Program-made: the position numbers and the translations under genes
The notes under the pieces: generated by a model
Seen by the model: the letters and a program-made list of their open reading frames with translations, nothing else
Told to the model about the DNA's origin: nothing
The model's database searches: none
DNA from: Gemmatimonas sp.
GTDB lineage: Bacteria; Gemmatimonadota; Gemmatimonadetes; Gemmatimonadales; Gemmatimonadaceae
Reading direction: 5' to 3'
NCBI GenBank assembly: GCA_965279375.1
Contig: OZ257156.1
Coordinates: forward strand, 1,312,001 to 1,376,000
DNA length: 64,000 bases
In this document: positions 1-64,000 of the stretch, piece after piece
Position numbering within the stretch: position 1 is the stretch's first letter
How the letters are laid out: each line of letters begins with the position of its first letter

Positions 1-63
1 CTGCTCAGCGGCCACGCCGTGATTTTCCCGCGGAGCGCTACAGCCGGTTCCGTGCGATGTGCC

Positions 64-182
64 GCCTAACCTTGCGTTGGTGCAGACAGCCGCTCCGCGG
101 TGCGCCGTGTAACTGCGGCGCTAGCGCGCCTCCGTTCACGGCTTCCTATTTGATCGGCTGCAGCACAACGCCATCGTTAGCT
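64..182 (+). repeat. attC site, family B
   Basis: GCCTAAC...GTTAGCT, imperfect palindrome. Confidence 0.92.
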
Positions 183-335
183 CGCACTGCTGCGGTGTCG
201 TGGCAATCACGGTAAACCCAGACGGAGGACCGGGGCGATGGTGGTTTGGAGAGGGCTCACGGCCGCCGTGGTGGAACGCGCGTGGCCGCGACATCTGCCT
301 CATCGCAGTTGGCCGGCCGCCGCATTCGGAGTGAC

Positions 336-875
336 GTGAGCGCTACTACCCGTCCTGCCCTGTCGCCTCGCCTATCGGCGGACGAGTTTGCGCGCTGGTA
401 CTGGCGCAAGGATGAACTCCTTCCCTTCTGTCGCCAGCTCGGTCTGCGCACCGGGGGCTCGAAGCCCGAGGTGGCCGCGCGAATTCTCGCGCACTTAGCC
501 GGGTCTCCCCCTGCGCCGGTGGTCGCGCGTCCGCGCACGGGGCCGATGCCGACGACGTTTTCGCTCGACACCACAATCGGTCCGGGCTGGCGCTGCAATC
601 CGGCGCTGGGCGCGTTCCTGCGCGGAGAGTGCGGCGCGGGCTTTCGCTTCAACTTGGCCGTCCGCACGTTCATCCATACGGCCGTGGGTCACTCGCTACG
701 CGACGCAGTCGCCTGCTATCGCGCGAGTGTCGCGCCCGGCGCGCCCGCCCAGCCGATGCTTCCGCAGAACGAGTACAATGCGCATATGCGCGCGTACTTT
801 CGGGCGAACCCGGGTGCGACAGCGAGCGCCGCGCGCGCGGCCTGGCATGCGCGTCGGCAGCACCGTGCGAGCTAA
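336..875 (+). CDS. SAP-domain / DUF6434-like protein
   Basis: YWRKDELLPFCRQLGLRTGGSKPEVAARI SAP-like motif; C-terminal QNEYNAHMRAYF; GGAG before GTG 336; stop lies in attC R''. Confidence 0.7.
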   Translation: MSATTRPALSPRLSADEFARWYWRKDELLPFCRQLGLRTGGSKPEVAARILAHLAGSPPAPVVARPRTGPMPTTFSLDTTIGPGWRCNPALGAFLRGECGAGFRFNLAVRTFIHTAVGHSLRDAVACYRASVAPGAPAQPMLPQNEYNAHMRAYFRANPGATASAARAAWHARRQHRAS

Positions 876-980
876 CCTTGCGTTGCGCTTGACAGGGCCT
901 CCAAAGATTGCGGCCTGTTCGCTGACGCTCACGGGCCGCAACTTATGGGAAGGCCCTGCAAGCGAACGCTATCGTTAGAG
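870..980 (+). repeat. attC site, family A
   Basis: AGCTAAC...GTTAGAG. Confidence 0.92.
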
Positions 981-1206
981 AGCGAACCGCGAATCCGTGA
1001 TTGTTTGAGGGGCGAGTGCGGCATCGCTGCGTCGGCAAGCGACGTATCCGCGGCCTTCGTGCGTGTCTGGGAGCACCGCGCCAGCCGACCGCCCCAACGG
1101 TCACTGGCGCGCCGGCCCGGGGGGCCGCCGACTTCCCGCGTGTCGACCCGATTCGCCCGAACGAGCCCTGCTGTCGGTCCCCAATCCAGCGCGCTAGGAT
1201 TCATCC

Positions 1207-1443
1207 ATGCCGACCGTGCTGCGGGTGGAGGGGTATCGGTTCTTCTTCTACAGCAATGAGCGGGGCGAGCCCGCCCACATTCATGTAGAACAGGCCGAGC
1301 GGTACGCCAAGTTCTGGCTCGCCGATGTCACCCTGGCCGAATCCCGCGGTCTTCGGAGTGCGGAGCTCTCGGCGCTCCGTCGGCTGGTGTTTGCACATCG
1401 CATTCAGCTTCAGGAGGCGTGGGATGGGCACTTCAGCCGTTAA
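1207..1443 (+). CDS. DUF4160 protein (putative toxin of DUF4160/DUF2442 pair)
   Basis: MPTVLRVEGYRFFFYSNE..EPAHIHV...AKFWL signature. Confidence 0.88.
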   Translation: MPTVLRVEGYRFFFYSNERGEPAHIHVEQAERYAKFWLADVTLAESRGLRSAELSALRRLVFAHRIQLQEAWDGHFSR

Positions 1444-1666
1444 GATCGAGCCGCTGGTCGTCGCGGTCACCTGCTCGGACGTCGCCCTCCGGGTCGAACT
1501 CGCGGATGGGCGCGAGATCGTCGCCCCCTTAGAGTGGTTCCCGCGCCTGCGCGACGCGACCGCAGCGCAGCGCGCGAATTGGCGCCCGATCGGCGGCGGC
1601 GTCGGCATGCATTGGCCGGAGCTGGACGAAGATCTCTCGGTCGCCGGGCTCCTCGCGACGCACTGA
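1424..1666 (+). CDS. DUF2442 protein (putative antitoxin)
   Basis: LADGREIVAPLEWFPRL...GMHWPELDEDLSVAGLL; overlaps DUF4160 gene. Confidence 0.88.
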   Translation: MGTSAVKIEPLVVAVTCSDVALRVELADGREIVAPLEWFPRLRDATAAQRANWRPIGGGVGMHWPELDEDLSVAGLLATH

Positions 1667-1692
1667 CGCCACTCCGGCGTCGTTTGTTCGCT

Positions 1693-1802
1693 CTCTAACC
1701 TTGCGTTGCGGCTGACAGGGCCTTCACGGAGTGCTCCCTGTTCGCTGCGCTCACTGGTCGCCTCCTGTTGAAGGGCCCTGCAGCCGAACGCGAACGTTAG
1801 AC
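1693..1802 (+). repeat. attC site, family A
   Basis: CTCTAAC...GTTAGAC. Confidence 0.92.
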
Positions 1803-1978
1803 CGTGGTGGCCACGTGGTCGCATCCGGCGACATGCCCGCTGGGCCAAGGTGGGTCTTGGAGGGTCTGCGCGTGTGTTCGTGTGCGCCAAGAGCGGCGGG
1901 CCCAAGCGCTCCGGGGTAGTCGCGAGGGACCTGCGGCCGAGCATAGATTTCGGTTCGCCCTCCTCCGGATGCTGTCCT

Positions 1979-2212
1979 ATGGTTGATCGGAACGCCGAAT
2001 CTCTCGCTGAGCAGCTGTTGACTTGGCCGACCGCCGATCGCGCGCGGCTTGCCGCGTTGTTGCTGGCGAGTCTGGAGCCGCCGGAAGCGGAGGTCGCCGC
2101 GGCGTGGGACGTCGAACTCGCGTCGCGCGCGGCCGCGCTGGATGCGGGACAGGTGCAGAGCATCCCCGCCGCGGACGTGTTCGCCGAGCTCGACCGCCGT
2201 CTGCGCGCGTGA
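1979..2212 (+). CDS. Addiction-module antitoxin component
   Basis: DRARLAALLLASL...AAWDVELASR...IPAADVF; GTGA overlap with toxin. Confidence 0.82.
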   Translation: MVDRNAESLAEQLLTWPTADRARLAALLLASLEPPEAEVAAAWDVELASRAAALDAGQVQSIPAADVFAELDRRLRA

Positions 2213-2496
2213 TCGCGCGGTTCCATCCCGAGGCGCAAGCGGAGCTGATCGAGTCCGCGCTCTACTACGAGGCGGCCCGCCCGGGGCTCGGGCACCAGTT
2301 TCGCGACGCGGTGAAGAGCGGCCTCGACCGTGCACTGGCGCAGCCCGAGAGCGGGAGTCTCCGCGCCGGTCTGCGCCGGCAACTCGTCGCGGGCTTTCCC
2401 TACGACGTGGTCTATCGCGTCGTGGCCGGGGAGCTCGAGGTGCTGGCCCTGGCGCATCACCGTCGGCGCCCGGGCTACTGGCAACGGCGCGCCTGA
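2209..2496 (+). CDS. RelE/ParE-family toxin
   Basis: FHPEAQAELIESALYYE...FPYDVVYR...LALAHHRRRPGYW. Confidence 0.88.
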   Translation: MIARFHPEAQAELIESALYYEAARPGLGHQFRDAVKSGLDRALAQPESGSLRAGLRRQLVAGFPYDVVYRVVAGELEVLALAHHRRRPGYWQRRA

Positions 2497-2520
2497 CCGG
2501 GAGTCGGTTCGAGCACCACG

Positions 2521-2631
2521 GTCTAACCTCGCGTTGCGGTTGACAGGGCCTTCAAAGATTGTGGCCTGTTCGCTGTCGCTCACTGGCCACAACTGATTGA
2601 AGGGCCCTGCAACCGAACGCAATCGTTAGAT
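2521..2631 (+). repeat. attC site, family A
   Basis: GTCTAAC...GTTAGAT. Confidence 0.92.
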
Positions 2632-2640
2632 GGCGCCCTG

Positions 2641-3009
2641 ATGTTGAACCACAACCCGAGCACTCCGATGCGGTTGCACCCGACGGCGGTCTTTGCGATG
2701 ATCGGGCTGCTGTTCATCGTCCTGGCGCTGCCGCTCATCCGGCGCCGCGTCCCGCCGAACGGCCTGTACGGCGTCCGCATTCCCGCGACCCTTGCCGACG
2801 AGGGCGTGTGGTACGCCGTGAACGCGCAGAGTGGGCGCGACCTGCGCCTCCTAGGCGCGGTGGTGGTCGTGCTCGCGGTCGCGGTGTGGGCGCTGGCCTG
2901 GCCGGTGTCACGGCAACTGCTGGTCCTGTTCGCGGCCCTCACCGGTGGCACGCTCGTGGTCGTCGTACGCGCGTTCCGTCACGCGAACCGCCTCCGGCGC
3001 GAGCGGTAA
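2641..3009 (+). CDS. SdpI-family membrane protein
   Basis: PPNGLYGVRIPATLADEGVWYAVN motif, three hydrophobic segments; start may be 2668. Confidence 0.82.
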   Translation: MLNHNPSTPMRLHPTAVFAMIGLLFIVLALPLIRRRVPPNGLYGVRIPATLADEGVWYAVNAQSGRDLRLLGAVVVVLAVAVWALAWPVSRQLLVLFAALTGGTLVVVVRAFRHANRLRRER

Positions 3010-3146
3010 TACGCCCGCCACCGCCGGCCTGGTGCCGGTCTGCGCGTGAGTCGAGCGCGCACAGCTAGCGCCTGGCCGCGTTCGGCGTATACCGTAGCAC
3101 CATGCCGCCGATGGTCAGACATTCCCCTTGCTGACGGAGTGCCCGC

Positions 3147-3599
3147 ATGCCTCGTGTGACGCTTCGACTGCTGAGTGGCCTCGCCGGCGTGTTCGCTGCG
3201 CCACTGCTCGCCCAAGCCCAGGGACGAGACATGAAGGCGCCCTTTGCTGGGGAACTCGCCGCGCCGGCGATGCGGCTGCGCCTCGAGCGGTTTCAAGTCG
3301 GGCTCGGCGTAGGCGCGCGGGGGATCACCGCAGACAGTCTGCGCGTCCTGGCGGCGGCGGAACGCACCGCGCGACTCCTCGCCGTCCGTCGCGCCCTCGC
3401 CCCGCACGACACGCCGTCCGTGTCCGGGAGCGATGCGCCGACGCACCTCGAGTGTCCGATGCCCATCGCCTCGCGGAGTCCAGGCGCGACGGCGGAGATG
3501 CCGGTGTGGCGTGCGGACAGTCTCGTCGAACGCCGCAGCGTCCCGTCCGCCCAAGTGCGTGCGTGTACGAACGCGCTCGGTCCAGCGCCCACGCGCTAA
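3147..3599 (+). CDS. Secreted hypothetical protein
   Basis: GGAG RBS; signal-peptide-like N-terminus ending LAQA. Confidence 0.55.
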   Translation: MPRVTLRLLSGLAGVFAAPLLAQAQGRDMKAPFAGELAAPAMRLRLERFQVGLGVGARGITADSLRVLAAAERTARLLAVRRALAPHDTPSVSGSDAPTHLECPMPIASRSPGATAEMPVWRADSLVERRSVPSAQVRACTNALGPAPTR

Positions 3600-3616
3600 G
3601 GGAGCGGCGCGCCGCC

Positions 3617-3727
3617 ATCTAACCTTGCGTTGCGCTTGACAGGGCCTTCAAGGAGTGCCACCTTGCTCGCTGCGCTCGCTGGTGGCATCCTGTTGAAGGG
3701 CCCTGCAGCAGAACGCGAGCGTTAGGT
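3617..3727 (+). repeat. attC site, family A
   Basis: ATCTAAC...GTTAGGT. Confidence 0.92.
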
Positions 3728-3761
3728 AGCGCTTCGACGGCTTGAGACGCAGACTTTTCCG

Positions 3762-4538
3762 ATGCTCGCTCACGCGCGTCGTGTCCTAGTCATCGTACTC
3801 GGTGTCTGCCTGTGGGCGGTCAGTTTGCCGACGCGGGCGCTCGCGCAGCAGGCGGCGTTGCTCGGGACGGTCTTGGAGGACTCGACGGAGCGGCCCATCG
3901 TCAACGCTGAGATCGCCATCCCTGCGCTGCAGCGTCTGGTGCGCAGCGACTCGGCCGGCAACTTCAGCCTCAGCGGCATTCCGTCGGGCGTATACCGGGT
4001 GACGGTGCGCGCCGTCGGCCGTGCCCCGCTGCAGGAGACGATTGCATTTGGGACGGCCGGGCGGATTGAACGCGATTACCTCCTCGCCCGCGCCACGACA
4101 ACGCTCGAGCAGGTGGACGTGCGGGCGGACGCGACCGTGGAGGATGTTCGCTTGGCCGAGTTCCATGCGCGCCGACGGTTCGGCACCGGGCGGTTCGTGA
4201 CGCAGGAGGTGTTGGCGCAAGCGGACGGGCGGGCACTAGCCGACGTGCTGGCGAGTCGCATTCCCGGGCTGCGCAGCGAGTCGATGGGGGGCAACCAACG
4301 CGCGATGGTCAGTGCCCGGGGGGTGATCAGCTTCCGCAGTCAGCGCTGCTACGTGAAGGTCATGGTCGACCGCATCCTGCGCTACAACGGCACCCCCGAC
4401 CCCCTGTTCGACATCAACACGCTCGATCCGGCGACGCTCGTGGGGGTGGAGTACTACACGACCGCGCAAGTGCCCGCCGAGTTCAACGGCACAGGCTCAC
4501 CGTGTGGCACGCTCGTGATTTGGACGCGCATGCGCTAA
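3762..4538 (+). CDS. Carboxypeptidase-regulatory-like domain plus TonB-plug-like secreted protein
   Basis: Signal peptide; GTV.EDST..PI...SDSAGNF...G.YRVTVRAVG; C-terminal GVEYY...PAEF...CGTLVIWT. Confidence 0.8.
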   Translation: MLAHARRVLVIVLGVCLWAVSLPTRALAQQAALLGTVLEDSTERPIVNAEIAIPALQRLVRSDSAGNFSLSGIPSGVYRVTVRAVGRAPLQETIAFGTAGRIERDYLLARATTTLEQVDVRADATVEDVRLAEFHARRRFGTGRFVTQEVLAQADGRALADVLASRIPGLRSESMGGNQRAMVSARGVISFRSQRCYVKVMVDRILRYNGTPDPLFDINTLDPATLVGVEYYTTAQVPAEFNGTGSPCGTLVIWTRMR

Positions 4539-4588
4539 GGTCGCGTCCTCCTGGTGCGGCCGCGGCATCACGCATCGCGTCACGCGCT

Positions 4589-4707
4589 ACCTAACCTCAC
4601 GTTGGTGCAGACAGCCGCTCAGCGGTGCGCCGTGTAACTGCGGCGCTGGCGCGCCTCCGTTCACGGCTTCCTATTGGAGCGGCCGCTGCACAACGTAAGC
4701 GTTAGGA
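4589..4707 (+). repeat. attC site, family B
   Basis: ACCTAAC...GTTAGGA. Confidence 0.92.
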
Positions 4708-4726
4708 AGCGCACCTACATTCACTC

Positions 4727-5389
4727 ATGCCAACAGACTGGGCGACATTCTTAAGCGGGGCTGCAGGCGCTTTCGGGGCTGCATGGCTAGGGGCGTACGC
4801 TGGCTTCCGTCGAAGTCGGATGGAGCGGGCCCTCGATCGTCGCATTGCCTGGCATGAGTCGACCATTCAGGTTCTCGCTCAGTATGAGGAGGCCCTAGAA
4901 CGACTGCGATCACACTCGCTCAACGTTCTGATCGTGCAGAGGACAGCGCCAGCTACGCAATCTTCCGGTGAATCCGCAGCAGACTTGCCAGAGCGAGTCA
5001 AAGTCCCCGCAGCACTGTGGAACGAGCTACGACAGGTTGAGGTCAGGGCAAGGGCAGCACTCCGACTTGGAGACCTCTACACAGAAGGGCGAACCCAAGT
5101 CGATTGCTCGGTGGCTCTCACGCGCTCCGTAAACATCGTGTCCAGCCACTGGCTTGATCTTAGCGATGAGCCTGAGATTCCGTGGGTCCACCTTGCCGCA
5201 GGCTACTCGGTCGCCGAAGTTCGCAACAGCCTTCAGGAATCGATGCGGGTTGTGCTTGAGTTGGATGGCTTCGTCGCCAGTTTGCTCGGCAAGCGATATC
5301 GGAGATGGAGACGGCTAAGGGTTGTTCGTGAGCTTCAAGCGGACCACGATCGTTTGCAGCAGCTGATCGCAGAATCTCAGGGCGCGTAG
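4727..5389 (+). CDS. Hypothetical protein with N-terminal membrane anchor
   Basis: 220 aa ORF starting just after the core site; hydrophobic FLSGAAGAFGAAWLGAYAGF. Confidence 0.7.
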   Translation: MPTDWATFLSGAAGAFGAAWLGAYAGFRRSRMERALDRRIAWHESTIQVLAQYEEALERLRSHSLNVLIVQRTAPATQSSGESAADLPERVKVPAALWNELRQVEVRARAALRLGDLYTEGRTQVDCSVALTRSVNIVSSHWLDLSDEPEIPWVHLAAGYSVAEVRNSLQESMRVVLELDGFVASLLGKRYRRWRRLRVVRELQADHDRLQQLIAESQGA

Positions 5390-5419
5390 AATGCCTTCAC
5401 TTGAGCCAGGCGGAGCAAT

Positions 5420-6922
5420 ATGAGTGTTGAGAATATGGAGAAGGCCAAGGAGAATCGACTTCTCTGGCCGCCGATATCCGACGCTGTGGACACTTACTTG
5501 CGGCGCCGCGCCTCTAATGCCGATGGATACGAACTGACTTGGCGCCTGGTTCACGTATGGGAGGCGATAGCCGCCACGCTTTCCGCGGCGGCAGTGACCC
5601 GTTTGCGAGAAGAGCCGAAGTTTGAACCTCTCTATCGCCGCGCCCGTGAGTACTACCACGGAAGATTCTGGGATCCGATAGCACAAGGCTTCAACCGTTC
5701 GCAAAGTGGGCTCGACGGCAGCGCGACGCGCAGAATCGACGTCCTGTGGGACATCAGCAATGGCGATGTTTCCTCCTCACGCTTCCTCACGAGTCTGCAG
5801 AGCTTTCTTCTCGCCAAAGAAATCGACCTCTCTCCGCTGGTGAAGGAGTGGGAACGAATCTGTGAGGTTCCTGATGAGACGAAGGCTTCCGGAAAATTCG
5901 CCGTTCGCGAGGCTTTGAGGCACGTCAACACGTTCCGAAATCGCTTTGCGCACGTTCCATTTCCGTACGACGTCCTGAGGGACGTTTCGGACGCCTATGC
6001 TCGCGTGACGGAGCAGCTGTTCAGCTTCGCCCCCGCACCTTTTAGCTCGTTTACGCAGGACGAGTCATTGGAAAGTCCGCTCTGCGGATCAATCCTGTGG
6101 AAGGATCGCGCGATGCGTGGTGGGGAGAACTTTCGCACTGTAAGTGAATGGCCGGCAGGTTATGGCTTCTCCTATCCGCCGATCGCAAAGAAGTCGTCGC
6201 CAGCTGAGAGTTGGAGCGCATCTCCATTCGTACATGTTGACTCGATGCTTCGACCGTACGTAATGACACGTCTTACGTCGATAACGAGCGGAACCTGGGA
6301 GTTTACGAGATTCAGAGCGGAGGCAAGTTCGGTAATTGCTATTCAGAATGCCGAAGCAGTCGCCGACCTTCCGGCACCAACACAAGCGGAGTACTCGACC
6401 CCACAGGACGCGGCGGATAGGGCTGAAGCAAAGGAGATCGAAGAGACGGTCCAAGCGCAGGCGCCGTCGTCTGCCACTCTGGCTCAGGATGAGCCATCTT
6501 CGTTTGACGAAGCGCTTCGGTTCGTGAGAAACGAGGACTTCGAGCCCGCAATTCGATACTTCCAGCGGTACGTCGAAGCTCGCCCCGCATACCATATCGG
6601 CTGGCTTCGCCTAGGGCACGCACAGCGAGAGCTCGCGATGCGCCGCCGTTTCGCGGACCCCGAAGGTGCAGCAACGCTGTTTGACAGCGCTATTGAATCG
6701 CTGTCTCAGGCGACGGGTCATGTTGAGAGGAATCGCAAGGCGCAGGCGCTCTACGAACGTTCTAAGGCGTACTATCACAGGGGGAACTTTCTCTCACAGC
6801 ACGAGGATCTGGGGAGTGCCTCAAAGGATGCAAGTGAAGCGTGCGATCTCTCTCCTGATACTTCGTACGAGAGTTGGCGAGAGTACGTAACGAACCATGC
6901 AGTCGCGCTGGACGCTTCCTAA
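5420..6922 (+). CDS. Putative HEPN-like (RxxxxH) domain plus C-terminal TPR protein
   Basis: RNRFAH at about residue 173; TPR-like AIRYFQRYVEARPAYHIGWLRLGHA and ALYERSKAYY; GGAG RBS; stop in attC. Confidence 0.65.
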   Translation: MSVENMEKAKENRLLWPPISDAVDTYLRRRASNADGYELTWRLVHVWEAIAATLSAAAVTRLREEPKFEPLYRRAREYYHGRFWDPIAQGFNRSQSGLDGSATRRIDVLWDISNGDVSSSRFLTSLQSFLLAKEIDLSPLVKEWERICEVPDETKASGKFAVREALRHVNTFRNRFAHVPFPYDVLRDVSDAYARVTEQLFSFAPAPFSSFTQDESLESPLCGSILWKDRAMRGGENFRTVSEWPAGYGFSYPPIAKKSSPAESWSASPFVHVDSMLRPYVMTRLTSITSGTWEFTRFRAEASSVIAIQNAEAVADLPAPTQAEYSTPQDAADRAEAKEIEETVQAQAPSSATLAQDEPSSFDEALRFVRNEDFEPAIRYFQRYVEARPAYHIGWLRLGHAQRELAMRRRFADPEGAATLFDSAIESLSQATGHVERNRKAQALYERSKAYYHRGNFLSQHEDLGSASKDASEACDLSPDTSYESWREYVTNHAVALDAS

Positions 6923-7027
6923 CAGTGCGTTGCTGCTGGCAGGGCCTTCAAGGATTGCGGCCTTGTTCGCTGCGCTCACTGGCCGCAACCTATTGAAGGG
7001 CCCTGCAGCAGAACGCGAGCGTTAGGC
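6917..7027 (+). repeat. attC site, family A
   Basis: TCCTAAC...GTTAGGC. Confidence 0.92.
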
Positions 7028-7075
7028 GCCTCGCTGCATTGAATCCACACACCACTTACTCTTGAACTAGCGCAA

Positions 7076-9169
7076 ATGAAGATTGACTCGCTCCGCATCG
7101 CAAACTTTCGAGGCATCGGAGACGTGACCCTCGAGTCGCTTGGCACAATGGTGATCATCGCCGGGCCAAACGGGTCCGGAAAGTCTTGCATCTTCGATGC
7201 AGTTCGCCTGCTGAAGTCGATCTACGGCGGCTATCAGGCCAATGAGTGGCAGCAATGGATGGGAGAGTTCCATGTCAACCTCGCGAGCCGCGCGACGGAC
7301 TATTTCCCGATCTTCAACGACCGGACGAAGGAGCTCCGCATCTCTTGTGGCTTCAGATTGGCGGAAGACGAACGCCGCTATATCTCAGCGAACGCGGACG
7401 AGCTCTTACGCGAACACATCTGGCGTACGCTCATGCCGGAGGCCTACGCATGGGGTGGTCTACGCCTTCCGATGTTCGCGACGCAGTTCCGGGAACGCGA
7501 GCCCGAAGTCGGAGAGCGCGTCTCCGTCGAGCGGCCGCTCCTCGCTGAGGAGCTGAGTCGTCCGACGATTCAAGGTGAAATCGTCATTCGACCAGGCGAT
7601 GTCCCCGAGGTGCGGAAATCGGTTGCGCTCTCGGTCGCATTCAGCACGTTCAGACCGCAGCAGCTTGGCGTGATTGACTACCACGGAGCACAGCGACACT
7701 ACGGTCGCGAGAACGTGCAGGGAATCAATCTTAGTCTCGATGCGAGCCAGCAGAATCAGAGCCAACACGCCTTGTACAACTACGCCAACAAGTACAACAA
7801 TGTGAAAAGCGAGATGGCGGCTTCGTACGTGAAGGAGATTCTGGCCGAACAGGCAGGCCTTCCCAAGGCATCTCAATCGACTCTAACGAATACCCTGAAG
7901 GAACTCTTCGAGACATTCTTCCCGGAGAAGACATTCTCTGGTCCCGTGCCTACGACGGACGGCACTCTGACCTTTCCGGTCCGTACAGCAAGCGGCGGGC
8001 AGCACGACCTAGATGATCTTAGTTCCGGTGAGAAGGAGATTCTCTACGGCTACCTCCGCATCCGGAATTCGGCTCCGCGGTATTCAATCATCTTGGTCGA
8101 TGAGCCCGAGCTACACCTTAATCCAAAACTCATTCGAGGCCTTCCGCAGTTCTATCGTCGGAATCTCGCGGAGTCACTAGAGAACCAGATTTGGCTCGTT
8201 ACTCACTCGGACGCCTTGTTGCGAGAAGTTGTGGGCCGAGACTCCTACAATGTTTTTCATATGCTTCCGCAAACACAGGTCAGGGACGGCGGCAGTCAGC
8301 TTCGCGCTTTATCCGTCACCGCCGATCTGGACTTGGCGTTGGCCGATTTGGTTGGAGATCTCGCGACGTTTCGACCGGGCGGAAAGGTGGTAATTGTCGA
8401 GGGGGGCGGAGATTCGGATTTTGATCTTCGGGCCGTATCGCGTCTGGTGCCGGAGATGGCTGAGCAAGTGAATTTGCTCTCGGGTACGAACAAAACTCGC
8501 GTTCGGAGTCTACTGGAGCTTCTCACGCGCGCCGAACATGCTGGAATTGTCCCGTTCAAGTGTTTCTCAATTACAGACCGCGACTCAGACTCGGCCGTAG
8601 TTGCGCCGAATGCTGCGAATGCGCTTTCGTGGGATGTCTACCATATCGAGAACTACTTCCTTGAGCCCAAGTACATCTCACGCGTCCTGTCTGCGCTCCA
8701 CCTCGGAGGGAATTGGACTGACGAGCAGATCTGGGATGAGCTTCGCGAGTGCGCAACGTTGACCATTCCTTCCTTAGTGCGACACGAACTCTCCTTTTTT
8801 GCGAATGGGCTGCTTATCAATGCTCTCGAAGTCAAGTCGGACCCTAAACAGGAGCTGCAGGCATCGGCGATTAGGTCGTCGGTCGAGAACGCGCTGAGGC
8901 GCATCACAGCAATTGAAAGCACTCAACTGTCCGACTCAGAATTGACGCGCAGGGAGCAGGAGATTCGCGCCCGATTGACAGCGAGTATCGCAGACGGTTC
9001 TTGGACGAGCTCATTCCGCGGCCGAGATGTGCTCAAACGCTTTGTCGCGCGCTCAAAGACGACGGTTTCATATGAGGTTTTCCGCAACTTGATTCTCTCT
9101 CATATGGCCGACGATGGATACTGTCCTCCCGGACTACGGGCTGTAGTGCAGACGGTTCTTGATGGGTGA
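7076..9169 (+). CDS. ABC-type ATPase fused to TOPRIM nuclease (OLD-like ATP-dependent nuclease)
   Basis: IANFRGI, Walker A GPNGSGKS, LSSGE, Walker B LVDEPELH, VTHS; TOPRIM VIVEG, DRD, IENY. Confidence 0.88.
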   Translation: MKIDSLRIANFRGIGDVTLESLGTMVIIAGPNGSGKSCIFDAVRLLKSIYGGYQANEWQQWMGEFHVNLASRATDYFPIFNDRTKELRISCGFRLAEDERRYISANADELLREHIWRTLMPEAYAWGGLRLPMFATQFREREPEVGERVSVERPLLAEELSRPTIQGEIVIRPGDVPEVRKSVALSVAFSTFRPQQLGVIDYHGAQRHYGRENVQGINLSLDASQQNQSQHALYNYANKYNNVKSEMAASYVKEILAEQAGLPKASQSTLTNTLKELFETFFPEKTFSGPVPTTDGTLTFPVRTASGGQHDLDDLSSGEKEILYGYLRIRNSAPRYSIILVDEPELHLNPKLIRGLPQFYRRNLAESLENQIWLVTHSDALLREVVGRDSYNVFHMLPQTQVRDGGSQLRALSVTADLDLALADLVGDLATFRPGGKVVIVEGGGDSDFDLRAVSRLVPEMAEQVNLLSGTNKTRVRSLLELLTRAEHAGIVPFKCFSITDRDSDSAVVAPNAANALSWDVYHIENYFLEPKYISRVLSALHLGGNWTDEQIWDELRECATLTIPSLVRHELSFFANGLLINALEVKSDPKQELQASAIRSSVENALRRITAIESTQLSDSELTRREQEIRARLTASIADGSWTSSFRGRDVLKRFVARSKTTVSYEVFRNLILSHMADDGYCPPGLRAVVQTVLDG

Positions 9170-9290
9170 CTTGCTTGCACAGGCATCGACGTCGCCACAT
9201 CGAGAACTACTCGCCTCCACCACTTAGCCCCGTCGCCTATTCGACGCCGTCGTCCGCGCCTGAGCGGTGCTGGGCATCGAGATGTAAGGC

Positions 9291-9400
9291 GCCTAACAGC
9301 GCGTTGCTGCAGTCGGCGGGTTCAAGGATGGCTCCCTGTTCGCTGCGCTCACTGGTCGCAACCTATTGAAAGCCGCCGCTGCAGAACGCAATCGTTAGAG
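9291..9400 (+). repeat. attC site, family A
   Basis: GCCTAAC...GTTAGAG. Confidence 0.92.
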
Positions 9401-9432
9401 AGCCCGCCGCCCCCATATCCAAACATCGGCTC

Positions 9433-10137
9433 GTGAATCTCGCGGTCTTCGATATCGACGGCACGCTGCTCAACAATTTGGCCGGCGAAGACGCGTGCTA
9501 CGCGCAGGCGTTACGCGAGCAGTTGGTGCTCGCCGACCTCGACACCGACTGGGCCAGGTACGAGCACGTGTCCGACGATGGCATCGCGACCGAGGCCTAT
9601 GCGCGGGCGTATGGATGCGCCCCGACCGCCGTGCTGCGGACCGCGACCATTGATCGCTTCGTGGCGCTCCTGCGCGCGGCGCATGTGTCGTCCACGCCGC
9701 TGGTGGCCCTGCGCGGTGCGCATGAGGTGCTCACAGCGCTCCCGACGCGTGGGTGGGCGGTCGCGATGGCGACCGGGGCGTGGCGCCGCGCCGCGGAGTA
9801 CAAGCTCGCGGCGGCGGGCCTGCCGGTCGCCGACGTGCCGCTGGCGACGTCGGAAGATGGTCCGGCCCGCGTCGCGATCGTTCGCAGTGCCATCGCGCGC
9901 GCGCAGGCCCAGTGGGGCGTCCCCGAGTTTGCCCGCGTGGTCGCGATCGGCGATGGGGTCTGGGACGTGCGGGCGGCACAGGCGCTTCACCTGCCATTTG
10001 CTGGGGTGGGCGTCGGGCCATCGGTCGATCGCTTGCGCGGTGCCGGGGCATCGCACATCATCGCGGACTATGCGGATCTTGCGGGCACGCTCCGAGTGTT
10101 CGACCAAGTGCAAGTTCCGCGCACGGCGGCTCTCTAA
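9433..10137 (+). CDS. HAD-superfamily hydrolase (copy 1)
   Basis: FDIDGTL motif I, IGDGVWD motif IV. Confidence 0.9.
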   Translation: MNLAVFDIDGTLLNNLAGEDACYAQALREQLVLADLDTDWARYEHVSDDGIATEAYARAYGCAPTAVLRTATIDRFVALLRAAHVSSTPLVALRGAHEVLTALPTRGWAVAMATGAWRRAAEYKLAAAGLPVADVPLATSEDGPARVAIVRSAIARAQAQWGVPEFARVVAIGDGVWDVRAAQALHLPFAGVGVGPSVDRLRGAGASHIIADYADLAGTLRVFDQVQVPRTAAL

Positions 10138-10241
10138 CCTGGCGTTGCGGCAGACAGGGCCTTCAAGGATTGCTCCCTGTTCGCTGCGCTCACTGGTCGC
10201 ATCCTATTGAAGGGCCCTGCTACCGAACGCTATCGTTAGAC
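10132..10241 (+). repeat. attC site, family A
   Basis: CTCTAAC...GTTAGAC. Confidence 0.92.
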
Positions 10242-10390
10242 GGCGAATGACGAACGGTGTGCCAACGTCAGATCTGGTGTGCGATTCCGCACCGCGCGGT
10301 ACCGCGCGCCGGCTATCCTTCACCCGATCGCGCGCGGTGGGCCTCCGGCCTATCGGCTGTCCGCGCGGGTTCAATGGACGGAGTCTTCCG

Positions 10391-10804
10391 ATGCAGCCAA
10401 TGCGATGCGCCCGATTCGTGGGTGTGAGTGCGACCCTCTTTCTCGCGGCCTGCGGCTGCAACGCCATGGGGTATCCGGCCATCGATGGCCTCGTGCAGGA
10501 CCGCGTGACGGGTCGGCCCGTCGCGATGGCGGGCGCCACGGTGCGCTACAGCAACGAATTGCAGGCCGCAGTCGAGCGGGTCGTCCCGGCGGCCGACACG
10601 GGGAATCGGCTGTGGCTTTGTTGCACGCCCGGCCGCTGGCGCGTGCAGATCGACCAAGCGGGCTACGTCCCCTTCGATACGTCGCTCCGCGTGCGCGCGG
10701 AGGGGCGCTGCGACCGGCCCGTCTTGGTTCGCCTGATTGCCCGCTTGCAGCCGCGGCCGGTCGCCGCGTCGCGTCGCGCGCCCGTGGGTCGGACGACGGG
10801 CTAG
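10391..10804 (+). CDS. Putative lipoprotein with carboxypeptidase-regulatory-like fold
   Basis: Lipobox LAAC; GLVQDRVTGRPV...PGRWRVQIDQAGY; start uncertain. Confidence 0.6.
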   Translation: MQPMRCARFVGVSATLFLAACGCNAMGYPAIDGLVQDRVTGRPVAMAGATVRYSNELQAAVERVVPAADTGNRLWLCCTPGRWRVQIDQAGYVPFDTSLRVRAEGRCDRPVLVRLIARLQPRPVAASRRAPVGRTTG

Positions 10805-10987
10805 GTCGCGGTCACGGCGCGTGTCGGTGCGCGATGTCGGTGGTGTGCCCGGGGGCTGGCGAACCGCGTCCAAGCGCGCGCGTCGCGCCGGATTGCCGCA
10901 CATTTCCCGGCGTGATGGGTAGCAGCGCCGGCGCCCGCCGAGGGGTGGCGCGCACGAACTCGACCAGGCGCGATCGCGCCGGAGCCA

Positions 10988-11365
10988 ATGCCAATGTCCC
11001 AGGTGCTGTCGCCCATAGCCGCGCCGCGGAGTCCGGCCGAAGCAACGCTCTTCGCGCGGGAGCACGACGCGTTGGAGCGTCTCTACATTCTCCGTGGACA
11101 GCTCGACTTTCTCCGCGCGCGCCAGAACATGTCGGCGTCGCCAAGCAACGAGGCGGCGTATCCGGGGGCACTCTCCCGTCTTGAGCGCTCGTATGGAACG
11201 GCGGTGCGGGAGTACGAAGCGGTGCATGCGGCGCGGCTGACGTCGGCGTCCGTCGCGGTCCCGTCAAGCCCGGTGATGGCGTGGGATCCGCTCGTCGGCC
11301 GCCTCCTCTTCCTCGGAATGACGACCGCGGTGCTGCTGCTGATCGTGGGGCGGCGGCGAATCTAG
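10988..11365 (+). CDS. Hypothetical protein with C-terminal TM helix
   Basis: GGAG RBS; hydrophobic C-terminus followed by RRR. Confidence 0.6.
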   Translation: MPMSQVLSPIAAPRSPAEATLFAREHDALERLYILRGQLDFLRARQNMSASPSNEAAYPGALSRLERSYGTAVREYEAVHAARLTSASVAVPSSPVMAWDPLVGRLLFLGMTTAVLLLIVGRRRI

Positions 11366-11412
11366 CGCGGCGCATCGGCGCCTACCTCAGGATGGTCGGT
11401 GCGGGATTCGCC

Positions 11413-11525
11413 GTCTAACAGTGCGTTGCTGTTGACAACGGCTTCAAGGATTGCGGCCCATTGCTCGCTGCGCTCGCTGGCCGCAACCTATTGAAAGCCG
11501 TTGCAACAGAACGCGAACGTTAGAC
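11413..11525 (+). repeat. attC site, family A
   Basis: GTCTAAC...GTTAGAC. Confidence 0.92.
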
Positions 11526-11549
11526 CGCGGTACATGAGGTTGTGTTCGA

Positions 11550-14165
11550 TCAGCTTGAGCGAACGGACCGATACGAAATCGTTCGCTTGCGCCGCAACCA
11601 AGGAGCACTTTCCCATAATTCGGTGCTTTCGCCGCGCGCCTCTGCCGCCAGTTCAACAATAGTTCGAAGAAGTGTCGCTTCCTCGTAGTCGACAATTCGA
11701 CTGTTCGCCCCGAAGTGCTCCCTCAAACCGCATTCAAAGGTCTCGTCGTCGTCTCGATAGCTGCCGACGTCAGGCTGACCCGCACTCGATATCGGGACAA
11801 GCAATGCTTCTCGCGACGAATCGGGATACCGACTTCGGGAAATGCCCGGTATCGTCCATGGCCCTGCTCTTTCGCCATACGCCAGGACGAGCTCACTAGA
11901 AGATTCGACAACAGCCTTGAACTCGGCGGCACTAACAAGTCTGCTCGCCCCAGGACGAGTGACAATTGTAATCCACTCTAAACTGGTCTCTTTTAGTACA
12001 TCGCATCCATAGTGCCCGGCAACCTCACTGAGGAATGCGTACCGACTGGAAATGAAGTCAGACTCTCCGATACGATCGACTGCTCGAACTATGAATGGCT
12101 TCAAGTCCTGGAGGATCCGGCCTCTAAACGCCTCCGAATCCCATTCAAGCGGAGTGGATCTTGAGGCGTCAAGATCTACGTCTCCGATATTGATCACTCC
12201 GAACAAACCGGAAGTCGGAAGCGTCTTGATCGCGAAGCCTTTGGAGCAGAGGACGAGGCCGCTACGCTCAGGAACAGCCACGACGCGCATGTCTGGAGTG
12301 ACAAGCTCGGGTTGAGAACCAGGCCACCTATCTGCCGGAAGGCCCTCGTCATCGCGTGTCCGCGCTATCCGGGCGGACGATCGCACTGTCGCGTCCTTCG
12401 ATTCGCGAATGCGACGTGCGGAAGTCGTCGCTACCGTCGCACGGCTAGCCACAAACGTTGCCAAATCAGCTTGGGAAACGGTTTGCCACCAATTCGGCTC
12501 AATCACCGAATCTTCGCCTAGCTCAGATACTTTGATCGGAATCGGTAGCATAGGCGCTCTCGCCCGAACAATGCGAGCCAATGACTCGAAATCGCCAACG
12601 CGATCCTTGGCGAGAATCACTGACACAGATGTTCCCGTACGTAAGCCGGGTGCACCCTTCGATAACGCTCCTCGGCGTCCAACACCGTGGAGCACGAGCG
12701 TCAATCCGGGCCCACTGACTCGCTGACTCCGGACTTCGACATCTTCACCAAGCATGAAGACTGACAAGAATCCGATTCCGAATCGACCTACTGGAGAGAA
12801 GGTCGATTCAGCTAGGCGCGGAAAATCTGAGAAAAGGTCCGCTGATTTCCAGTAATTCGAAGCTATACCAAGCAGATAGCTAGAGATCACCTTCTCGCTC
12901 ATTCCCACACCGTTGTCCGAGACGGAAAGCGTAGCCCGTTCGTCACTCGCGTCGAGGGATACCGTGATCTCTCCCACGGTTGGAGTCGCGCCATCCAGTG
13001 ATTCGCGAGCGGTGCGGAGGAAAATCGCGTCACGAGCGTTTTGAAGGAGCTCACGAATCGGTGCGAACTGATCATTTCGATAAAGTGTGCGTCCGCCTAA
13101 AAGATCGACGAGCCGCTCTACAGAGTCTGAGCGAAATCGAACATCCACGGGAGCGAAGCCACTGGGAGCTACGAGCGCCGCAAAAGCCTGCGGGCTGCGA
13201 ATTGACTTCACTCCTTCTAGTGAAAATCGACCAATCGATGCCGTCCGCCCACGAAGATAGTCTCCGACTGCAGCGATCTCCTTATCCAAGCCGCTGCACA
13301 TCTCGTAGTAGATCCACCAGGCGTCAACATCGTCGATCGGTTGAAGCGAGGCGTATACAAGCAGTGATCCTTCACGATGCGGACCAACAATCCGCTCCTG
13401 AGCGAGCCAGTGCTTCACACTGTCCTCGCCGACGCTGCTTCGGAGAGCACGCTCAAGGCTCGGCGCGCGCTCGCAGTTGATGTGAGCGAAATCGACAACT
13501 CGAAGGAGGCTGGCCAGATATCCCAAATCGATGGTAGATCCGAGAGGCGACGGAATTGCTCCGCGCCGGCCGATCTCGTCGTCTAGTCGACGCAGTGACC
13601 AGTGATGGCTGGCGGCAACCGTGCCGATCATGTAGGCCCATCTATCGCGGACGGCCATTGTCTCGATCAGAAAGCGGTCAAGTCCAGGAAGTGCTTCAGT
13701 TGCTAGGGCCAATGCGTTCGACGCGTGCAACTCCCTTGCACTTACTCGCAAAGCGGTGCGTTTCGCTTCCGCCGGAGAGCAGCCATCAACACTTTCGAGT
13801 CGCGATGCGGTTGTACGAAATGTCTCCGTTGCCTCGAGCTTTGCACGTCCATCGGCAGTTGCCGCGAGCGCCATACCAAGATCATGAACATAGAAGCTTG
13901 CCCCCAATACAAACGCTTCTCCTGCATTCAGCTGCGAAGACTCATCTGGAGTAAGGACTTGATCCAGTACGGTCCACAACGCGTCCATGTGCGTGACCGA
14001 GTGATCCGTGAAGTCCGGTATCAACTCTTGCACTTTGGCGCTAATGGCCGCAGCAACGGTACGAATGCCCGTCAGGGCCTGCGCAAGCTCAGGATCGGTC
14101 TCGAGGATGCTCCACAAGCGTGACTTTGTGACAACCGGAGGAACTGGCATAGATTGGCTGCGCAA
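11550..14165 (-). CDS. HD-CE-like domain fused to HSP90-like GHKL ATPase
   Basis: PDFTDHSVTH, YVHDLGM, LLRVVD; LY...IRELLQNARDA, DNGVGM, GRFGIGFLSVFM; start may be 14150. Confidence 0.85.
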   Translation of the reverse strand: MRSQSMPVPPVVTKSRLWSILETDPELAQALTGIRTVAAAISAKVQELIPDFTDHSVTHMDALWTVLDQVLTPDESSQLNAGEAFVLGASFYVHDLGMALAATADGRAKLEATETFRTTASRLESVDGCSPAEAKRTALRVSARELHASNALALATEALPGLDRFLIETMAVRDRWAYMIGTVAASHHWSLRRLDDEIGRRGAIPSPLGSTIDLGYLASLLRVVDFAHINCERAPSLERALRSSVGEDSVKHWLAQERIVGPHREGSLLVYASLQPIDDVDAWWIYYEMCSGLDKEIAAVGDYLRGRTASIGRFSLEGVKSIRSPQAFAALVAPSGFAPVDVRFRSDSVERLVDLLGGRTLYRNDQFAPIRELLQNARDAIFLRTARESLDGATPTVGEITVSLDASDERATLSVSDNGVGMSEKVISSYLLGIASNYWKSADLFSDFPRLAESTFSPVGRFGIGFLSVFMLGEDVEVRSQRVSGPGLTLVLHGVGRRGALSKGAPGLRTGTSVSVILAKDRVGDFESLARIVRARAPMLPIPIKVSELGEDSVIEPNWWQTVSQADLATFVASRATVATTSARRIRESKDATVRSSARIARTRDDEGLPADRWPGSQPELVTPDMRVVAVPERSGLVLCSKGFAIKTLPTSGLFGVINIGDVDLDASRSTPLEWDSEAFRGRILQDLKPFIVRAVDRIGESDFISSRYAFLSEVAGHYGCDVLKETSLEWITIVTRPGASRLVSAAEFKAVVESSSELVLAYGERAGPWTIPGISRSRYPDSSREALLVPISSAGQPDVGSYRDDDETFECGLREHFGANSRIVDYEEATLLRTIVELAAEARGESTELWESAPWLRRKRTISYRSVRSS

Positions 14166-14379
14166 TGAGGTGGCTCAGGCGTGCTATTGGACAACGAATA
14201 GTGGAGCCAACTCTCAGAAGTGGCCAGTAGATTGACCGGTCGCCTTAGCGAAACACAGCGCTACCGCACAGGGTGGCTTGGATTCCCTACAGGATTACTC
14301 GTCTGGTGTTCGTCCCTTCGGAGATCTCAGTCTCGGGCCAGATGCGCATTCGGGGGGAGCCAGCACGTCGCCGCCCGCG

Positions 14380-14489
14380 GTCTAACCTTGCGTTGCTGCT
14401 GACAGGGCCTTCAAAGTAGCGGCCTTGCTCGCTGCGCTCGCTGGCCGCAACTTGTTGAAGGGCCCTGCAGCAGAACGCGAGCGTTAGGT
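14380..14489 (+). repeat. attC site, family A
   Basis: GTCTAAC...GTTAGGT. Confidence 0.92.
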
Positions 14490-14525
14490 GGCACTCAGAT
14501 CGTCAATTCAATCTGCGACGACTCC

Positions 14526-15902
14526 TCATCTCGCAATGTGCTGTCCGTCGTCGCTACCGCTCAGAAGCTCTCGGAGGTTTGATGCGGGCACAAATGCGTG
14601 AGCTTTCCCGATCTTGCGCTGACTAAGCAGGCCCTGCGCGACCAGCTTCATCAAGTCACTTCTCGCAGTTTCGTAGCTTACCCCGTGCGAGATCTTGTGT
14701 GATTCCACCGAGTATCGCGATAGAGGCTTCTTCAGTGCATGATTGATCAGCGCAAGCTGTCGCTGGTTGAGCTCTGCGTTCACAGCCGATGCTCGCCGTA
14801 CTATTTCCTCTGCTTCATGAATCTCCGCCGCCTTTCGCGCTAGGTACTCGTGCAAATCTCCTATCGCCCGGAGGAGTACCCGCATCTGGTAAAGTAAGAA
14901 GTACGTAGCATCATTTTCGTCGCTCTCCGTATACAGGTATGCCCTCGCGTACTGAGCACGTGCCTTTCGAAGAATGCGTGAGATCGACACGTACTCGCAG
15001 AGCCAGTATCCTTGCCGCGCCATTGACCAGTAGAAGAGCGCGCGGGCCGTTCGTCCGTTCCCATCAACGAACGGATGATCGTATGCAAGCCAAAAGTGCA
15101 GAAGGATTGCTCGTACGGCCGGCGGCACGAACTCGGTCGGCTCAGCTCCATTCGCGAACTCGCACATCTTCTGCATCCGCTCCTCGAGCTCATGCGCAGG
15201 AGGCGGCGTATGTAAGCGTGTTCCAGTTTCGTCCTCGACTACAATGTCTTCCTCGGCGCGCCTAAACCTTCCAGCCGCGTCCGGGTCATCCAATGCGCCG
15301 TCGGTTAGCTTCCTCTGAAGTTCCTTGACGATCTCAGGCGTGAGAGGGCTTCCGATGAACTGCCGCACGTACAGCATGCCCTGAAAGTTGTTCAGGATCA
15401 TTCGTTCGCTTCGATTTCGTGGTGCGCGACCCTCCTGAATCATTGCTTTGGCGACCTTTCTGGTCGTTGAAGCACCTTCGAGCTGACTTGAGGTAATCGC
15501 TTCCTCGACAATCGACTTGAACAGGTACGTATCTCGCGTTGCAGGGTTCGTGACCTGCTCACTACCCTGAATGTTCCCTCCCGCATTGCGGTCGATCTGA
15601 TGCAGCATTTCTAGTGCGGGATTCGGAAGCGCGTACTGGAACGGTCTACCCTGCACGTCCTTCAGCGGGAGTCGGCGATACAGTGCCCGCCTCGCCAGCT
15701 TTACTGCGATCCACTGTTCCTCGGCAGTGAACTGCTTTGATGGGGGCGCGTGCCTGAATGTGTCCCAGTGGCGGTATTTCCCGCCTGGCGCCGCTCCGAA
15801 CCCCTCTCGCATTAGATCGTCGAATCGGTCGGTTCCATGCGTGCCAGAGAGCAGGTCGCTCAGCAGCTTTCCGAACGTCGGCGGTGGAACGGGCAACTTC
15901 AT
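14526..15902 (-). CDS. Fic-family protein with C-terminal winged HTH
   Basis: Canonical HPFVDGNGRTAR; SSQLEG inhibitory-type motif; VSYETARSDLMKLV HTH. Confidence 0.92.
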   Translation of the reverse strand: MKLPVPPPTFGKLLSDLLSGTHGTDRFDDLMREGFGAAPGGKYRHWDTFRHAPPSKQFTAEEQWIAVKLARRALYRRLPLKDVQGRPFQYALPNPALEMLHQIDRNAGGNIQGSEQVTNPATRDTYLFKSIVEEAITSSQLEGASTTRKVAKAMIQEGRAPRNRSERMILNNFQGMLYVRQFIGSPLTPEIVKELQRKLTDGALDDPDAAGRFRRAEEDIVVEDETGTRLHTPPPAHELEERMQKMCEFANGAEPTEFVPPAVRAILLHFWLAYDHPFVDGNGRTARALFYWSMARQGYWLCEYVSISRILRKARAQYARAYLYTESDENDATYFLLYQMRVLLRAIGDLHEYLARKAAEIHEAEEIVRRASAVNAELNQRQLALINHALKKPLSRYSVESHKISHGVSYETARSDLMKLVAQGLLSQRKIGKAHAFVPASNLRELLSGSDDGQHIAR

Positions 15903-16000
15903 TGTGGCAGGCCCTGAGGTAAGCGGACGGCAAACTACCAGTTGCTACTAATTGGTACGATATTAGGAGTTGTTTAGGCCAGCCGCAATGCCAAGTACTA

Positions 16001-16076
16001 AGTTTGGACAAACTAGTAGTAAACTTGGAGTGATCCGATGTAGAGTCAAGCTAAAGCATTTGCTCATAATGCTTTA
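16001..16076. promoter_or_regulatory. AT-rich region with operator-like palindromes upstream of the fic gene
   Basis: TAAAGCATT-N7-AATGCTTTA (16052-16076) and AGTTTG-N2-CAAACT (16001-16014). Confidence 0.45.
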
Positions 16077-16271
16077 CGGATCTTTCGATGATTCGCGCTC
16101 TCGCCCTCCTTGCCCGAGATGTGACAGTACCCGCTCGCACAGAAACAGGAGTGGCAGGGAAGACCAGCCGAGAAGACACTCCGCCGCGAGAGAATCACGA
16201 CAGAATGCCGAAGCGAGCAGAACACAGGACGCGTAGGCGGAATCTGAGAAAGTTCGATACACCGCCGCGCC

Positions 16272-16382
16272 ACCTAACCTTGCGTTGCTGCTGACAGGGC
16301 CTTCCGGACTGCCGCCATTGCTCGCTCCGCTCGCTGGCGGCATCCTATGGAAGGGCCCTGCAGCAGAACGCGGTCGTTAGGT
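16272..16382 (+). repeat. attC site, family A
   Basis: ACCTAAC...GTTAGGT. Confidence 0.92.
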
Positions 16383-16405
16383 GGTGCGCAGGCATTGGTT
16401 GATTC

Positions 16406-17443
16406 TTGGTGTCTTCTACGTCTCTCACTGAGGCATTCGTGCCAGCATTCTGGATGGTTCGTGCAGGCGAAGCCGGTCGGATCGTGGCGGACTTCGAGCG
16501 TCTGAATCTCGTCGCGGTCGGCTGGTCTGCCGTGGGCGATCTGTCGCCATTTGCCTCGGTCGATGCGATGCGCGCGGCTGTTGCGCGCGCATATCCTGAG
16601 TCGAAGCCCGGCAACGTTGTCATCTCCGGAAGCACGCTCATGAAGTTCCGGAGCGTCTTTGCGCAGGGCGACCGCGTCGTCACGTACGATCCACCAGCAC
16701 GTGAATACCTGCTGGGCACCGTGAGCGGTGACTACGCCTTCCGACCTGGACTCATCCCGGACTATCCGCACACCCGCTCCGTTCGATGGAGCGGACGCGT
16801 GAGTCGCGATAGGCTGTCCGCGAGTGCCAAGAACACTCTCGGCAGTATCGTCACGCTGTTCCAGCCCAGCGACGAAGCCTTAGCTGAGCTCGAAGCACTG
16901 CTGAGCGGGAAGCCAGCACCGGTTGCGCCGCTCGTGATCGAAGAGGAGGAGAGCGCCGAGCTAAACGAGGTCCGACTGGACGCGGTCGCTAAGGCCCAGG
17001 AATTCCTGAAGGATCGACTGCTGCGGCTGTCTCCTGAGGAAATGGAGTCGTTGGTCGCGTCGCTACTGCGCGCGATGGGATACAAGGCCAGAGTCACTCA
17101 GAAGGGTCCGGATGGTGGCCGCGATGTCATCGCGTCACCCGACGGCCTCGGTTTTCAATCGCCGCGCATCATCGCGGAGGTGAAGCACCGCCCGCGGGAA
17201 CGGATGGGGCCTGAGCAGATCCGTAGCTTCCTAGGAGGGCTCCGCAGTGGTGACTGCGGGCTGTACGTCAGTATCGGCGGCTATACGCGCGAGGCGCGCT
17301 ACGAGGCAGACCGTGCGACCGTGCCCTTAACTCTCGTCACGCTCGACGATCTGGCGAATCTGATCGTGGAACACTACGAGTCGTTCGATGCCGAGGGCCG
17401 GACGCTCGTGCCTCTCGTCAAGGTGTACTGGCCGGTGTCGTAG
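16406..17443 (+). CDS. Mrr-like restriction endonuclease
   Basis: N-terminal WMVRAG...VAVGW; C-terminal MESLVASLLRAMGY, PDGGRD, EVKH, GLYVSIGGYT; start uncertain. Confidence 0.9.
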   Translation: MVSSTSLTEAFVPAFWMVRAGEAGRIVADFERLNLVAVGWSAVGDLSPFASVDAMRAAVARAYPESKPGNVVISGSTLMKFRSVFAQGDRVVTYDPPAREYLLGTVSGDYAFRPGLIPDYPHTRSVRWSGRVSRDRLSASAKNTLGSIVTLFQPSDEALAELEALLSGKPAPVAPLVIEEEESAELNEVRLDAVAKAQEFLKDRLLRLSPEEMESLVASLLRAMGYKARVTQKGPDGGRDVIASPDGLGFQSPRIIAEVKHRPRERMGPEQIRSFLGGLRSGDCGLYVSIGGYTREARYEADRATVPLTLVTLDDLANLIVEHYESFDAEGRTLVPLVKVYWPVS

Positions 17444-17451
17444 CGGGCACC

Positions 17452-17571
17452 ACCTAACCTTGCGTTGGTGCAGACAGCCGCTCAGCGGTGCGCCGTGTAA
17501 CTGCGGCGCTGGCGCGCCTGCGTTCACGGCTTCCTATTCTGAGCGGCCGCAGCACAACGCAATCGTTAGGC
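17452..17571 (+). repeat. attC site, family B
   Basis: ACCTAAC...GTTAGGC. Confidence 0.92.
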
Positions 17572-17608
17572 AGTCCCAACGTAACTACACTCCACACAGG
17601 ATACGCAC

Positions 17609-18154
17609 GTGCGGAAGATTCTACTTCTTGTAGCAGTGCTAACTCCAGCTATATCGGCATGTAGCCGCGACGCCGACGAAGCGCGAGAACTCGCTGTACT
17701 GAGAGCGAGGTTGGACTCCCTTCAACTAGTAGTGAAGAAGATCGAATTCGACGCGAAGTATGCCGATTTCTTCTCCAAGGTCGATGGGATCGCCTACCTT
17801 ACGCCAGGATCGTCAGGATACTCTCTCATCCAAAGCGATTTGGGCAAGCTCGCGGTCTCGCTTGAAGATGTTCGTCCGTATGCAAATGGAACCCGAATCG
17901 TCTTAAGCATTGGCAACCTTACCTCTGCCACAATCAACGGCGCAAAGGCGAGTATCGAGTGGGGGAGCGTGGACTCGGCTGGGTCTCCGAGGAATGAGGC
18001 GGCGAAGTCTCGCGATGCAACCTTCGCGGAACATCTCCCCGCGGGCGCCTGGACGCAGGTCCCTTTGGTACTCGACGGTGTCCTGCCGGCTGAGTTCGGC
18101 TTCGTTCGAATCAAGGATGTAACTCACACGGGTATCGGACTCCGAAAGCCGTAG
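17609..18154 (+). CDS. Lipoprotein, DUF3251-like
   Basis: Lipobox ISAC; AYLTPGSSGY...LGKLAVSLEDVRPYANGTRI...LPAGAW. Confidence 0.7.
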   Translation: MRKILLLVAVLTPAISACSRDADEARELAVLRARLDSLQLVVKKIEFDAKYADFFSKVDGIAYLTPGSSGYSLIQSDLGKLAVSLEDVRPYANGTRIVLSIGNLTSATINGAKASIEWGSVDSAGSPRNEAAKSRDATFAEHLPAGAWTQVPLVLDGVLPAEFGFVRIKDVTHTGIGLRKP

Positions 18155-18254
18155 TCCGGCTGCCGACTAGTCCACGAGTCGCAACGCACTTCAAGTGTGC
18201 GAACAGCTGCACCTCGTAGAGTCTGTTTCTATCACAAGCAAGTACTCAATCTCA

Positions 18255-18860
18255 ATGAACGCTCAACTCACTCTCGAGTACGCAAAGCTTCTGCTTGGAT
18301 GGCCAATCGTGACGCTCGTCATCTCGACCATTTTCGTACGCACATTCCGCCCTCAGATCGCCTCGCTGCTCGAGCGCCCATTGAAGCTGGAGTGGCCAGG
18401 GGGAGGCGCTTCGTTCGGATCGCAGGATCGTGCGTCAAGAGCGGAGCTACAGGCGACTACCTCTGTACCAACTGTCCCATCGGCAGGCGTGGAGGTGAAG
18501 CTCCCTGATAGCATCTCAGCCACGTCGACAGGAGGTCAAGATGTGGTCCACCTGATTCAGTCGGAAAGAGCGAACGCCGCACTTTGGGAGTACCGCTACC
18601 TAAACCAGTTTCTGGTTAGATCAACTCAACTTGTTCTAGACTGGATCGCAGGGCTTCCGAATGGTATCTCGACAGCATTCTTCGACTCTCAACTTCAGGC
18701 GCACATTTCGCTCGCCAATGAGAGATTCGCGATTCTGAATGCACTGCAACGCCATCATCTGATCTCTGTTCGCGACGGGCTAATCCAAGTGACTGACAAA
18801 GGGAGAGAATACTTAAGCTGGCGTGGTCCGATGCCACCCATTCCGCCGGGGACTGCCTAA
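18255..18860 (+). CDS. Membrane-anchored protein with C-terminal wHTH-like region
   Basis: LLGWPIVTLVISTIF TM segment; ILNALQRHHLI...VTDKGREYL; stop in attC. Confidence 0.65.
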   Translation: MNAQLTLEYAKLLLGWPIVTLVISTIFVRTFRPQIASLLERPLKLEWPGGGASFGSQDRASRAELQATTSVPTVPSAGVEVKLPDSISATSTGGQDVVHLIQSERANAALWEYRYLNQFLVRSTQLVLDWIAGLPNGISTAFFDSQLQAHISLANERFAILNALQRHHLISVRDGLIQVTDKGREYLSWRGPMPPIPPGTA

Positions 18861-18973
18861 CCTTGCGTTGGTGCAGACAGCCGCTCAGCGGTGCGCCGTG
18901 TAACTGCGGCGCTGCCGCGCCTCCGTTCACGGCTTCCTATTTGAGCGGCTGCAGCACAACGCCATCGTTAGAC
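18855..18973 (+). repeat. attC site, family B
   Basis: GCCTAAC...GTTAGAC. Confidence 0.92.
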
Positions 18974-19127
18974 CGTGGCAACAGTCGGTGGCGTGTCCGC
19001 CAGCGCTCGCACGACATGGTCTCTGGAGTAATGGTTCGCCGGTCCCCACCCGCGACCGGATGGATCGGTCGGCAGCGGCAGCCGAGCGGGGCATGCCCGG
19101 CGCGCGGTTCGCAGGTAGATTTGGGCC

Positions 19128-19445
19128 ATGACGCCCTCGATCCTCACCCGCGCCGACGTGGAAGCCCGCGTGGCCGCCGCCCGCCCGGAGATTCTCCGGT
19201 TGGGCGTGCAGCGTCTGGCGCTTTTCGGCTCCGTGCAGCGGAACGAAGCGCGCGGCGATAGCGACGTGGACGTGTTGGTCGAGTTCGCCGCCGGCCAGAA
19301 GACCTTCGACCATCTCTTGGCGTTGGGGGAGCTGTTGGAAGGAGCGCTGGGCCACCGGGTGGAACTCGTCACAGCCGAATCGCTCTCCCCGTACCTGCGT
19401 CCCTACATCCTCACCGAAGCCCAGGATGTCCTTCGCGCCGCGTGA
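19128..19445 (+). CDS. Minimal nucleotidyltransferase (MNT) antitoxin
   Basis: [22 protein letters not shown] (GS...DxD). Confidence 0.9.
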
Positions 19446-19764
19446 GTATCTGCGGCATATCGCGGACGAAGCGGCCTATCTCGAGCAGGCGACGAGTGGG
19501 GTGAGTCGGGACGCGTTCCTCGAGGATCCGACGCTGCAGCGCGCGTGCGTGCGCAGCTTCGAGATCATCGGCGAGGCGACCAAGAAGGTGCCCGCGGAGC
19601 TGCGGGCGGCGCACCCCGACGTGGCGTGGCGCGCGATGGCGGGCATGCGAGATCGCTTGATTCACGACTACTTCGGCGTGGATCTCGACCTCGTGTGGGA
19701 CGTGATTCAAGAGAAGATCCCGACGCTCCGCCGCCAGATCGAGCGGATTCTCGCCACGGTCTAA
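19426..19764 (+). CDS. HEPN/DUF86 toxin
   Basis: FEIIGEA...[14 protein letters not shown]. Confidence 0.9.
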
Positions 19765-19868
19765 CATCGCATTGCTGCAGACAGGGCCTGCACGGAGTGC
19801 GCCCTGTTCGCTGCGCTCACTGGTCGCATCCTATTGCAGGGCCCTGCTGCAGAATGCAATCGTTAGAC
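19759..19868 (+). repeat. attC site, family A
   Basis: GTCTAAC...GTTAGAC. Confidence 0.92.
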
Positions 19869-19887
19869 CGCACTCAATCCTAACTGC

Positions 19888-20799
19888 ATGATTCAGAAGT
19901 CCACTGTATTCGTCCTCGGTGCGGGCGCTTCACGCGCCTTTGGCTACCCAAGCGGATTGGAGCTGTGCGAGCTGCTCGCCGCGCCGGATCTCCAGGGAGG
20001 GCGCACCGGGCCGCTGCAGACGCTCCTGCAATCTGGATACGCTGAGCCTGACGTGCGGGCGTTTGCCGAAGCCTTACGCCTATCTGGCCGACTATCTGTT
20101 GATGCATTCCTAGAGCATCGCTCGGAGTTCCTTGCGATTGGAAAGGCGGCGATCGCGGCCGCTCTAATTCCATCCGAGGATCGCCTCAAGCTCTTTCAGC
20201 GAACAAACGGTCGGCAGTCGCTCTACGACTATATATGGGCAAAACTAAACGCGAAGCCTGAAGACTTTCATCGCAACCAAGTGGCGTTCGTGACATTCAA
20301 CTATGACCGCTCCTTGGAGGAGTACCTGACTATCGCGATTCAGAACTCGTATGGGTTGACGGCCGAGGATGCTGCGCACCTCTTGACCGCGATACCGATA
20401 CTCCACGTTCACGGTACTCTTGGCGCGCACCCGGCCTTCTCAAAGGAACGCACGAGGCCATACCAACCTATCGCGGACAGCGCTGCGCTCGAGCTCGCGA
20501 CGAGAACTGTCCGCATCATTCACGAGCCGGAGGATGTAAGTGCAGGCTTTCAGGACGCGCGCAACGCAATGAGTATGTGCGAACAGGTTGTTTTTCTTGG
20601 TTTTGGCTACGATCCGACCAATCTCGGTCGGCTGAAGGTTCGTGAGATACCCCAACGCGTAGCGAACTATGGCACGTCTTTGGGACTCACACAGCTTGAA
20701 CGTTCCGCCGTCGCACAAGCGTTTGATCACCGAATCACGCTAGGTGCAGAGGATGAGGACGCGCTCGGGTTTCTTCGCAGGGCCGTCCCGCTCCAATAG
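19888..20799 (+). CDS. SIR2-like domain protein
   Basis: VFVLGAGAS, FVTFNYD, ILHVHG, VFLGFGY. Confidence 0.85.
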   Translation: MIQKSTVFVLGAGASRAFGYPSGLELCELLAAPDLQGGRTGPLQTLLQSGYAEPDVRAFAEALRLSGRLSVDAFLEHRSEFLAIGKAAIAAALIPSEDRLKLFQRTNGRQSLYDYIWAKLNAKPEDFHRNQVAFVTFNYDRSLEEYLTIAIQNSYGLTAEDAAHLLTAIPILHVHGTLGAHPAFSKERTRPYQPIADSAALELATRTVRIIHEPEDVSAGFQDARNAMSMCEQVVFLGFGYDPTNLGRLKVREIPQRVANYGTSLGLTQLERSAVAQAFDHRITLGAEDEDALGFLRRAVPLQ

Positions 20800-20807
20800 G
20801 TCGTGCG

Positions 20808-20920
20808 GTCTAACCTTGCGTTGCGCTCGACAGGGCCTTCAAGGAGTGCGGCCTATTGCTCGCTGCGCTCGCTGGCCGCATCCTATTGAAGGGCCCTGCA
20901 AGCGAACGCGATCGTTAGGC
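20808..20920 (+). repeat. attC site, family A
   Basis: GTCTAAC...GTTAGGC. Confidence 0.92.
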
Positions 20921-20942
20921 GGCGGGCGGCACACCATTGATC

Positions 20943-21398
20943 ATGACCCCGTCAATCCTCGATCCGTCGACGCTGCTCCCCCATCGCTTTCCGTTCCTGT
21001 TGGTGGATCGGATTGACGCCGTTGATCCAGGGAAATCCGCGCATGGGACGAAACTGATAACCGGGGCGGAATGGCTGATCGGGCACACGCGCGCGACCGG
21101 TGGGCTGCGGGCGATGCCCCATCTGCTCATCGTCGAAGCATTAGCTCAGCTATCGGGGGCGGTCCTGGCTGGCCTGCTGCCGGAGAGTGCGGGGGCCATC
21201 GGCTACTTCCTCGGAATCAACGCCGCCCACTTTCGCGGGGAGGCGCGGCCGGGCGACGTGCTCGCGCTCCACGTCGAACTGCGCGCGTTTCGCCGCGGCC
21301 TCTGTCGTACCTACGGCGTGGCGCGGGTTGGCACGCAGCGCGTCGTGCGCGCGGAGCTGACGTCCGTGCTGCGCCCTGCCGACGGGCTGGCGCGCTAG
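20943..21398 (+). CDS. FabZ-like hotdog-fold dehydratase (copy 1)
   Basis: LLPHRFPFLLVDRI, MP.LLIVEALAQ, F...ARPGD. Confidence 0.85.
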   Translation: MTPSILDPSTLLPHRFPFLLVDRIDAVDPGKSAHGTKLITGAEWLIGHTRATGGLRAMPHLLIVEALAQLSGAVLAGLLPESAGAIGYFLGINAAHFRGEARPGDVLALHVELRAFRRGLCRTYGVARVGTQRVVRAELTSVLRPADGLAR

Positions 21399-21538
21399 CG
21401 CTTCGCGGACTTCCATGTCATCGTGCCCGCGTGGGGCGCATTGCAGATCGTATCGCGGTCAGACGGCGGGTAACCGGCTCGTCTGGGAGCTTCGTCCACC
21501 GCCGGTGCGCGTGACCGGGAATCGGCGCGGGCCCGACC

Positions 21539-21649
21539 GCCTAACATCGCATTGCTGCAGACAGGGCCTCCACGGATTGCACGCTTGCTCGCTGTGCTCA
21601 CCGCGTGCAACCTATGGGAGGGCCCTGCTGCAGAATGCAATCGTTAGAT
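21539..21649 (+). repeat. attC site, family A
   Basis: GCCTAAC...GTTAGAT. Confidence 0.9.
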
Positions 21650-22027
21650 TGCCTCGCGCCCGTTCCAGGGGAGGTGGACGCCGTTCGCGGGCTCTGCACG
21701 GTGCGGTGGCGGTGATGTCGGGGCGCGACGCGTGAGGATTGCGTACGGGTCGCGCCCACGGTCGCATCAGGTGAGGGCGCCATCGGTATCGTGCTGGATC
21801 TGCTGGCAGCGACCACCCCAGGCTTGCGCGGTGCGGCCGACTGTGCGTGGTGCGCGTTCCACTGGCGAAGGGTGCCCCCGACTGGCAAACCGCCGTCGAT
21901 GATCCTTGAGCGACCGCGCACCGAATGGCGGAGGCGTAGGCCAGAGTCGATCACCTACACAGCGCGGACGACGGGGGCGACGTCACGCTCGGCTGGCCGC
22001 CCCTCGGCGCGACGCACTCGTTCGGCG

Positions 22028-23251
22028 TTATCGGGTTTCCCACCGCGTCCACGCTCGACGCTCTGAGCCGTCCGGCGCGCGCACGACGATGTGCCGGTGC
22101 TCTAGGCCGTGGCTGTGGTCGATCAATCCAGTTTCGAAAACCCGCAACCTCTGCTCGCGGATGTCGCGTGGGTACAAGGATTCCCAAATGAAGTCACCGG
22201 GGGCCTTGTATAGGCGCACCTCTTCCGTTGGGAAAAACTCTCGTTCGCTGACCTGACGCTCCGTGAAATCGGCTTGGAGCAGAATCACCGAGTCGGTGGC
22301 GGCCACGCGGCGCATGTCGATCTTCCGTATACCCGTGACCTGATCGATGCCGCGCCCCACCAGCGTCGAATCATCCTGAAGGGGCGCGACATAGAATGGG
22401 GCATCGAAGTTCTTGCTGTCATCCCACGCATCGCCCGTGCGCTGGATTGGCGTTAGCAGCACTGCCGTCGAGCCGCCACCTCCTTTGACCGGTACGAGTT
22501 CCCCGTGATAGACGATTTGCGCGTACCCGACGCTCAGAATCGCATGGTAGGCTCCCCCGTCTTTCGTCACAAGCATGTACGCGTCCTTGGTCTCAAAGCG
22601 CCCAGCCCACGTCCCCACCACGGCGCGCGCAATCCGGCGCCCTTCGATCACGCGTTGCTGCGCGGCGAGGCGATTCTGCTCGGCCTGCTCTGCCCTGACC
22701 GCCTCCTCAGCGCGCTGCCGCTGGTCATCGGTCACCCGCTGCTGTTCCGCCGCCATCGCGGCGCTCTGCTGCTGGTTGTAAATAAACGTGCTCGCGAGAA
22801 GCAGCGAGAAAGAGCACACCGGAATCCAAATATCTCGATGCCGGTTGCTGCCACGCACCACCATCGCCACGATGGCGACGCCGCTCGCGATGGCGATGAT
22901 GTAGGCCGCCACGAGCACCGCAGCGGCAATGGTATCCCGCAGCGCGTCAAGCGCGGCGCCGAGGAAAACGAGCACCACAAACACGGCCAAGAGCCCGCCG
23001 GCGGCGTTCCCGCTATCGGAGGACTCGCCACCCCCCGAAGAATTCCTCCCCGCGCCTTCCGACGAGCTGGTGGAGGACGGGCGGTGCGCCACGCCATAGT
23101 CGAAGCCTTTGTTGTAGATGTCGTTCTCGCGAGGGTTCGTGGTGTACCCCTTGGTGAGCGAGTGCATGACCTGCTCACCAACGTCCGCTTCTTGGCCCGC
23201 GCGAACGCCCGCCTCGTAGACCTCATCGTCTCGACCTTTTCCGGCACTCAT
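22028..23251 (-). CDS. Membrane protein of unknown function (3 TM, coiled coil, large soluble C-terminal region)
   Basis: GGAGG before ATG 23251; three hydrophobic helices; Q/E/R-rich coil. Confidence 0.7.
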   Translation of the reverse strand: MSAGKGRDDEVYEAGVRAGQEADVGEQVMHSLTKGYTTNPRENDIYNKGFDYGVAHRPSSTSSSEGAGRNSSGGGESSDSGNAAGGLLAVFVVLVFLGAALDALRDTIAAAVLVAAYIIAIASGVAIVAMVVRGSNRHRDIWIPVCSFSLLLASTFIYNQQQSAAMAAEQQRVTDDQRQRAEEAVRAEQAEQNRLAAQQRVIEGRRIARAVVGTWAGRFETKDAYMLVTKDGGAYHAILSVGYAQIVYHGELVPVKGGGGSTAVLLTPIQRTGDAWDDSKNFDAPFYVAPLQDDSTLVGRGIDQVTGIRKIDMRRVAATDSVILLQADFTERQVSEREFFPTEEVRLYKAPGDFIWESLYPRDIREQRLRVFETGLIDHSHGLEHRHIVVRAPDGSERRAWTRWETR

Positions 23252-23691
23252 TGTCCTCCCCCCCATGCTCGACACGGTGGCTCATTGACCGCACAGTGAT
23301 TCAGTCGGCGGCGCCCTGCGCGCCACGCAGCCGTGTGGACGCGTTCGCCGTGTCAGCACCGCCGGCCCAGAATTGAACGGGGCCGACGCGTCCCCGCTAG
23401 GCGTGAGCTTCGCAAATAGCAACCGCCTAGCCCGCTCGAACATCCGGTCGCAGGCGCGGCATGCGGATTCGCTCTTGGTTTGGAATTCTTCACCGGTGCG
23501 CGCCGATGGCGCTGCACTAATATCGGCACGCGCGTCATCGTGGTGATCCCCCGGAGTGCGCCGGATCCGAGTTCGTACAACGGCCGCCGTTCGCGGTCGC
23601 CGAGACGGTCTTTGACGAGTATGATTTCGGTGGCTGCAGTCTGGCTTCGATGGAGGTCACCTATCCGCTAGCGTCCTCGAACGAGTCGGCA

Positions 23692-23804
23692 ATCTAACCT
23701 TGCGTTGCTGCTGACAGGGCCTTCAAAGATTGCGGCCTGTTGCTCGCTGCGCTCGCTGGCCGCAACTTATAGAAGGGCCCTGCAGCAGAACGCGAGCGTT
23801 AGAT
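23692..23804 (+). repeat. attC site, family A
   Basis: ATCTAAC...GTTAGAT. Confidence 0.92.
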
Positions 23805-23945
23805 GGCGGCTCAGAGACTGGTGTGATCGCGAGCGAGTAGTGCGAGATTGTGTGAGTGGTGTTGCGGGAATCCGGCATTGTGGTGTCGGTCGTCTGTCGC
23901 TGGTGGCGCCCTACAAGCTTCGTGACTTCCAATGGGAGGTGTGTA

Positions 23946-24239
23946 ATGGCCGAAACGCAGGACGTGCCGCGTGCAGCGACGTCCCCGGAAGGCCGCGTCC
24001 TGCGTCTCGTCGGGGCACTGATTGCGGGGATTGACCTCGTGCTCGCGTGGTCTGACAAGCGCGCTGGGCACGCCGTGCCGTGGAGCGCGTGGGCGAAGCC
24101 GCTCTGGCTGGTGGCCCTGCTGGTGCTCGCGGAACCGAGCGTCGCGCAGCGCTGGCCGCAACGACAGCGCGTCGGCGTAGTCGTGCTGGGAGTGGTCGGG
24201 GTGTGTCTCGTCGTCTTGCGCCTCGCCACGCGCGACTAG
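23946..24239 (+). CDS. Small 3-TM membrane protein (paralog 1)
   Basis: GGAGG RBS; paralog at 30953-31249 conserves the frame. Confidence 0.72.
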   Translation: MAETQDVPRAATSPEGRVLRLVGALIAGIDLVLAWSDKRAGHAVPWSAWAKPLWLVALLVLAEPSVAQRWPQRQRVGVVVLGVVGVCLVVLRLATRD

Positions 24240-24453
24240 TCGCGCAGTCGCGCGCACTTCGGCGAATCCGCAAACCATTGTGCGCCGTGACGCGCTCTCC
24301 CGCTCGGGCCGGTCCGACAACGCAAGGTCGCACTGACCGACCGGACCTCCCCGCCGATGCCGGGGCCGTGTGACGGTGTCCGGTTCGCGTTCCCGCGAGT
24401 TCGCACCGCGCGACGGGCCCGCGCACGCGCGACATCACGCACGACTTGCCGCC

Positions 24454-24572
24454 ATCTAACCTCGCGTTGTTGCAGCCAGCCGCTCAGCGGTGCGCCGTGT
24501 AACTGCGGCGCTGGCGCGCCTCCGTTCACGGCTTCCTATTTGAGCAGCTGCTGCAAAACGCAATCGTTAGAG
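24454..24572 (+). repeat. attC site, family B
   Basis: ATCTAAC...GTTAGAG. Confidence 0.92.
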
Positions 24573-24604
24573 AGCCCACCGCCCCCACATCCAAACATCG
24601 GCTC

Positions 24605-25309
24605 GTGAACCTCGCGGTCTTCGATATCGACGGCACGCTGCTCAACAATCTGGCCGGGGAAGACGCGTGCTACGCGCAGGCGCTACGCGAGCAGTTGGCG
24701 CTGGAAGACCTCGACACCGACTGGGCCAGTTACGAGCACGTGTCCGACGATGGCATCGCGACCGAGGCCTACGCGCGGGCGTATGGATGCCCCCCGACCG
24801 CCGTGCTGCGTACCGCGACGATTGATCACTTCGTGGCGCTCCTGCGCGCGGCTCATGTGTCGTCCGCGCCGCTGGTTGCCTTGCGCGGTGCGCACGAGTT
24901 GCTCACCGCGCTCCCGGCGCGCCGGTGGGCGGTCGCGTTGGCGACCGGGGCGTGGCGTCGCGCAGCGGAGTACAAGCTCGCGGCGGCGGGACTGCCGATC
25001 GCCGACGTGCCGCTGGCGACGTCGGAAGATGGTCCGGCCCGCGTGGCGATCGTCACCAGCGCCATCGCACGCGCGCAGGCTCAGTGGGGCGTCCCCGAGT
25101 TTGCCCGCGTGATCGCGATCGGCGATGGGGTCTGGGACGTGCGGGCGGCAGAGGCGCTCGCCCTACCGTTCGCTGGGGTGGGCGTGGGGCCATCGGTCGC
25201 TCGCTTGCGCGGAGCGGGGGCATCGCACATCATCGCGGACTACGCGGATCTGGCGGGCACGCTCCGAGTGTTCGACGAGGTGCAAGTTCCTCGCAGGGCG
25301 GCTCTCTAA
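24605..25309 (+). CDS. HAD-superfamily hydrolase (copy 2)
   Basis: Same length and motifs as 9433-10137. Confidence 0.9.
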   Translation: MNLAVFDIDGTLLNNLAGEDACYAQALREQLALEDLDTDWASYEHVSDDGIATEAYARAYGCPPTAVLRTATIDHFVALLRAAHVSSAPLVALRGAHELLTALPARRWAVALATGAWRRAAEYKLAAAGLPIADVPLATSEDGPARVAIVTSAIARAQAQWGVPEFARVIAIGDGVWDVRAAEALALPFAGVGVGPSVARLRGAGASHIIADYADLAGTLRVFDEVQVPRRAAL

Positions 25310-25413
25310 CCCGGCGTTGCGGCAGTCAGGGCCTTCAGGGATGGCTCCCTGTTCGCTGCGCTCACTGGTCGCATCCTATTGAAGGGCCCTGCTGCCGAAC
25401 GCAATCGTTAGGC
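25304..25413 (+). repeat. attC site, family A
   Basis: CTCTAAC...GTTAGGC. Confidence 0.92.
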
Positions 25414-25426
25414 GGCATCTCCACCG

Positions 25427-26056
25427 ATGGACTCATCTCAAATCCTGACAATGAAGAATCTTCGACAGCAAGAGTTGCTCGACCTCTCCAAGTGTCCACA
25501 CTGCAGAGTCGCGTCTCCCCTGATGCAGCGAATTCACACGTTCTACTTCAAGGGTATGGTCGCGACTGAGACGAAGGACTGGACGCTCTACATGTGTCGA
25601 TCTTGCGGTCAGCCAACGATGGCTGGCGGCACTCATGGTACAGGAGGGACGGTTGACACTCTTATTCCGCAGCCAAGAGAGATCGATGATCAAATTCCAG
25701 AACGTCCTCGGACCTATCTTCAGCAAGCCATGGACACGATCCATTCGCCGGCGGCATCGGTCATGGTCTCGGCGAGTGCAATAGACTCAATGCTCAAGAC
25801 GAAAGGTCTTGTGAAAGGCAGTCTTTACACACGCATTGATGAGGCCGCCACCCAGCACCTTATTACAAGAGAGATGGCGGCTTGGGCTCATGACATTCGA
25901 CTCGACGCCAACGATGAGCGCCATGCTGATACTGAGGCAGTGACGAGTACGTCAGACGACGCGCATCGGTGTTTAGCATTCGCTATCGCGCTTGCAGAGT
26001 ATCTGTTTGTGTTGCCAGCGCGAGTAGAGCGCGGACGAGGCGGGAATTCTGCGTAG
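25427..26056 (+). CDS. Zn-ribbon plus DUF4145 (HEPN-like) protein
   Basis: CPHC...CRSC; GSLYTRID...WAHDIRLDANDERH...LAEYLFVLP. Confidence 0.82.
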   Translation: MDSSQILTMKNLRQQELLDLSKCPHCRVASPLMQRIHTFYFKGMVATETKDWTLYMCRSCGQPTMAGGTHGTGGTVDTLIPQPREIDDQIPERPRTYLQQAMDTIHSPAASVMVSASAIDSMLKTKGLVKGSLYTRIDEAATQHLITREMAAWAHDIRLDANDERHADTEAVTSTSDDAHRCLAFAIALAEYLFVLPARVERGRGGNSA

Positions 26057-26119
26057 CTGCCACGATGTGCCGCCAGTTGGCTTGTCGCTTCGAATCAAGA
26101 GCCGCGCGAACGACATGCC

Positions 26120-26229
26120 GCCTAACAGTGCGTTGCTCTTGACAGGGCCGCTATTGATTGCTCCCTGTTCGCTGCGCTCACTGGTCGCATTTTGTTGAAC
26201 GGCCCTGCAAGAGAACGCGAGCGTTAGGC
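26120..26229 (+). repeat. attC site, family A
   Basis: GCCTAAC...GTTAGGC. Confidence 0.92.
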
Positions 26230-26251
26230 GGCGGGCGGCAAATCACTGATC

Positions 26252-26707
26252 ATGACCCCATCGATCCTCGATCCCACGACGCTGCTGCCGCATCGCTTTC
26301 CGTTCCTCTTGGTGGATCGGATTGTCGACGTGGATCCCGGGAAGTCCGCGCAGGGCACGAAACTGGTGACCGGCTCGGAATGGCTGATCGGGCACACGTG
26401 CGCGACCGGGGGGCTGCGGGCGATGCCGCATCTCCTCATCGTCGAAGCGTTGGCGCAGCTCTCGGGGGCGGTCCTGGCCGGCCTGCTGCCGGCGAGCGCG
26501 GGGGCGATCGGCTACTTCCTCGGGATCAACGCGGCGCACTTTCGCGGGGAGGCGCGGCCGGGGGACGTCCTCGCGCTCCACGTCGAACTGCGCGCGTTTC
26601 GCCGGGGCCTGTGTCGCACCTACGGCGTGGCGCGGGTTGGCACGCAGCGCGTCGTGCGCGCGGAGCTGACATCCGTGCTGCGCCCGGCCGACGGGCCGGC
26701 GCGCTAG
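26252..26707 (+). CDS. FabZ-like hotdog-fold dehydratase (copy 2)
   Basis: Near-identical to 20943-21398. Confidence 0.85.
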   Translation: MTPSILDPTTLLPHRFPFLLVDRIVDVDPGKSAQGTKLVTGSEWLIGHTCATGGLRAMPHLLIVEALAQLSGAVLAGLLPASAGAIGYFLGINAAHFRGEARPGDVLALHVELRAFRRGLCRTYGVARVGTQRVVRAELTSVLRPADGPAR

Positions 26708-26847
26708 CGCTCCGCGGACTTCCGCGGCATCGTGCCCGCGTGGGGCGTGTCGCCGATCGTGTCGCGGTCGGACGGCGGGTGACCGGTTCGTCTGGGAGCT
26801 TCGTCCACCGGCTGCGCGCGTGACCGGGAGTCGGCGCAGGCCCGACC

Positions 26848-26958
26848 GCCTAACATCGCATTGCTGCAGTCAGGGCCTTCAAGGACTGCCGCCTTGTTCG
26901 CTGCGCTCACCGGCGGCGTCTTATTGCAGGGCCCTGCTGCAGAATGCAATCGTTAGGC
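26848..26958 (+). repeat. attC site, family A
   Basis: GCCTAAC...GTTAGGC. Confidence 0.9.
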
Positions 26959-27015
26959 TGCTAGGTGGTTCAACTTTAGCAAGGTTCCGAAGTGAACTCC
27001 CATTCGTGAGGCGTT

Positions 27016-28677
27016 ATGAAGATTCTCAGTGCGCTCTTGCTGACTTCACTCATTGTCTTATCGTCGCCGTCCGGTGCGCAGCAACCACCTAGTCGTACGT
27101 GTCAGTTCAACGCTGGACCACGCGCGGGACAGAGACAGTCGTACCCCCAAGCGCAGCCGATCCCGGTCGGCTCGCCGTGCCAGGATGGTCAGGGCAGCAC
27201 GGGACTCGCCATCGCGGAGCAAGGTCCAAACCCGATCCCTGGCGGCGGTTCAGGCCAGCTGACCCGGACATGTCAGTTCAATGCTGGACCACGCACGGGA
27301 CAGCGACAGTCGTACCCACAAGCGCAGCCGATCCCGGTCGGCTCGCCGTGCCAAGATGGTCAGGGCAGCACGGGACTCACCGTTGCGGAGCAAGGTCCGC
27401 CCCCCGTCCCCGGCGGCGGTTCAGGCCAGCTGACCCGGACATGTCAGTTCAATGCTGGACCACGCGCGGGACAGCGACAGTCGTACCCACAAGCGCAGCC
27501 GATCCCGGTCGGCTCGCCGTGCCAAGATGGTCAGGGCAGCACGGGACTCACCGTTGCGGAGCAAGGTCCGCCCCCCATCCCCGGCGGCGGTTCGGGCCAG
27601 CTGACCCGGACGTGTCAGTTCAACGCTGGACCACGCGCGGGGCAAACGCAGTCGTACCCAGAAGCGCAGCCGATCCCGGTCGGATCGCCGTGTCAGGATG
27701 GTCAGGGCAGCACGGGACTCGCCATCGCGGAGCAAGGTCCAACCCCGATCCCCGGCGGCGGTTCGGGCCAGCTGACCCGGACGTGTCAGTTCAACGCTGG
27801 ACCACGCGCGGGGCAAACGCAGTCGTACCCAGAAGCGCAGCCGATCCCGGTCGGATCGCCGTGTCAGGATGGTCAGGGCAGCACGGGACTCGCCATCGCG
27901 GAGCAAGGTCCAACCCCGATCCCCGGCGGTGGTTCAGGCCAGCTGACCCGGACGTGTCAGTTCAGTACTGGACCGCGCGCGGGGCAGACGCAGACGTACC
28001 CCCAAGCACAGCCGATCCCAGTCGGGTCTCCATGCCAAGATGGTCAAGGCAGCACGGGGACAGCCGTGCCAGACAAGCAACTGACGTCCGCAACACAAAC
28101 CGCGACCTGTCCGGCGGGATTTAGCTGTGCATTCATTCCCGCCACGCAGCTACCCCAGATCAAACCACAACTTACCATGGTCTGGTGCTGGGTCGCATCC
28201 GCCCAAGCGATTTTTCAATACTATGGTCACGATGTAGACCAAGCGACGATCGTATCGCAGGTGCTCGGCCAACCGATTGTCACCGCAGCAAACGCGCAGA
28301 TGATGGTGTCAATGCTTAATCGGCAGTACGTCGATAAGCAGGGCGTTCCGTTTGCTGTTCGCACTCCTTTGCTATGGGACTCCTTCTCCTGGCTCTCGGC
28401 GAACCCGGCCTTTATGGCTAACATCGGCGCGCAACCGCTAAACAATCGCGGAGTTCGTGACGCAATAGCTGCAGGGCGCCCGCTTCTTATTGGCACGAAG
28501 AATCACGCAATGGTGCTCGTCGGCATGATCTACTCAGATGTGAACGGCAACATCATCCCTCGAGCAGGCTACGTACTCGATCCAGCGCCAACCGCCTTCG
28601 GGGGCGCAGTCGGCCTAAGGCAACTTAGCGCAGGAGAAATGACCGCGTACTTTGCCGCAGACGTCACCGTTCAGTAG
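27016..28677 (+). CDS. Secreted protein with six 57-aa two-Cys repeats and a papain-like (C39/C70-type) peptidase domain
   Basis: Signal peptide; repeats; Q...WCWVASAQAIFQYYG, HAMVLVG, VLDP as Cys-His-Asp triad. Confidence 0.8.
   Translation: MKILSALLLTSLIVLSSPSGAQQPPSRTCQFNAGPRAGQRQSYPQAQPIPVGSPCQDGQGSTGLAIAEQGPNPIPGGGSGQLTRTCQFNAGPRTGQRQSYPQAQPIPVGSPCQDGQGSTGLTVAEQGPPPVPGGGSGQLTRTCQFNAGPRAGQRQSYPQAQPIPVGSPCQDGQGSTGLTVAEQGPPPIPGGGSGQLTRTCQFNAGPRAGQTQSYPEAQPIPVGSPCQDGQGSTGLAIAEQGPTPIPGGGSGQLTRTCQFNAGPRAGQTQSYPEAQPIPVGSPCQDGQGSTGLAIAEQGPTPIPGGGSGQLTRTCQFSTGPRAGQTQTYPQAQPIPVGSPCQDGQGSTGTAVPDKQLTSATQTATCPAGFSCAFIPATQLPQIKPQLTMVWCWVASAQAIFQYYGHDVDQATIVSQVLGQPIVTAANAQMMVSMLNRQYVDKQGVPFAVRTPLLWDSFSWLSANPAFMANIGAQPLNNRGVRDAIAAGRPLLIGTKNHAMVLVGMIYSDVNGNIIPRAGYVLDPAPTAFGGAVGLRQLSAGEMTAYFAADVTVQ
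27094..28072 (+). repeat. Intragenic tandem repeat, 171-bp unit, six copies (last lacks the linker)
   Basis: Units start at 27094, 27265 and onward, encoding RTCQFNAGPRAGQ...PCQDGQGSTG...GGGSGQLT. Confidence 0.92.
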
Positions 28678-28757
28678 TAGCGGTCTACAGCAAAGACAGC
28701 CGATCGAACTGCGAAGCTTTGGTTGGTTGCCATGAGCACTCAGACTCGCGCATAGCA

Positions 28758-28876
28758 GCCTAACCTTGCGTTGGTGCAGACAGCCGCTCAGCGGTGCGCC
28801 GTGTAACTGCGGCGCTGGCGCGCCTCCGTTCACGGCTTCCTATTTGAGCGGCTGCAGCACAACGCCATCGTTAGAC
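28758..28876 (+). repeat. attC site, family B
   Basis: GCCTAAC...GTTAGAC. Confidence 0.92.
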
Positions 28877-29001
28877 AGCCGCATCGTATGTTGATGTCAA
28901 GGCAGCGTCCGGTCGGATCTTTGGTGTTTGTCCGACGCGAGCCGCGCGTCCGGTGTGCAGCGGCCCAAAGCGTATCCGTCGAGATTCGTGAGGCCTCGCG
29001 C

Positions 29002-29029
29002 TTGCCGGGATGTACGGTGTATGTACATT
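29002..29029 (+). promoter_or_regulatory. Putative brnTA promoter and operator
   Basis: TTGCCG-N16-TACATT overlapped by palindrome ATGTAC-N7-GTACAT (29010-29028). Confidence 0.55.
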
Positions 29030-29035
29030 CCGAAT

Positions 29036-29326
29036 ATGACCGCGCCGGACTTTACGTGGGACCCGAAGAAGGATGCCGCGAACCAGCGCAAGCATGGGGT
29101 CGCCTTTGAGGAGGCGCGCACGGTCTTCGAGGATGATGAGGCGTTGCTCATCCCGGACCCGGCGCATTCGACCGGGGAAGAGCGCTTCGTCCTGCTTGGC
29201 CTGAGTGCGGCGCTGCGCGTGCTCGTGGTGGTGCACTGCGAGCCCGTCGCGGACCAGATCCGGATCATCTCGGCTCGGAAAGCCGATCCCAGCGAACGTC
29301 GGACCTATGCCCGGAGACGCGCCTGA
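29036..29326 (+). CDS. brnT: BrnT-family toxin
   Basis: FTWDPKKDAANQRKHGVAFEEA...EERF...IRIISARKA. Confidence 0.92.
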   Translation: MTAPDFTWDPKKDAANQRKHGVAFEEARTVFEDDEALLIPDPAHSTGEERFVLLGLSAALRVLVVVHCEPVADQIRIISARKADPSERRTYARRRA

Positions 29327-29556
29327 TGAAAGCCCGCTATGACTTCACCGCCGCCACGAAGAACCCGTACGCGAAACGGCTCAAGCAGTCGGTCACGATC
29401 CGCCTCGATGTGTCCACGGTCGCTTACTTCAAGGCGCTGGCCGAGGAGACCGAGCTCCCGTATCAGAGTCTCATCAATCTGTATCTGCGGGATTGCGCGG
29501 CGTCGGGCCGTCGGCCGGCACTGACGTGGCGTCCCACGCGGGCCCGCGCGAGCTGA
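29326..29556 (+). CDS. brnA: BrnA/CopG-like antitoxin
   Basis: YDF...KNPY...VTIRLD...YFK...PYQSLINLYL; TGATG coupling. Confidence 0.88.
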   Translation: MKARYDFTAATKNPYAKRLKQSVTIRLDVSTVAYFKALAEETELPYQSLINLYLRDCAASGRRPALTWRPTRARAS

Positions 29557-29608
29557 CGCGCGCGTGAGTACGGTCGTCCGCGCGCGAGACAACAACGGTA
29601 TTGCGGCT

Positions 29609-29719
29609 GTCTAACATAGCGTTGCTGTTGACAACTGCTTCAAGGATTGTGGCCGTGCTCGCGTCGCTCGCTGGCCACAACCTATTGAAGGCCGTTGCAA
29701 CAGAACGCAATCGTTAGCG
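29609..29719 (+). repeat. attC site, family A
   Basis: GTCTAAC...GTTAGCG. Confidence 0.92.
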
Positions 29720-29868
29720 AGCCTCGCACGTTTCTGGTCGGATGGATGATCGCTTGATCGCACATCCGCGTTCTCTTTGCAGGGCCGCGTTGGCTAGCCC
29801 GCGTCGGCTGGCGTACCATTGCTCAGTGCCGCGGACATCGCGGCTCGGTCCTTCTCTTCGGGGTGCTG

Positions 29869-30603
29869 ATGTTCGACTCCATTGGTGGCTCCACAAATCG
29901 CCGTGACTTCCTCCGACAGGGCGGCGTCGCCGGTGCCCTGGCGATGTTTCCGGCGGGACAGGCGAGTGCCGCGGAATCGCTAACGTCCGATCCCGGCATG
30001 ACGTCGCGGGCGCTGCGGCCCGACGCGCCCGACGAGCACGGCCCCGCGGCTGGGACGCTCTCCGCCGCGGACCGCACGTGGGACCTGTCGTGGGTCAAGT
30101 CCGTGGGCCGGGCGAAGGACAAGGCCCTCATCGACGCGCCCGGCGTCGACGGCTGGGCGCTCGACATTGCCCAGCGCTACCTCGACGGGTGCGATGCGGT
30201 GTACGGCCGTGAGAAGCACGACGCGCGGGTCGTGCTCAACATTCGCACGCGGGCGATTCCGATTGCGATGTCGGATGCGCTCTGGGCGCGGTTCGCGCTG
30301 GGCGCCGAGTACGAGGTCAAGGATTCGCGCACAAACGAGAACGCCACGCGTAACCCGTTCCTCGCGCGGACGGATGCCGGGTCGTTGCCGTACCTGCTGG
30401 GGCGCGGTGCCATCGTGCTCGTGTGCGACTTCGCAATGGGCCATCTGGCGACCCGACTCGCCACCAAACGCGGCGTCACCGCCGACGCGGTGCACGAGGA
30501 GCTGCTGGCCGGACTCATCCCCGGGGCGATCCCCATGCCGTCTGGCATGTTCGGGCTGGCGAAGGCGCAGAACGCGGGGTGCGCCTTCATCAGCACGACG
30601 TAG
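29869..30603 (+). CDS. Tat-exported protein, possibly DsrE-like fold
   Basis: NRRDFL twin-arginine signal; RGAIVLVCDFA...PSG...AQNAGC. Confidence 0.7.
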   Translation: MFDSIGGSTNRRDFLRQGGVAGALAMFPAGQASAAESLTSDPGMTSRALRPDAPDEHGPAAGTLSAADRTWDLSWVKSVGRAKDKALIDAPGVDGWALDIAQRYLDGCDAVYGREKHDARVVLNIRTRAIPIAMSDALWARFALGAEYEVKDSRTNENATRNPFLARTDAGSLPYLLGRGAIVLVCDFAMGHLATRLATKRGVTADAVHEELLAGLIPGAIPMPSGMFGLAKAQNAGCAFISTT

Positions 30604-30689
30604 GTCTCTAGACGCTGTGCATTCGGACGCGCTCGACTACGAGGCGACGCGGGACGCGCCCGTGCGTTGGGATCGTGCGCAGAACGGCT

Positions 30690-30800
30690 CGCTAACCGTG
30701 CGTTGCGCTTGACAGGGCCGCTAGGGATGGCGGCCTGTTCGCTGGCGCTCACTGGCCGCAATTTGTGGAAGGGCACTGCAAGCGAACGCAATCGTTAGAT
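30690..30800 (+). repeat. attC site, family A
   Basis: CGCTAAC...GTTAGAT. Confidence 0.9.
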
Positions 30801-30952
30801 GGCGGCTCAGAGCGTGGTGTGATCGCGAGCACGTCGAGCGAGATTGGTGTTGGAGTCGTCGCGAGATTTCGCACGGGTCGTGCTCGACAAATCGCGCTAG
30901 AGTGTTTCGCGAACGCGTTCCCAACATCGTGCGGTCCATTGGGAGGTGTGCA

Positions 30953-31249
30953 ATGTCTGAGATGCCGGGTTCGCCGCATTGGGCGGCGTCGTCGGAAGGT
31001 CGGGTCCTCCGCGTCGTCGGGGCCCTGATCGCGGGGATTGATCTGGTGATCGTGTGGTCAGAGCTGCGCGCGGGACAGGCGGTGCCCTGGACCGCGTGGG
31101 CGCGTCCGCTCTGGATGGTGGCGCTCGTCGTGGGCGCGGATCCACGGTTCGCGCGGCGGTGGCCGACGCGACAGCCCGTCACGTGGATGGGGCTCGCCAT
31201 CTTCGGGATGCTGTACCTCGTGGCACGCGTAGCGACGCGCGGCTCGTAG
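30953..31249 (+). CDS. Small 3-TM membrane protein (paralog 2)
   Basis: EGRVLR.VGALIAGIDLV shared with 23946-24239; GGAGG RBS. Confidence 0.72.
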   Translation: MSEMPGSPHWAASSEGRVLRVVGALIAGIDLVIVWSELRAGQAVPWTAWARPLWMVALVVGADPRFARRWPTRQPVTWMGLAIFGMLYLVARVATRGS

Positions 31250-31393
31250 TCCGTCGGGACGCACCGTCGGCCTTCCGCGAATACTCGCCCGTACCGCGAT
31301 GGGATCCGTGTGACGGTATCCAGTTCGCGTTCCCGCGGCCTCGCGTCGCACAACCGGCCCGTGTGGCCGCGAGACCGCGCGCCGCATGCCGCC

Positions 31394-31512
31394 ATCTAAC
31401 CTCGCGTTGGTGCAGTCGGCCGCTCAGCGGTGCGCCGTGTAACTGCGGCGCTGGCGCGCCTCCGTTCACGGCTTCCTATTTGAGCGGCCGCAGCACAACG
31501 CAATCGTTAGGC
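31394..31512 (+). repeat. attC site, family B
   Basis: ATCTAAC...GTTAGGC. Confidence 0.92.
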
Positions 31513-31541
31513 CGAACTCAGACATTGCCAAGGAGGACAAT

Positions 31542-33014
31542 CTGATTGAGATCAAGCTGTCGGGCGCATCGTGGCGCTATGACCCGGAGGCACCCTTAGG
31601 AAAGGCTGGTGGATTTGGCGCAGTCTTTAGAGGACTATCAGAGTCCGGCGAAACGGTCGCCGTCAAGCGCCTGCACCTTAGCGCAAACGAGGCTGCGCAT
31701 CGCGAATTGAGCATCGCGCGCGACCTCGCCAATCGAGCTCTTGAGAACGTCGTGCCAGTCCTAGACTCAGGCCAAGATGCAGAGTCGGATGCATACTTCA
31801 TTGTTATGCCACTCGCCGAGTGCAACCTCGCCGAGTTTGTCGCGATTCACGGCAAACTCGAGGAATCCGAGGCGATCAGCATTCTGCTTCAGATCGTTAG
31901 AGGTCTGGAGTCCGTGTCGCATATCGTGCATAGGGATCTCAAGCCTGCAAACGTTCTACTTCGCGAGGGTCGCTGGAACGTAGCCGACTTCGGCATCGCG
32001 CGATTCGTCGAAGACAGCACCTCTGCGAGAACTCTGAAGGATTGCCTAAGCCCGCAGTTTGCTGCTCCCGAGCAATGGCGATACGAGCGCTCTACCGGCG
32101 CAACAGATGTGTACGCTCTGGGCGGTGTGCTACACGTGATGCTTACCGGACGGCCGCCTTTCGACGGATCAGCAGTTGCTCTTCAAGAAATGCACTTGAG
32201 CGCTGTTCCGCCCGAGATTCCGAGTGAAAGTGGGCAGCTAAAGGCGCTTGTGTCCATGATGCTGCGAAAGACGCCCGCGGCGCGCCCGAGTCTAAGTCGA
32301 GTGCAAACACTCTTGACGCAGGCTCTTGGATCTTTCAAAGCGGTCTCTGATCCGGCGTTTGGTCGGCTGGCGAGCGCCGGCGCCGAGTACGAACGAAGGC
32401 AGCTTGAAGCCGAGTCGGAACGAAATCGACTCGAAACCCTGTGGACACAGCGCAGTGACCTCGCTGTAGAAGCGCGGGGAATATTGAACAACTGCTTCGA
32501 GGAACTATCGCGGCGAATCTCTGTCGCGGTTCCGAACGCACGCCTCCAGAGAATCGGGACGTCGTGGATTGTACAGGTAGCACATGCGACGCTTGAAATG
32601 AACGCAGAGGCCGATCCACTCATCGCTGAAGGCAGATTCGCACGCTCGAACTGGGATGTGATCTGCGGAGGCGCGATTGAGGTACGGCAGGTTCAGCCGG
32701 TGCATAAGCGCGGTGCGTCGCTCTGGTACACTAGGCAGAAAAGCCGGAGCGCGGACTTTCGCTGGTATGAAGTCGGGTATACGGCGAACTATCTCTCCGG
32801 AAAGGCATTTGAGTTTGAGCCAGTCGCATTGGATGCCGAGAATGCCGATCGGGCCCACGGGCAAGCGATGGACGTCGTGCAAACGGCATACCATCCGACT
32901 CCGGTAGATGACGAAGATTCAGAGATGTTCTTTCGTCGTTGGGCGCATATTCTTGCATTGGCCGCCGAAGGCAAGCTGAAGACACTTCCATCGAGCCTTC
33001 CCACTGCACCATAG
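31542..33014 (+). CDS. Ser/Thr protein kinase with unknown C-terminal domain (probable CTG start)
   Basis: LGKAGGFGAVF and VAVK lie upstream of the tracked 31707 start; HRDLKPAN, DFG, APE; AGGAGG before CTG 31542. Confidence 0.88.
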   Translation: MIEIKLSGASWRYDPEAPLGKAGGFGAVFRGLSESGETVAVKRLHLSANEAAHRELSIARDLANRALENVVPVLDSGQDAESDAYFIVMPLAECNLAEFVAIHGKLEESEAISILLQIVRGLESVSHIVHRDLKPANVLLREGRWNVADFGIARFVEDSTSARTLKDCLSPQFAAPEQWRYERSTGATDVYALGGVLHVMLTGRPPFDGSAVALQEMHLSAVPPEIPSESGQLKALVSMMLRKTPAARPSLSRVQTLLTQALGSFKAVSDPAFGRLASAGAEYERRQLEAESERNRLETLWTQRSDLAVEARGILNNCFEELSRRISVAVPNARLQRIGTSWIVQVAHATLEMNAEADPLIAEGRFARSNWDVICGGAIEVRQVQPVHKRGASLWYTRQKSRSADFRWYEVGYTANYLSGKAFEFEPVALDAENADRAHGQAMDVVQTAYHPTPVDDEDSEMFFRRWAHILALAAEGKLKTLPSSLPTAP

Positions 33015-33033
33015 CGAGATCAGCGCGGGTTCG

Positions 33034-33152
33034 GCCTAACCTTGCGTTGGTGCAGACAGCCGCTCAGCGGTACGCCGTGTAACTGCGGCGCTGGCGCGCC
33101 TCCGTTCACGGCTTCCTATTTGAGCGGCTGCAGCACAACGCCATCGTTATAC
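33034..33152 (+). repeat. attC site, family B
   Basis: GCCTAAC...GTTATAC. Confidence 0.92.
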
Positions 33153-33214
33153 CGCAACAGGTACGCCGCGTGAATGCATGGGGCGGACACGCCTAACCCT
33201 TTCCTGAGCGAACC

Positions 33215-34048
33215 ATGCGAACACTGTCCCGCCGCACCCTGGCATCAGGGCGACACCCCGCACTGGGCGTCGTGCTCGCCCTCAGCGGCGCTGCGCTCGC
33301 GGCCTGCCGAACGGTTTCGAGTGCGCGTCCCATGCGTGCGCACCAGGCGGATTCTGTGGCCGCGCATCGTGCGGCGATCGGCTTCCTCGCCGCGTTCGAT
33401 TCGCTCCAGTGGGACCCCTTCCTGTCGTACGTCGCCGACGACGTCACGATGTTCTTTCCCTTCGTCGATTCCCCGTCGCGGGCCGATGGGCGAACCGCCT
33501 TCGCCGCGAGATTCCGCCCATTCTTCGATGACGGTCGCGCTGCGAGGGTCCGCGCCGGATCGCCCAACCCGCCGTTCCTGCACCTCGATCCACGGGATCT
33601 CAAGGTGCAGATGGCCGGCGAGGTGGCGGTCGTGACGTTTCACCTTGGCGCGCAATCGCCGGCGCGGCGCTCCCTGATCTTCCAGCATACGGGCGGGCAG
33701 TGGAAGCTCATCCATTGGCACGCCTCACCCGCGCCAGCCGCTCCACCACGGCCGGACACCGATCGCAGCGCCGCGCTCACCGCGCAGGACATTGCGCGGT
33801 ACGAGGCCACCTACGCCTATGTCGCTGGTGGGAATCCACGCGAGATGCGGGTGTTCGGCGACAACGGCCAGTTGAAGGCGCAGATCGCCGGTGGGCGTGT
33901 CGTCGCCCTGCGTCTCGCGGGCGAACACGCCTTCGTGCTGGACGTGGACGCCAACATTCGCGTGGTCTTCACGGTCGAGAACGGCCGCGCCACCGGGGTC
34001 ACAGTGTACCAGCGGGGCGAAACACTCGTCGGCAAACGAAAGCCGTAG
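33215..34048 (+). CDS. Lipoprotein with NTF2/SnoaL-like domain and DUF3471-like C-terminal domain
   Basis: LAAC lipobox; ADDVTMFFP...WKLIHWHAS. Confidence 0.75.
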   Translation: MRTLSRRTLASGRHPALGVVLALSGAALAACRTVSSARPMRAHQADSVAAHRAAIGFLAAFDSLQWDPFLSYVADDVTMFFPFVDSPSRADGRTAFAARFRPFFDDGRAARVRAGSPNPPFLHLDPRDLKVQMAGEVAVVTFHLGAQSPARRSLIFQHTGGQWKLIHWHASPAPAAPPRPDTDRSAALTAQDIARYEATYAYVAGGNPREMRVFGDNGQLKAQIAGGRVVALRLAGEHAFVLDVDANIRVVFTVENGRATGVTVYQRGETLVGKRKP

Positions 34049-34281
34049 CGCGCTACTTCGTACGCATTGACAACGCCGCGTGCGGTTGGGCTATCCGCGG
34101 ACGGAGCCTGCGGCGTTCACGAGCATCGCTGGCCTCTTACGGAAGCACGCCCCGGTAGGTGGTCAACCGACGGTCGATGAGCGAGGGCGAGAGTGGATCG
34201 CCACCTTCGAAGGAAGGATCTCTGACGCGGCATCATGTAGTTGTCCGCGGGCGTTGGCGAGACAGAGGCGCGGGGGTTGCG

Positions 34282-34394
34282 GTATAACCTTGCGTTGCGC
34301 TTGACAGGGCCTTCAAGGACTGCGGCCTATTGCTCGCTGCGCTCGCTGGCCGCATCCTTTTGAAGGGCCCTGCAAGCGAACGCGCTCGTTAGAT
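34282..34394 (+). repeat. attC site, family A
   Basis: GTATAAC...GTTAGAT. Confidence 0.92.
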
Positions 34395-34485
34395 CGCTTG
34401 CGTGAACGAAAGTTGTTCGCGCCGCTTGCTGCTGCGCGTGCTGGCTTCCCGTGGGCCCGAAGACTCGCCAAGGCCAAAGCGAATT

Positions 34486-36411
34486 CTACCAGGGCGGTAC
34501 CGAGATATCGCGAAGAGTGCGAAGAAGTGTCCAAGCACGGAATCGAGTACCGTCGCCTTCCGCGTGACGTCCACTGGCGACGCCTGAACTTGTGGCGCCG
34601 TCCAAAGCGAGCTCGGTCAGAACACGCCACATTCTCTGTCGGAGGGTCTTCTCCGCCACGTCCTCGAGACGAAAATAGCGAGGAAATGCTGCGAGGCTGT
34701 CGAACAGCACTCGGCGAGTCGAACTCCGGAACTCATAGGAAGTGTTCATGTACTCACCGAGTGCTGTGACCCGCCCGCCCGTCCGAAGCGGCGTAACAAT
34801 ACTCAGTAGAGTCTCAGCGCAGTTCTGCGCTGTCTCGCGGGCCGTGCTTCGATGCAGACTCTCGTGAAGTACGGCAAAGACTTCGATCTCGGTCGACACA
34901 CCCTGCAGATTGGCCAGCAGTGGGGCCGCGGCTTCAATCGCCTCGCGAAGCGTCGCGCCATCATGAACACGCTTCGTAGGATCCTGCGCGATACGCCAGA
35001 TCGTGGCGAGAAGTCCAGTGGTTGCGTTAGCGATGGCGCGGTCGACGGCGTCCGAATCCGTTTCAAACTCAAGCCGGTGATACTCCGAAAGCACATCACA
35101 GTACCAGCGGCAGGAGCGGGGAAGCGCCGCTCCGTACATATCAAGATGGATTCCCTGTTCGATAACTTGTCGGAATCCGTGCGACTCGTTCGCGACCGCT
35201 AGCCCGAGTTGAAATCTTGGCGTCAGCACATCGTCGTAGTCCATGCCGACAAGGTCCGCTTCAAGCCAGAATGCACTAGTGCTTCCGGAAGCACGCAGCT
35301 TGGTCAGTCTAGATTGAAGTGCCAAGCAGACCTGCCATCCCGCACAGACGAACTGAGAAGGATCGGACTCGAGTAGTGCGAGACATTCGTCACACTGATG
35401 TTCGAGTTTTTCGATCTGCTCACGCTCGCTAGTAGAAACTTTCGCGAACTCGCGTGAAGCGACAACGACGAACTGGGGGGAACGTTCATCATGATTGGTT
35501 TGTACAGCCGAGACACGTCGATACCCGCAATCCGCGAGCAAGGAGTGACCAACCTCGTCTTGGAGTGCAATCGCTCTCAACGGCGCCGAACTTCGCGTTT
35601 CGAAGCCGGCGAACACCTGATGCCAATCGAGCCGATCCTCCTTGGCTACGGTGTTCCTTAGGGACACACTGACGACACCCACCGGCGCGACGAGCCCAGG
35701 CACCGCCAATAAATCGAAGCCGCGGCGCGCACGAACACCAGTCATGTAGATGCCGAAGACCAGATAGGTCTCACCATTGCGAAGATGATCTAGCGCATCG
35801 GCAGTACTTCCGTAGTACGTAGCTTCCAGACGCTCCGCCTTCGGGTAGACGCTACGAATGACGTCGTGAACAAAGCGCTTCCAAAGCTGCGCGTGTCCCG
35901 CTCTAGCCGAACGCTCGACAAACGGTGCCCATGGCATTGCGCCGACTCTCAGAGAGCCGTTCGCTTCGGCTTCGTCTCGCGCTCTGTCCGCACTGACCGG
36001 GCCGTCATTTACCTCTAAGTTCGCAAGCTGCTGAATATCGGCATCATCGGGCCATTTCAGTTGCACCGTGAAGCCTTTTCGAGCGTGCTGCTCTTGAGCG
36101 AGAGCCTTGAATCGATCGCGATATGCGACAGAAAGTTGAGTTACAAGCTGAAGACGGTTCAGCCCTTGCTCGGTGATTGCGCGCCTCTTGGTCACCACTG
36201 CTATGGCCTTGATAACAGAGCCCATCAGTAAAGAGGCCGTTTGTGCGGACGAACCAATGTCCACGCCTTCGCTGTTGACAAGTCGCTCGTACGCACGTCG
36301 CGCGATCCCAAGCGACTCACGATCAGCGCTCGAGAGTTTCAATTGTCGCACGAACTGCCCGATAAGATGCTCCCGATCAATCGCCCGCTTCGATTCGGCA
36401 AATTCTGCCAC
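34486..36411 (-). CDS. Large hypothetical protein with central solute-binding-protein-like segment
   Basis: Open frame of about 640 aa; AGAGGA before GTG 36411; LRVGAMPWAPFV...ADALDHLRNGE...GIYMT..RA resembles the PBP type 2 fold. Confidence 0.6.
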   Translation of the reverse strand: MAEFAESKRAIDREHLIGQFVRQLKLSSADRESLGIARRAYERLVNSEGVDIGSSAQTASLLMGSVIKAIAVVTKRRAITEQGLNRLQLVTQLSVAYRDRFKALAQEQHARKGFTVQLKWPDDADIQQLANLEVNDGPVSADRARDEAEANGSLRVGAMPWAPFVERSARAGHAQLWKRFVHDVIRSVYPKAERLEATYYGSTADALDHLRNGETYLVFGIYMTGVRARRGFDLLAVPGLVAPVGVVSVSLRNTVAKEDRLDWHQVFAGFETRSSAPLRAIALQDEVGHSLLADCGYRRVSAVQTNHDERSPQFVVVASREFAKVSTSEREQIEKLEHQCDECLALLESDPSQFVCAGWQVCLALQSRLTKLRASGSTSAFWLEADLVGMDYDDVLTPRFQLGLAVANESHGFRQVIEQGIHLDMYGAALPRSCRWYCDVLSEYHRLEFETDSDAVDRAIANATTGLLATIWRIAQDPTKRVHDGATLREAIEAAAPLLANLQGVSTEIEVFAVLHESLHRSTARETAQNCAETLLSIVTPLRTGGRVTALGEYMNTSYEFRSSTRRVLFDSLAAFPRYFRLEDVAEKTLRQRMWRVLTELALDGATSSGVASGRHAEGDGTRFRAWTLLRTLRDISVPPW

Positions 36412-36506
36412 GTCATGTCCTCTTCTGATGTTCAAACTCGGGCATCTTACCAGATGCGGGCCGGAACACCGTTTCCGACCAGCCACCGCCTATGACAGGG
36501 TAGTGC

Positions 36507-36908
36507 TCACGACAACGTGGCGATCAGCCGCTCGATCTCGCGCAGTCGCTCGAGCGGTGGTTTGCCGACGGAAAGGAGCTTCACATAAAAGTCGATCTGC
36601 AGGATGAGCCAGCGCAGATACCGCAGCTCGTTCCGATCCGCATCGGTCGCGGTGCGAGCAGAGATCTTGTCCAACAGAAAATCCAGTGCCAGCCAAACAT
36701 TGACCCGGGCATCACGGAGCTTGCGGCTAAGTCTATGCGCATCGCCGTGAGGACGTCCCGCGTCCGACCAACCGGCGCGACGCGGAATGTGAACCCGCTC
36801 TTCGTCATCGCGCGGATCCAGTCGAGTTGCCGGCGCCAGCGCCTTTGCGATGATAGCCACGATCAGAGACAACGACAGGATTCCGAGTAGGTCGACGAGC
36901 CAGTGCAT
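36507..36908 (-). CDS. Small membrane-anchored hypothetical protein
   Basis: GGAGG before ATG 36908; LLGILSLSLIVAIIA TM segment. Confidence 0.55.
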   Translation of the reverse strand: MHWLVDLLGILSLSLIVAIIAKALAPATRLDPRDDEERVHIPRRAGWSDAGRPHGDAHRLSRKLRDARVNVWLALDFLLDKISARTATDADRNELRYLRWLILQIDFYVKLLSVGKPPLERLREIERLIATLS

Positions 36909-37118
36909 CCTGCACCTCCGCCAAGGGGATGAGCTTCTGGCGAAGAATTTTGGGTCCGCTCGGGTAAATGTCAACCGGGAATTCTTAGAATACCGGCTTT
37001 TACCCGCTACTGTCGTGTTGATTAGTTCACTTCAGTGTCAGGGGCCTACCAAGCCGACCTCCGGCGTGCAACTAATGCCGATCTGCACGGAAGCAGCGCC
37101 GCCGTCACGGCTGGCGCG

Positions 37119-37231
37119 ATCTAACCTTGCGTTGCTGCTGTCAGGGCCTTGAAGGAATGCGGCCTGTTGCTCGCTGCGCTCGCTGGCCGCATCCTATTGG
37201 AGGGCCCTGCAGCAGAACGCGAGCGTTAGGC
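37119..37231 (+). repeat. attC site, family A
   Basis: ATCTAAC...GTTAGGC. Confidence 0.92.
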
Positions 37232-37305
37232 GGCGGACACGATACAGGGCAGGGTGCGCGCGGGCGTAGGTCGACGCGAGCGACCGGGCTCCGATTCTTC
37301 GATCA

Positions 37306-38550
37306 GTGAGGGCAATGCGGATGCGAGCACTGGTAGCACGGGCAGTCGCGAGCGCAATCGTTGGCATGGGCGCGGCGCTGCCGCTGGCGGCCCAGTCGAC
37401 CCGCGATAGTGCGGGGGTGCGCATCGTAGAGAACGCCCGATCGGCGTGGACGTCCCGGGACCGCCTCCGGCTGGAGGCCGCGCCGCAGCTCGTCATCGGC
37501 GACACGGTGAATGCGCCGTATCGCTTTCGACAGGTGCGCGGCGTCTTTCGTCTCCGGGACGGGCGCATCGCCGTCGCCGACGGCGGGTCGTTGCAGTTGC
37601 GCTTCTTCACCGCCGATGGACGCTTCCTCTCCGCCAGTGCCGGTCGCGGCGACGCGCCCGGCCAACTCCTCAACATGGGGATCGTTCGGCGTCTCCGGGG
37701 CGATACGATCGCGATCAGCTCGAGCTTCGCGACGCTCTCGCGTTACACCAGCGAGGGCACGTTTGCCGGGGCCAGCAGTCCCCCCATCGCGGAGAACGCC
37801 CCGCCGTCGAGTCGCCAACTCCTGTTAGAGGTGCTCGCGACCGGACGTCGCGTGGTCACCCCACTACCTCGACAGGCACCTCGCGCACTCGGCACCCGAT
37901 GGGTGGATTCGATCACGCTGCATCTGTTGAACGACGCGGGGGCGATCCACCGCACCGTCGGCGCGGTCCCATTCCTCGAAATGGAGCAGGTCCGCAGTGG
38001 TCCCATGCCCCCGTGGCTCTCCGCGATTGGTGTCGTGGCGGGCGGAGACGACCACCTCTACGCCGGGTTCGGGGATCGCTATGCGATCCACGTGTACACG
38101 GACGACGGCACGCTGCGCTCGATCATCCGACGCGCGTGGACGCCTACCCCGGTGACGCCCGAGGAGTGGGAGCAGTGGGTTGTCGAGTGGTCAAAGCTGT
38201 GGGTGAAGGAGCAGGGCGTCGCGCGGGATAGCGCCGTCGACGCGGTGCGCCGCGCTCCGTATGCCGAGGTCCTCCCGGCGTTCACCGCGTTCCTGGTGGA
38301 TCGGGTCGGCCGCCTGTGGGTGCGTGGAGCGCATTGGCAGGACGCGATCGGCGCCGGCTCGCTCACGGACCTGCCGGCGGTGCCGAGTCAGTGGTCGGTG
38401 TTTGATCCGGCCGGCCGCTGGCTGGGCGACGTGGAGATGCCGGCGGACTTTCAGCCGTATGAGATTGGCGCCGACTACGTGGTGGGGAAAGCGCGTCGCG
38501 CCGGCGTGAATCAGGTCGTGCTGTACGGTCTGCGTCGAGGCGCGCCGTGA
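37306..38550 (+). CDS. Secreted 6-bladed beta-propeller-like protein
   Basis: Signal peptide; RDSAGVRIVEN; DGRIAVAD; VDRVGRLWV; WSVFDPAGRWLG; start may be 37315 or 37321. Confidence 0.8.
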   Translation: MRAMRMRALVARAVASAIVGMGAALPLAAQSTRDSAGVRIVENARSAWTSRDRLRLEAAPQLVIGDTVNAPYRFRQVRGVFRLRDGRIAVADGGSLQLRFFTADGRFLSASAGRGDAPGQLLNMGIVRRLRGDTIAISSSFATLSRYTSEGTFAGASSPPIAENAPPSSRQLLLEVLATGRRVVTPLPRQAPRALGTRWVDSITLHLLNDAGAIHRTVGAVPFLEMEQVRSGPMPPWLSAIGVVAGGDDHLYAGFGDRYAIHVYTDDGTLRSIIRRAWTPTPVTPEEWEQWVVEWSKLWVKEQGVARDSAVDAVRRAPYAEVLPAFTAFLVDRVGRLWVRGAHWQDAIGAGSLTDLPAVPSQWSVFDPAGRWLGDVEMPADFQPYEIGADYVVGKARRAGVNQVVLYGLRRGAP

Positions 38551-38602
38551 ACGCCCGGTGGCGCCGTCGTCGTGGGGGCGTGCGGCAACACGCGGCACCG
38601 CC

Positions 38603-38713
38603 GCCTAACCCTGCGTTGCGCTTGACAGGGCCGCGGAGGATGGCGGCCTGTTCGCTGGCGCTCACTGGCCGCAGTTTATGGAAGGGCCCTGCAAGCGAAC
38701 GCGATCGTTAGGC
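38603..38713 (+). repeat. attC site, family A
   Basis: GCCTAAC...GTTAGGC. Confidence 0.92.
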
Positions 38714-38734
38714 ACCCAACTAGGATTGGCTCAT

Positions 38735-39418
38735 ATGACAGTTGACGAACTGGTAGGAAAGCTCTCGACAGCGGAGCGCGAAGCGTTCGCAGACCGATTC
38801 CTTCGTGCCTTTCTAGGCGCCGGCTTCGGAGCAATGAGCAAGCGGGAGACCGAGCTACTAGTCTTCCACTGCCTTGAGCGTACTCAGTACTTCGGCGGCC
38901 TGTCATTCTACGACCGTGCGAATGTATTGCGGGTTCTTGAGAGCAAAGTAAAATCGCTAAGAGGCGACGCGACTCAGCGGTACGCCCAGTTGAGCCACAA
39001 GGAGGCCATCCGCGACCTCGCAACCGGTATTGTGCGAGAAGGGAAGATTGGTGCGAGCTTTGAGGGCGATCAAATCGTTCTCGTTATTGAAGATCCATCG
39101 CTGCGGCGCGAGCTTGAACATGCACTCCGCACCCAAGGTGGTCGAGTAGACTATACGCTTAATCGCGACGTGGTCGCGGTAAAGATTCCGGCGTTCCTTG
39201 AATTGCTGAAGCGCACACTTGCGTTCGGTGATGAACAACTGGCTGTCTTGCTAGCGGCCGACGTGAAGGACGCCAAGGCCGCGAAGAAGCTCCTAGATTC
39301 AAAACTTCCGCTAAGCGATCGGGTGAGCACGTACCTCGCTGAGAAGAAGGGGGTCGTCTCCGCGATAGGGAGTCTTTTCGGCGGTCTTGCCAAGTTGTTC
39401 GCTACAGGTACTCCTTGA
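38735..39418 (+). CDS. Hypothetical protein, possible N-terminal HTH
   Basis: ATG 21 nt after the core site; GFGAMSKRETELLVF...RANVLRVLESKVKSL. Confidence 0.7.
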   Translation: MTVDELVGKLSTAEREAFADRFLRAFLGAGFGAMSKRETELLVFHCLERTQYFGGLSFYDRANVLRVLESKVKSLRGDATQRYAQLSHKEAIRDLATGIVREGKIGASFEGDQIVLVIEDPSLRRELEHALRTQGGRVDYTLNRDVVAVKIPAFLELLKRTLAFGDEQLAVLLAADVKDAKAAKKLLDSKLPLSDRVSTYLAEKKGVVSAIGSLFGGLAKLFATGTP

Positions 39419-39430
39419 AACCAGACTCAA

Positions 39431-40213
39431 ATGGACGCCAACAATTGTGCAGCACTGCGGGCAATCTCTGATCGTCTCGCGGAGTGGCAGCGGAAGCAAG
39501 TCGCGGTTGGTGAAGAGTCACTCACAGACTGGCTGCTTTTTGAGATGTCATCACAGCTCTCGTCGTTTCGCTACCTGAAGTTCACGCGACACCGAGAGGC
39601 CCGCGAGACTGGAGCCGACTGGGAGTGGTGGATTCTCTTCGACGGAGGATGTTTCGGGTCGCGCGTTCAGGCGAAGCGCGTTCGCATTGGAATCGACAAC
39701 TACTCAGGCCTGGCATACACGAATCGCCACGGACTGCAGATCACGATGCTACGTGAGGCCGCGAAAGCAAACGGACTACCGGCGTTCTACCTCTTCTACG
39801 CTCCCGGAGACTGCGGCGCCAGTTTGCTCTGTCCACGTGAACCATACGCTTCACTGGGTGGGGCGTTCATTTCATCAGCCTCAAGACTGTACGACCGGTT
39901 CATCCTGCCTGGACCGAGCAGCATTTCCGCAGCACAACTGCTAGCCGAGTCGAACCCTCTGCACTGCCTCTTCTGTTGTCCGCTAGTAACTTTCGGCGAC
40001 GAAGACGGCTGGCGGCGTCACGTACAAAAGTACTTTCCGCAAGAAAGTTCTGCCGATGGGGGAGACGGGCCTCAAGGTTTTCGACGCGAGCCGCCGGAGT
40101 ATGTCTATCGTCTGCTCACGAATGATTTGGCCGCAGATGCAGCTTTGTCGGACCAGATTGCTGAGCTTCCCCCGGTTCAGGGCATAGCTGTGTTCGACGC
40201 ACGGGGTGCCTAA
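39431..40213 (+). CDS. DUF6615-like PD-(D/E)xK-type putative nuclease
   Basis: EESLTDWLL, E..TGADWEWW, RVQAKR, YLFY; stop in attC. Confidence 0.72.
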   Translation: MDANNCAALRAISDRLAEWQRKQVAVGEESLTDWLLFEMSSQLSSFRYLKFTRHREARETGADWEWWILFDGGCFGSRVQAKRVRIGIDNYSGLAYTNRHGLQITMLREAAKANGLPAFYLFYAPGDCGASLLCPREPYASLGGAFISSASRLYDRFILPGPSSISAAQLLAESNPLHCLFCCPLVTFGDEDGWRRHVQKYFPQESSADGGDGPQGFRREPPEYVYRLLTNDLAADAALSDQIAELPPVQGIAVFDARGA

Positions 40214-40317
40214 CCTTGCGTTGCGGCAGACAGGGCCTTCACGGATTGCTCCCTGTTCGCTGCGCTCACTGGTCGCATCCTGTTGAAGGGCCCTGCAGCC
40301 GAACGCGATCGTTAGGC
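40208..40317 (+). repeat. attC site, family A
   Basis: GCCTAAC...GTTAGGC. Confidence 0.92.
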
Positions 40318-40367
40318 GGCTTTCCGATTCTCGTTGTCCCCATCGCTCGTCTCAACCTGTCCCTCGC

Positions 40368-41273
40368 ATGCAACTTCCGCAGCATTGGTTCCGTGTCGCC
40401 GCGTTGACGGCCCTCCTTGCCGGCTGTTCGGTGAAGAGGGCTCCGATGGCCAACGTGACTCCGGCGCAGGCGCTGGCTACGTACGCCGTCACGAGGGACG
40501 TGGCCTACGGGACTGACGCGGAGCAAACCATGGATGTGTACGTGCCCGGGGAGGCCAGCCGAGGACGTCGCCCCAACTACACGTTGGTATTCATGCACGG
40601 CGGGGGCTACTACATCAGCGACAAGACCAAGGAGGAGCGCTACATCCAGCCGTATCTGCAAAGAGGTGTGACGGTCGTCAACCTCAACTACCGGCTCAAG
40701 CGGGGAATTCCGGTCGCTACGGAAGACTTGACCCTCGCCCTCAACTTCCTGCAGGGGCATCAGGGTGCGTACTCCATGAACCTGCAGCGGGTCGTGCTCT
40801 CGGGCTTTTCTGCGGGGGCCCACATTGCCAGCCTAGTGGCGGTGACCGCCAACGAGCCCACGTACGCGCACCCGTTGGCCCCAGGTATTGCCATTGCCGC
40901 CGTGGTCAACTTCTCAGGTCCGGTGGGGGGCCTCGACGTGGTGGAAGCCGTGTTCATGAACAACCCGGTGCCCATCATGAAGGAAATTGGGCTGGCCCTC
41001 TTCCCCGAGACACTGGGGTATGCGCCCACAGCAGTGACCCGGCGCTACGAGCCCCTCACCTACCTCGACCCGAAGGACCCGCCATTTTTCATCTGGCACG
41101 GAGGGCAGGACGACCAAGTGCCGCCAGTCACGTTTGTCCAGTTTGTGGACGTGCTGCAGCAGAACAAGCGAAAGAATGAGGTGCTGTTGGTACCGGAAGG
41201 GCGCCACAGTCCCTCGGCCAGCGAGCTGGAATTGGCGTACGAGCAGATTTTTGAGTTTCTGGCTAAGCACTAG
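40368..41273 (+). CDS. Alpha/beta hydrolase (esterase) lipoprotein
   Basis: LAGC lipobox; HGGG, NYRL, GFSAG, HG..DDQVP, GRH. Confidence 0.92.
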   Translation: MQLPQHWFRVAALTALLAGCSVKRAPMANVTPAQALATYAVTRDVAYGTDAEQTMDVYVPGEASRGRRPNYTLVFMHGGGYYISDKTKEERYIQPYLQRGVTVVNLNYRLKRGIPVATEDLTLALNFLQGHQGAYSMNLQRVVLSGFSAGAHIASLVAVTANEPTYAHPLAPGIAIAAVVNFSGPVGGLDVVEAVFMNNPVPIMKEIGLALFPETLGYAPTAVTRRYEPLTYLDPKDPPFFIWHGGQDDQVPPVTFVQFVDVLQQNKRKNEVLLVPEGRHSPSASELELAYEQIFEFLAKH

Positions 41274-41520
41274 CCCATGAACGGTCGCGGTACGCGAGCG
41301 TTGGCTATCGCTGTTGTCGTCGCTCGACGCGAGGACGTACGTCGTGCTGCCTGCTTCAACGCGTGATCGGGTCGCTGCCGCAAATACCGACATCGGATCG
41401 GTGTTCCGGTACCGTCGCCTGCAATATGCGGCGCGCTCGTCGACCGCCTCGATCAACTGGGCTTTGCAACCGGTGACGAACGCAGAACACGATCTGCGCC
41501 AGTTCCTCGTCACGACCGCC

Positions 41521-41631
41521 GCCTAACCTTGCGTTGCTGCTGACAGGGCCTTCACAGATTGCTCCCTTGCTCGCTCCGCTCGCTGGTCGCAACCTATTGA
41601 AGGGCCCTGCAGCAGAACGCGATCGTTAGCG
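41521..41631 (+). repeat. attC site, family A
   Basis: GCCTAAC...GTTAGCG. Confidence 0.92.
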
Positions 41632-41761
41632 AGCCTGCGCCGCTGGCATCGCGACGCGGTCGAGTGCCGGCGCGCGTGGCGCAGATCGGCGGTGTTAGGC
41701 ATGTGCCGTCATGAGGGACCACATGGGGCACACCGACGTGGCTGCCACCGCGGGTGACGGG

Positions 41762-41791
41762 TTGGCGCCGGATTCCGTGGGCCGTTATAAT
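41762..41791 (+). promoter_or_regulatory. Putative higBA promoter
   Basis: TTGGCG-N18-TATAAT, 7 nt before GTG start. Confidence 0.55.
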
Positions 41792-41798
41792 AGGAGGT

Positions 41799-42092
41799 GT
41801 GATACGCACCTTCGCCGATCCGGCCACCGAAGACCTGTTCAATGGCGTGGATAGCCGGCGGGCGCGCCAGGCGTGTCCGAACACGCTCTGGGCGGTGGTC
41901 GCGCGGAAGCTGACGCAGCTGAATCGGGTGCGCGAGCTGCGGGAACTTGCGATCCCGCCCGGCAATCGGCTGGAAGCGCTCAAGGGATCACGGCGCGGGC
42001 AGCACAGTATCCGCATCAACGATCAGTACCGGATCTGCTTCCGGTGGGAGGAAGGCCATGCCGACGCCGTCGAAGTCACGGACTACCACTAA
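41799..42092 (+). CDS. higB: HigB-family toxin
   Basis: PPGNRLEALKG.R.GQHSIRINDQYRICFRW...VEVTDYH. Confidence 0.93.
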   Translation: MIRTFADPATEDLFNGVDSRRARQACPNTLWAVVARKLTQLNRVRELRELAIPPGNRLEALKGSRRGQHSIRINDQYRICFRWEEGHADAVEVTDYH

Positions 42093-42102
42093 GCCGGCGC
42101 CG

Positions 42103-42420
42103 TTGGTGCAGCGTCGCCTGCCCACGCATCGGCCCCCGACGCATCCCGGCGAGATGCTGCTCGAGGAATTCCTCAAGCCGCTCGGGCTGTCCCAGTCCGC
42201 CTTCGCCCTCCAGCTCGGCGTGTCGTTTCCGCGCCTGAACGAAGTGATCCATGCGAAGCGCAGTGTCACGCCGGACACGGCGTTACGGCTCGCGCAGGTG
42301 ACCGGCATGAGCGCAGACTTCTGGCTCGGGCTCCAGCAGGACTGGGATCTGTGGCATGCGCTGCGCTCGAAGGAGGCCGCCCAGATCGCGCGCCTCAAGC
42401 CGTTGTCGCGCGCGAGTTAG
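42103..42420 (+). CDS. higA: HigA-family antitoxin
   Basis: THPGEMLLEEFLKPLGLSQ...VTPDTALRL...FWLGLQ. Confidence 0.93.
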   Translation: MVQRRLPTHRPPTHPGEMLLEEFLKPLGLSQSAFALQLGVSFPRLNEVIHAKRSVTPDTALRLAQVTGMSADFWLGLQQDWDLWHALRSKEAAQIARLKPLSRAS

Positions 42421-42436
42421 TCGGTTCAAGACGGCT

Positions 42437-42546
42437 CGCTAACAGGGCGTTGCTGTTGGCAACGGCTTCACGGATTGCGGCCGGTTCGCTTCGCTCACTG
42501 GCCGCAACTCGTTGAAAGCCGTTGCAACAGAACGCCATCGTTAGGC
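42437..42546 (+). repeat. attC site, family A
   Basis: CGCTAAC...GTTAGGC. Confidence 0.92.
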
Positions 42547-42614
42547 GGCTTTGCGACGTTTGTGCGTTTACCCTAGGCCATTGGCGATCTTCGAGGTCCC
42601 CTGAGCGCCTAGTT

Positions 42615-42758
42615 CTACTGGCGCTCGAGCTCCTGCATCAGCGCGGTGAATCGCCTCGACAACGACACGAGACGAATCGTGTAGCCGACAAAGACGCCCC
42701 ACGTCACGGCATACGCGGCTATCACATACGGCCACGAGTCCGCGGCGAAGCCGTTCAT
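42615..42758 (-). CDS. ccmD: Heme exporter protein CcmD-like
   Basis: 47 aa, WPYVIAAYAVTW, single TM; ATGA overlap with ccmC stop. Confidence 0.7.
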   Translation of the reverse strand: MNGFAADSWPYVIAAYAVTWGVFVGYTIRLVSLSRRFTALMQELERQ

Positions 42759-43546
42759 GCGCGCGTCCTCCGCGCGAGGGCCATCTCGCTGAGCCGATGT
42801 TCCAGCACCCGCTCGGCGACCATACCCCGATAGCGATGCGCGATGAACACGATCATCGCGAGCAGGAAGGCGACGGCGTTCACCCGCAGACCCCATGTGT
42901 AAATAGGATCGATTGTGCTCGGCGAGGACGCCGGTTGGTGCAAGGTCCGCCACCATTTCACGGACATGTATACGATCGGCACGTTGAGCGCACCCAAGAT
43001 GCCGACGGCCGCGCTCCGCGTCGCCCGACGCTCCGGATCGTCGGTGAGTCCGCGGAGTGCCAGGTACCCGACATAGACGAGGAACAGGACGGCCGTCGAG
43101 GTGAGTCGCGCGTCCCACGTCCACCAGACCCCCCAGGTCGCCCGACCCCAAATCGACCCGATCACCAAGAGCAGCCCCGTGAAGACCGCGCCGACCTCGG
43201 CACCGGCGGCCGCCATCAAGTCGGCCGCCTCATCGCGCGTCCAGAGATACCGCACGCTCTGGACGAAGACGAGGAGGTAGGCCAACGAAAAGGTCCAAGC
43301 GGCGGGCACGTGCACGTACAGAATCTTCTGGAGGTGCCCCATGTCCCGCTCCGGCGGCGAGAGTGCGATGAACACCGCCTCCGCGGCAATCAGGCCGACG
43401 GGCGTCAGCCACGTGAGCACCGTCAGCCATGCGGGTCGCGGCAGCATCACGAGGGGGGCGTGCTCAACCGACCGAGCGATGGACGCCGGGAGCGCCGCGG
43501 GGAGCGTGCCTTCAGCCACTGGTGGGTTCCTCATCCGACGAAGCAC
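42755..43546 (-). CDS. ccmC: Cytochrome c biogenesis heme-handling protein CcmC
   Basis: YVHVPAAW, WGRATWGVWWTWDARLT (WWD motif), WWRTLHQ; start uncertain. Confidence 0.92.
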   Translation of the reverse strand: MLRRMRNPPVAEGTLPAALPASIARSVEHAPLVMLPRPAWLTVLTWLTPVGLIAAEAVFIALSPPERDMGHLQKILYVHVPAAWTFSLAYLLVFVQSVRYLWTRDEAADLMAAAGAEVGAVFTGLLLVIGSIWGRATWGVWWTWDARLTSTAVLFLVYVGYLALRGLTDDPERRATRSAAVGILGALNVPIVYMSVKWWRTLHQPASSPSTIDPIYTWGLRVNAVAFLLAMIVFIAHRYRGMVAERVLEHRLSEMALARRTRA

Positions 43547-43868
43547 ACGAAAGGAATCGGTCGAGCTGCCGCATGGAGGACGGGTCCCGTAGTTGGCGAA
43601 CGTCGCATCGCGACCTCAAGGTCGCGACATTGTACGGGCGCCGGGGCCGATCAGCAACCGGGGCACCACCGAGTCAGGTCGTCCGTCCCCGGGCCGCGTC
43701 CAGCGTCGCGTCTCGGAGATCGTAGGCGTGGCGGCGGAACGTGCCACGTCCGAGCGGCCGGTGCAGTGCTAGGTTGGGTTTGACCGACGCGTCCTCGCGC
43801 TGCGACGGTTGGTGCAACCGCGATTGGCTGACACGCCTGCGGAACACGGGCGGTCGATGTGAAAAGCC

Positions 43869-43978
43869 GCCTAACAGTGCGTTGCTGTTGACAACGGCTT
43901 CAAGGATTGCGGCCGATTCGCTACGCTCACTGGCCGCAACCTATTGAAGGGCCCTGCAAGCGAACGCGGTCGTTAGCT
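43869..43978 (+). repeat. attC site, family A (chimeric arms)
   Basis: GCCTAAC...GTTAGCT. Confidence 0.9.
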
Positions 43979-44247
43979 AGCGCTTGATCGAGGCGGGCGC
44001 GTCCGCTGCTTCCGGATAAGTTCGGCGGCAACAGAGCGCGTTGACCTGGTGGCTCGCGGCGCACGCGGGCGACTGCGGACGTGCGAGCCACGGAGTGCGC
44101 CGAGCACGCGGCGCGGGGAGGTCTGCTCCTTGGACCCGAGGCTTGACGGGGTTCGGTGCACCGGGCTTACGTCACTTCGATGGTCGCCCGACGAATGTCG
44201 GGCGTATCCGCTTGGTGTTGTGCGCCGACCCATGCCTCGGAGTACAA

Positions 44248-44673
44248 ATGGCACGTGCTGCATTGGACCGCTGGTCGCCGCGACGGATGCTCGCGCTGTG
44301 GATCGGAGGAGTCGGCTTGCAGGCCGTGCTCCTCTTTGGGCCGCTGTGGTGGGCGGTTTCGAACGCGGCGCCGCGGCGCGCGGCGATCCAAGCCGTCCAT
44401 GAGCGCTGGGACATCGCGGAGCGGGCCGACTCGCTGTCGGTGGCGTCGCAGCGTGCGGCCGAGGCGGCGCGCCACGGCTCGTCCGCGGCGGGCCCGGTCG
44501 GCGTCGTGCGGGTGCCCTCTATGCGACAGTCCATCGTCGCCCGTGGCCCCACGACGCCGTCCTGGTTGGCGCGCACGCTGTCCACGCTGTGGCTGTACGG
44601 GATTCCGGTGACGCTCCTGCTGCTCACGGCCGCGTGGTGGCGCCGTCGTCCCGCGCGCCCGACACTTGCGTGA
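44248..44673 (+). CDS. Small 2-TM membrane protein
   Basis: GGAG before ATG 44248; two hydrophobic segments; WWRRR tail. Confidence 0.6.
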   Translation: MARAALDRWSPRRMLALWIGGVGLQAVLLFGPLWWAVSNAAPRRAAIQAVHERWDIAERADSLSVASQRAAEAARHGSSAAGPVGVVRVPSMRQSIVARGPTTPSWLARTLSTLWLYGIPVTLLLLTAAWWRRRPARPTLA

Positions 44674-44693
44674 CGCGTGGTCGCCGCCACGCT

Positions 44694-44803
44694 AGCTAAC
44701 CGTGCGTTGCGGCAGACAGGGCCTGCACGGATGGCTCCCTGTTCGCTGCGCTCACTGGTCGCATCCTGTTGAAGGGCCCTGCTGCCGAACGCGATCGTTA
44801 TAC
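44694..44803 (+). repeat. attC site, family A
   Basis: AGCTAAC...GTTATAC. Confidence 0.92.
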
Positions 44804-44903
44804 CTCACCCGTGCGTCTCCAGGAAGACAGCTTGAGATGATACACCGGCGCTGACAGCTGCGGGACGTCCTCAGGTTTGGGAAGGAAGCGCGACTGGGTG
44901 GAG

Positions 44904-46640
44904 CTACAGCGTCACCCAGTCGACATCCGTCAGCAGCCCGTCTTTCGTCAGAAACACCAGTACATACCGCTGTGCACCACCAAACGTGGCCTTCAGATAC
45001 AACATCCTCGCCACCGAACCGCCGTGTCGGGAGATCCCGCGTCCGGCAACATCCTCTTCGCCGACGAACGATACGCCGGTGATCCCAGCGAAATCGTCCA
45101 TCGACCCAGGCCCGAAGTCGCGCAGTGCGCCCGGTGTCAGTGCCTGTGCGTCCGATTTCCCTTCGGTCATTGCGCGCAGCAGGGTAGCAAAGCGTTGCGT
45201 ACGGGTAGGATCGGGATCACGCGCTGCTGAGAATGCCTTGGCGATCGCAAGCGGTCCGAGACGCGGTACCTCGCGCGTGCCATTCGGATCGGTGACCGAC
45301 GCGCCGATCACGCGTCGCGACGCGTCGCGGCGGAAGAGGAACGTCTCGCCGCCATCCGCCCGCGTGAACCGATCCGGTCCGACCGGCACGAACTCCTCGT
45401 CTTCGTGCCCGCCAGCATACGAATACAACCGGCCGTCACGCGCGGCGAACGTGGCCATCTGGTGGTACCTGATCTCATACCGGCCGTTGAGGTCGTCGAT
45501 CGCCATCGCTGGGCGCGCCATGGCTCGCGGCGGTACCAGCTCCTCGCGATAGTTCGGCCACTTGTACATCCGCGACACGATCCGCTGTATACGACCCATT
45601 GCGTCGGAGTTGTCGTTCGCATTGATCATGATCACGACGCCCTGCCCGCGTATCGTCGCCGTCATGTACGCATCGAAGCCTTCATCGCGGCCGGAGTGAC
45701 TGAACTCGAGACGAAAGTTGTTGCCGCGCAGGTACACACCGAGGCCCATGAAGTCATTGCGTTGGTACGACAGCATTTGCTGCGCGCGATCCGGGTTCAG
45801 GAACGTCGCCGTATCGCGGGAGATGGCGCGCTGAAGTGCGATCGCGAACTTCGCGAGATCAGTCGGGGTCGTCCACAAGCCCGCAGCAGCCATCTCGGGA
45901 TACACGTGCCAGCCGCCCGTCACCGGAGTCCCGTCAGTCAGATGACCGGTCGCGGCATTCGGCGCGTACGACGGTGGCAGGGGCTGCACGAACGTACTTG
46001 AGGTCATCCCCGCTGGTGTCAGCACTTCGCGCATCATGTACTCATCAAACGGCTGCTGCGTGACGTCGATCATCAACTGCTGCAGAATCGTGTAGCCGCC
46101 GCCGGAGTACCGATGGCGCTCACCAGGCCGCTGCACGACGCGGATCGCCGGCGAGTTCGCAGGCTTTACCCCATCGAGCACCTGCAAGAGCGTCGGATAC
46201 GGTGCGTTGGCTGCATAGCCGTCGAACCCATGCACGTTCAATCCTGCCGAATGACTGAGCAGCCCGCGTACCGTCACCGGCTCGCGCGATGCCGCCGTCG
46301 TATCCGGCACCTTCCAGCTCACCAGCTGTTCGTTGACGTCGCGATCGAGTTGCAGCGTACCGCGTTCAACCAAGCGCATCGCACCGACCGCCGTGACCGG
46401 CTTGCTGATCGATCCGGCCTGGAAGAGCGTCGCTCTAGATACGGGTGTGCTACCCCCGCGCTTCGTGACGCCGTATGCGCGCGTCAGCACAATCCTGCCG
46501 CTGTCGATGATGGCGATCGACAGACCCGGAATGTTGCGCCGCTGCATCTCACGCTGGATCGCGCGATCGAGACTGTCGACCATCGGCTGCTGCACGGGAG
46601 CCATACAAGATGCGAGCGCGATGACTGATATCAGCAACAC
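44904..46640 (-). CDS. Serine hydrolase, beta-lactamase/AmpC-like family lipoprotein
   Basis: FQAGSISK (SxxK), LLSHSAG, YSGGGY, HSG; LASC lipobox. Confidence 0.9.
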   Translation of the reverse strand: MLLISVIALASCMAPVQQPMVDSLDRAIQREMQRRNIPGLSIAIIDSGRIVLTRAYGVTKRGGSTPVSRATLFQAGSISKPVTAVGAMRLVERGTLQLDRDVNEQLVSWKVPDTTAASREPVTVRGLLSHSAGLNVHGFDGYAANAPYPTLLQVLDGVKPANSPAIRVVQRPGERHRYSGGGYTILQQLMIDVTQQPFDEYMMREVLTPAGMTSSTFVQPLPPSYAPNAATGHLTDGTPVTGGWHVYPEMAAAGLWTTPTDLAKFAIALQRAISRDTATFLNPDRAQQMLSYQRNDFMGLGVYLRGNNFRLEFSHSGRDEGFDAYMTATIRGQGVVIMINANDNSDAMGRIQRIVSRMYKWPNYREELVPPRAMARPAMAIDDLNGRYEIRYHQMATFAARDGRLYSYAGGHEDEEFVPVGPDRFTRADGGETFLFRRDASRRVIGASVTDPNGTREVPRLGPLAIAKAFSAARDPDPTRTQRFATLLRAMTEGKSDAQALTPGALRDFGPGSMDDFAGITGVSFVGEEDVAGRGISRHGGSVARMLYLKATFGGAQRYVLVFLTKDGLLTDVDWVTL

Positions 46641-46759
46641 AGTGAGCTCCTGGCGAAGGCCGATCTAGATGAGAAGCGGAGCGTAGCACGCAGCGAGGAT
46701 GCGGCGACGGTGGCGAGGCCGTAGAGGACGCGCTGCATGGTGCAGGCTCCGAGTCGATG

Positions 46760-47743
46760 TCAGCTTTGGGAAGGCGGCGCGGCGGGTGAGTATTCCGGAA
46801 CGCAGTCGATGGGGTGCGATGCAGCCAGCAACGCCGTTGTCGCGATCACAAGCGCTAGACCAACGAGCTCCGCGACGGCATTTCGTCGTGGTGGCGGCGC
46901 AAAGAGCTCCCTGACACGAATCGACAGATTGGCGCGGTGCGGTGAGCCAAACGCCAGACTGATCGCGGGTTGTCCACGTGTGCACGCGCGCGCGACAGCG
47001 ATGAGTCTCGTTGCGTACTGTGATGGTGATACCCCTGCCGCGAGCGCGGCACGATCCGCGGCAAGCTCGCGCCGCAGAGACATGCGTCGCCACAGCATTC
47101 GCACGAAGGGATTCGGCCAATAGAGGGCCGCTGCGATTTCTTCGAGCAGGTGACACAACCAGTCCCGCTGCGCGACATGCGACAGCTCGTGGCAGAGCAC
47201 GCCGAACAACTCGTCGTGCGGCCATGACGCGGCATCATCGGGAAGCAGGACAACGGGGCGTCTCCAACCAACGACCGCTGGCGATTGCAACGTCGCAGAA
47301 GACACGATACGCGGAATCGGACCCCTGAAACCCACGGCCACCGCCGCACGCTTCGCGGTGTCGTGCAGCGCGGCACTACGACCGAGTGTCGCTGACCTCA
47401 CGATGTGTCGAGTTACACGCGACCCATGCAGCAGCCGGGCGAAGGAATAGAGCGTGCCGGCAAACCAGATGCCGACCAATACCGTGGCCCACGATAAGTT
47501 CGGCAATAGCGGCGAAACTGGCATCGCAACGATCCCATGCGGCAGTCGAACGATCGGCGTTGAGAGGGTCGGTCCAAGTGCCGGCACGACTGGCAACAGG
47601 ATGAGAAGTCCGGGCAGCACGCCGAAGCCACGACTGCGATGAAGTCCGCGGCGACGCAGCTGTGCATCCACCGCGAGCGCGACAAGTGCAGCGGCTGTCG
47701 ACTTTGCGATCACGAGAACCGCTGCGATCACGAGGGCGCTCAC
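46760..47743 (-). CDS. M56 (BlaR1-type) metallopeptidase
   Basis: SPAVVG...VLLP, LCHELSHV..RD, YWPNP, RELAAD. Confidence 0.9.
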   Translation of the reverse strand: MSALVIAAVLVIAKSTAAALVALAVDAQLRRRGLHRSRGFGVLPGLLILLPVVPALGPTLSTPIVRLPHGIVAMPVSPLLPNLSWATVLVGIWFAGTLYSFARLLHGSRVTRHIVRSATLGRSAALHDTAKRAAVAVGFRGPIPRIVSSATLQSPAVVGWRRPVVLLPDDAASWPHDELFGVLCHELSHVAQRDWLCHLLEEIAAALYWPNPFVRMLWRRMSLRRELAADRAALAAGVSPSQYATRLIAVARACTRGQPAISLAFGSPHRANLSIRVRELFAPPPRRNAVAELVGLALVIATTALLAASHPIDCVPEYSPAAPPSQS

Positions 47744-48126
47744 TCGCCCTTCCTCTCGCGCGTACGTTCACGGACCCATTGCTCGAGCTCATCGAGATCG
47801 CGCTCGCTGAGTTCGTTGCGGCCGAGATCCAGCAGCGCCACGAGTGCTTTCTTCGCGGAGCCGCCGAAGAATGTCGCGGTGACGCTCGTGAGTGCTGCGG
47901 CACTTGCCTTGTCGCGCGGCTGAGAGGCGGCGTAAATGTGACGGCGTCCGTCGAGTCGATGACGAACGATTCGCTTCTTCTCCAACCCGATGAGCGTCAC
48001 GCGAACGCTCTCGAGTGCCTCGGGTTCACCGAGGTGCTGCGCCACCTCTCGCGCTCCCGCCGAGCCCAGCGCATAGAGCGCTTCCACGATCTGCCGTTCG
48101 CGTCTTGAGAGCTGAGAGTCGAGCAT
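47740..48126 (-). CDS. BlaI/MecI/CopY-family repressor
   Basis: LSRRERQIVEALY...LEKK...TFFGGS; GTGA overlap with M56 gene. Confidence 0.9.
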   Translation of the reverse strand: MLDSQLSRRERQIVEALYALGSAGAREVAQHLGEPEALESVRVTLIGLEKKRIVRHRLDGRRHIYAASQPRDKASAAALTSVTATFFGGSAKKALVALLDLGRNELSERDLDELEQWVRERTRERKGE

Positions 48127-48155
48127 CGAGTCGGAAGAGAACGGTGAGTTTTAAC

Positions 48156-48192
48156 TGTAAAGATTATTACGCTCATCTCTCAGCGCTGTCAA
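48156..48192 (-). promoter_or_regulatory. Putative promoter and operator of the BlaI-M56-hydrolase operon
   Basis: Minus strand TTGACA-N17-TAATAA overlapped by GTAA-N6-TTAC inverted repeat. Confidence 0.6.
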
Positions 48193-48257
48193 GCGGGCAA
48201 TTCGCTCCGAAGTCACTCCTCAATGATTTCCCGACACAAGGCGCCGCGCGCCGTGAG

Positions 48258-48367
48258 GTCTAACATTGCGTTGCTATTGTCCGCGGCCTCAAGGAAGCGG
48301 CCTTGCTCCCTGCGGTCGCTGGCCGCAACCTGTTGAAGGCCGCTGCAATAGAACGCGAACGTTATGT
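48258..48367 (+). repeat. attC site, family A
   Basis: GTCTAAC...GTTATGT. Confidence 0.9.
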
Positions 48368-48393
48368 TGCTTCTCAACGTTCAATACGGACTC

Positions 48394-48729
48394 ATGGCTC
48401 AGTTTACGACTCTTGGTACATTCGCCGCGGAAGCCATCCCGAATATTGTGCCGCCGGATTTCCGCACGTTGGTGCGGATGGCGACGCACCTCGGCGGTGA
48501 ATATCTCGTCCTGCTATTCGCACAAAACCGTTCGCATGGCGGCGTGATTACCTCGGCGGCGGCTCGGCGAGCGTTGAAGCAAGTTCCTGACGGCGCGCGA
48601 CTCTTGGCAACAATCGGAACAGACTTCACGCTTGAAGCGACGCAGCTGCTCAACGAGCGCGATGCGGCAGTTGCGCGAATTGGCGAGTTTGGCTGGACAG
48701 ATCGATCCTACATTTCGCTCAAGGAATAG
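48394..48729 (+). CDS. Hypothetical protein
   Basis: Main + ORF filling the cassette; alternative in-frame ATG at 48364 lies inside the core site. Confidence 0.55.
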   Translation: MAQFTTLGTFAAEAIPNIVPPDFRTLVRMATHLGGEYLVLLFAQNRSHGGVITSAAARRALKQVPDGARLLATIGTDFTLEATQLLNERDAAVARIGEFGWTDRSYISLKE

Positions 48730-48842
48730 TGGTGCCGTCCGCATCGCGGAGCTCGTAGCAGAATCGCGAGTAGCGACGGTGTGGTGTGCAGTTACTCAAT
48801 CCGTCGGGTCGTGCGCGTGAGGAACGCGTCTTCGAAAACGCA

Positions 48843-48963
48843 ACCTAACGAGCGTTGCTTCAGTCAAAGGCGAGGCGGTAGGCTGTGTAACTGCGCAACG
48901 CTCCGCGTTGCTCCGTTCACAGCTAATTCATGAGAGCCTTTGCAGCAGAAGCCGGCGTTAGAT
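48843..48963 (+). repeat. attC site, divergent family B
   Basis: ACCTAAC...GTTAGAT; central TGTAACTGCG...CCGTTCAC. Confidence 0.85.
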
Positions 48964-48996
48964 GGCTCGATCGATACTTCACCAAACGGAGCGTAA

Positions 48997-49872
48997 GTGG
49001 CGATGCGGCACGGGCGTGGTCGTGATCTGACGCAGCTGGTCGGATTCGTGGCGGGTGCCGCGGTGTGTCTGGTTGTCAGCATCGCGGCCGTGGGCATCCT
49101 GACTGGGTCCGTCGGCGGCGTGAGTTGGGTCGCGACATCGGGACTCGTGAGCGTCCTCTTCAGCGGGTGGCTGCTACTGCTCTCGGCGTTCGTCGTCCGT
49201 CGGCAACACCGCACGCTGGCGCTCCTCGGCTTGCCCACGACATCCGCGCGACTCCATGAGTGCGGCGTGGGCCTCGCGGTCAGTGTGCCGCTCTTCGTCG
49301 GCGTCGCGGGGATGCAAAGCCTCATTGTGGGCGCGCCCTGGCATTGGCTCGGCTCCGCGAGCGCGGCGCGCGCCCTCGCGGGCGCCCCACTCGTCTTGGC
49401 GCTGGTGCTCGCCGAGGAACTCCTGTTTCGCGGCGTCGCGTTCCAGATGCTCCGCGCTCTCACGGGAGACCGGGCGGCGGTGCTGCTCTCGGCGCTGTGT
49501 TTCGGCGCCTACCATCTCGTCGGCTCGCACGATTGGGCGATGGGGGCCGTGTTTCGCTTCGCCCTCCCCGCGCTGGGCGGGGTGCTCTTCGGGTGGGCCG
49601 CGATTCGGAGCCGCGGCCTCGCGCTCCCGATCGGCTTGCATTGGGGCGGCAATTGGGTGCAAGCGCAGGTGGCCGTCTTTCAGCCCACCGGGCAGGCCGC
49701 CGCGGCACCGGTGGCGGGCGTCTGGCGCATTCCGGTCACGGCTGCGGACGTGCAGGCGTTGACAGCGCCCGATCTCTCGGCGCGGCTGCCGTATCTGGTC
49801 GCACTGGCCCTCTGCGCGCTCGCCATCGTGCTGGTGCGTCCGTCGACGCCGCACCGCTCGCTCGCCATCTAA
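48997..49872 (+). CDS. CPBP (CAAX/Abi) intramembrane metalloprotease
   Basis: EELLFRG, FGAYH, IGLHWGGN; stop in attC. Confidence 0.9.
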   Translation: MAMRHGRGRDLTQLVGFVAGAAVCLVVSIAAVGILTGSVGGVSWVATSGLVSVLFSGWLLLLSAFVVRRQHRTLALLGLPTTSARLHECGVGLAVSVPLFVGVAGMQSLIVGAPWHWLGSASAARALAGAPLVLALVLAEELLFRGVAFQMLRALTGDRAAVLLSALCFGAYHLVGSHDWAMGAVFRFALPALGGVLFGWAAIRSRGLALPIGLHWGGNWVQAQVAVFQPTGQAAAAPVAGVWRIPVTAADVQALTAPDLSARLPYLVALALCALAIVLVRPSTPHRSLAI

Positions 49873-49977
49873 CCTTGCGTTGCGGTAGACGGGGCCTGCC
49901 AAGACTGTGGCCTGTTCGCTGGCGCTCACGGGCCACAACTTGTTGAAGGGCCCCGCTACCGAACGCGATCGTGAGAT
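49867..49977 (+). repeat. attC site, family A, core GTT changed to GTG
   Basis: ATCTAAC...GTGAGAT. Confidence 0.88.
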
Positions 49978-50002
49978 GGCCGCACCACTATCACCAACAT
50001 GC

Positions 50003-50692
50003 ATGAACAACGAGATCATACCGTACATAGAGATGTGTCGCCGCGAACGAGCCAGCCTACAGCGCGGGATGAACTTTGGCCTCGGTGGCACGCATTCGGT
50101 CATCCTAGTGTCTGTGCAGCCGAACGCGCCCTATGCCGATCGCATTGAAGAGGACGGAACGGTATTGATCTATGAGGGTCATGACGAACCTCGCACGACC
50201 CGAGTTCGAGAGCCGAAACGAGTTGATCAGCCCGAACGAACGCCAGGAGCGCGACTAACGCAGAACGGTCAATTCGCAGAGGCCGCGACAGCATTCAAGC
50301 AAGGACTTCGCGCGCCTGAGCGAGTTCGCGTATACGAGAAGATCCGCAGCGGAATCTGGTCGTACAACGGGATGTTTCATCTCGTTGACGCGTGGACCGA
50401 GGCTGACGACTACCGCCAGGTCTTCAAGTTCCGGCTCGAAGCCGTCGAAGGCGAGGAGGATCTGACGCAGGCCGTGCCGATGCGCCCGGAACGACGTCGT
50501 ATCATCCCCTCACACGTAAAAATGGCCGTATGGCAGAGAGACGGCGGGAAGTGCACGAAATGCGGAGCGTCCGACGAGCTGCATTTTGACCATGTCATTC
50601 CGTTCTCGCGCGGCGGTACGTCGATTACGATCGAGAACGTCCAACTCCTCTGTGCTAGACACAACCTGGAGAAAAGCGCAAAGATCGAGTAA
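50003..50692 (+). CDS. HNH endonuclease with N-terminal SRA-like domain
   Basis: PYAD....G.VLIYEGHD...WSYNG.F (SRA-like); VWQRDGGKCTKCG..LHFDHVIP...NVQLLCARHN. Confidence 0.85.
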   Translation: MNNEIIPYIEMCRRERASLQRGMNFGLGGTHSVILVSVQPNAPYADRIEEDGTVLIYEGHDEPRTTRVREPKRVDQPERTPGARLTQNGQFAEAATAFKQGLRAPERVRVYEKIRSGIWSYNGMFHLVDAWTEADDYRQVFKFRLEAVEGEEDLTQAVPMRPERRRIIPSHVKMAVWQRDGGKCTKCGASDELHFDHVIPFSRGGTSITIENVQLLCARHNLEKSAKIE

Positions 50693-50699
50693 CGCGGCC

Positions 50700-50818
50700 A
50701 TCTAACCTCGCGTTGTTGCAGACAGCCACTCAACGGTGCGCCGTGTAACTGCGGCGCTGGCGCGCCTTCGTTCACGGCTTCCTATTTGAGCGGCTGCCGC
50801 AAAACGCAATCGTGAGCG
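50700..50818 (+). repeat. attC site, family B, core GTT changed to GTG
   Basis: ATCTAAC...GTGAGCG. Confidence 0.88.
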
Positions 50819-51034
50819 AGCATTGATCCTTTAAGAGCACAGACTGGGAGCCTTGCGGTGGTGTGGCGGGACCAGCGCAGGTCAGACGCTGCGAACGGAT
50901 TTGCGCGCACGGGGTTTGAGCCGACACGTCAGCTCCTCGCGCGCCGGCGTGGTCCTCACGCTACTCCCACCTGATCCGTCGTCGCCGCACGGCCCGACAC
51001 CGGAGGCACCCTGACATCGACGACGCGCCGGATC

Positions 51035-51421
51035 GTGGGGATCGTCGTCGGCGGGTGCGTTGGCGTCGCGGTGGCCATCGCGGCGACGATCCTGGTTCGA
51101 CGCCTCTGGCCGGCGTACGTCCTCGCGGAGCCCACCAAAGCGTACTCCGTCCCGATGCTCCTGGCGCGGCTCACGGTGGGGGCGCTGTGCATGGCCGTTG
51201 CGGCGTGGGTGGCGACGCGCGTCGCGCAGGATGCCGGCACGGCCGCAAGTTGGCTCGGAGGCGTCGTCTTTGCCGTCTCGCTGTGGGACCATCTCGTGCT
51301 GGTGTGGGCGGACTATCCAGGGTGGTACCACCTTGTGTACTTGTCGTACCTAGTCCCCCTCGCCGTTGTGAGTGGGCGCCTCGCTGCGCGCCGCGCGCGG
51401 ATCAGCCGGGCGCCCCGCTGA
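51035..51421 (+). CDS. 4-TM membrane protein
   Basis: Hydrophobic helices, YPGWYH; possible in-frame CTG start at 51011 after GGAGG. Confidence 0.65.
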   Translation: MGIVVGGCVGVAVAIAATILVRRLWPAYVLAEPTKAYSVPMLLARLTVGALCMAVAAWVATRVAQDAGTAASWLGGVVFAVSLWDHLVLVWADYPGWYHLVYLSYLVPLAVVSGRLAARRARISRAPR

Positions 51422-51558
51422 TGGCACCGTGCGTGCGCCGTGCACGCGATGCGTCGAGCGACGGAGTGCTGGGGGCGATGCGCGGACTCACCGTCAGCAC
51501 GGACGCTCGCCAAACGCGTCGGCGCGGCGCCGTCGTGGACGCGGGGCGGTGGGGCCGC

Positions 51559-52850
51559 TGAACAGTCGGGAAGATAGGTGACACTTTGTCCGGGGACATC
51601 GCTAACAGTCTTTCTTGAGAGACGGCGCGCCGGTGATCGTGCGGGAATGCTCGTCAAAGCGACCGAGCAGCGTGTCGTAGTCGAGCACGTTCCAGACGCC
51701 ATCCTGTACCTCCTCGAGACCGATCATCTCGCCGTTGAGTGCTTGGGTTAAGAACTGCTGGCCGTTGTGGAGGCGGAACGTGCCCGCCGTGCTGACGCGG
51801 CGGACTTCGAAGTGGCCCGGATAGGTCGGTGGCGCAATGCGGCTCGGCAACGGTCGGCTGGAGGGAGTCCATCGCGAGGCGGGGGTCTCATCGTTCAGGG
51901 CTTCATGGGGTCGCACCTCGTTGTAGGTGTGCGTAAACGTGTTGAACACGCGTTGCTGTAGTTTGGCGTTCGCCGCCGCGGGTTTGGTGACGTGCGCTTT
52001 CAGCACTCGATGCATGCGTTCATGGGCGCCATTCTCCTGTGGACTCGCCGGCGTGATGCGTTGATGCACGATGCCGAGTTGCAGCCACCACGCATTGAGG
52101 CGATTCAACCCGTGAATGCCGTTCGACGCGAACGGCGCGCCGTTGTCGCTGCGGATCGCGTCCGGCAAACCATACGCGCGGAAAAGGCGTTGGAGCTCGC
52201 GCTGCACGCCCTGCGCCTTCACATCGGGAAAGCTTTGGCAGCAGAGGAGGTAGCGGCTGAAATGATCGACGATGGTCAACGGATAGCAGTACACGCCATC
52301 ACGCGTCCGAAACTGCCCTTTGAAGTCGATGGTCCACACTTGGTTCGGCGCCGTCGTCTGCAACGGGGCCGCGCCGGGGTGTTTCCAGTGCGTCCGGGAC
52401 CGGCGGCGGCGCACGCGGTCATTCCGCGCGAGGATATCGAAGATCGTGCTGCGCGCGGGCCAGTCGCGCGTCGGATCGAGCGTCTGGAGTCGCTTCAGAA
52501 TCTTGCGGGCGCCCCAGCCATAGCGCGTGTGCTCGGCGAGAATCAGCGCGACAATCTCGGGCGCCGTCGCGAGCGGCGAGGAGTGCGGGGCGCGACTCTG
52601 CTCCTCCAGCCCGCGGACGCCGAGGGCGAGCACGCGCTCGCGCCATTTGTAGCCAGAATTTCGACTGATCCCGTAGCGCGTGCAAAGCTCCGTCATCGTC
52701 CACAGGCCACTCGCGAGATCCTGCGCAAAGTGCAGCCGCTCAAACATGGGATCGGTCTCCTGCCAGGGCATCGCCGTCTCTCCGAATGGGATGTCGGAAA
52801 GTGTCACCCATGTCCCCGGACACGTGTGAACCATGTCCCTGTACTGTACC
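51559..52850 (-). mobile_element. IS481-family insertion sequence
   Basis: Imperfect terminal inverted repeats sharing TGTCCGGGGACAT (about 51559-51607 and 52802-52850) around a DDE transposase; exact ends approximate; no target duplication seen. Confidence 0.85.
51602..52771 (-). CDS. IS481-family transposase
   Basis: MPWQET, HTH LCTRYGISRNSGYKW, WTIDFKG, SDNGAPF, PQENGAHER, YNEVRPHEAL. Confidence 0.92.
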   Translation of the reverse strand: MPWQETDPMFERLHFAQDLASGLWTMTELCTRYGISRNSGYKWRERVLALGVRGLEEQSRAPHSSPLATAPEIVALILAEHTRYGWGARKILKRLQTLDPTRDWPARSTIFDILARNDRVRRRRSRTHWKHPGAAPLQTTAPNQVWTIDFKGQFRTRDGVYCYPLTIVDHFSRYLLCCQSFPDVKAQGVQRELQRLFRAYGLPDAIRSDNGAPFASNGIHGLNRLNAWWLQLGIVHQRITPASPQENGAHERMHRVLKAHVTKPAAANAKLQQRVFNTFTHTYNEVRPHEALNDETPASRWTPSSRPLPSRIAPPTYPGHFEVRRVSTAGTFRLHNGQQFLTQALNGEMIGLEEVQDGVWNVLDYDTLLGRFDEHSRTITGAPSLKKDC

Positions 52851-52858
52851 GACGTGCG

Positions 52859-52968
52859 GCCTAACAGTGCGTTGCTGTTGACAACGGCTGCAAGTATTGC
52901 GGCCGGTTCGCTGCGCTCACTGGTCGCATCCGATTGAAGGGCCCTGCTGCCGAACGCAATCGTTAGAT
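52859..52968 (+). repeat. attC site, family A (chimeric arms)
   Basis: GCCTAAC...GTTAGAT. Confidence 0.9.
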
Positions 52969-53228
52969 GGTGGCAGAAGCATCCACGAGGCGTCGGACTC
53001 CGTGCGTACAATCGCGTGGGGTCGACGGGTGGCGCGGTGGCACGGAGCGCGCGCACTGTCTGGCTGGGTGCCGCGCCATTGGCGAGCGGTCCGGTGCGGC
53101 ACATCGCGCAGCGTTCTGCGAACACTAGGGACGCGAGCGTAGGTCCGACGGAAGGACGAGGATGCGCGCGGGTACTCACGGACACGTCGTTGGCCTGATG
53201 CCTCGGCCGCGCGGCGAGGGAGGCACGG

Positions 53229-54428
53229 GTGGAAGCTGTCAAAGCGTCGTTCCTCGCCCGCCCGGAGTTCAAGGCGGACCCGTATCCGTTCTACGCGCGC
53301 ATGCGTGCGGACGCGCCCGTGTTCCGGGTGTCGCTGCCGTTCCCACGGCAGCTCTGGCTGCTCACGCGCTACGACGACATCGTCGCCATGCTCACAGACG
53401 ACCGCGTGTCTCGCGACCTGTTGGCGAAGCTGCCGTGGTTTCCGCGCGTTGCCCGGCCGGTCTTCGACAACATGCTGGGCCGCGAGCCGCCCGACCACGG
53501 CCGCTTACGCCGGCTCGTGAGCATGGCCTTCACCCCGCGGCGGATCGATGCGCTCCGTGGAAAGGTCGAACGCGTCTGCGAGGACCTGCTGTCGGCCGCG
53601 CCCTCCGGCCGACCGTTCGACCTCGTCGCGGACTACGCCCTGCCCCTTCCGCTGACCGTCATCGCTGAGCTCCTGGGGGTCCCGCCCGGCGACCGCCAGC
53701 GCTTCCACACCCTGATTCGGGGAAGCCTGGCGCTGGGAGCGGGAACGGGGACGCTCTTCGATATCGCGCGCGCGCTTCCGTACTTCTCGCAGCTCACGCG
53801 CTACTTCCGCGGCCTGTTTGCTGAGCGCCGGCTGCGGCCGCGCGACGACCTGCTGTCGGCCCTGGTGCAGGCCGAGGAGGCTGGCGACCGGCTCAGCGCT
53901 GACGAGCTGCTCGGCACAGCCACGCTGCTCGCCGCCGCGGGGTACGAAACCACGGTGCACCTGATCGCATCCGGAGCCTTGGCGTTGCTCCAGACGCCTA
54001 GCGAGCGCGCGCGATTCGCGGAGGGGGGCGGCCTTGGCGACCGCGCGATCGAGGAACTGCTCCGGTATACGAGTCCCGTCGAAATGACGGCGCCCCGCAT
54101 CACGCTGGACGACATCGCGTTCGCCTCGGTGACGATTCCGAAGGGCTCGCTCGTCTCGGGCGTGCTGGGATCGGCGAACCGCGACGCATCGCATTTCGCC
54201 GAGCCCAACCGCCTCGACCTCGGGCGCGCGCCCAACCCGCATCTCGCGTTCGGCGTCGGCCACCACTTCTGTCTCGGCGCGAGCCTCGCACGGCTGGAAG
54301 CGCGCATCGCGCTGACGACCCTCTTCCGCTGCCGACCCGCGCTGCGGCTCGCCCAACCGGCGGAGGCGCTCCGCTGGCGCAAGTCGCTGCCGCTGCGCGC
54401 CTTGACCGCGCTGCCCGTCATCTCCTAG
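53229..54428 (+). CDS. Cytochrome P450
   Basis: AGYETT, EELLR, HLAFGVGHHFCLG; GGAGG RBS. Confidence 0.95.
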   Translation: MEAVKASFLARPEFKADPYPFYARMRADAPVFRVSLPFPRQLWLLTRYDDIVAMLTDDRVSRDLLAKLPWFPRVARPVFDNMLGREPPDHGRLRRLVSMAFTPRRIDALRGKVERVCEDLLSAAPSGRPFDLVADYALPLPLTVIAELLGVPPGDRQRFHTLIRGSLALGAGTGTLFDIARALPYFSQLTRYFRGLFAERRLRPRDDLLSALVQAEEAGDRLSADELLGTATLLAAAGYETTVHLIASGALALLQTPSERARFAEGGGLGDRAIEELLRYTSPVEMTAPRITLDDIAFASVTIPKGSLVSGVLGSANRDASHFAEPNRLDLGRAPNPHLAFGVGHHFCLGASLARLEARIALTTLFRCRPALRLAQPAEALRWRKSLPLRALTALPVIS

Positions 54429-54502
54429 CGACGCGGGCGGCGCGGATCAGTGAAATCTTGCGACGGTCGGTGGTCCAGCATAACGGGGCGCGGCGCGCCG
54501 CC

Positions 54503-54615
54503 ATCTAACTGTGCGTTGCTGCTGACAGCGCCTGCACGAAGTGCGGCCTATTGCTCGCTACGCTCGCTGGCCTCATCCTGTTGAAGGGCCCTGCAACCGA
54601 ACGCAATCGTTAGGT
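54503..54615 (+). repeat. attC site, family A
   Basis: ATCTAAC...GTTAGGT. Confidence 0.9.
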
Positions 54616-54680
54616 GGCGGCACAGCACTTGGTGCGGCGTCAGACGGCGTCGCGTTGGACTCACCCCTTCCGATACTCCC

Positions 54681-55253
54681 ATGACGACGTCGCGCGTCAC
54701 CGTCCACATGGCGGCCAGTCTCGACGGGTACGTGGCCCGTGCGGACGGGCGCGTCGATTGGCTCGAGACGCCGGATGAGTTTGCGGACGGCGTGACCTTG
54801 GAACCGAGCGCCGTCGCGGCGTTCCTCCAGACCATCGACTGCTACGTCATGGGCGCCCGCACCTACGAAACGGCGCTCGCGTTTGAAGCGCAGGGGTTCG
54901 GGTGGGCCTATGGCGACACCCCGACCATCGTCCTCACGCATGGGGCGCTCCCGCGCACCCGCGCGACGGTGGAGTTCTACGCGGGCGACCTCGCCGCGCT
55001 GGTCACGGGACGCCTGCGGTCGACCTACCGCCACATCTGGGTCGCCGGGGGGAGCGCGGTCGCGACGGCGTGCCTACAGCAAGGGCTCGCCGACGAGCTG
55101 CGCTACACGATTGTCCCCGTCGCGATTGGGGACGGCCTGCGCTTCTTCGGTGCCCTCGACCACGACCTCGCGCTGCATCTGGCCGAGGTCACCGCGTATC
55201 GGAACGGCCACGTGGAGCTGCGCTACGAGATTCGCCGGAGTCCACCGAAGTGA
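54681..55253 (+). CDS. Dihydrofolate reductase / RibD C-terminal family protein
   Basis: ASLDGYVA, VMGARTYE, IWVAGG, LADELRY..VPVAIGDG. Confidence 0.9.
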   Translation: MTTSRVTVHMAASLDGYVARADGRVDWLETPDEFADGVTLEPSAVAAFLQTIDCYVMGARTYETALAFEAQGFGWAYGDTPTIVLTHGALPRTRATVEFYAGDLAALVTGRLRSTYRHIWVAGGSAVATACLQQGLADELRYTIVPVAIGDGLRFFGALDHDLALHLAEVTAYRNGHVELRYEIRRSPPK

Positions 55254-55323
55254 CTACGCCGGCTGGTGCAGGGCCCCGCGGCTATCCTCTGCGGTGCGCA
55301 GCGTCCCCGTCGCATCGAGCGCC

Positions 55324-55434
55324 ACCTAACCGGGCGTTGCGGTAGACGCGGCCGTCAGGAATGGTGGCCTGTTCGCTGGCGCTCACTGGCCGCAATCTAT
55401 GATTGGGCGCTGCAAGCGAACGCGCTCGTTACAC
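55324..55434 (+). repeat. attC site, family A
   Basis: ACCTAAC...GTTACAC. Confidence 0.88.
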
Positions 55435-55503
55435 TGCGCCCGGCCATCGTACACGCACCCGCCGATACGAGCGTCGGCAGGTCTGACGCACGTCCGCGCT
55501 CGC

Positions 55504-56640
55504 TTACTCGACGGCGAGGAACGCCACGATGGGCGACGCCGGGTCGAGCAGGCCCACCACCGCGCGATAGACGTCGACGCCGTGCTCGCCGCTCGTGAAC
55601 ACCACGACCCCGCGTCGCCGTGCCGGGTCGAAGTACGCGAGCGTGCGCTCCCCGCCGGGTCGGCTGTTTAACCCGGTATGCATGAACACCGGTCCGGTGG
55701 CGTAGTCGAGGCGCACCCACCCGAGTGCTTGCGTGACGCGCTGCGGGCAATCAGCCGGCGGCGTGTGACACTGCCAGGTCAGCTGGGGACCGCGCGCCGG
55801 TTGCAGCCGTTCCGCAGCCAACGCCGGCGAGAGCCCGTCGCCGCGCAACACGCGCGCGAGGAAGCGGGCATAGTCCCCGGCGGTGGTGATCAGATTGTTG
55901 CCCGCGTTCCAGTGCGCGGAGTCCTCCACTTGGGGCGCGCCCCAGTGCCCCGCCGAGTCCAACGGGACGGCGAGGCGTCCGTTCATCCAGGCGCGCCGCG
56001 AGTACGACGTGCTCCGCATGCCGAGCGGACCGAAGACCATCGCCTCGGCCAAGTCCTCGAATGTGCGGCCGAGCGTGCGCTCGGCGAACCTCGCGGCGTA
56101 GTCGTAGCCCTCGCCGGCGTAGGCGTAGGCGCTCCCCGGCGCGAACGCGAGCTTCCCTCCCGGACTCCGGCCGCGCCAGTTCGGGAGGCCCGTCTGGTGC
56201 GCGAGCGCGTGGCGCACCGTCAGTCGCTGCGCGCGTGGGTCGCCGCTGACATCGGGGTCCACCCACGCGGATGCCATGGGCGCGTCGAGCGAGAGCCGTC
56301 CGGCCGCCACGAGGCGCAGGAGGACCTCGGCCGAGATGGGCTTCGTGACCGAGGCGAGCCCGTAGAGCGTCGCGGGGGTCGCGGGCACCCCCGCGGATTG
56401 CTCGCCATAGGCGCGCTCCAGCACGACGCGACCGTCCTCGATCACCGCCAGACTGACGGAGGCCACGCCGTAGCGCGTCAGGAGTGCGGGCACGCGTGCA
56501 TCGAGCGTTGCGCCGACCGCGGCCGGGGCCACGCCCACGGAGGCGCGGCGCCCGCAAGCGGCGGTTCCGAGCAGCAGCACGAGCGCGCGTGCGACGCTCG
56601 TCCGACCTCGGCGAGCGCACGGTATGTGGAGGAGCGGCAT
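55504..56640 (-). CDS. Serine hydrolase, beta-lactamase-related
   Basis: ASVTK, LAHQTGLPNW, YAGEGY, HTG; start uncertain. Confidence 0.88.
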   Translation of the reverse strand: MPLLHIPCARRGRTSVARALVLLLGTAACGRRASVGVAPAAVGATLDARVPALLTRYGVASVSLAVIEDGRVVLERAYGEQSAGVPATPATLYGLASVTKPISAEVLLRLVAAGRLSLDAPMASAWVDPDVSGDPRAQRLTVRHALAHQTGLPNWRGRSPGGKLAFAPGSAYAYAGEGYDYAARFAERTLGRTFEDLAEAMVFGPLGMRSTSYSRRAWMNGRLAVPLDSAGHWGAPQVEDSAHWNAGNNLITTAGDYARFLARVLRGDGLSPALAAERLQPARGPQLTWQCHTPPADCPQRVTQALGWVRLDYATGPVFMHTGLNSRPGGERTLAYFDPARRRGVVVFTSGEHGVDVYRAVVGLLDPASPIVAFLAVE

Positions 56641-56803
56641 CGGGTCCCCGGCGGTAAGTACCGCGCGCATGCGGAGCGTCATGGCGCGACGTACGACAGC
56701 GCGAGCCGTGGAATGGTTGGGAGCGGTCGCGCGAGATCGCGTGTCCGATCCGTTTCGCGGTGTCGCGTGGCGCTGGTACGGGGCGGCGTACGCGGGCGGC
56801 GCA

Positions 56804-56907
56804 GTGTAACCTTGCGTTGCTGCTGACAGGGCCTTCACGGAGTGCGGCCTATCGCTCGCTGGCCGGATCCTGTTGAAGGGCCCTGCAAGCGAACGCGATC
56901 GTTAGGC
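56804..56907 (+). repeat. attC site, family A (short central deletion)
   Basis: GTGTAAC...GTTAGGC. Confidence 0.88.
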
Positions 56908-57023
56908 CGCCTCGCGTTATGTCTGTTTGCTTCGGCGGGGGATCCCCGCTACCGCTGATCCAAACCGTGCACGCGCTGGCGCCGTCCAAGAGAGATACCC
57001 TTCTTCACCTCTCTGGACCTGCG

Positions 57024-58484
57024 ATGCGCTGCCTGCTGCTTGCCACTCTCTCCGTGCTCTGGGTCGCGCGGCCACTTGCCGCACAAGCGCCGCCGAGCGC
57101 GTCGGGCGCGCGTGTTCCGATGCTCTCGGCATCGGACGCGCAAGTCGATTTCGATGTGCTGCGACGGGCATTGGAGGAAGCACACGGCGGACTGTATCGC
57201 TACCGCACGAAGCCCGAGTTGGATCGCCGCTTTGATGCGGCGCGTGCGCAGCTCACGACGCCCGTGTCCCAGCTCGCGTTCGCACGCCTGCTGTCGGAGA
57301 CCATTGCCACCATCGGCGATGGTCACGCGCGGCTCGAACTCGATTCGTTGACGATCGCGACGCTGGCCGACGCATGCGTGTTCCCCCTACGGGTCCAGTT
57401 GGAAGGGGAGCGCCTGATGCTGCAATACAACGATTCGCCCGCCGACACGACGCTGCGTCCGGGGATGGAGCTTCGCTCGATCAACGGGCATCCGGTGTCG
57501 GCGGTCGTGGGCGCCCTGCTGCCGACGGTCGCGGGCGATGGCGAGATCCTGACCGGTAAGAGGACACGGCTGGCCCGCACGTTCGCCACGCTCTATTGGC
57601 TGTTCGTGGAACAGGCGAGCACGTACGTGATCACGGCCCGCGATGCAGGCGGCCGGACGGTGATGGCCACGCTCGCTGGCATTCGCGAAGCGGATCGCCT
57701 CGCGGTCCAGAATCCGGTCAACGCGACTCTCCTGCAGCATGCGGCGCGCCTCGCCGGGCCGCGCGGCAATATCAGCGTGGCGTTTTCGCCCGACGCATCC
57801 GTCGCGCACCTGCGCGTGCGCGCCTTCGACGGCGCCACGTTCGTGGCGACGCTCGACAGCGCCTTCGCGGCCATCAACGCCAACGGGACTCGCTCGCTCC
57901 TCCTCGATCTCCGGGGCAACGGCGGCGGTGTGGATCTGTATGGGGCAGCCCTGGTGTCGCATTTCATCGACCGCCCCTTTCGATACTTCGATCGGATCGA
58001 GCTCACGACGATTGCGCCCTCCTTTGCGACATGGAAGCCCGCGACCTTCGAAAACCTCCGAACCGGCACCGTGCCGGGCCCCACGGGCGGCTTTCGCGTC
58101 ACGCCAACGCTCCATGAAGGCGTCGCGATGCAGTCCCCGGCTGCGGTGCCATTCCGCGGCACTGTCGTGGTGCTCATCGACGGGGGCAGCTTCTCCACGA
58201 CCGCCGACGTCGCGGGGCAGCTCCGCGCCTGGGGACGCGCGACGTTCGTGGGGGAAGAGACGGCGGGCGACGCCGCCGGCAACACGTCGGGGCTGAACGC
58301 GCTGATCGTGCTCCCCCACTCGCAGCTCCGCCTCAAGGTCATGATGTACGGCTACTGGAACGCGGTGCACCCCGACACGCCGGGCCGTGGGACGCGGCCC
58401 GACCACGTGGTGGTCGCGCGGATCGCCGACTTGCTGCAGGGCACGGACGCGGCGCTGGAGCTGGCGCGGAGGCTGGTGAAGTAG
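57024..58484 (+). CDS. S41-family peptidase
   Basis: Signal peptide; DGHA, LDLRGNGGG, SFSTT, VGEETAG, G.RPD. Confidence 0.9.
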   Translation: MRCLLLATLSVLWVARPLAAQAPPSASGARVPMLSASDAQVDFDVLRRALEEAHGGLYRYRTKPELDRRFDAARAQLTTPVSQLAFARLLSETIATIGDGHARLELDSLTIATLADACVFPLRVQLEGERLMLQYNDSPADTTLRPGMELRSINGHPVSAVVGALLPTVAGDGEILTGKRTRLARTFATLYWLFVEQASTYVITARDAGGRTVMATLAGIREADRLAVQNPVNATLLQHAARLAGPRGNISVAFSPDASVAHLRVRAFDGATFVATLDSAFAAINANGTRSLLLDLRGNGGGVDLYGAALVSHFIDRPFRYFDRIELTTIAPSFATWKPATFENLRTGTVPGPTGGFRVTPTLHEGVAMQSPAAVPFRGTVVVLIDGGSFSTTADVAGQLRAWGRATFVGEETAGDAAGNTSGLNALIVLPHSQLRLKVMMYGYWNAVHPDTPGRGTRPDHVVVARIADLLQGTDAALELARRLVK

Positions 58485-58501
58485 GGGTGCCGAGAACGGC
58501 C

Positions 58502-58612
58502 GCCTAACCTTGCGTTGCTGCCAACAGGGCTAGCAAGAATTGCGGCCCTATTCGCTGCGCTCACTGGTCGCATCCCGTTGCAGGGCCCTGCTGCCGAATG
58601 CAATCGTTAGGC
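58502..58612 (+). repeat. attC site, family A
   Basis: GCCTAAC...GTTAGGC. Confidence 0.9.
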
Positions 58613-58860
58613 AGATTTCCATAGCTCGTGGCAACGACTCTCGCTGTTGCTCGAGGCGCCGCGCCGAGCCGAACAGCGTTCCAGAGCCAGCCACTGGTAT
58701 GCAGGGCGGGCGCGGCACGGGGCTGACCGTGTGATGGTCGGTGGACGGCGCGGGTCGCGACCGCGCCATTGCGTGTACAGATTGCGACACCGTCATCGTG
58801 CACCGGCCGCGATGCACCCGCCTTCGCGCGGATACCCACGTTCAATCGATCGTGCTCCCG

Positions 58861-59976
58861 ATGTCCGCTCTCCTCCTATTGGCGTCGCTGCTCGCCTCCG
58901 CTCCGCCGTCGGCTGCCCGTCCCGCGGCGGACTCGGTGCAGACCCACCTGCAGCGGCTCGCCGACAGCGTCGTCGCCGCGAGGCCGCGCATGCCCGGGAT
59001 CATCATTGCAGTGGAGCAACAGGCCACGGGCCAGCGATGGAGCGTGGCGGCGGGCCTCGCGGATACGGCGCGGAAGATCAGGCTCACCCCCGACCAGCCG
59101 GTGCGACTGGCGAGCAACACGAAGACGTACACCGCTGCCGCGGTGCTGCGGCTCGTGGAAATGGGACGGCTTGCGCTCAGCGATCCGCTGACCAAGCATC
59201 TGCCGCCGTCCATCGATTCTCTCCTCCGCGGAGATGGCTACGCGACGGATCGCATCACCATCGAGTAGGTACTGAATCACCGGGCGGGATTCAATGAACA
59301 CCCCGCCGTGCGAAGCTTTCTAACAAAGCTGTGCACCGATCCGCAGCATCACTGGACGCCTCGCGAGCAGCTGCAATGGCTGGTGGATAGTCTGGCGCCG
59401 GTGGGGCCGCCTGGAGCGCAGTTCCGCTATTCGGACGATGGCTACGTGTTGCTGGGGCTGATCGTCGAGCGCCTGAGCGGGAAGCCCCTCGGCCCCGCGG
59501 TGCGGTCGCTCGTGCGTTTCGACAAGCTGGGGCTGCGCCATACCTGGTGGGAAACGTTGGAGCCGGCACCCGCCGGAGAACCTGACCGGGCGCACCAGTA
59601 TCTCGGTGGGCTCGACGCGTACGGCATCGACCCCTCCTTCGACCTATTCGGCGGCGGCGGCATTGTGGCGCCAATGGCTGACCTCGCGCATTTCCTCACC
59701 GCGCTGCTGAACGGACAGGTGTTCGAGAAGCGAGAGACGCTGGACACCATGATGCGTCCGCGGAGCCCGGAGATGAACGGGTATGGCATGGGCCTCTTCG
59801 GCTCAACGGTGGGCGGCCTGACGGGGCGTGGCCATAGTGGCTTCTGGGGCACGACTGCGATGGTGTTCCCGGACGCGGGGGTGACGATCGCGGTCGCCAT
59901 CACGGATCAGGGCGAGTTTCGACAAGCGAACGCCGTGCTGGGCGCGGTGCTGAAGGTGTTGGAGGCCAATCGGTAA
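58861..59976 (+). pseudogene. Serine hydrolase (D-Ala-D-Ala carboxypeptidase / beta-lactamase-like) interrupted by one in-frame TAG
   Basis: ASNTK...ITIE*VLNHRAG...YSDDGY...GHSG in a single frame; TAG at 59266-59268. Confidence 0.85.
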
Positions 59977-60242
59977 AGCACCAGGTGCGCGGCAGCATCC
60001 GCCGCGCGAACCCGGACCATCGACAAGCGCGTCGAATCCTGCGTGACGAATGGCCGTGGCGAGCGCGCTTCGCCCACCGACGACCAACGGCGAGCGGTAC
60101 TACCTCGAATACCCCAAGGCGTCGTGCTACGGCCGCGCCGTCTCCCGAGTCGTCTCGCGGATCTGCCTCACGATCGTCACAGCCGGCGAGGACCTAAGTG
60201 ATTGCGCATGCTGTATGCGCCCGCCTGACTCGTCGTTGATCT

Positions 60243-60272
60243 GCCTAACCTCGCGTTGGTGCAGTCGGCCGC
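60243..60272 (+). repeat. Truncated attC (left half only, family B)
   Basis: GCCTAACCTCGCGTTGGTGCAGTCGGCCGC matches the 31394 site from CTAAC onward, then diverges; no R'. Confidence 0.75.
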
Positions 60273-60476
60273 GGACGGTGACCGCGGTGACGTGACGGGG
60301 CGGCCATCACCGAGGCGCAGTGCGCGGGTCCCCGGCCCGCGGACGCATCGGTCGAGCCCCTCAGGGTCGGCTCGGCGGGACGTGCCGCAACCCTCGCGTG
60401 CCCGTGGGTGTCTACTGTGGACCGCACCGGGACCGTGCGGTCACTCCCGTTCCGACGCCAACCACCGCGGCCACGC

Positions 60477-61556
60477 ATGATTCGACGCTCCGCGCTTCTC
60501 CTTGCCACCTTGCTCGTCGCGAGCGGACTCTCGTCATCGGCCGTGCGCGCGCAGCCAGTCCGCGTCGTCTATCGCGAAGCGGCGGATGCGTTCGAGATTC
60601 TCGACCACGTGAGTAACTGGTGGCCGGGGTACAACGAGCCGCGGTATCAGCAGTTTTGGGCGGACTCGATTGGCGTCCAACCCGGCGACTCCATCCAGTT
60701 CGCGCGGTACGCCGCCTTGCGCGAGACGTACTACGACAAACGCGGGCAAGGGAACAGTCAGCCTCGCCGTGATGGCAGCGGGCTCTTCACGGATCGCCTC
60801 GCCGTGCAGGCGGATCCCCTCGCGGCCGCCTTCTACGAGGCGGAATCCATCCCGGAGGCCATTGCGTCCCTCGGCAGGCTCTTGACCGCGAACGAACAGG
60901 CCTTCCTGACGGCCTTCTATGCGCATTTTCGCTCTCGGATCGCACCGCTGCTTCGCCAGACGCGCGAACGCACCGCAGCGTCGCGCGCCGCGACCGCGAG
61001 CACGCTCCAGGCGCCGGAGGTCGCGCAGTATCTGACACAGGTCCGGCGCTGGTTCGGCGTCGATAGTGTACCCTTCACGGCCCTCTACGTGTGGTGGCCC
61101 GACTCGTCCCGCACATCGGCGAATCCCCATGGCGTGCATCTCGTTCTCCGAGTCCGTCCCAGCGCCGCGGACACCGTGAACAACGCCGATGTCGTGGCGC
61201 ATGAAGTCGTGCATGTGTTCGCCGCCACCATGGATTCGGCGCGCCAACGCACGCTCAGCACGACGCTGCTGGACGGATGCGCGGTGCCCGCCGGCGTGCG
61301 CCGGCTTGCGGTGCTCGAAGAGCCCATCGCTACTGTCCTCGGCAATATGGAGTTCCGGCGCCGATTTGCGCCGCGTCGGTTTCAGTGGAGCCGGCAATGG
61401 TACGGGGACGACTGGGTTGAGCTGCTCGCGCGCCTCTTGTATCCCGTGATCACGTCGGCCCTGAGCACCGAAACGCCCATTGGCGCGGCCTTCACACGGG
61501 ACGCGACCGCGATGTGCGCGCTAGCCGCGCGGGCGCGACGCCCCCAGGCGCCGTGA
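60477..61556 (+). CDS. Secreted HEXXH metallopeptidase-like protein
   Basis: Signal peptide; VAHEVVH with downstream LEE. Confidence 0.7.
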   Translation: MIRRSALLLATLLVASGLSSSAVRAQPVRVVYREAADAFEILDHVSNWWPGYNEPRYQQFWADSIGVQPGDSIQFARYAALRETYYDKRGQGNSQPRRDGSGLFTDRLAVQADPLAAAFYEAESIPEAIASLGRLLTANEQAFLTAFYAHFRSRIAPLLRQTRERTAASRAATASTLQAPEVAQYLTQVRRWFGVDSVPFTALYVWWPDSSRTSANPHGVHLVLRVRPSAADTVNNADVVAHEVVHVFAATMDSARQRTLSTTLLDGCAVPAGVRRLAVLEEPIATVLGNMEFRRRFAPRRFQWSRQWYGDDWVELLARLLYPVITSALSTETPIGAAFTRDATAMCALAARARRPQAP

Positions 61557-61657
61557 GGTCAGGCGGGGGCGCTGCACACGCACCGCCGGCGGGGCGGCGT
61601 GAGACGGCGCTGCCGCGGAGGGCCGATGCCCGCATCACCGGCCGTCGGAGCGACCAA

Positions 61658-61692
61658 TTGAAGGGCCTTGCGAGCGAACTCGCTCGTTGAGT
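61658..61692 (+). repeat. Degenerate attC (right half only, family A)
   Basis: TTGAAGGGCCTTGCGAGCGAACTCGCTCGTTGAGT; no upstream TAAC. Confidence 0.7.
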
Positions 61693-61708
61693 GGCAGCTC
61701 TCCGTGCC

Positions 61709-62464
61709 CTACCTCGGTGCTCGCACCTGCCGGATGACGTTGGCGAGCACCTCGGGCTGCTCCTTCTGGATGTAGTGCCCCGCTTTGGGCACGGGTTCCA
61801 GCTGCGCCGCCCCGGTCAGCCGCAGCCAGCTGGCGGCCAGCTTCGTGTCCAGCCGGAGGAGTTGTTCGCCTCCCGCGGGATCACCGACGCTTCGGATGAG
61901 CACGCGCACGGGATACGCGACGGTGTCTGCGGGGAGTGCGTCGAGGCACTGTTCCTGCGCATCAAACTCGCGCTTCATCGTGCCCGAGAAGGTGACCTTC
62001 TTGACGAGTCGCAGCAGCCGAGCCGCGGCGGGCATCTCGCGCTGCATGGCGGCCCAATGCCCGAGCGGGGTTGCATCCACGAGGACGAGCCCGGCGACGT
62101 CGTCCGGATAGCGACGGGCGTACGCATAGGCGTACTGCCCACCCAGCGAGTGGCCGACGAGGACGAACGGAGGTGCGTGCCCCGTCGCGTGCAACTGCGC
62201 ATGGAGTTCGCTGGCCACCGTGCAGGGATCGCGCGGCGCGCTACTGGCCGGTCGCGCGCCGTAGCCCGGGCGATCGTATGCCACCACGCGGATACTGTCA
62301 CCCAGCTGCTGGATGGTCGGCCGCCACACGCGCGCATCGTCGCCGAGTCCCGCGATGAACACGACCGTCGGCGCCGCCGTAGGCGGTTGGGCGGCCAGCG
62401 GTGCGGCGGCGCCGCACATCGCCAGGAGCGTCAGGACGAGCGGGGTACGACAGGGATGCGGCAT
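61709..62464 (-). CDS. Alpha/beta fold hydrolase
   Basis: YDRPGYG, LVGHSLGG, GLVLVDA, AGHYIQ. Confidence 0.92.
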   Translation of the reverse strand: MPHPCRTPLVLTLLAMCGAAAPLAAQPPTAAPTVVFIAGLGDDARVWRPTIQQLGDSIRVVAYDRPGYGARPASSAPRDPCTVASELHAQLHATGHAPPFVLVGHSLGGQYAYAYARRYPDDVAGLVLVDATPLGHWAAMQREMPAAARLLRLVKKVTFSGTMKREFDAQEQCLDALPADTVAYPVRVLIRSVGDPAGGEQLLRLDTKLAASWLRLTGAAQLEPVPKAGHYIQKEQPEVLANVIRQVRAPR

Positions 62465-62622
62465 GGGAGCGACTGCAAGAGGGCGCTGGGCACACGTCGT
62501 CTGGGACGCTACCCCACGCCGGAGGCCGGGGTCCCGCGCCGCGCCCGCGCCGGTGAGGTGGGGATGTCCGCGACGCGCTCGTGCGGCATCAGGTGGCGGC
62601 GATCCGATCGGCGTCCGCTGCC

Positions 62623-62733
62623 ACCTAACCTTGCGTTGCGCTTGACAGGGCCTCGAAGAACTACGGCCTTGCTCGTTGCACTCGCCGGCCGCAACCTATG
62701 GTCGGTCCCTGCAGCAGAACGCAATCGTTAGGC
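62623..62733 (+). repeat. attC site, family A
   Basis: ACCTAAC...GTTAGGC. Confidence 0.9.
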
Positions 62734-62755
62734 AACTCACTCCGAGGAATGACCG

Positions 62756-63286
62756 ATGTCGAATGAGACTCTCCCGACGACCCCGCAGCTCCTCGCGCGC
62801 TTCGCCGCGAGCTGCGTCTCCGTGTTTGGCGGCCTGATGGCGGCCATGACGGTGGCCTCACCGCGCGGCCTCACCATGAAGTCCGCCAAGGTCGCTGCGA
62901 TTGAGGTCGCCATGATTGTGGCCGGGTACGCGATTACCAAGTACTGGCTCCCGCGTCGACGCGGCGTGATCACGGGCTCCCCGCGCTCGCACGTGGTGGC
63001 CGGCCTCAGCGCGCCGCTCGTCCTTGGGGCGCTGTCGACGCAGGTGCAAGGCGTGAGCACGGTGGGGATCGCGGCACTCAGCGCGGCCACCGGCACGACC
63101 CTCGCGCTCGCCCATTGGCTCCTAACTCGTCGACCGCCTCGCGCCCCGCAGCCGACGCTTGAGGAGCGCGAAGAAGCCGCGGAGCTCGCACTCGCGCGAG
63201 CGTTGGCCGAGGTGGAGGGGAAGCGCGATGTGATCCCACTGGCGCGACCAGAGCGGACGCGGGACTCGCGCGGACGCGTCGCCTAG
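62756..63286 (+). CDS. 4-TM membrane protein
   Basis: GAGG upstream; four hydrophobic segments; acidic C-terminal tail. Confidence 0.65.
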   Translation: MSNETLPTTPQLLARFAASCVSVFGGLMAAMTVASPRGLTMKSAKVAAIEVAMIVAGYAITKYWLPRRRGVITGSPRSHVVAGLSAPLVLGALSTQVQGVSTVGIAALSAATGTTLALAHWLLTRRPPRAPQPTLEEREEAAELALARALAEVEGKRDVIPLARPERTRDSRGRVA

Positions 63287-63475
63287 CGCCCTGCCTCCAT
63301 CCTTCGTCGGCCATCGGGTGCGACGGGTGCACTCGGTACGTCGCGGCCGGAAACGTGCGACGTCGCGACGCTCGCGTGGCCGTGCATCGACGACACGGAC
63401 GCTGGCGCGTGTGCGACGCCTCGGCGTGTCTGACGCATGCTGGCGGACGATGCGGGGCCGGGGGATGACCAAGTT

Positions 63476-63588
63476 GTCTAACAGCGCGTTGCTGCTGGCA
63501 TGGCCTTCACAGAGTGCGGCCAATTGCTCACTGCGGTCGCCAGCCGCAGTTTATGACAGGGCCCTGCAGCCGAACGCAATCGTTAGAC
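63476..63588 (+). repeat. attC site, family A
   Basis: GTCTAAC...GTTAGAC. Confidence 0.9.
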
Positions 63589-63642
63589 CGCGGCCGGGTC
63601 CTGTGGTGACCAGGTAGAATGCCTTCGCGCTGGAGACTCCGT

Positions 63643-64000
63643 ATGTCGCCGATCGTCGACTCCATCCGCGCCGAGTACGAACGCTACCAGGCGTTGGCGG
63701 AGCGCGCGCTGGCCCAAGTACCGGACGCGCTCCTGAGTGCGCCCGGTCCCGGCGGCGGGAACTCGCTGACGGTCATTGCGTGGCATCTCACCGGCAACCT
63801 GCGCTCGCGCTTCACGTCGTTCCTGACCGAGGATGGCGAGAAGCCGTGGCGCAATCGCGAGGAGGAGTTTGCCGCGCGCGTGGTGTCGCGCGAGGAACTG
63901 CACACGCACTGGACCGCCGGGTGGGCGACCCTGTACGACGTGCTCACCACGCTGACGGATGCCGATCTGCAACGGACGGTCACCATTCGTGGGCAACCGC
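63643..64000 (+). CDS. DUF1572/DinB-family protein (partial, runs off window; not in ORF track)
   Basis: My translation: MSPIVDSIRAEYERYQALAERALAQV...NSLTVIAWHLTGNLRSRFTSFLTEDGEKPWRNREEEF; GGAG RBS. Confidence 0.85.
   Translation, partial: MSPIVDSIRAEYERYQALAERALAQVPDALLSAPGPGGGNSLTVIAWHLTGNLRSRFTSFLTEDGEKPWRNREEEFAARVVSREELHTHWTAGWATLYDVLTTLTDADLQRTVTIRGQP

What the first reader, a model, noticed from the sequence alone, without database searches (positions are those of the whole stretch)
64..64000. Very large integron cassette array with its own attC families, probably in a Gemmatimonadota genome
Seen: 46 intact attC sites in 64 kb, continuing past both edges. They have the canonical extra G in L'' (GTTGCTGC vs GCAGAAC) and compensatory L-box changes (GTTGCGCTTG/CAAGCGAAC, GTTGCTCTTG/CAAGAGAAC, GTTGCTATTG/CAATAGAAC, GTTGGTGC/GCACAAC). 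Known: homogeneous attC sites and interspersed TA cassettes typify sedentary chromosomal integrons, best studied in Gammaproteobacteria such as Vibrio and Xanthomonas. Inference: the RDSAG beta-propeller and CarboxypepD-plug cargo suggest Gemmatimonadota, where I do not know of a characterised array this large.
Basis: partly seen in the sequence, partly recalled or inferred. Interest (0 to 1): 0.85.

Follow-up and report, generated by a model that had tools for sequence, protein, structure and literature searches.

The report
Large inverted-type chromosomal integron, Gemmatimonadaceae
This is the middle of a real 123-slot gene-capture array (a chromosomal integron) in a Gemmatimonadaceae bacterium; it is a large example of a known kind, with about 98 swappable-looking gene cassettes followed abruptly by a decayed tail.

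Summary
The array is real. The window holds 47 attC-like sites; 35 pass a strict intactness test, not 46. It is the middle of a 123-site, 146-kb array. An intact integrase and attI lie 65 kb upstream, with intI pointing towards the cassettes (inverted layout). The host is Gemmatimonadaceae. The flipped-out base is C on the recombining strand, not the canonical G.

Matching cassette ends (77 of 96 perfect) and duplicates ending at the crossover (7 of 8) indicate recent integrase activity. Intact sites drop from 93 of the first 98 to 2 of the last 25; the break lies inside this window.

The kind is known. Published supplements list a 79-attC integron in Gemmatirosa and an inverted integrase in Gemmatimonas aurantiaca. 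This scan found a 10-cassette Gemmatimonadota example before (e1-948051).

Added here: the larger size, IntI in 88 of 151 family genomes, inverted layout in 14 of 14 family loci, and no candidate LexA box at intI. New member of a known kind; interest 0.38.

The parts
1..64000 (+). Middle of the cassette array. Its platform lies OUTSIDE the window, 65-66 kb upstream: intI (327 aa, G000:C1:1,245,997-1,246,980, + strand, transcribed towards attI) and attI (crossover G at G000:C1:1,247,265, 284 bp after the intI stop)
   Evidence: intI: TIGR02249 384 bits against cut-off 265; VchIntIA 2a3v E 3e-76 over residues 18-328; open frame with GLR, KG, HTLRH, GH and LYT motifs. attI: 11 of 11 nt match to the reverse complement of the first cassette's inverse core site; an AAT-N4/5-GTT ending also seen by eye in most relatives' printed attI regions
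64..63588 (+). 47 attC-like sites (array sites 63-109). Family A 110-113 nt, family B 119-121 nt. Starts: 64B, 870, 1693, 2521, 3617, 4589B, 6917, 9291, 10132, 11413, 14380, 16272, 17452B, 18855B, 19759, 20808, 21539, 23692, 24454B, 25304, 26120, 26848, 28758B, 29609, 30690, 31394B, 33034B, 34282, 37119, 38603, 40208, 41521, 42437, 43869, 44694, 48258, 48843, 49867, 50700B, 52859, 54503, 55324, 56804, 58502, 61615 (half), 62623, 63476
   Evidence: folding and covariation
64..48367 (+). Intact ('live') zone within the window, sites 63-98; 34 of 36 pass the strict test
   Evidence: sites 67 and 96 fail: their left and right L arms do not match
48368..64000 (+). Start of the decayed tail, sites 99-109; 1 of 11 passes. 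Sites 100 and 101 carry GTG at the crossover. Extra half-site near 60245
1207..1666 (+). Cassette 65: DUF4160 + DUF2442 pair (putative TA; the TA label is recalled); identical to cassette 44
1979..2496 (+). Cassette 66: addiction antitoxin + ParE toxin
   Evidence: PF09720, PF05016
3762..4538 (+). Cassette 68: CarboxypepD_reg + TonB Plug; identical to cassette 42
7076..9169 (+). Cassette 70: fused AriAB (PARIS-type anti-phage protein)
   Evidence: PADLOC AriAB 632 bits, full length
9433..10137 (+). Cassette 71: HAD hydrolase; second copy at 24605-25309; five copies in the whole array (92-99.9% identical)
11550..14165 (-). Cassette 73: HD-CE + HATPase protein, reverse orientation, probable defence gene
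   Evidence: PF24391, PF13589
14526..15902 (-). Cassette 74: Fic protein (SoFic-like), reverse orientation
16406..17443 (+). Cassette 75: Mrr-type nuclease (PDC-S02)
19128..19764 (+). Cassette 77: nucleotidyltransferase + HepT RNase TA pair
27016..28677 (+). Cassette 85: signal-peptide-like start, six 57-aa repeats (171 bp) with two Cys each, and a weak C39-like peptidase domain
   Evidence: (E 0.0015, below cut-off)
28928..29556 (+). Cassette 86: BrnT + BrnA TA pair
31707..33014 (+). Cassette 89: Ser/Thr kinase (PD-T4-6/Mad6-like kinase domain)
41754..42420 (+). Cassette 95: HigB + HTH TA pair, the last TA cassette recognised in the array; 92% identical to cassette 40
44904..48126 (-). Cassette 98: BlaI-type repressor, M56 peptidase and serine-hydrolase (PF00144) operon, reverse orientation
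49976..50692 (+). Cassette 101: SRA-HNH nuclease, the only low-GC cassette beyond number 100
51559..52855 (-). IS481-like element (transposase 51602-52834) inserted just before attC 102
   Evidence: PF00665, PF13011; ends approximate
53229..63286 (.). Tail cargo with host-like GC: P450, RibD-C, two PF00144 hydrolases (one in two ORFs, 58741-59976), S41 peptidase, alpha/beta hydrolase

Best explanation
A sedentary chromosomal integron of the inverted-integrase layout, recently active. SHOWN in sequence: an intact IntI, an attI downstream of its 3' end, and 123 co-oriented attC-like sites whose bottom strands fold into R/L-box hairpins, typically with T and C flipped out six bases apart. INFERRED from established integron biochemistry: IntI cuts folded bottom strands at G|TT, excises cassettes as circles and inserts them at attI. 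The array sits just right of the origin with bottom strands on the leading-strand template, which should keep excision low, and about a dozen TA cassettes penalise block loss. INFERRED here (about 0.55): the tail is a ratchet. New cassettes enter at attI, excisable ones are sooner or later removed or recycled, and those whose sites have failed are pushed to the far end and stay, giving a sharp intact-to-decayed boundary near site 98. INFERRED (about 0.6): intI is not under direct LexA control.
For: IntI: TIGR02249 over cut-off, full alignment to VchIntIA. Cassette ends: the 7 nt after each GTTA match the reverse complement of that cassette's own inverse core perfectly in 77 of 96 junctions; shuffled pairing gives a mean of 2.7, maximum 8 in 1000. 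Recent activity: six cassette pairs are 100% identical and one 99.9%; in 7 of 8 near-identical pairs tested the identity stops within 2-10 nt of the crossover on both sides. Folding: probability of the R/L-paired form above 0.1 in 95 of 98 sites up to 99 (median 0.82). Replication: GC-skew minimum at 1,237,553 and maximum at 3,772,688, dnaA at 1,199,091, so the array is on the right replichore; this matches 25 of 30 sedentary integrons in PMC5371416 (passages). Sedentary: the genes upstream of intI are the same in two same-genus genomes, G172 and G175. Boundary: 93 of 98 against 2 of 25 intact; low-GC cassettes 34 of 100 against 1 of 23. LexA: TTCG-N7-TTCG lies upstream of 17 of 18 lexA genes and of recA but of 0 of 22 intI genes (1 of 22 with one mismatch, background 23%).
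Against: No recombination or expression was observed. No cassette promoter was identified. The boundary was chosen after seeing the data, so its p-values are optimistic. The named 69-site Gemmatirosa array shows no decay trend among model hits (rho -0.07), although a model search misses the most decayed sites. The absence of TA cassettes from the tail is not significant (0 of 25 against 12 of 98, p 0.12). The upstream context matched in only 2 of the 30 intI-family loci compared, many of them short or weak hits. One duplicate (42/68) has its left break 84 nt inside an attC, which is not an IntI crossover. The LexA box is a motif inference, untested.
Confidence: 0.92

Rival explanations
1. A real integron that has recently frozen: the parts look intact but IntI is no longer expressed or active.
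For: No promoter found upstream of intI; no candidate LexA box.
Against: Open frame with the catalytic motifs; identical duplicates with crossover-exact ends; 93 of 98 proximal sites intact.
Confidence: 0.06
2. The repeats are not attC sites (REP-like or other repeats), or the array is an assembly artefact.
For: Nine related sites lie outside the array. IntegronFinder's own covariance model was not available, so it was not run.
Against: Adjacent IntI and attI; R/L-box geometry with covariation; cassette-end matching. Short-read contigs match the listed inter-attC pieces without differences and one spans intI to cassette 2 (one sample, probably the source, so not independent).
Confidence: 0.02
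3. For the tail only: one event, not a ratchet, froze it (the two GTG crossovers at sites 100-101 and the IS481 in cassette 102), or it is an older array onto which a younger one was built.
For: The break is abrupt and coincides with those lesions. Tail cassette 112 has an 84% homologue at the distal end of the G161 array and cassette 123 an 82% homologue beyond the end of the G050 array, as expected for old inherited cassettes.
Against: Lesions at two or three sites would not stop excision between two good sites further out, yet 23 of 25 tail sites are damaged in different ways. Tail sites belong to the same families A and B. The tail is not shared as a block by the 30 same-genus genomes searched.
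Confidence: 0.4

Closest known systems
Gemmatirosa kalamazoonensis KBS708 plasmid 1 integron (NZ_CP007129.1; Neron et al. 2022, PMC9024848)
   Same: Same family of hosts; 79 attC listed in the supplement; 69 hits to my model, all downstream of intI on its strand; top-strand G (bottom C) in 62 of 69.
   Different: This array is longer (123 sites, 146 kb against about 43 kb), lies on the main chromosome near the origin, has longer cassettes and a clearly decayed tail; IntI identity 58%.
Inverted (reverse) integrase integrons: Treponema denticola type; Gemmatimonas aurantiaca T-27
   Same: intI transcribed towards attI, in the direction of the cassettes (PMC3607928 passage). T-27 is flagged Inverted_integrase = 1 in Cury 2016's supplement.
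   Different: T-27 is listed with only 3 attC. Cury 2016 found the group paraphyletic, so it is a layout rather than a clade. No Treponema IntI was in my tree.
Vibrio cholerae sedentary chromosomal integron (VchIntIA, VCR sites)
   Same: About 100 or more cassettes, homogeneous sites, bottom strand on the leading template, TA cassettes along the array; defence cargo.
   Different: Here intI is inverted, the flipped-out base is C rather than G, predicted folding probability is high (97% above 0.1 against 52% for sedentary integrons in PMC5371416, computed by my own approximation), and there is no candidate LexA box at intI.

Membership tests
Integron (IntI/attI/attC) | Tyrosine recombinase with the IntI-specific insertion and intact catalytic residues | tested here: met
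   TIGR02249 384 bits over 265; alignment through the insertion to 2a3v with a single one-residue gap; motifs
Integron (IntI/attI/attC) | attI next to intI, ending in a GTT core that heads the first cassette | tested here: met
   11 of 11 nt match at 1,247,265
Integron (IntI/attI/attC) | [quoted passage not shown] | tested here: met
   extrahelical pair is T-N6-C in 73 of 97 matched sites
Integron (IntI/attI/attC) | Match to the IntegronFinder attC covariance model | not testable with these tools
   Model not available; Rfam has no hit in the window
Integron (IntI/attI/attC) | Cassette promoter Pc | tested here: inconclusive
   No + strand sigma-70 consensus between intI and attI; read-through from intI is possible but untested
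Integron (IntI/attI/attC) | IntI-catalysed recombination | not testable with these tools
   Indirect only: crossover-exact duplicates
Sedentary chromosomal integron | Chromosomal, more than 10-19 cassettes, homogeneous attC | tested here: met
   123 sites; median identity 78% in family A (first 40 of 76 compared), 93% in family B (18 sites), 60% between
Sedentary chromosomal integron | Platform inherited vertically at a fixed locus | tested here: inconclusive
   Same upstream genes in G172 and G175 only; IntI in a 100%-supported clade of six Gemmatimonadota proteins (quick tree)
Sedentary chromosomal integron | attC bottom strand on the leading-strand template (a trend, not a rule) | tested here: met
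   origin inferred from skew and dnaA
Inverted-integrase integrons | intI on the cassette strand, attI beyond its 3' end | tested here: met
SOS-regulated integrons | LexA box in the intI promoter | tested here: not met
   Candidate host box TTCG-N7-TTCG absent; the box itself is inferred

The most novel reading that the evidence does not exclude
Gemmatimonadaceae are an overlooked integron-rich lineage (IntI over cut-off in 88 of 151 family genomes) running a coherent variant: inverted intI, C-type extrahelical base, easily folded attC sites and no direct LexA control. Their large arrays are missed because short-read assemblies break at them. This complete array also shows a sharp live/fossil boundary produced by a ratchet that turns distal cassettes into fixed host genes while defence and TA cassettes stay in the mobile zone.
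Probability: 0.4. Interest if true: 0.62.

Novelty: new member of a known kind. Interest (0 to 1): 0.38.

Why it matters
It is a complete, well-preserved large integron from a phylum whose integrons appear only as table rows or passing mentions in the papers I saw. It offers a ready test set for three open points: whether an IntI that evolved with C-type sites prefers them, what induces an inverted integrase that lacks the SOS box, and how cassettes become fixed genes. It is also a source of about 35 low-GC cassettes, several matching anti-phage systems (Shedu, PD-Lambda-2, PARIS, Mrr, TIR) and many unannotated. It does not change what integrons are known to do.

Tried and rejected
Rfam scan of the window: no hit. 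One family-A attC against 50,697 phage records: no match. Promoter scan around intI/attI: one consensus hit, on the opposite strand inside intI. No RNA holder listed for the intI-attI stretch; this is no evidence on expression. Read-laying: four runs of one sample; the joints have sides of at most 34 nt and fall in attC repeats, so I treat them as repeat artefacts, not excisions; no alternative first cassette was seen, but contigs drop rare variants. Counting arrays with the genome-wide RNA search failed because it scores 25 candidates per genome (83 of 150 genomes with at least one hit); counts came from fetched regions instead. My generic hairpin detector has false positives (6 and 2 in two 53-kb control stretches) and put the G083 array on the wrong strand; the covariance model corrected this. 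mis-registered site 101; one search fixed it (7 of 7 core match, folding probability 0.11). A gradual GC gradient along the array was rejected (rho 0.07), as was gradual decay within the first 100 sites (rho 0.06). The tree is a quick one with unusable outgroups, so no root or direction of transfer is claimed; rows L008 and L024 (stop in the aligned stretch) and L040 (short) were dropped. A 12-kb 'giant cassette' at 0.912-0.924 Mb was rejected because it holds leuS and other housekeeping genes. Paper searches; none listed a study devoted to Gemmatimonadota integrons, to a sharp decayed tail, or to a Gemmatimonadota LexA box. The library lacks most subscription journals.
Full report
OBSERVATION. 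The window is G000:C1:1,312,001-1,376,000 of a 5.31-Mb single-contig genome. A motif scan finds 45 attC-like sites in it and profiles built from them find 47, all on the + strand; resampled windows give none (0 in 100). One more half-site lies near 60245. Two site families dominate: A (110-113 nt) and B (119-121 nt), about 60% alike. [quoted passage not shown] Two bases stay unpaired, a T and a C six bases apart. Larouche and Roy (PMC3053210, passages) state that most attC sites have G there and that C raised excision by three of the four integrases tested. Under a strict test 35 of the 47 window sites are intact.

THE WHOLE ELEMENT. The array has 123 sites from 1,248,093 to 1,393,539, about 2.75% of the genome. 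An intact intI lies at 1,245,997-1,246,980, on the same strand as the cassettes. attI lies 284 bp beyond its stop codon and matches the first cassette's end in 11 of 11 nt. This is the inverted layout. Skew and dnaA put the origin 9-47 kb to the left, so attC bottom strands lie on the leading-strand template, the orientation that Loot et al. (PMC5371416, passages) link to low excision and arrays of about 100 cassettes.

EVIDENCE OF ACTIVITY. Each cassette's first bases should match its own inverse core site if it entered as a circle. They match over 7 nt in 77 of 96 junctions, against 2.7 when shuffled. Thirteen groups of repeated cassettes occur. Six pairs are identical and one is 99.9% identical. 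In 7 of 8 near-identical pairs tested, identity ends within 2-10 nt of the crossover on both sides. The eighth (42/68) breaks 84 nt inside an attC and leaves site 67 with mismatched arms, which looks like homologous exchange between repeats.

LIVE ZONE AND TAIL. 93 of sites 1-98 are intact but only 2 of sites 99-123; there is no trend within the first 100. The break falls at about window position 48,400, beside two GTG crossovers and an IS481-like insertion. Cassette GC is bimodal; low-GC cassettes number 34 of the first 100 and 1 of the last 23. Both cut-offs were chosen after seeing the data. Tail cargo is mostly hydrolases and metabolic enzymes. My reading is a ratchet in which unexcisable cassettes collect at the far end; a single freezing event or an older inherited array remains possible. 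Against generality, the named Gemmatirosa array shows no such trend among model hits.

CARGO. I scanned 65 window ORFs and 96 ORFs outside it against Pfam, 36 of them also against PADLOC. Twelve cassettes look like TA modules (19, 29, 37, 40, 43, 44, 56, 65, 66, 77, 86, 95); the TA label for the DUF433/DUF5615 and DUF4160/DUF2442 pairs is recalled, and the partner gene of cassette 56 was not scanned. Defence-type hits include Shedu (cassette 1), FRG, GmrSD + HEPN, TIR, PD-Lambda-2 A/B/C, three Mrr-domain proteins, AriAB, SoFic and a kinase. TA and defence cargo are known integron traits (PMC10661359 and PMC12614218, passages).

HOST AND RELATIVES. DnaA and IntI point to Gemmatimonadaceae; IntI falls in a clade of six Gemmatimonadota proteins (quick tree of 100 rows). 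IntI passes the curated cut-off in 88 of 151 family genomes and 20 of 31 genus genomes, both counts including this genome. The family tally includes four unpublished genomes (G007, G033, G034, G134; two over the cut-off); no other claim rests on them except the tally. The figure is not comparable with the published 20% of Gammaproteobacteria with complete integrons (PMC8618304, passage). Of 20 family intI regions fetched, 14 were given to the covariance model and all 14 have sites downstream of intI on its strand; the other six lie near contig ends, and two of those showed a same-strand site. Among 80 more distant IntI loci, 22 had model hits: 18 inverted and 4 canonical, one of the latter a Gemmatimonadales genome. 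Walked arrays gave 14 (G050), 36 (G031), 36 (G083), 13 (G057), 19 (G119) and 8 (G070) model hits, and 22 contiguous plus 8 scattered in G161. A seventh array walked is left out of this list because it may duplicate another count. These are lower bounds from a model built on this species.

REGULATION. A direct repeat TTCG-N7-TTCG precedes 17 of 18 lexA genes of the order and this genome's recA. It is absent from 22 of 22 intI upstream regions as an exact match. If it is the LexA box, these integrases are not directly SOS-controlled.

WHAT IS KNOWN. Gemmatimonadota are listed among integron-bearing phyla (PMC8618304, passage). Cury 2016 (PMC4889954; passages; 11 of 16 supplement files searched) flags the G. 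aurantiaca integrase as inverted, with 3 attC. IntegronFinder 2.0 (PMC9024848; passages; supplement rows) lists 79 attC for G. kalamazoonensis, 1 + 3 for Gemmatimonas sp. TET16, none for G. phototrophica, and 39-133 per element in the planctomycete Gemmata obscuriglobus. My model finds 69 sites in the named Gemmatirosa record, all in the inverted layout; named records may overlap the handle set and are not added to its tallies. The inverted layout is described for Treponema (PMC3607928, abstract and passages; PMC3575428 and PMC9668308, passages). A Xanthomonas preprint (10.1101/2025.06.18.660453, passages) had no passage on distal decay. Unsearched supplement files, and bioRxiv supplements, which are closed, could hold further Gemmatimonadota counts. 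This scan has reported the same layout before, including a 10-cassette Gemmatimonadota case.

VERDICT. A real, probably active sedentary integron; the largest Gemmatimonadota array among those I saw, by about half again. It works like a Vibrio-type chromosomal integron and meets every integron criterion that I could test except an identified cassette promoter. New member of a known kind; interest 0.38.

Noticed in passing
lexA upstream regions L264, L267-L283; G000:C1:3,875,989; recA upstream near 4,021,900; 5,097,757: Candidate Gemmatimonadales LexA box, a direct repeat TTCG-N7-TTCG: 17 of 18 lexA promoters, recA, and one exact longer copy 160 bp before a second RecA-family gene. One paper search listed nothing on it.
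   Followed up: partly
G000:C1:904,835-924,935 (L197, L198): Three attC sites of this family on the - strand. One closes a serine-hydrolase cassette inserted at a non-attC site; two of them bracket 12 kb holding leuS, a dehydrogenase E1 and a RelA-TGS-ACT-AAA protein, so excision there should be lethal.
   Followed up: partly
G000:C1:316,904-318,422 (L195): Two-site cluster without integrase. Homologues of its neighbouring genes lie about 22 kb beyond the end of the G050 array, suggesting a detached or domesticated tail.
   Followed up: partly
G000:C1:109,650; 673,930; 1,402,523; 3,705,116: Four solo, partly decayed attC-like sites.
   Followed up: no
cassette 112 (G000:C1:1,377,780-1,378,990) and L221:15,718-16,808: The same NUDIX + GNAT cassette (84%) ends in a family-A site here and a family-B-like site in G161. 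Within the array, pairs 40/95, 49/67 and 50/58 have attC identity of 75-77% against 87-92% for the bodies: attC sites appear to be swapped between cassettes.
   Followed up: partly
window 48843-48963: Site 99 is unlike families A and B but matches sites in many same-genus genomes at 80-88%; probably an imported cassette.
   Followed up: partly
window 27016-28677: Unannotated repeat protein: six 57-aa units with two Cys each, then a weak C39-like domain.
   Followed up: no
window 34486-36974 (-), 22028-23275 (-), 5420-6922 (+), 38726-40213 (+): Large cassette ORFs with no confident Pfam or PADLOC hit, most of them low in GC; candidates for new defence genes.
   Followed up: no
L188:9537-10550 (-), cassette 7: Class A beta-lactamase-family gene (PF13354, 180 bits) in reverse orientation; activity unknown.
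   Followed up: no
cassettes 5, 9 and 34 (G000:C1:1,252,355; 1,256,852; 1,283,613): High-GC cassettes with no convincing + strand ORF; 5 and 9 are 69% alike. They may be reverse-oriented or non-coding.
   Followed up: no
L081: A Gemmatimonadales integron with the canonical divergent layout and nine sites, so the inverted layout is not universal in the order.
   Followed up: no
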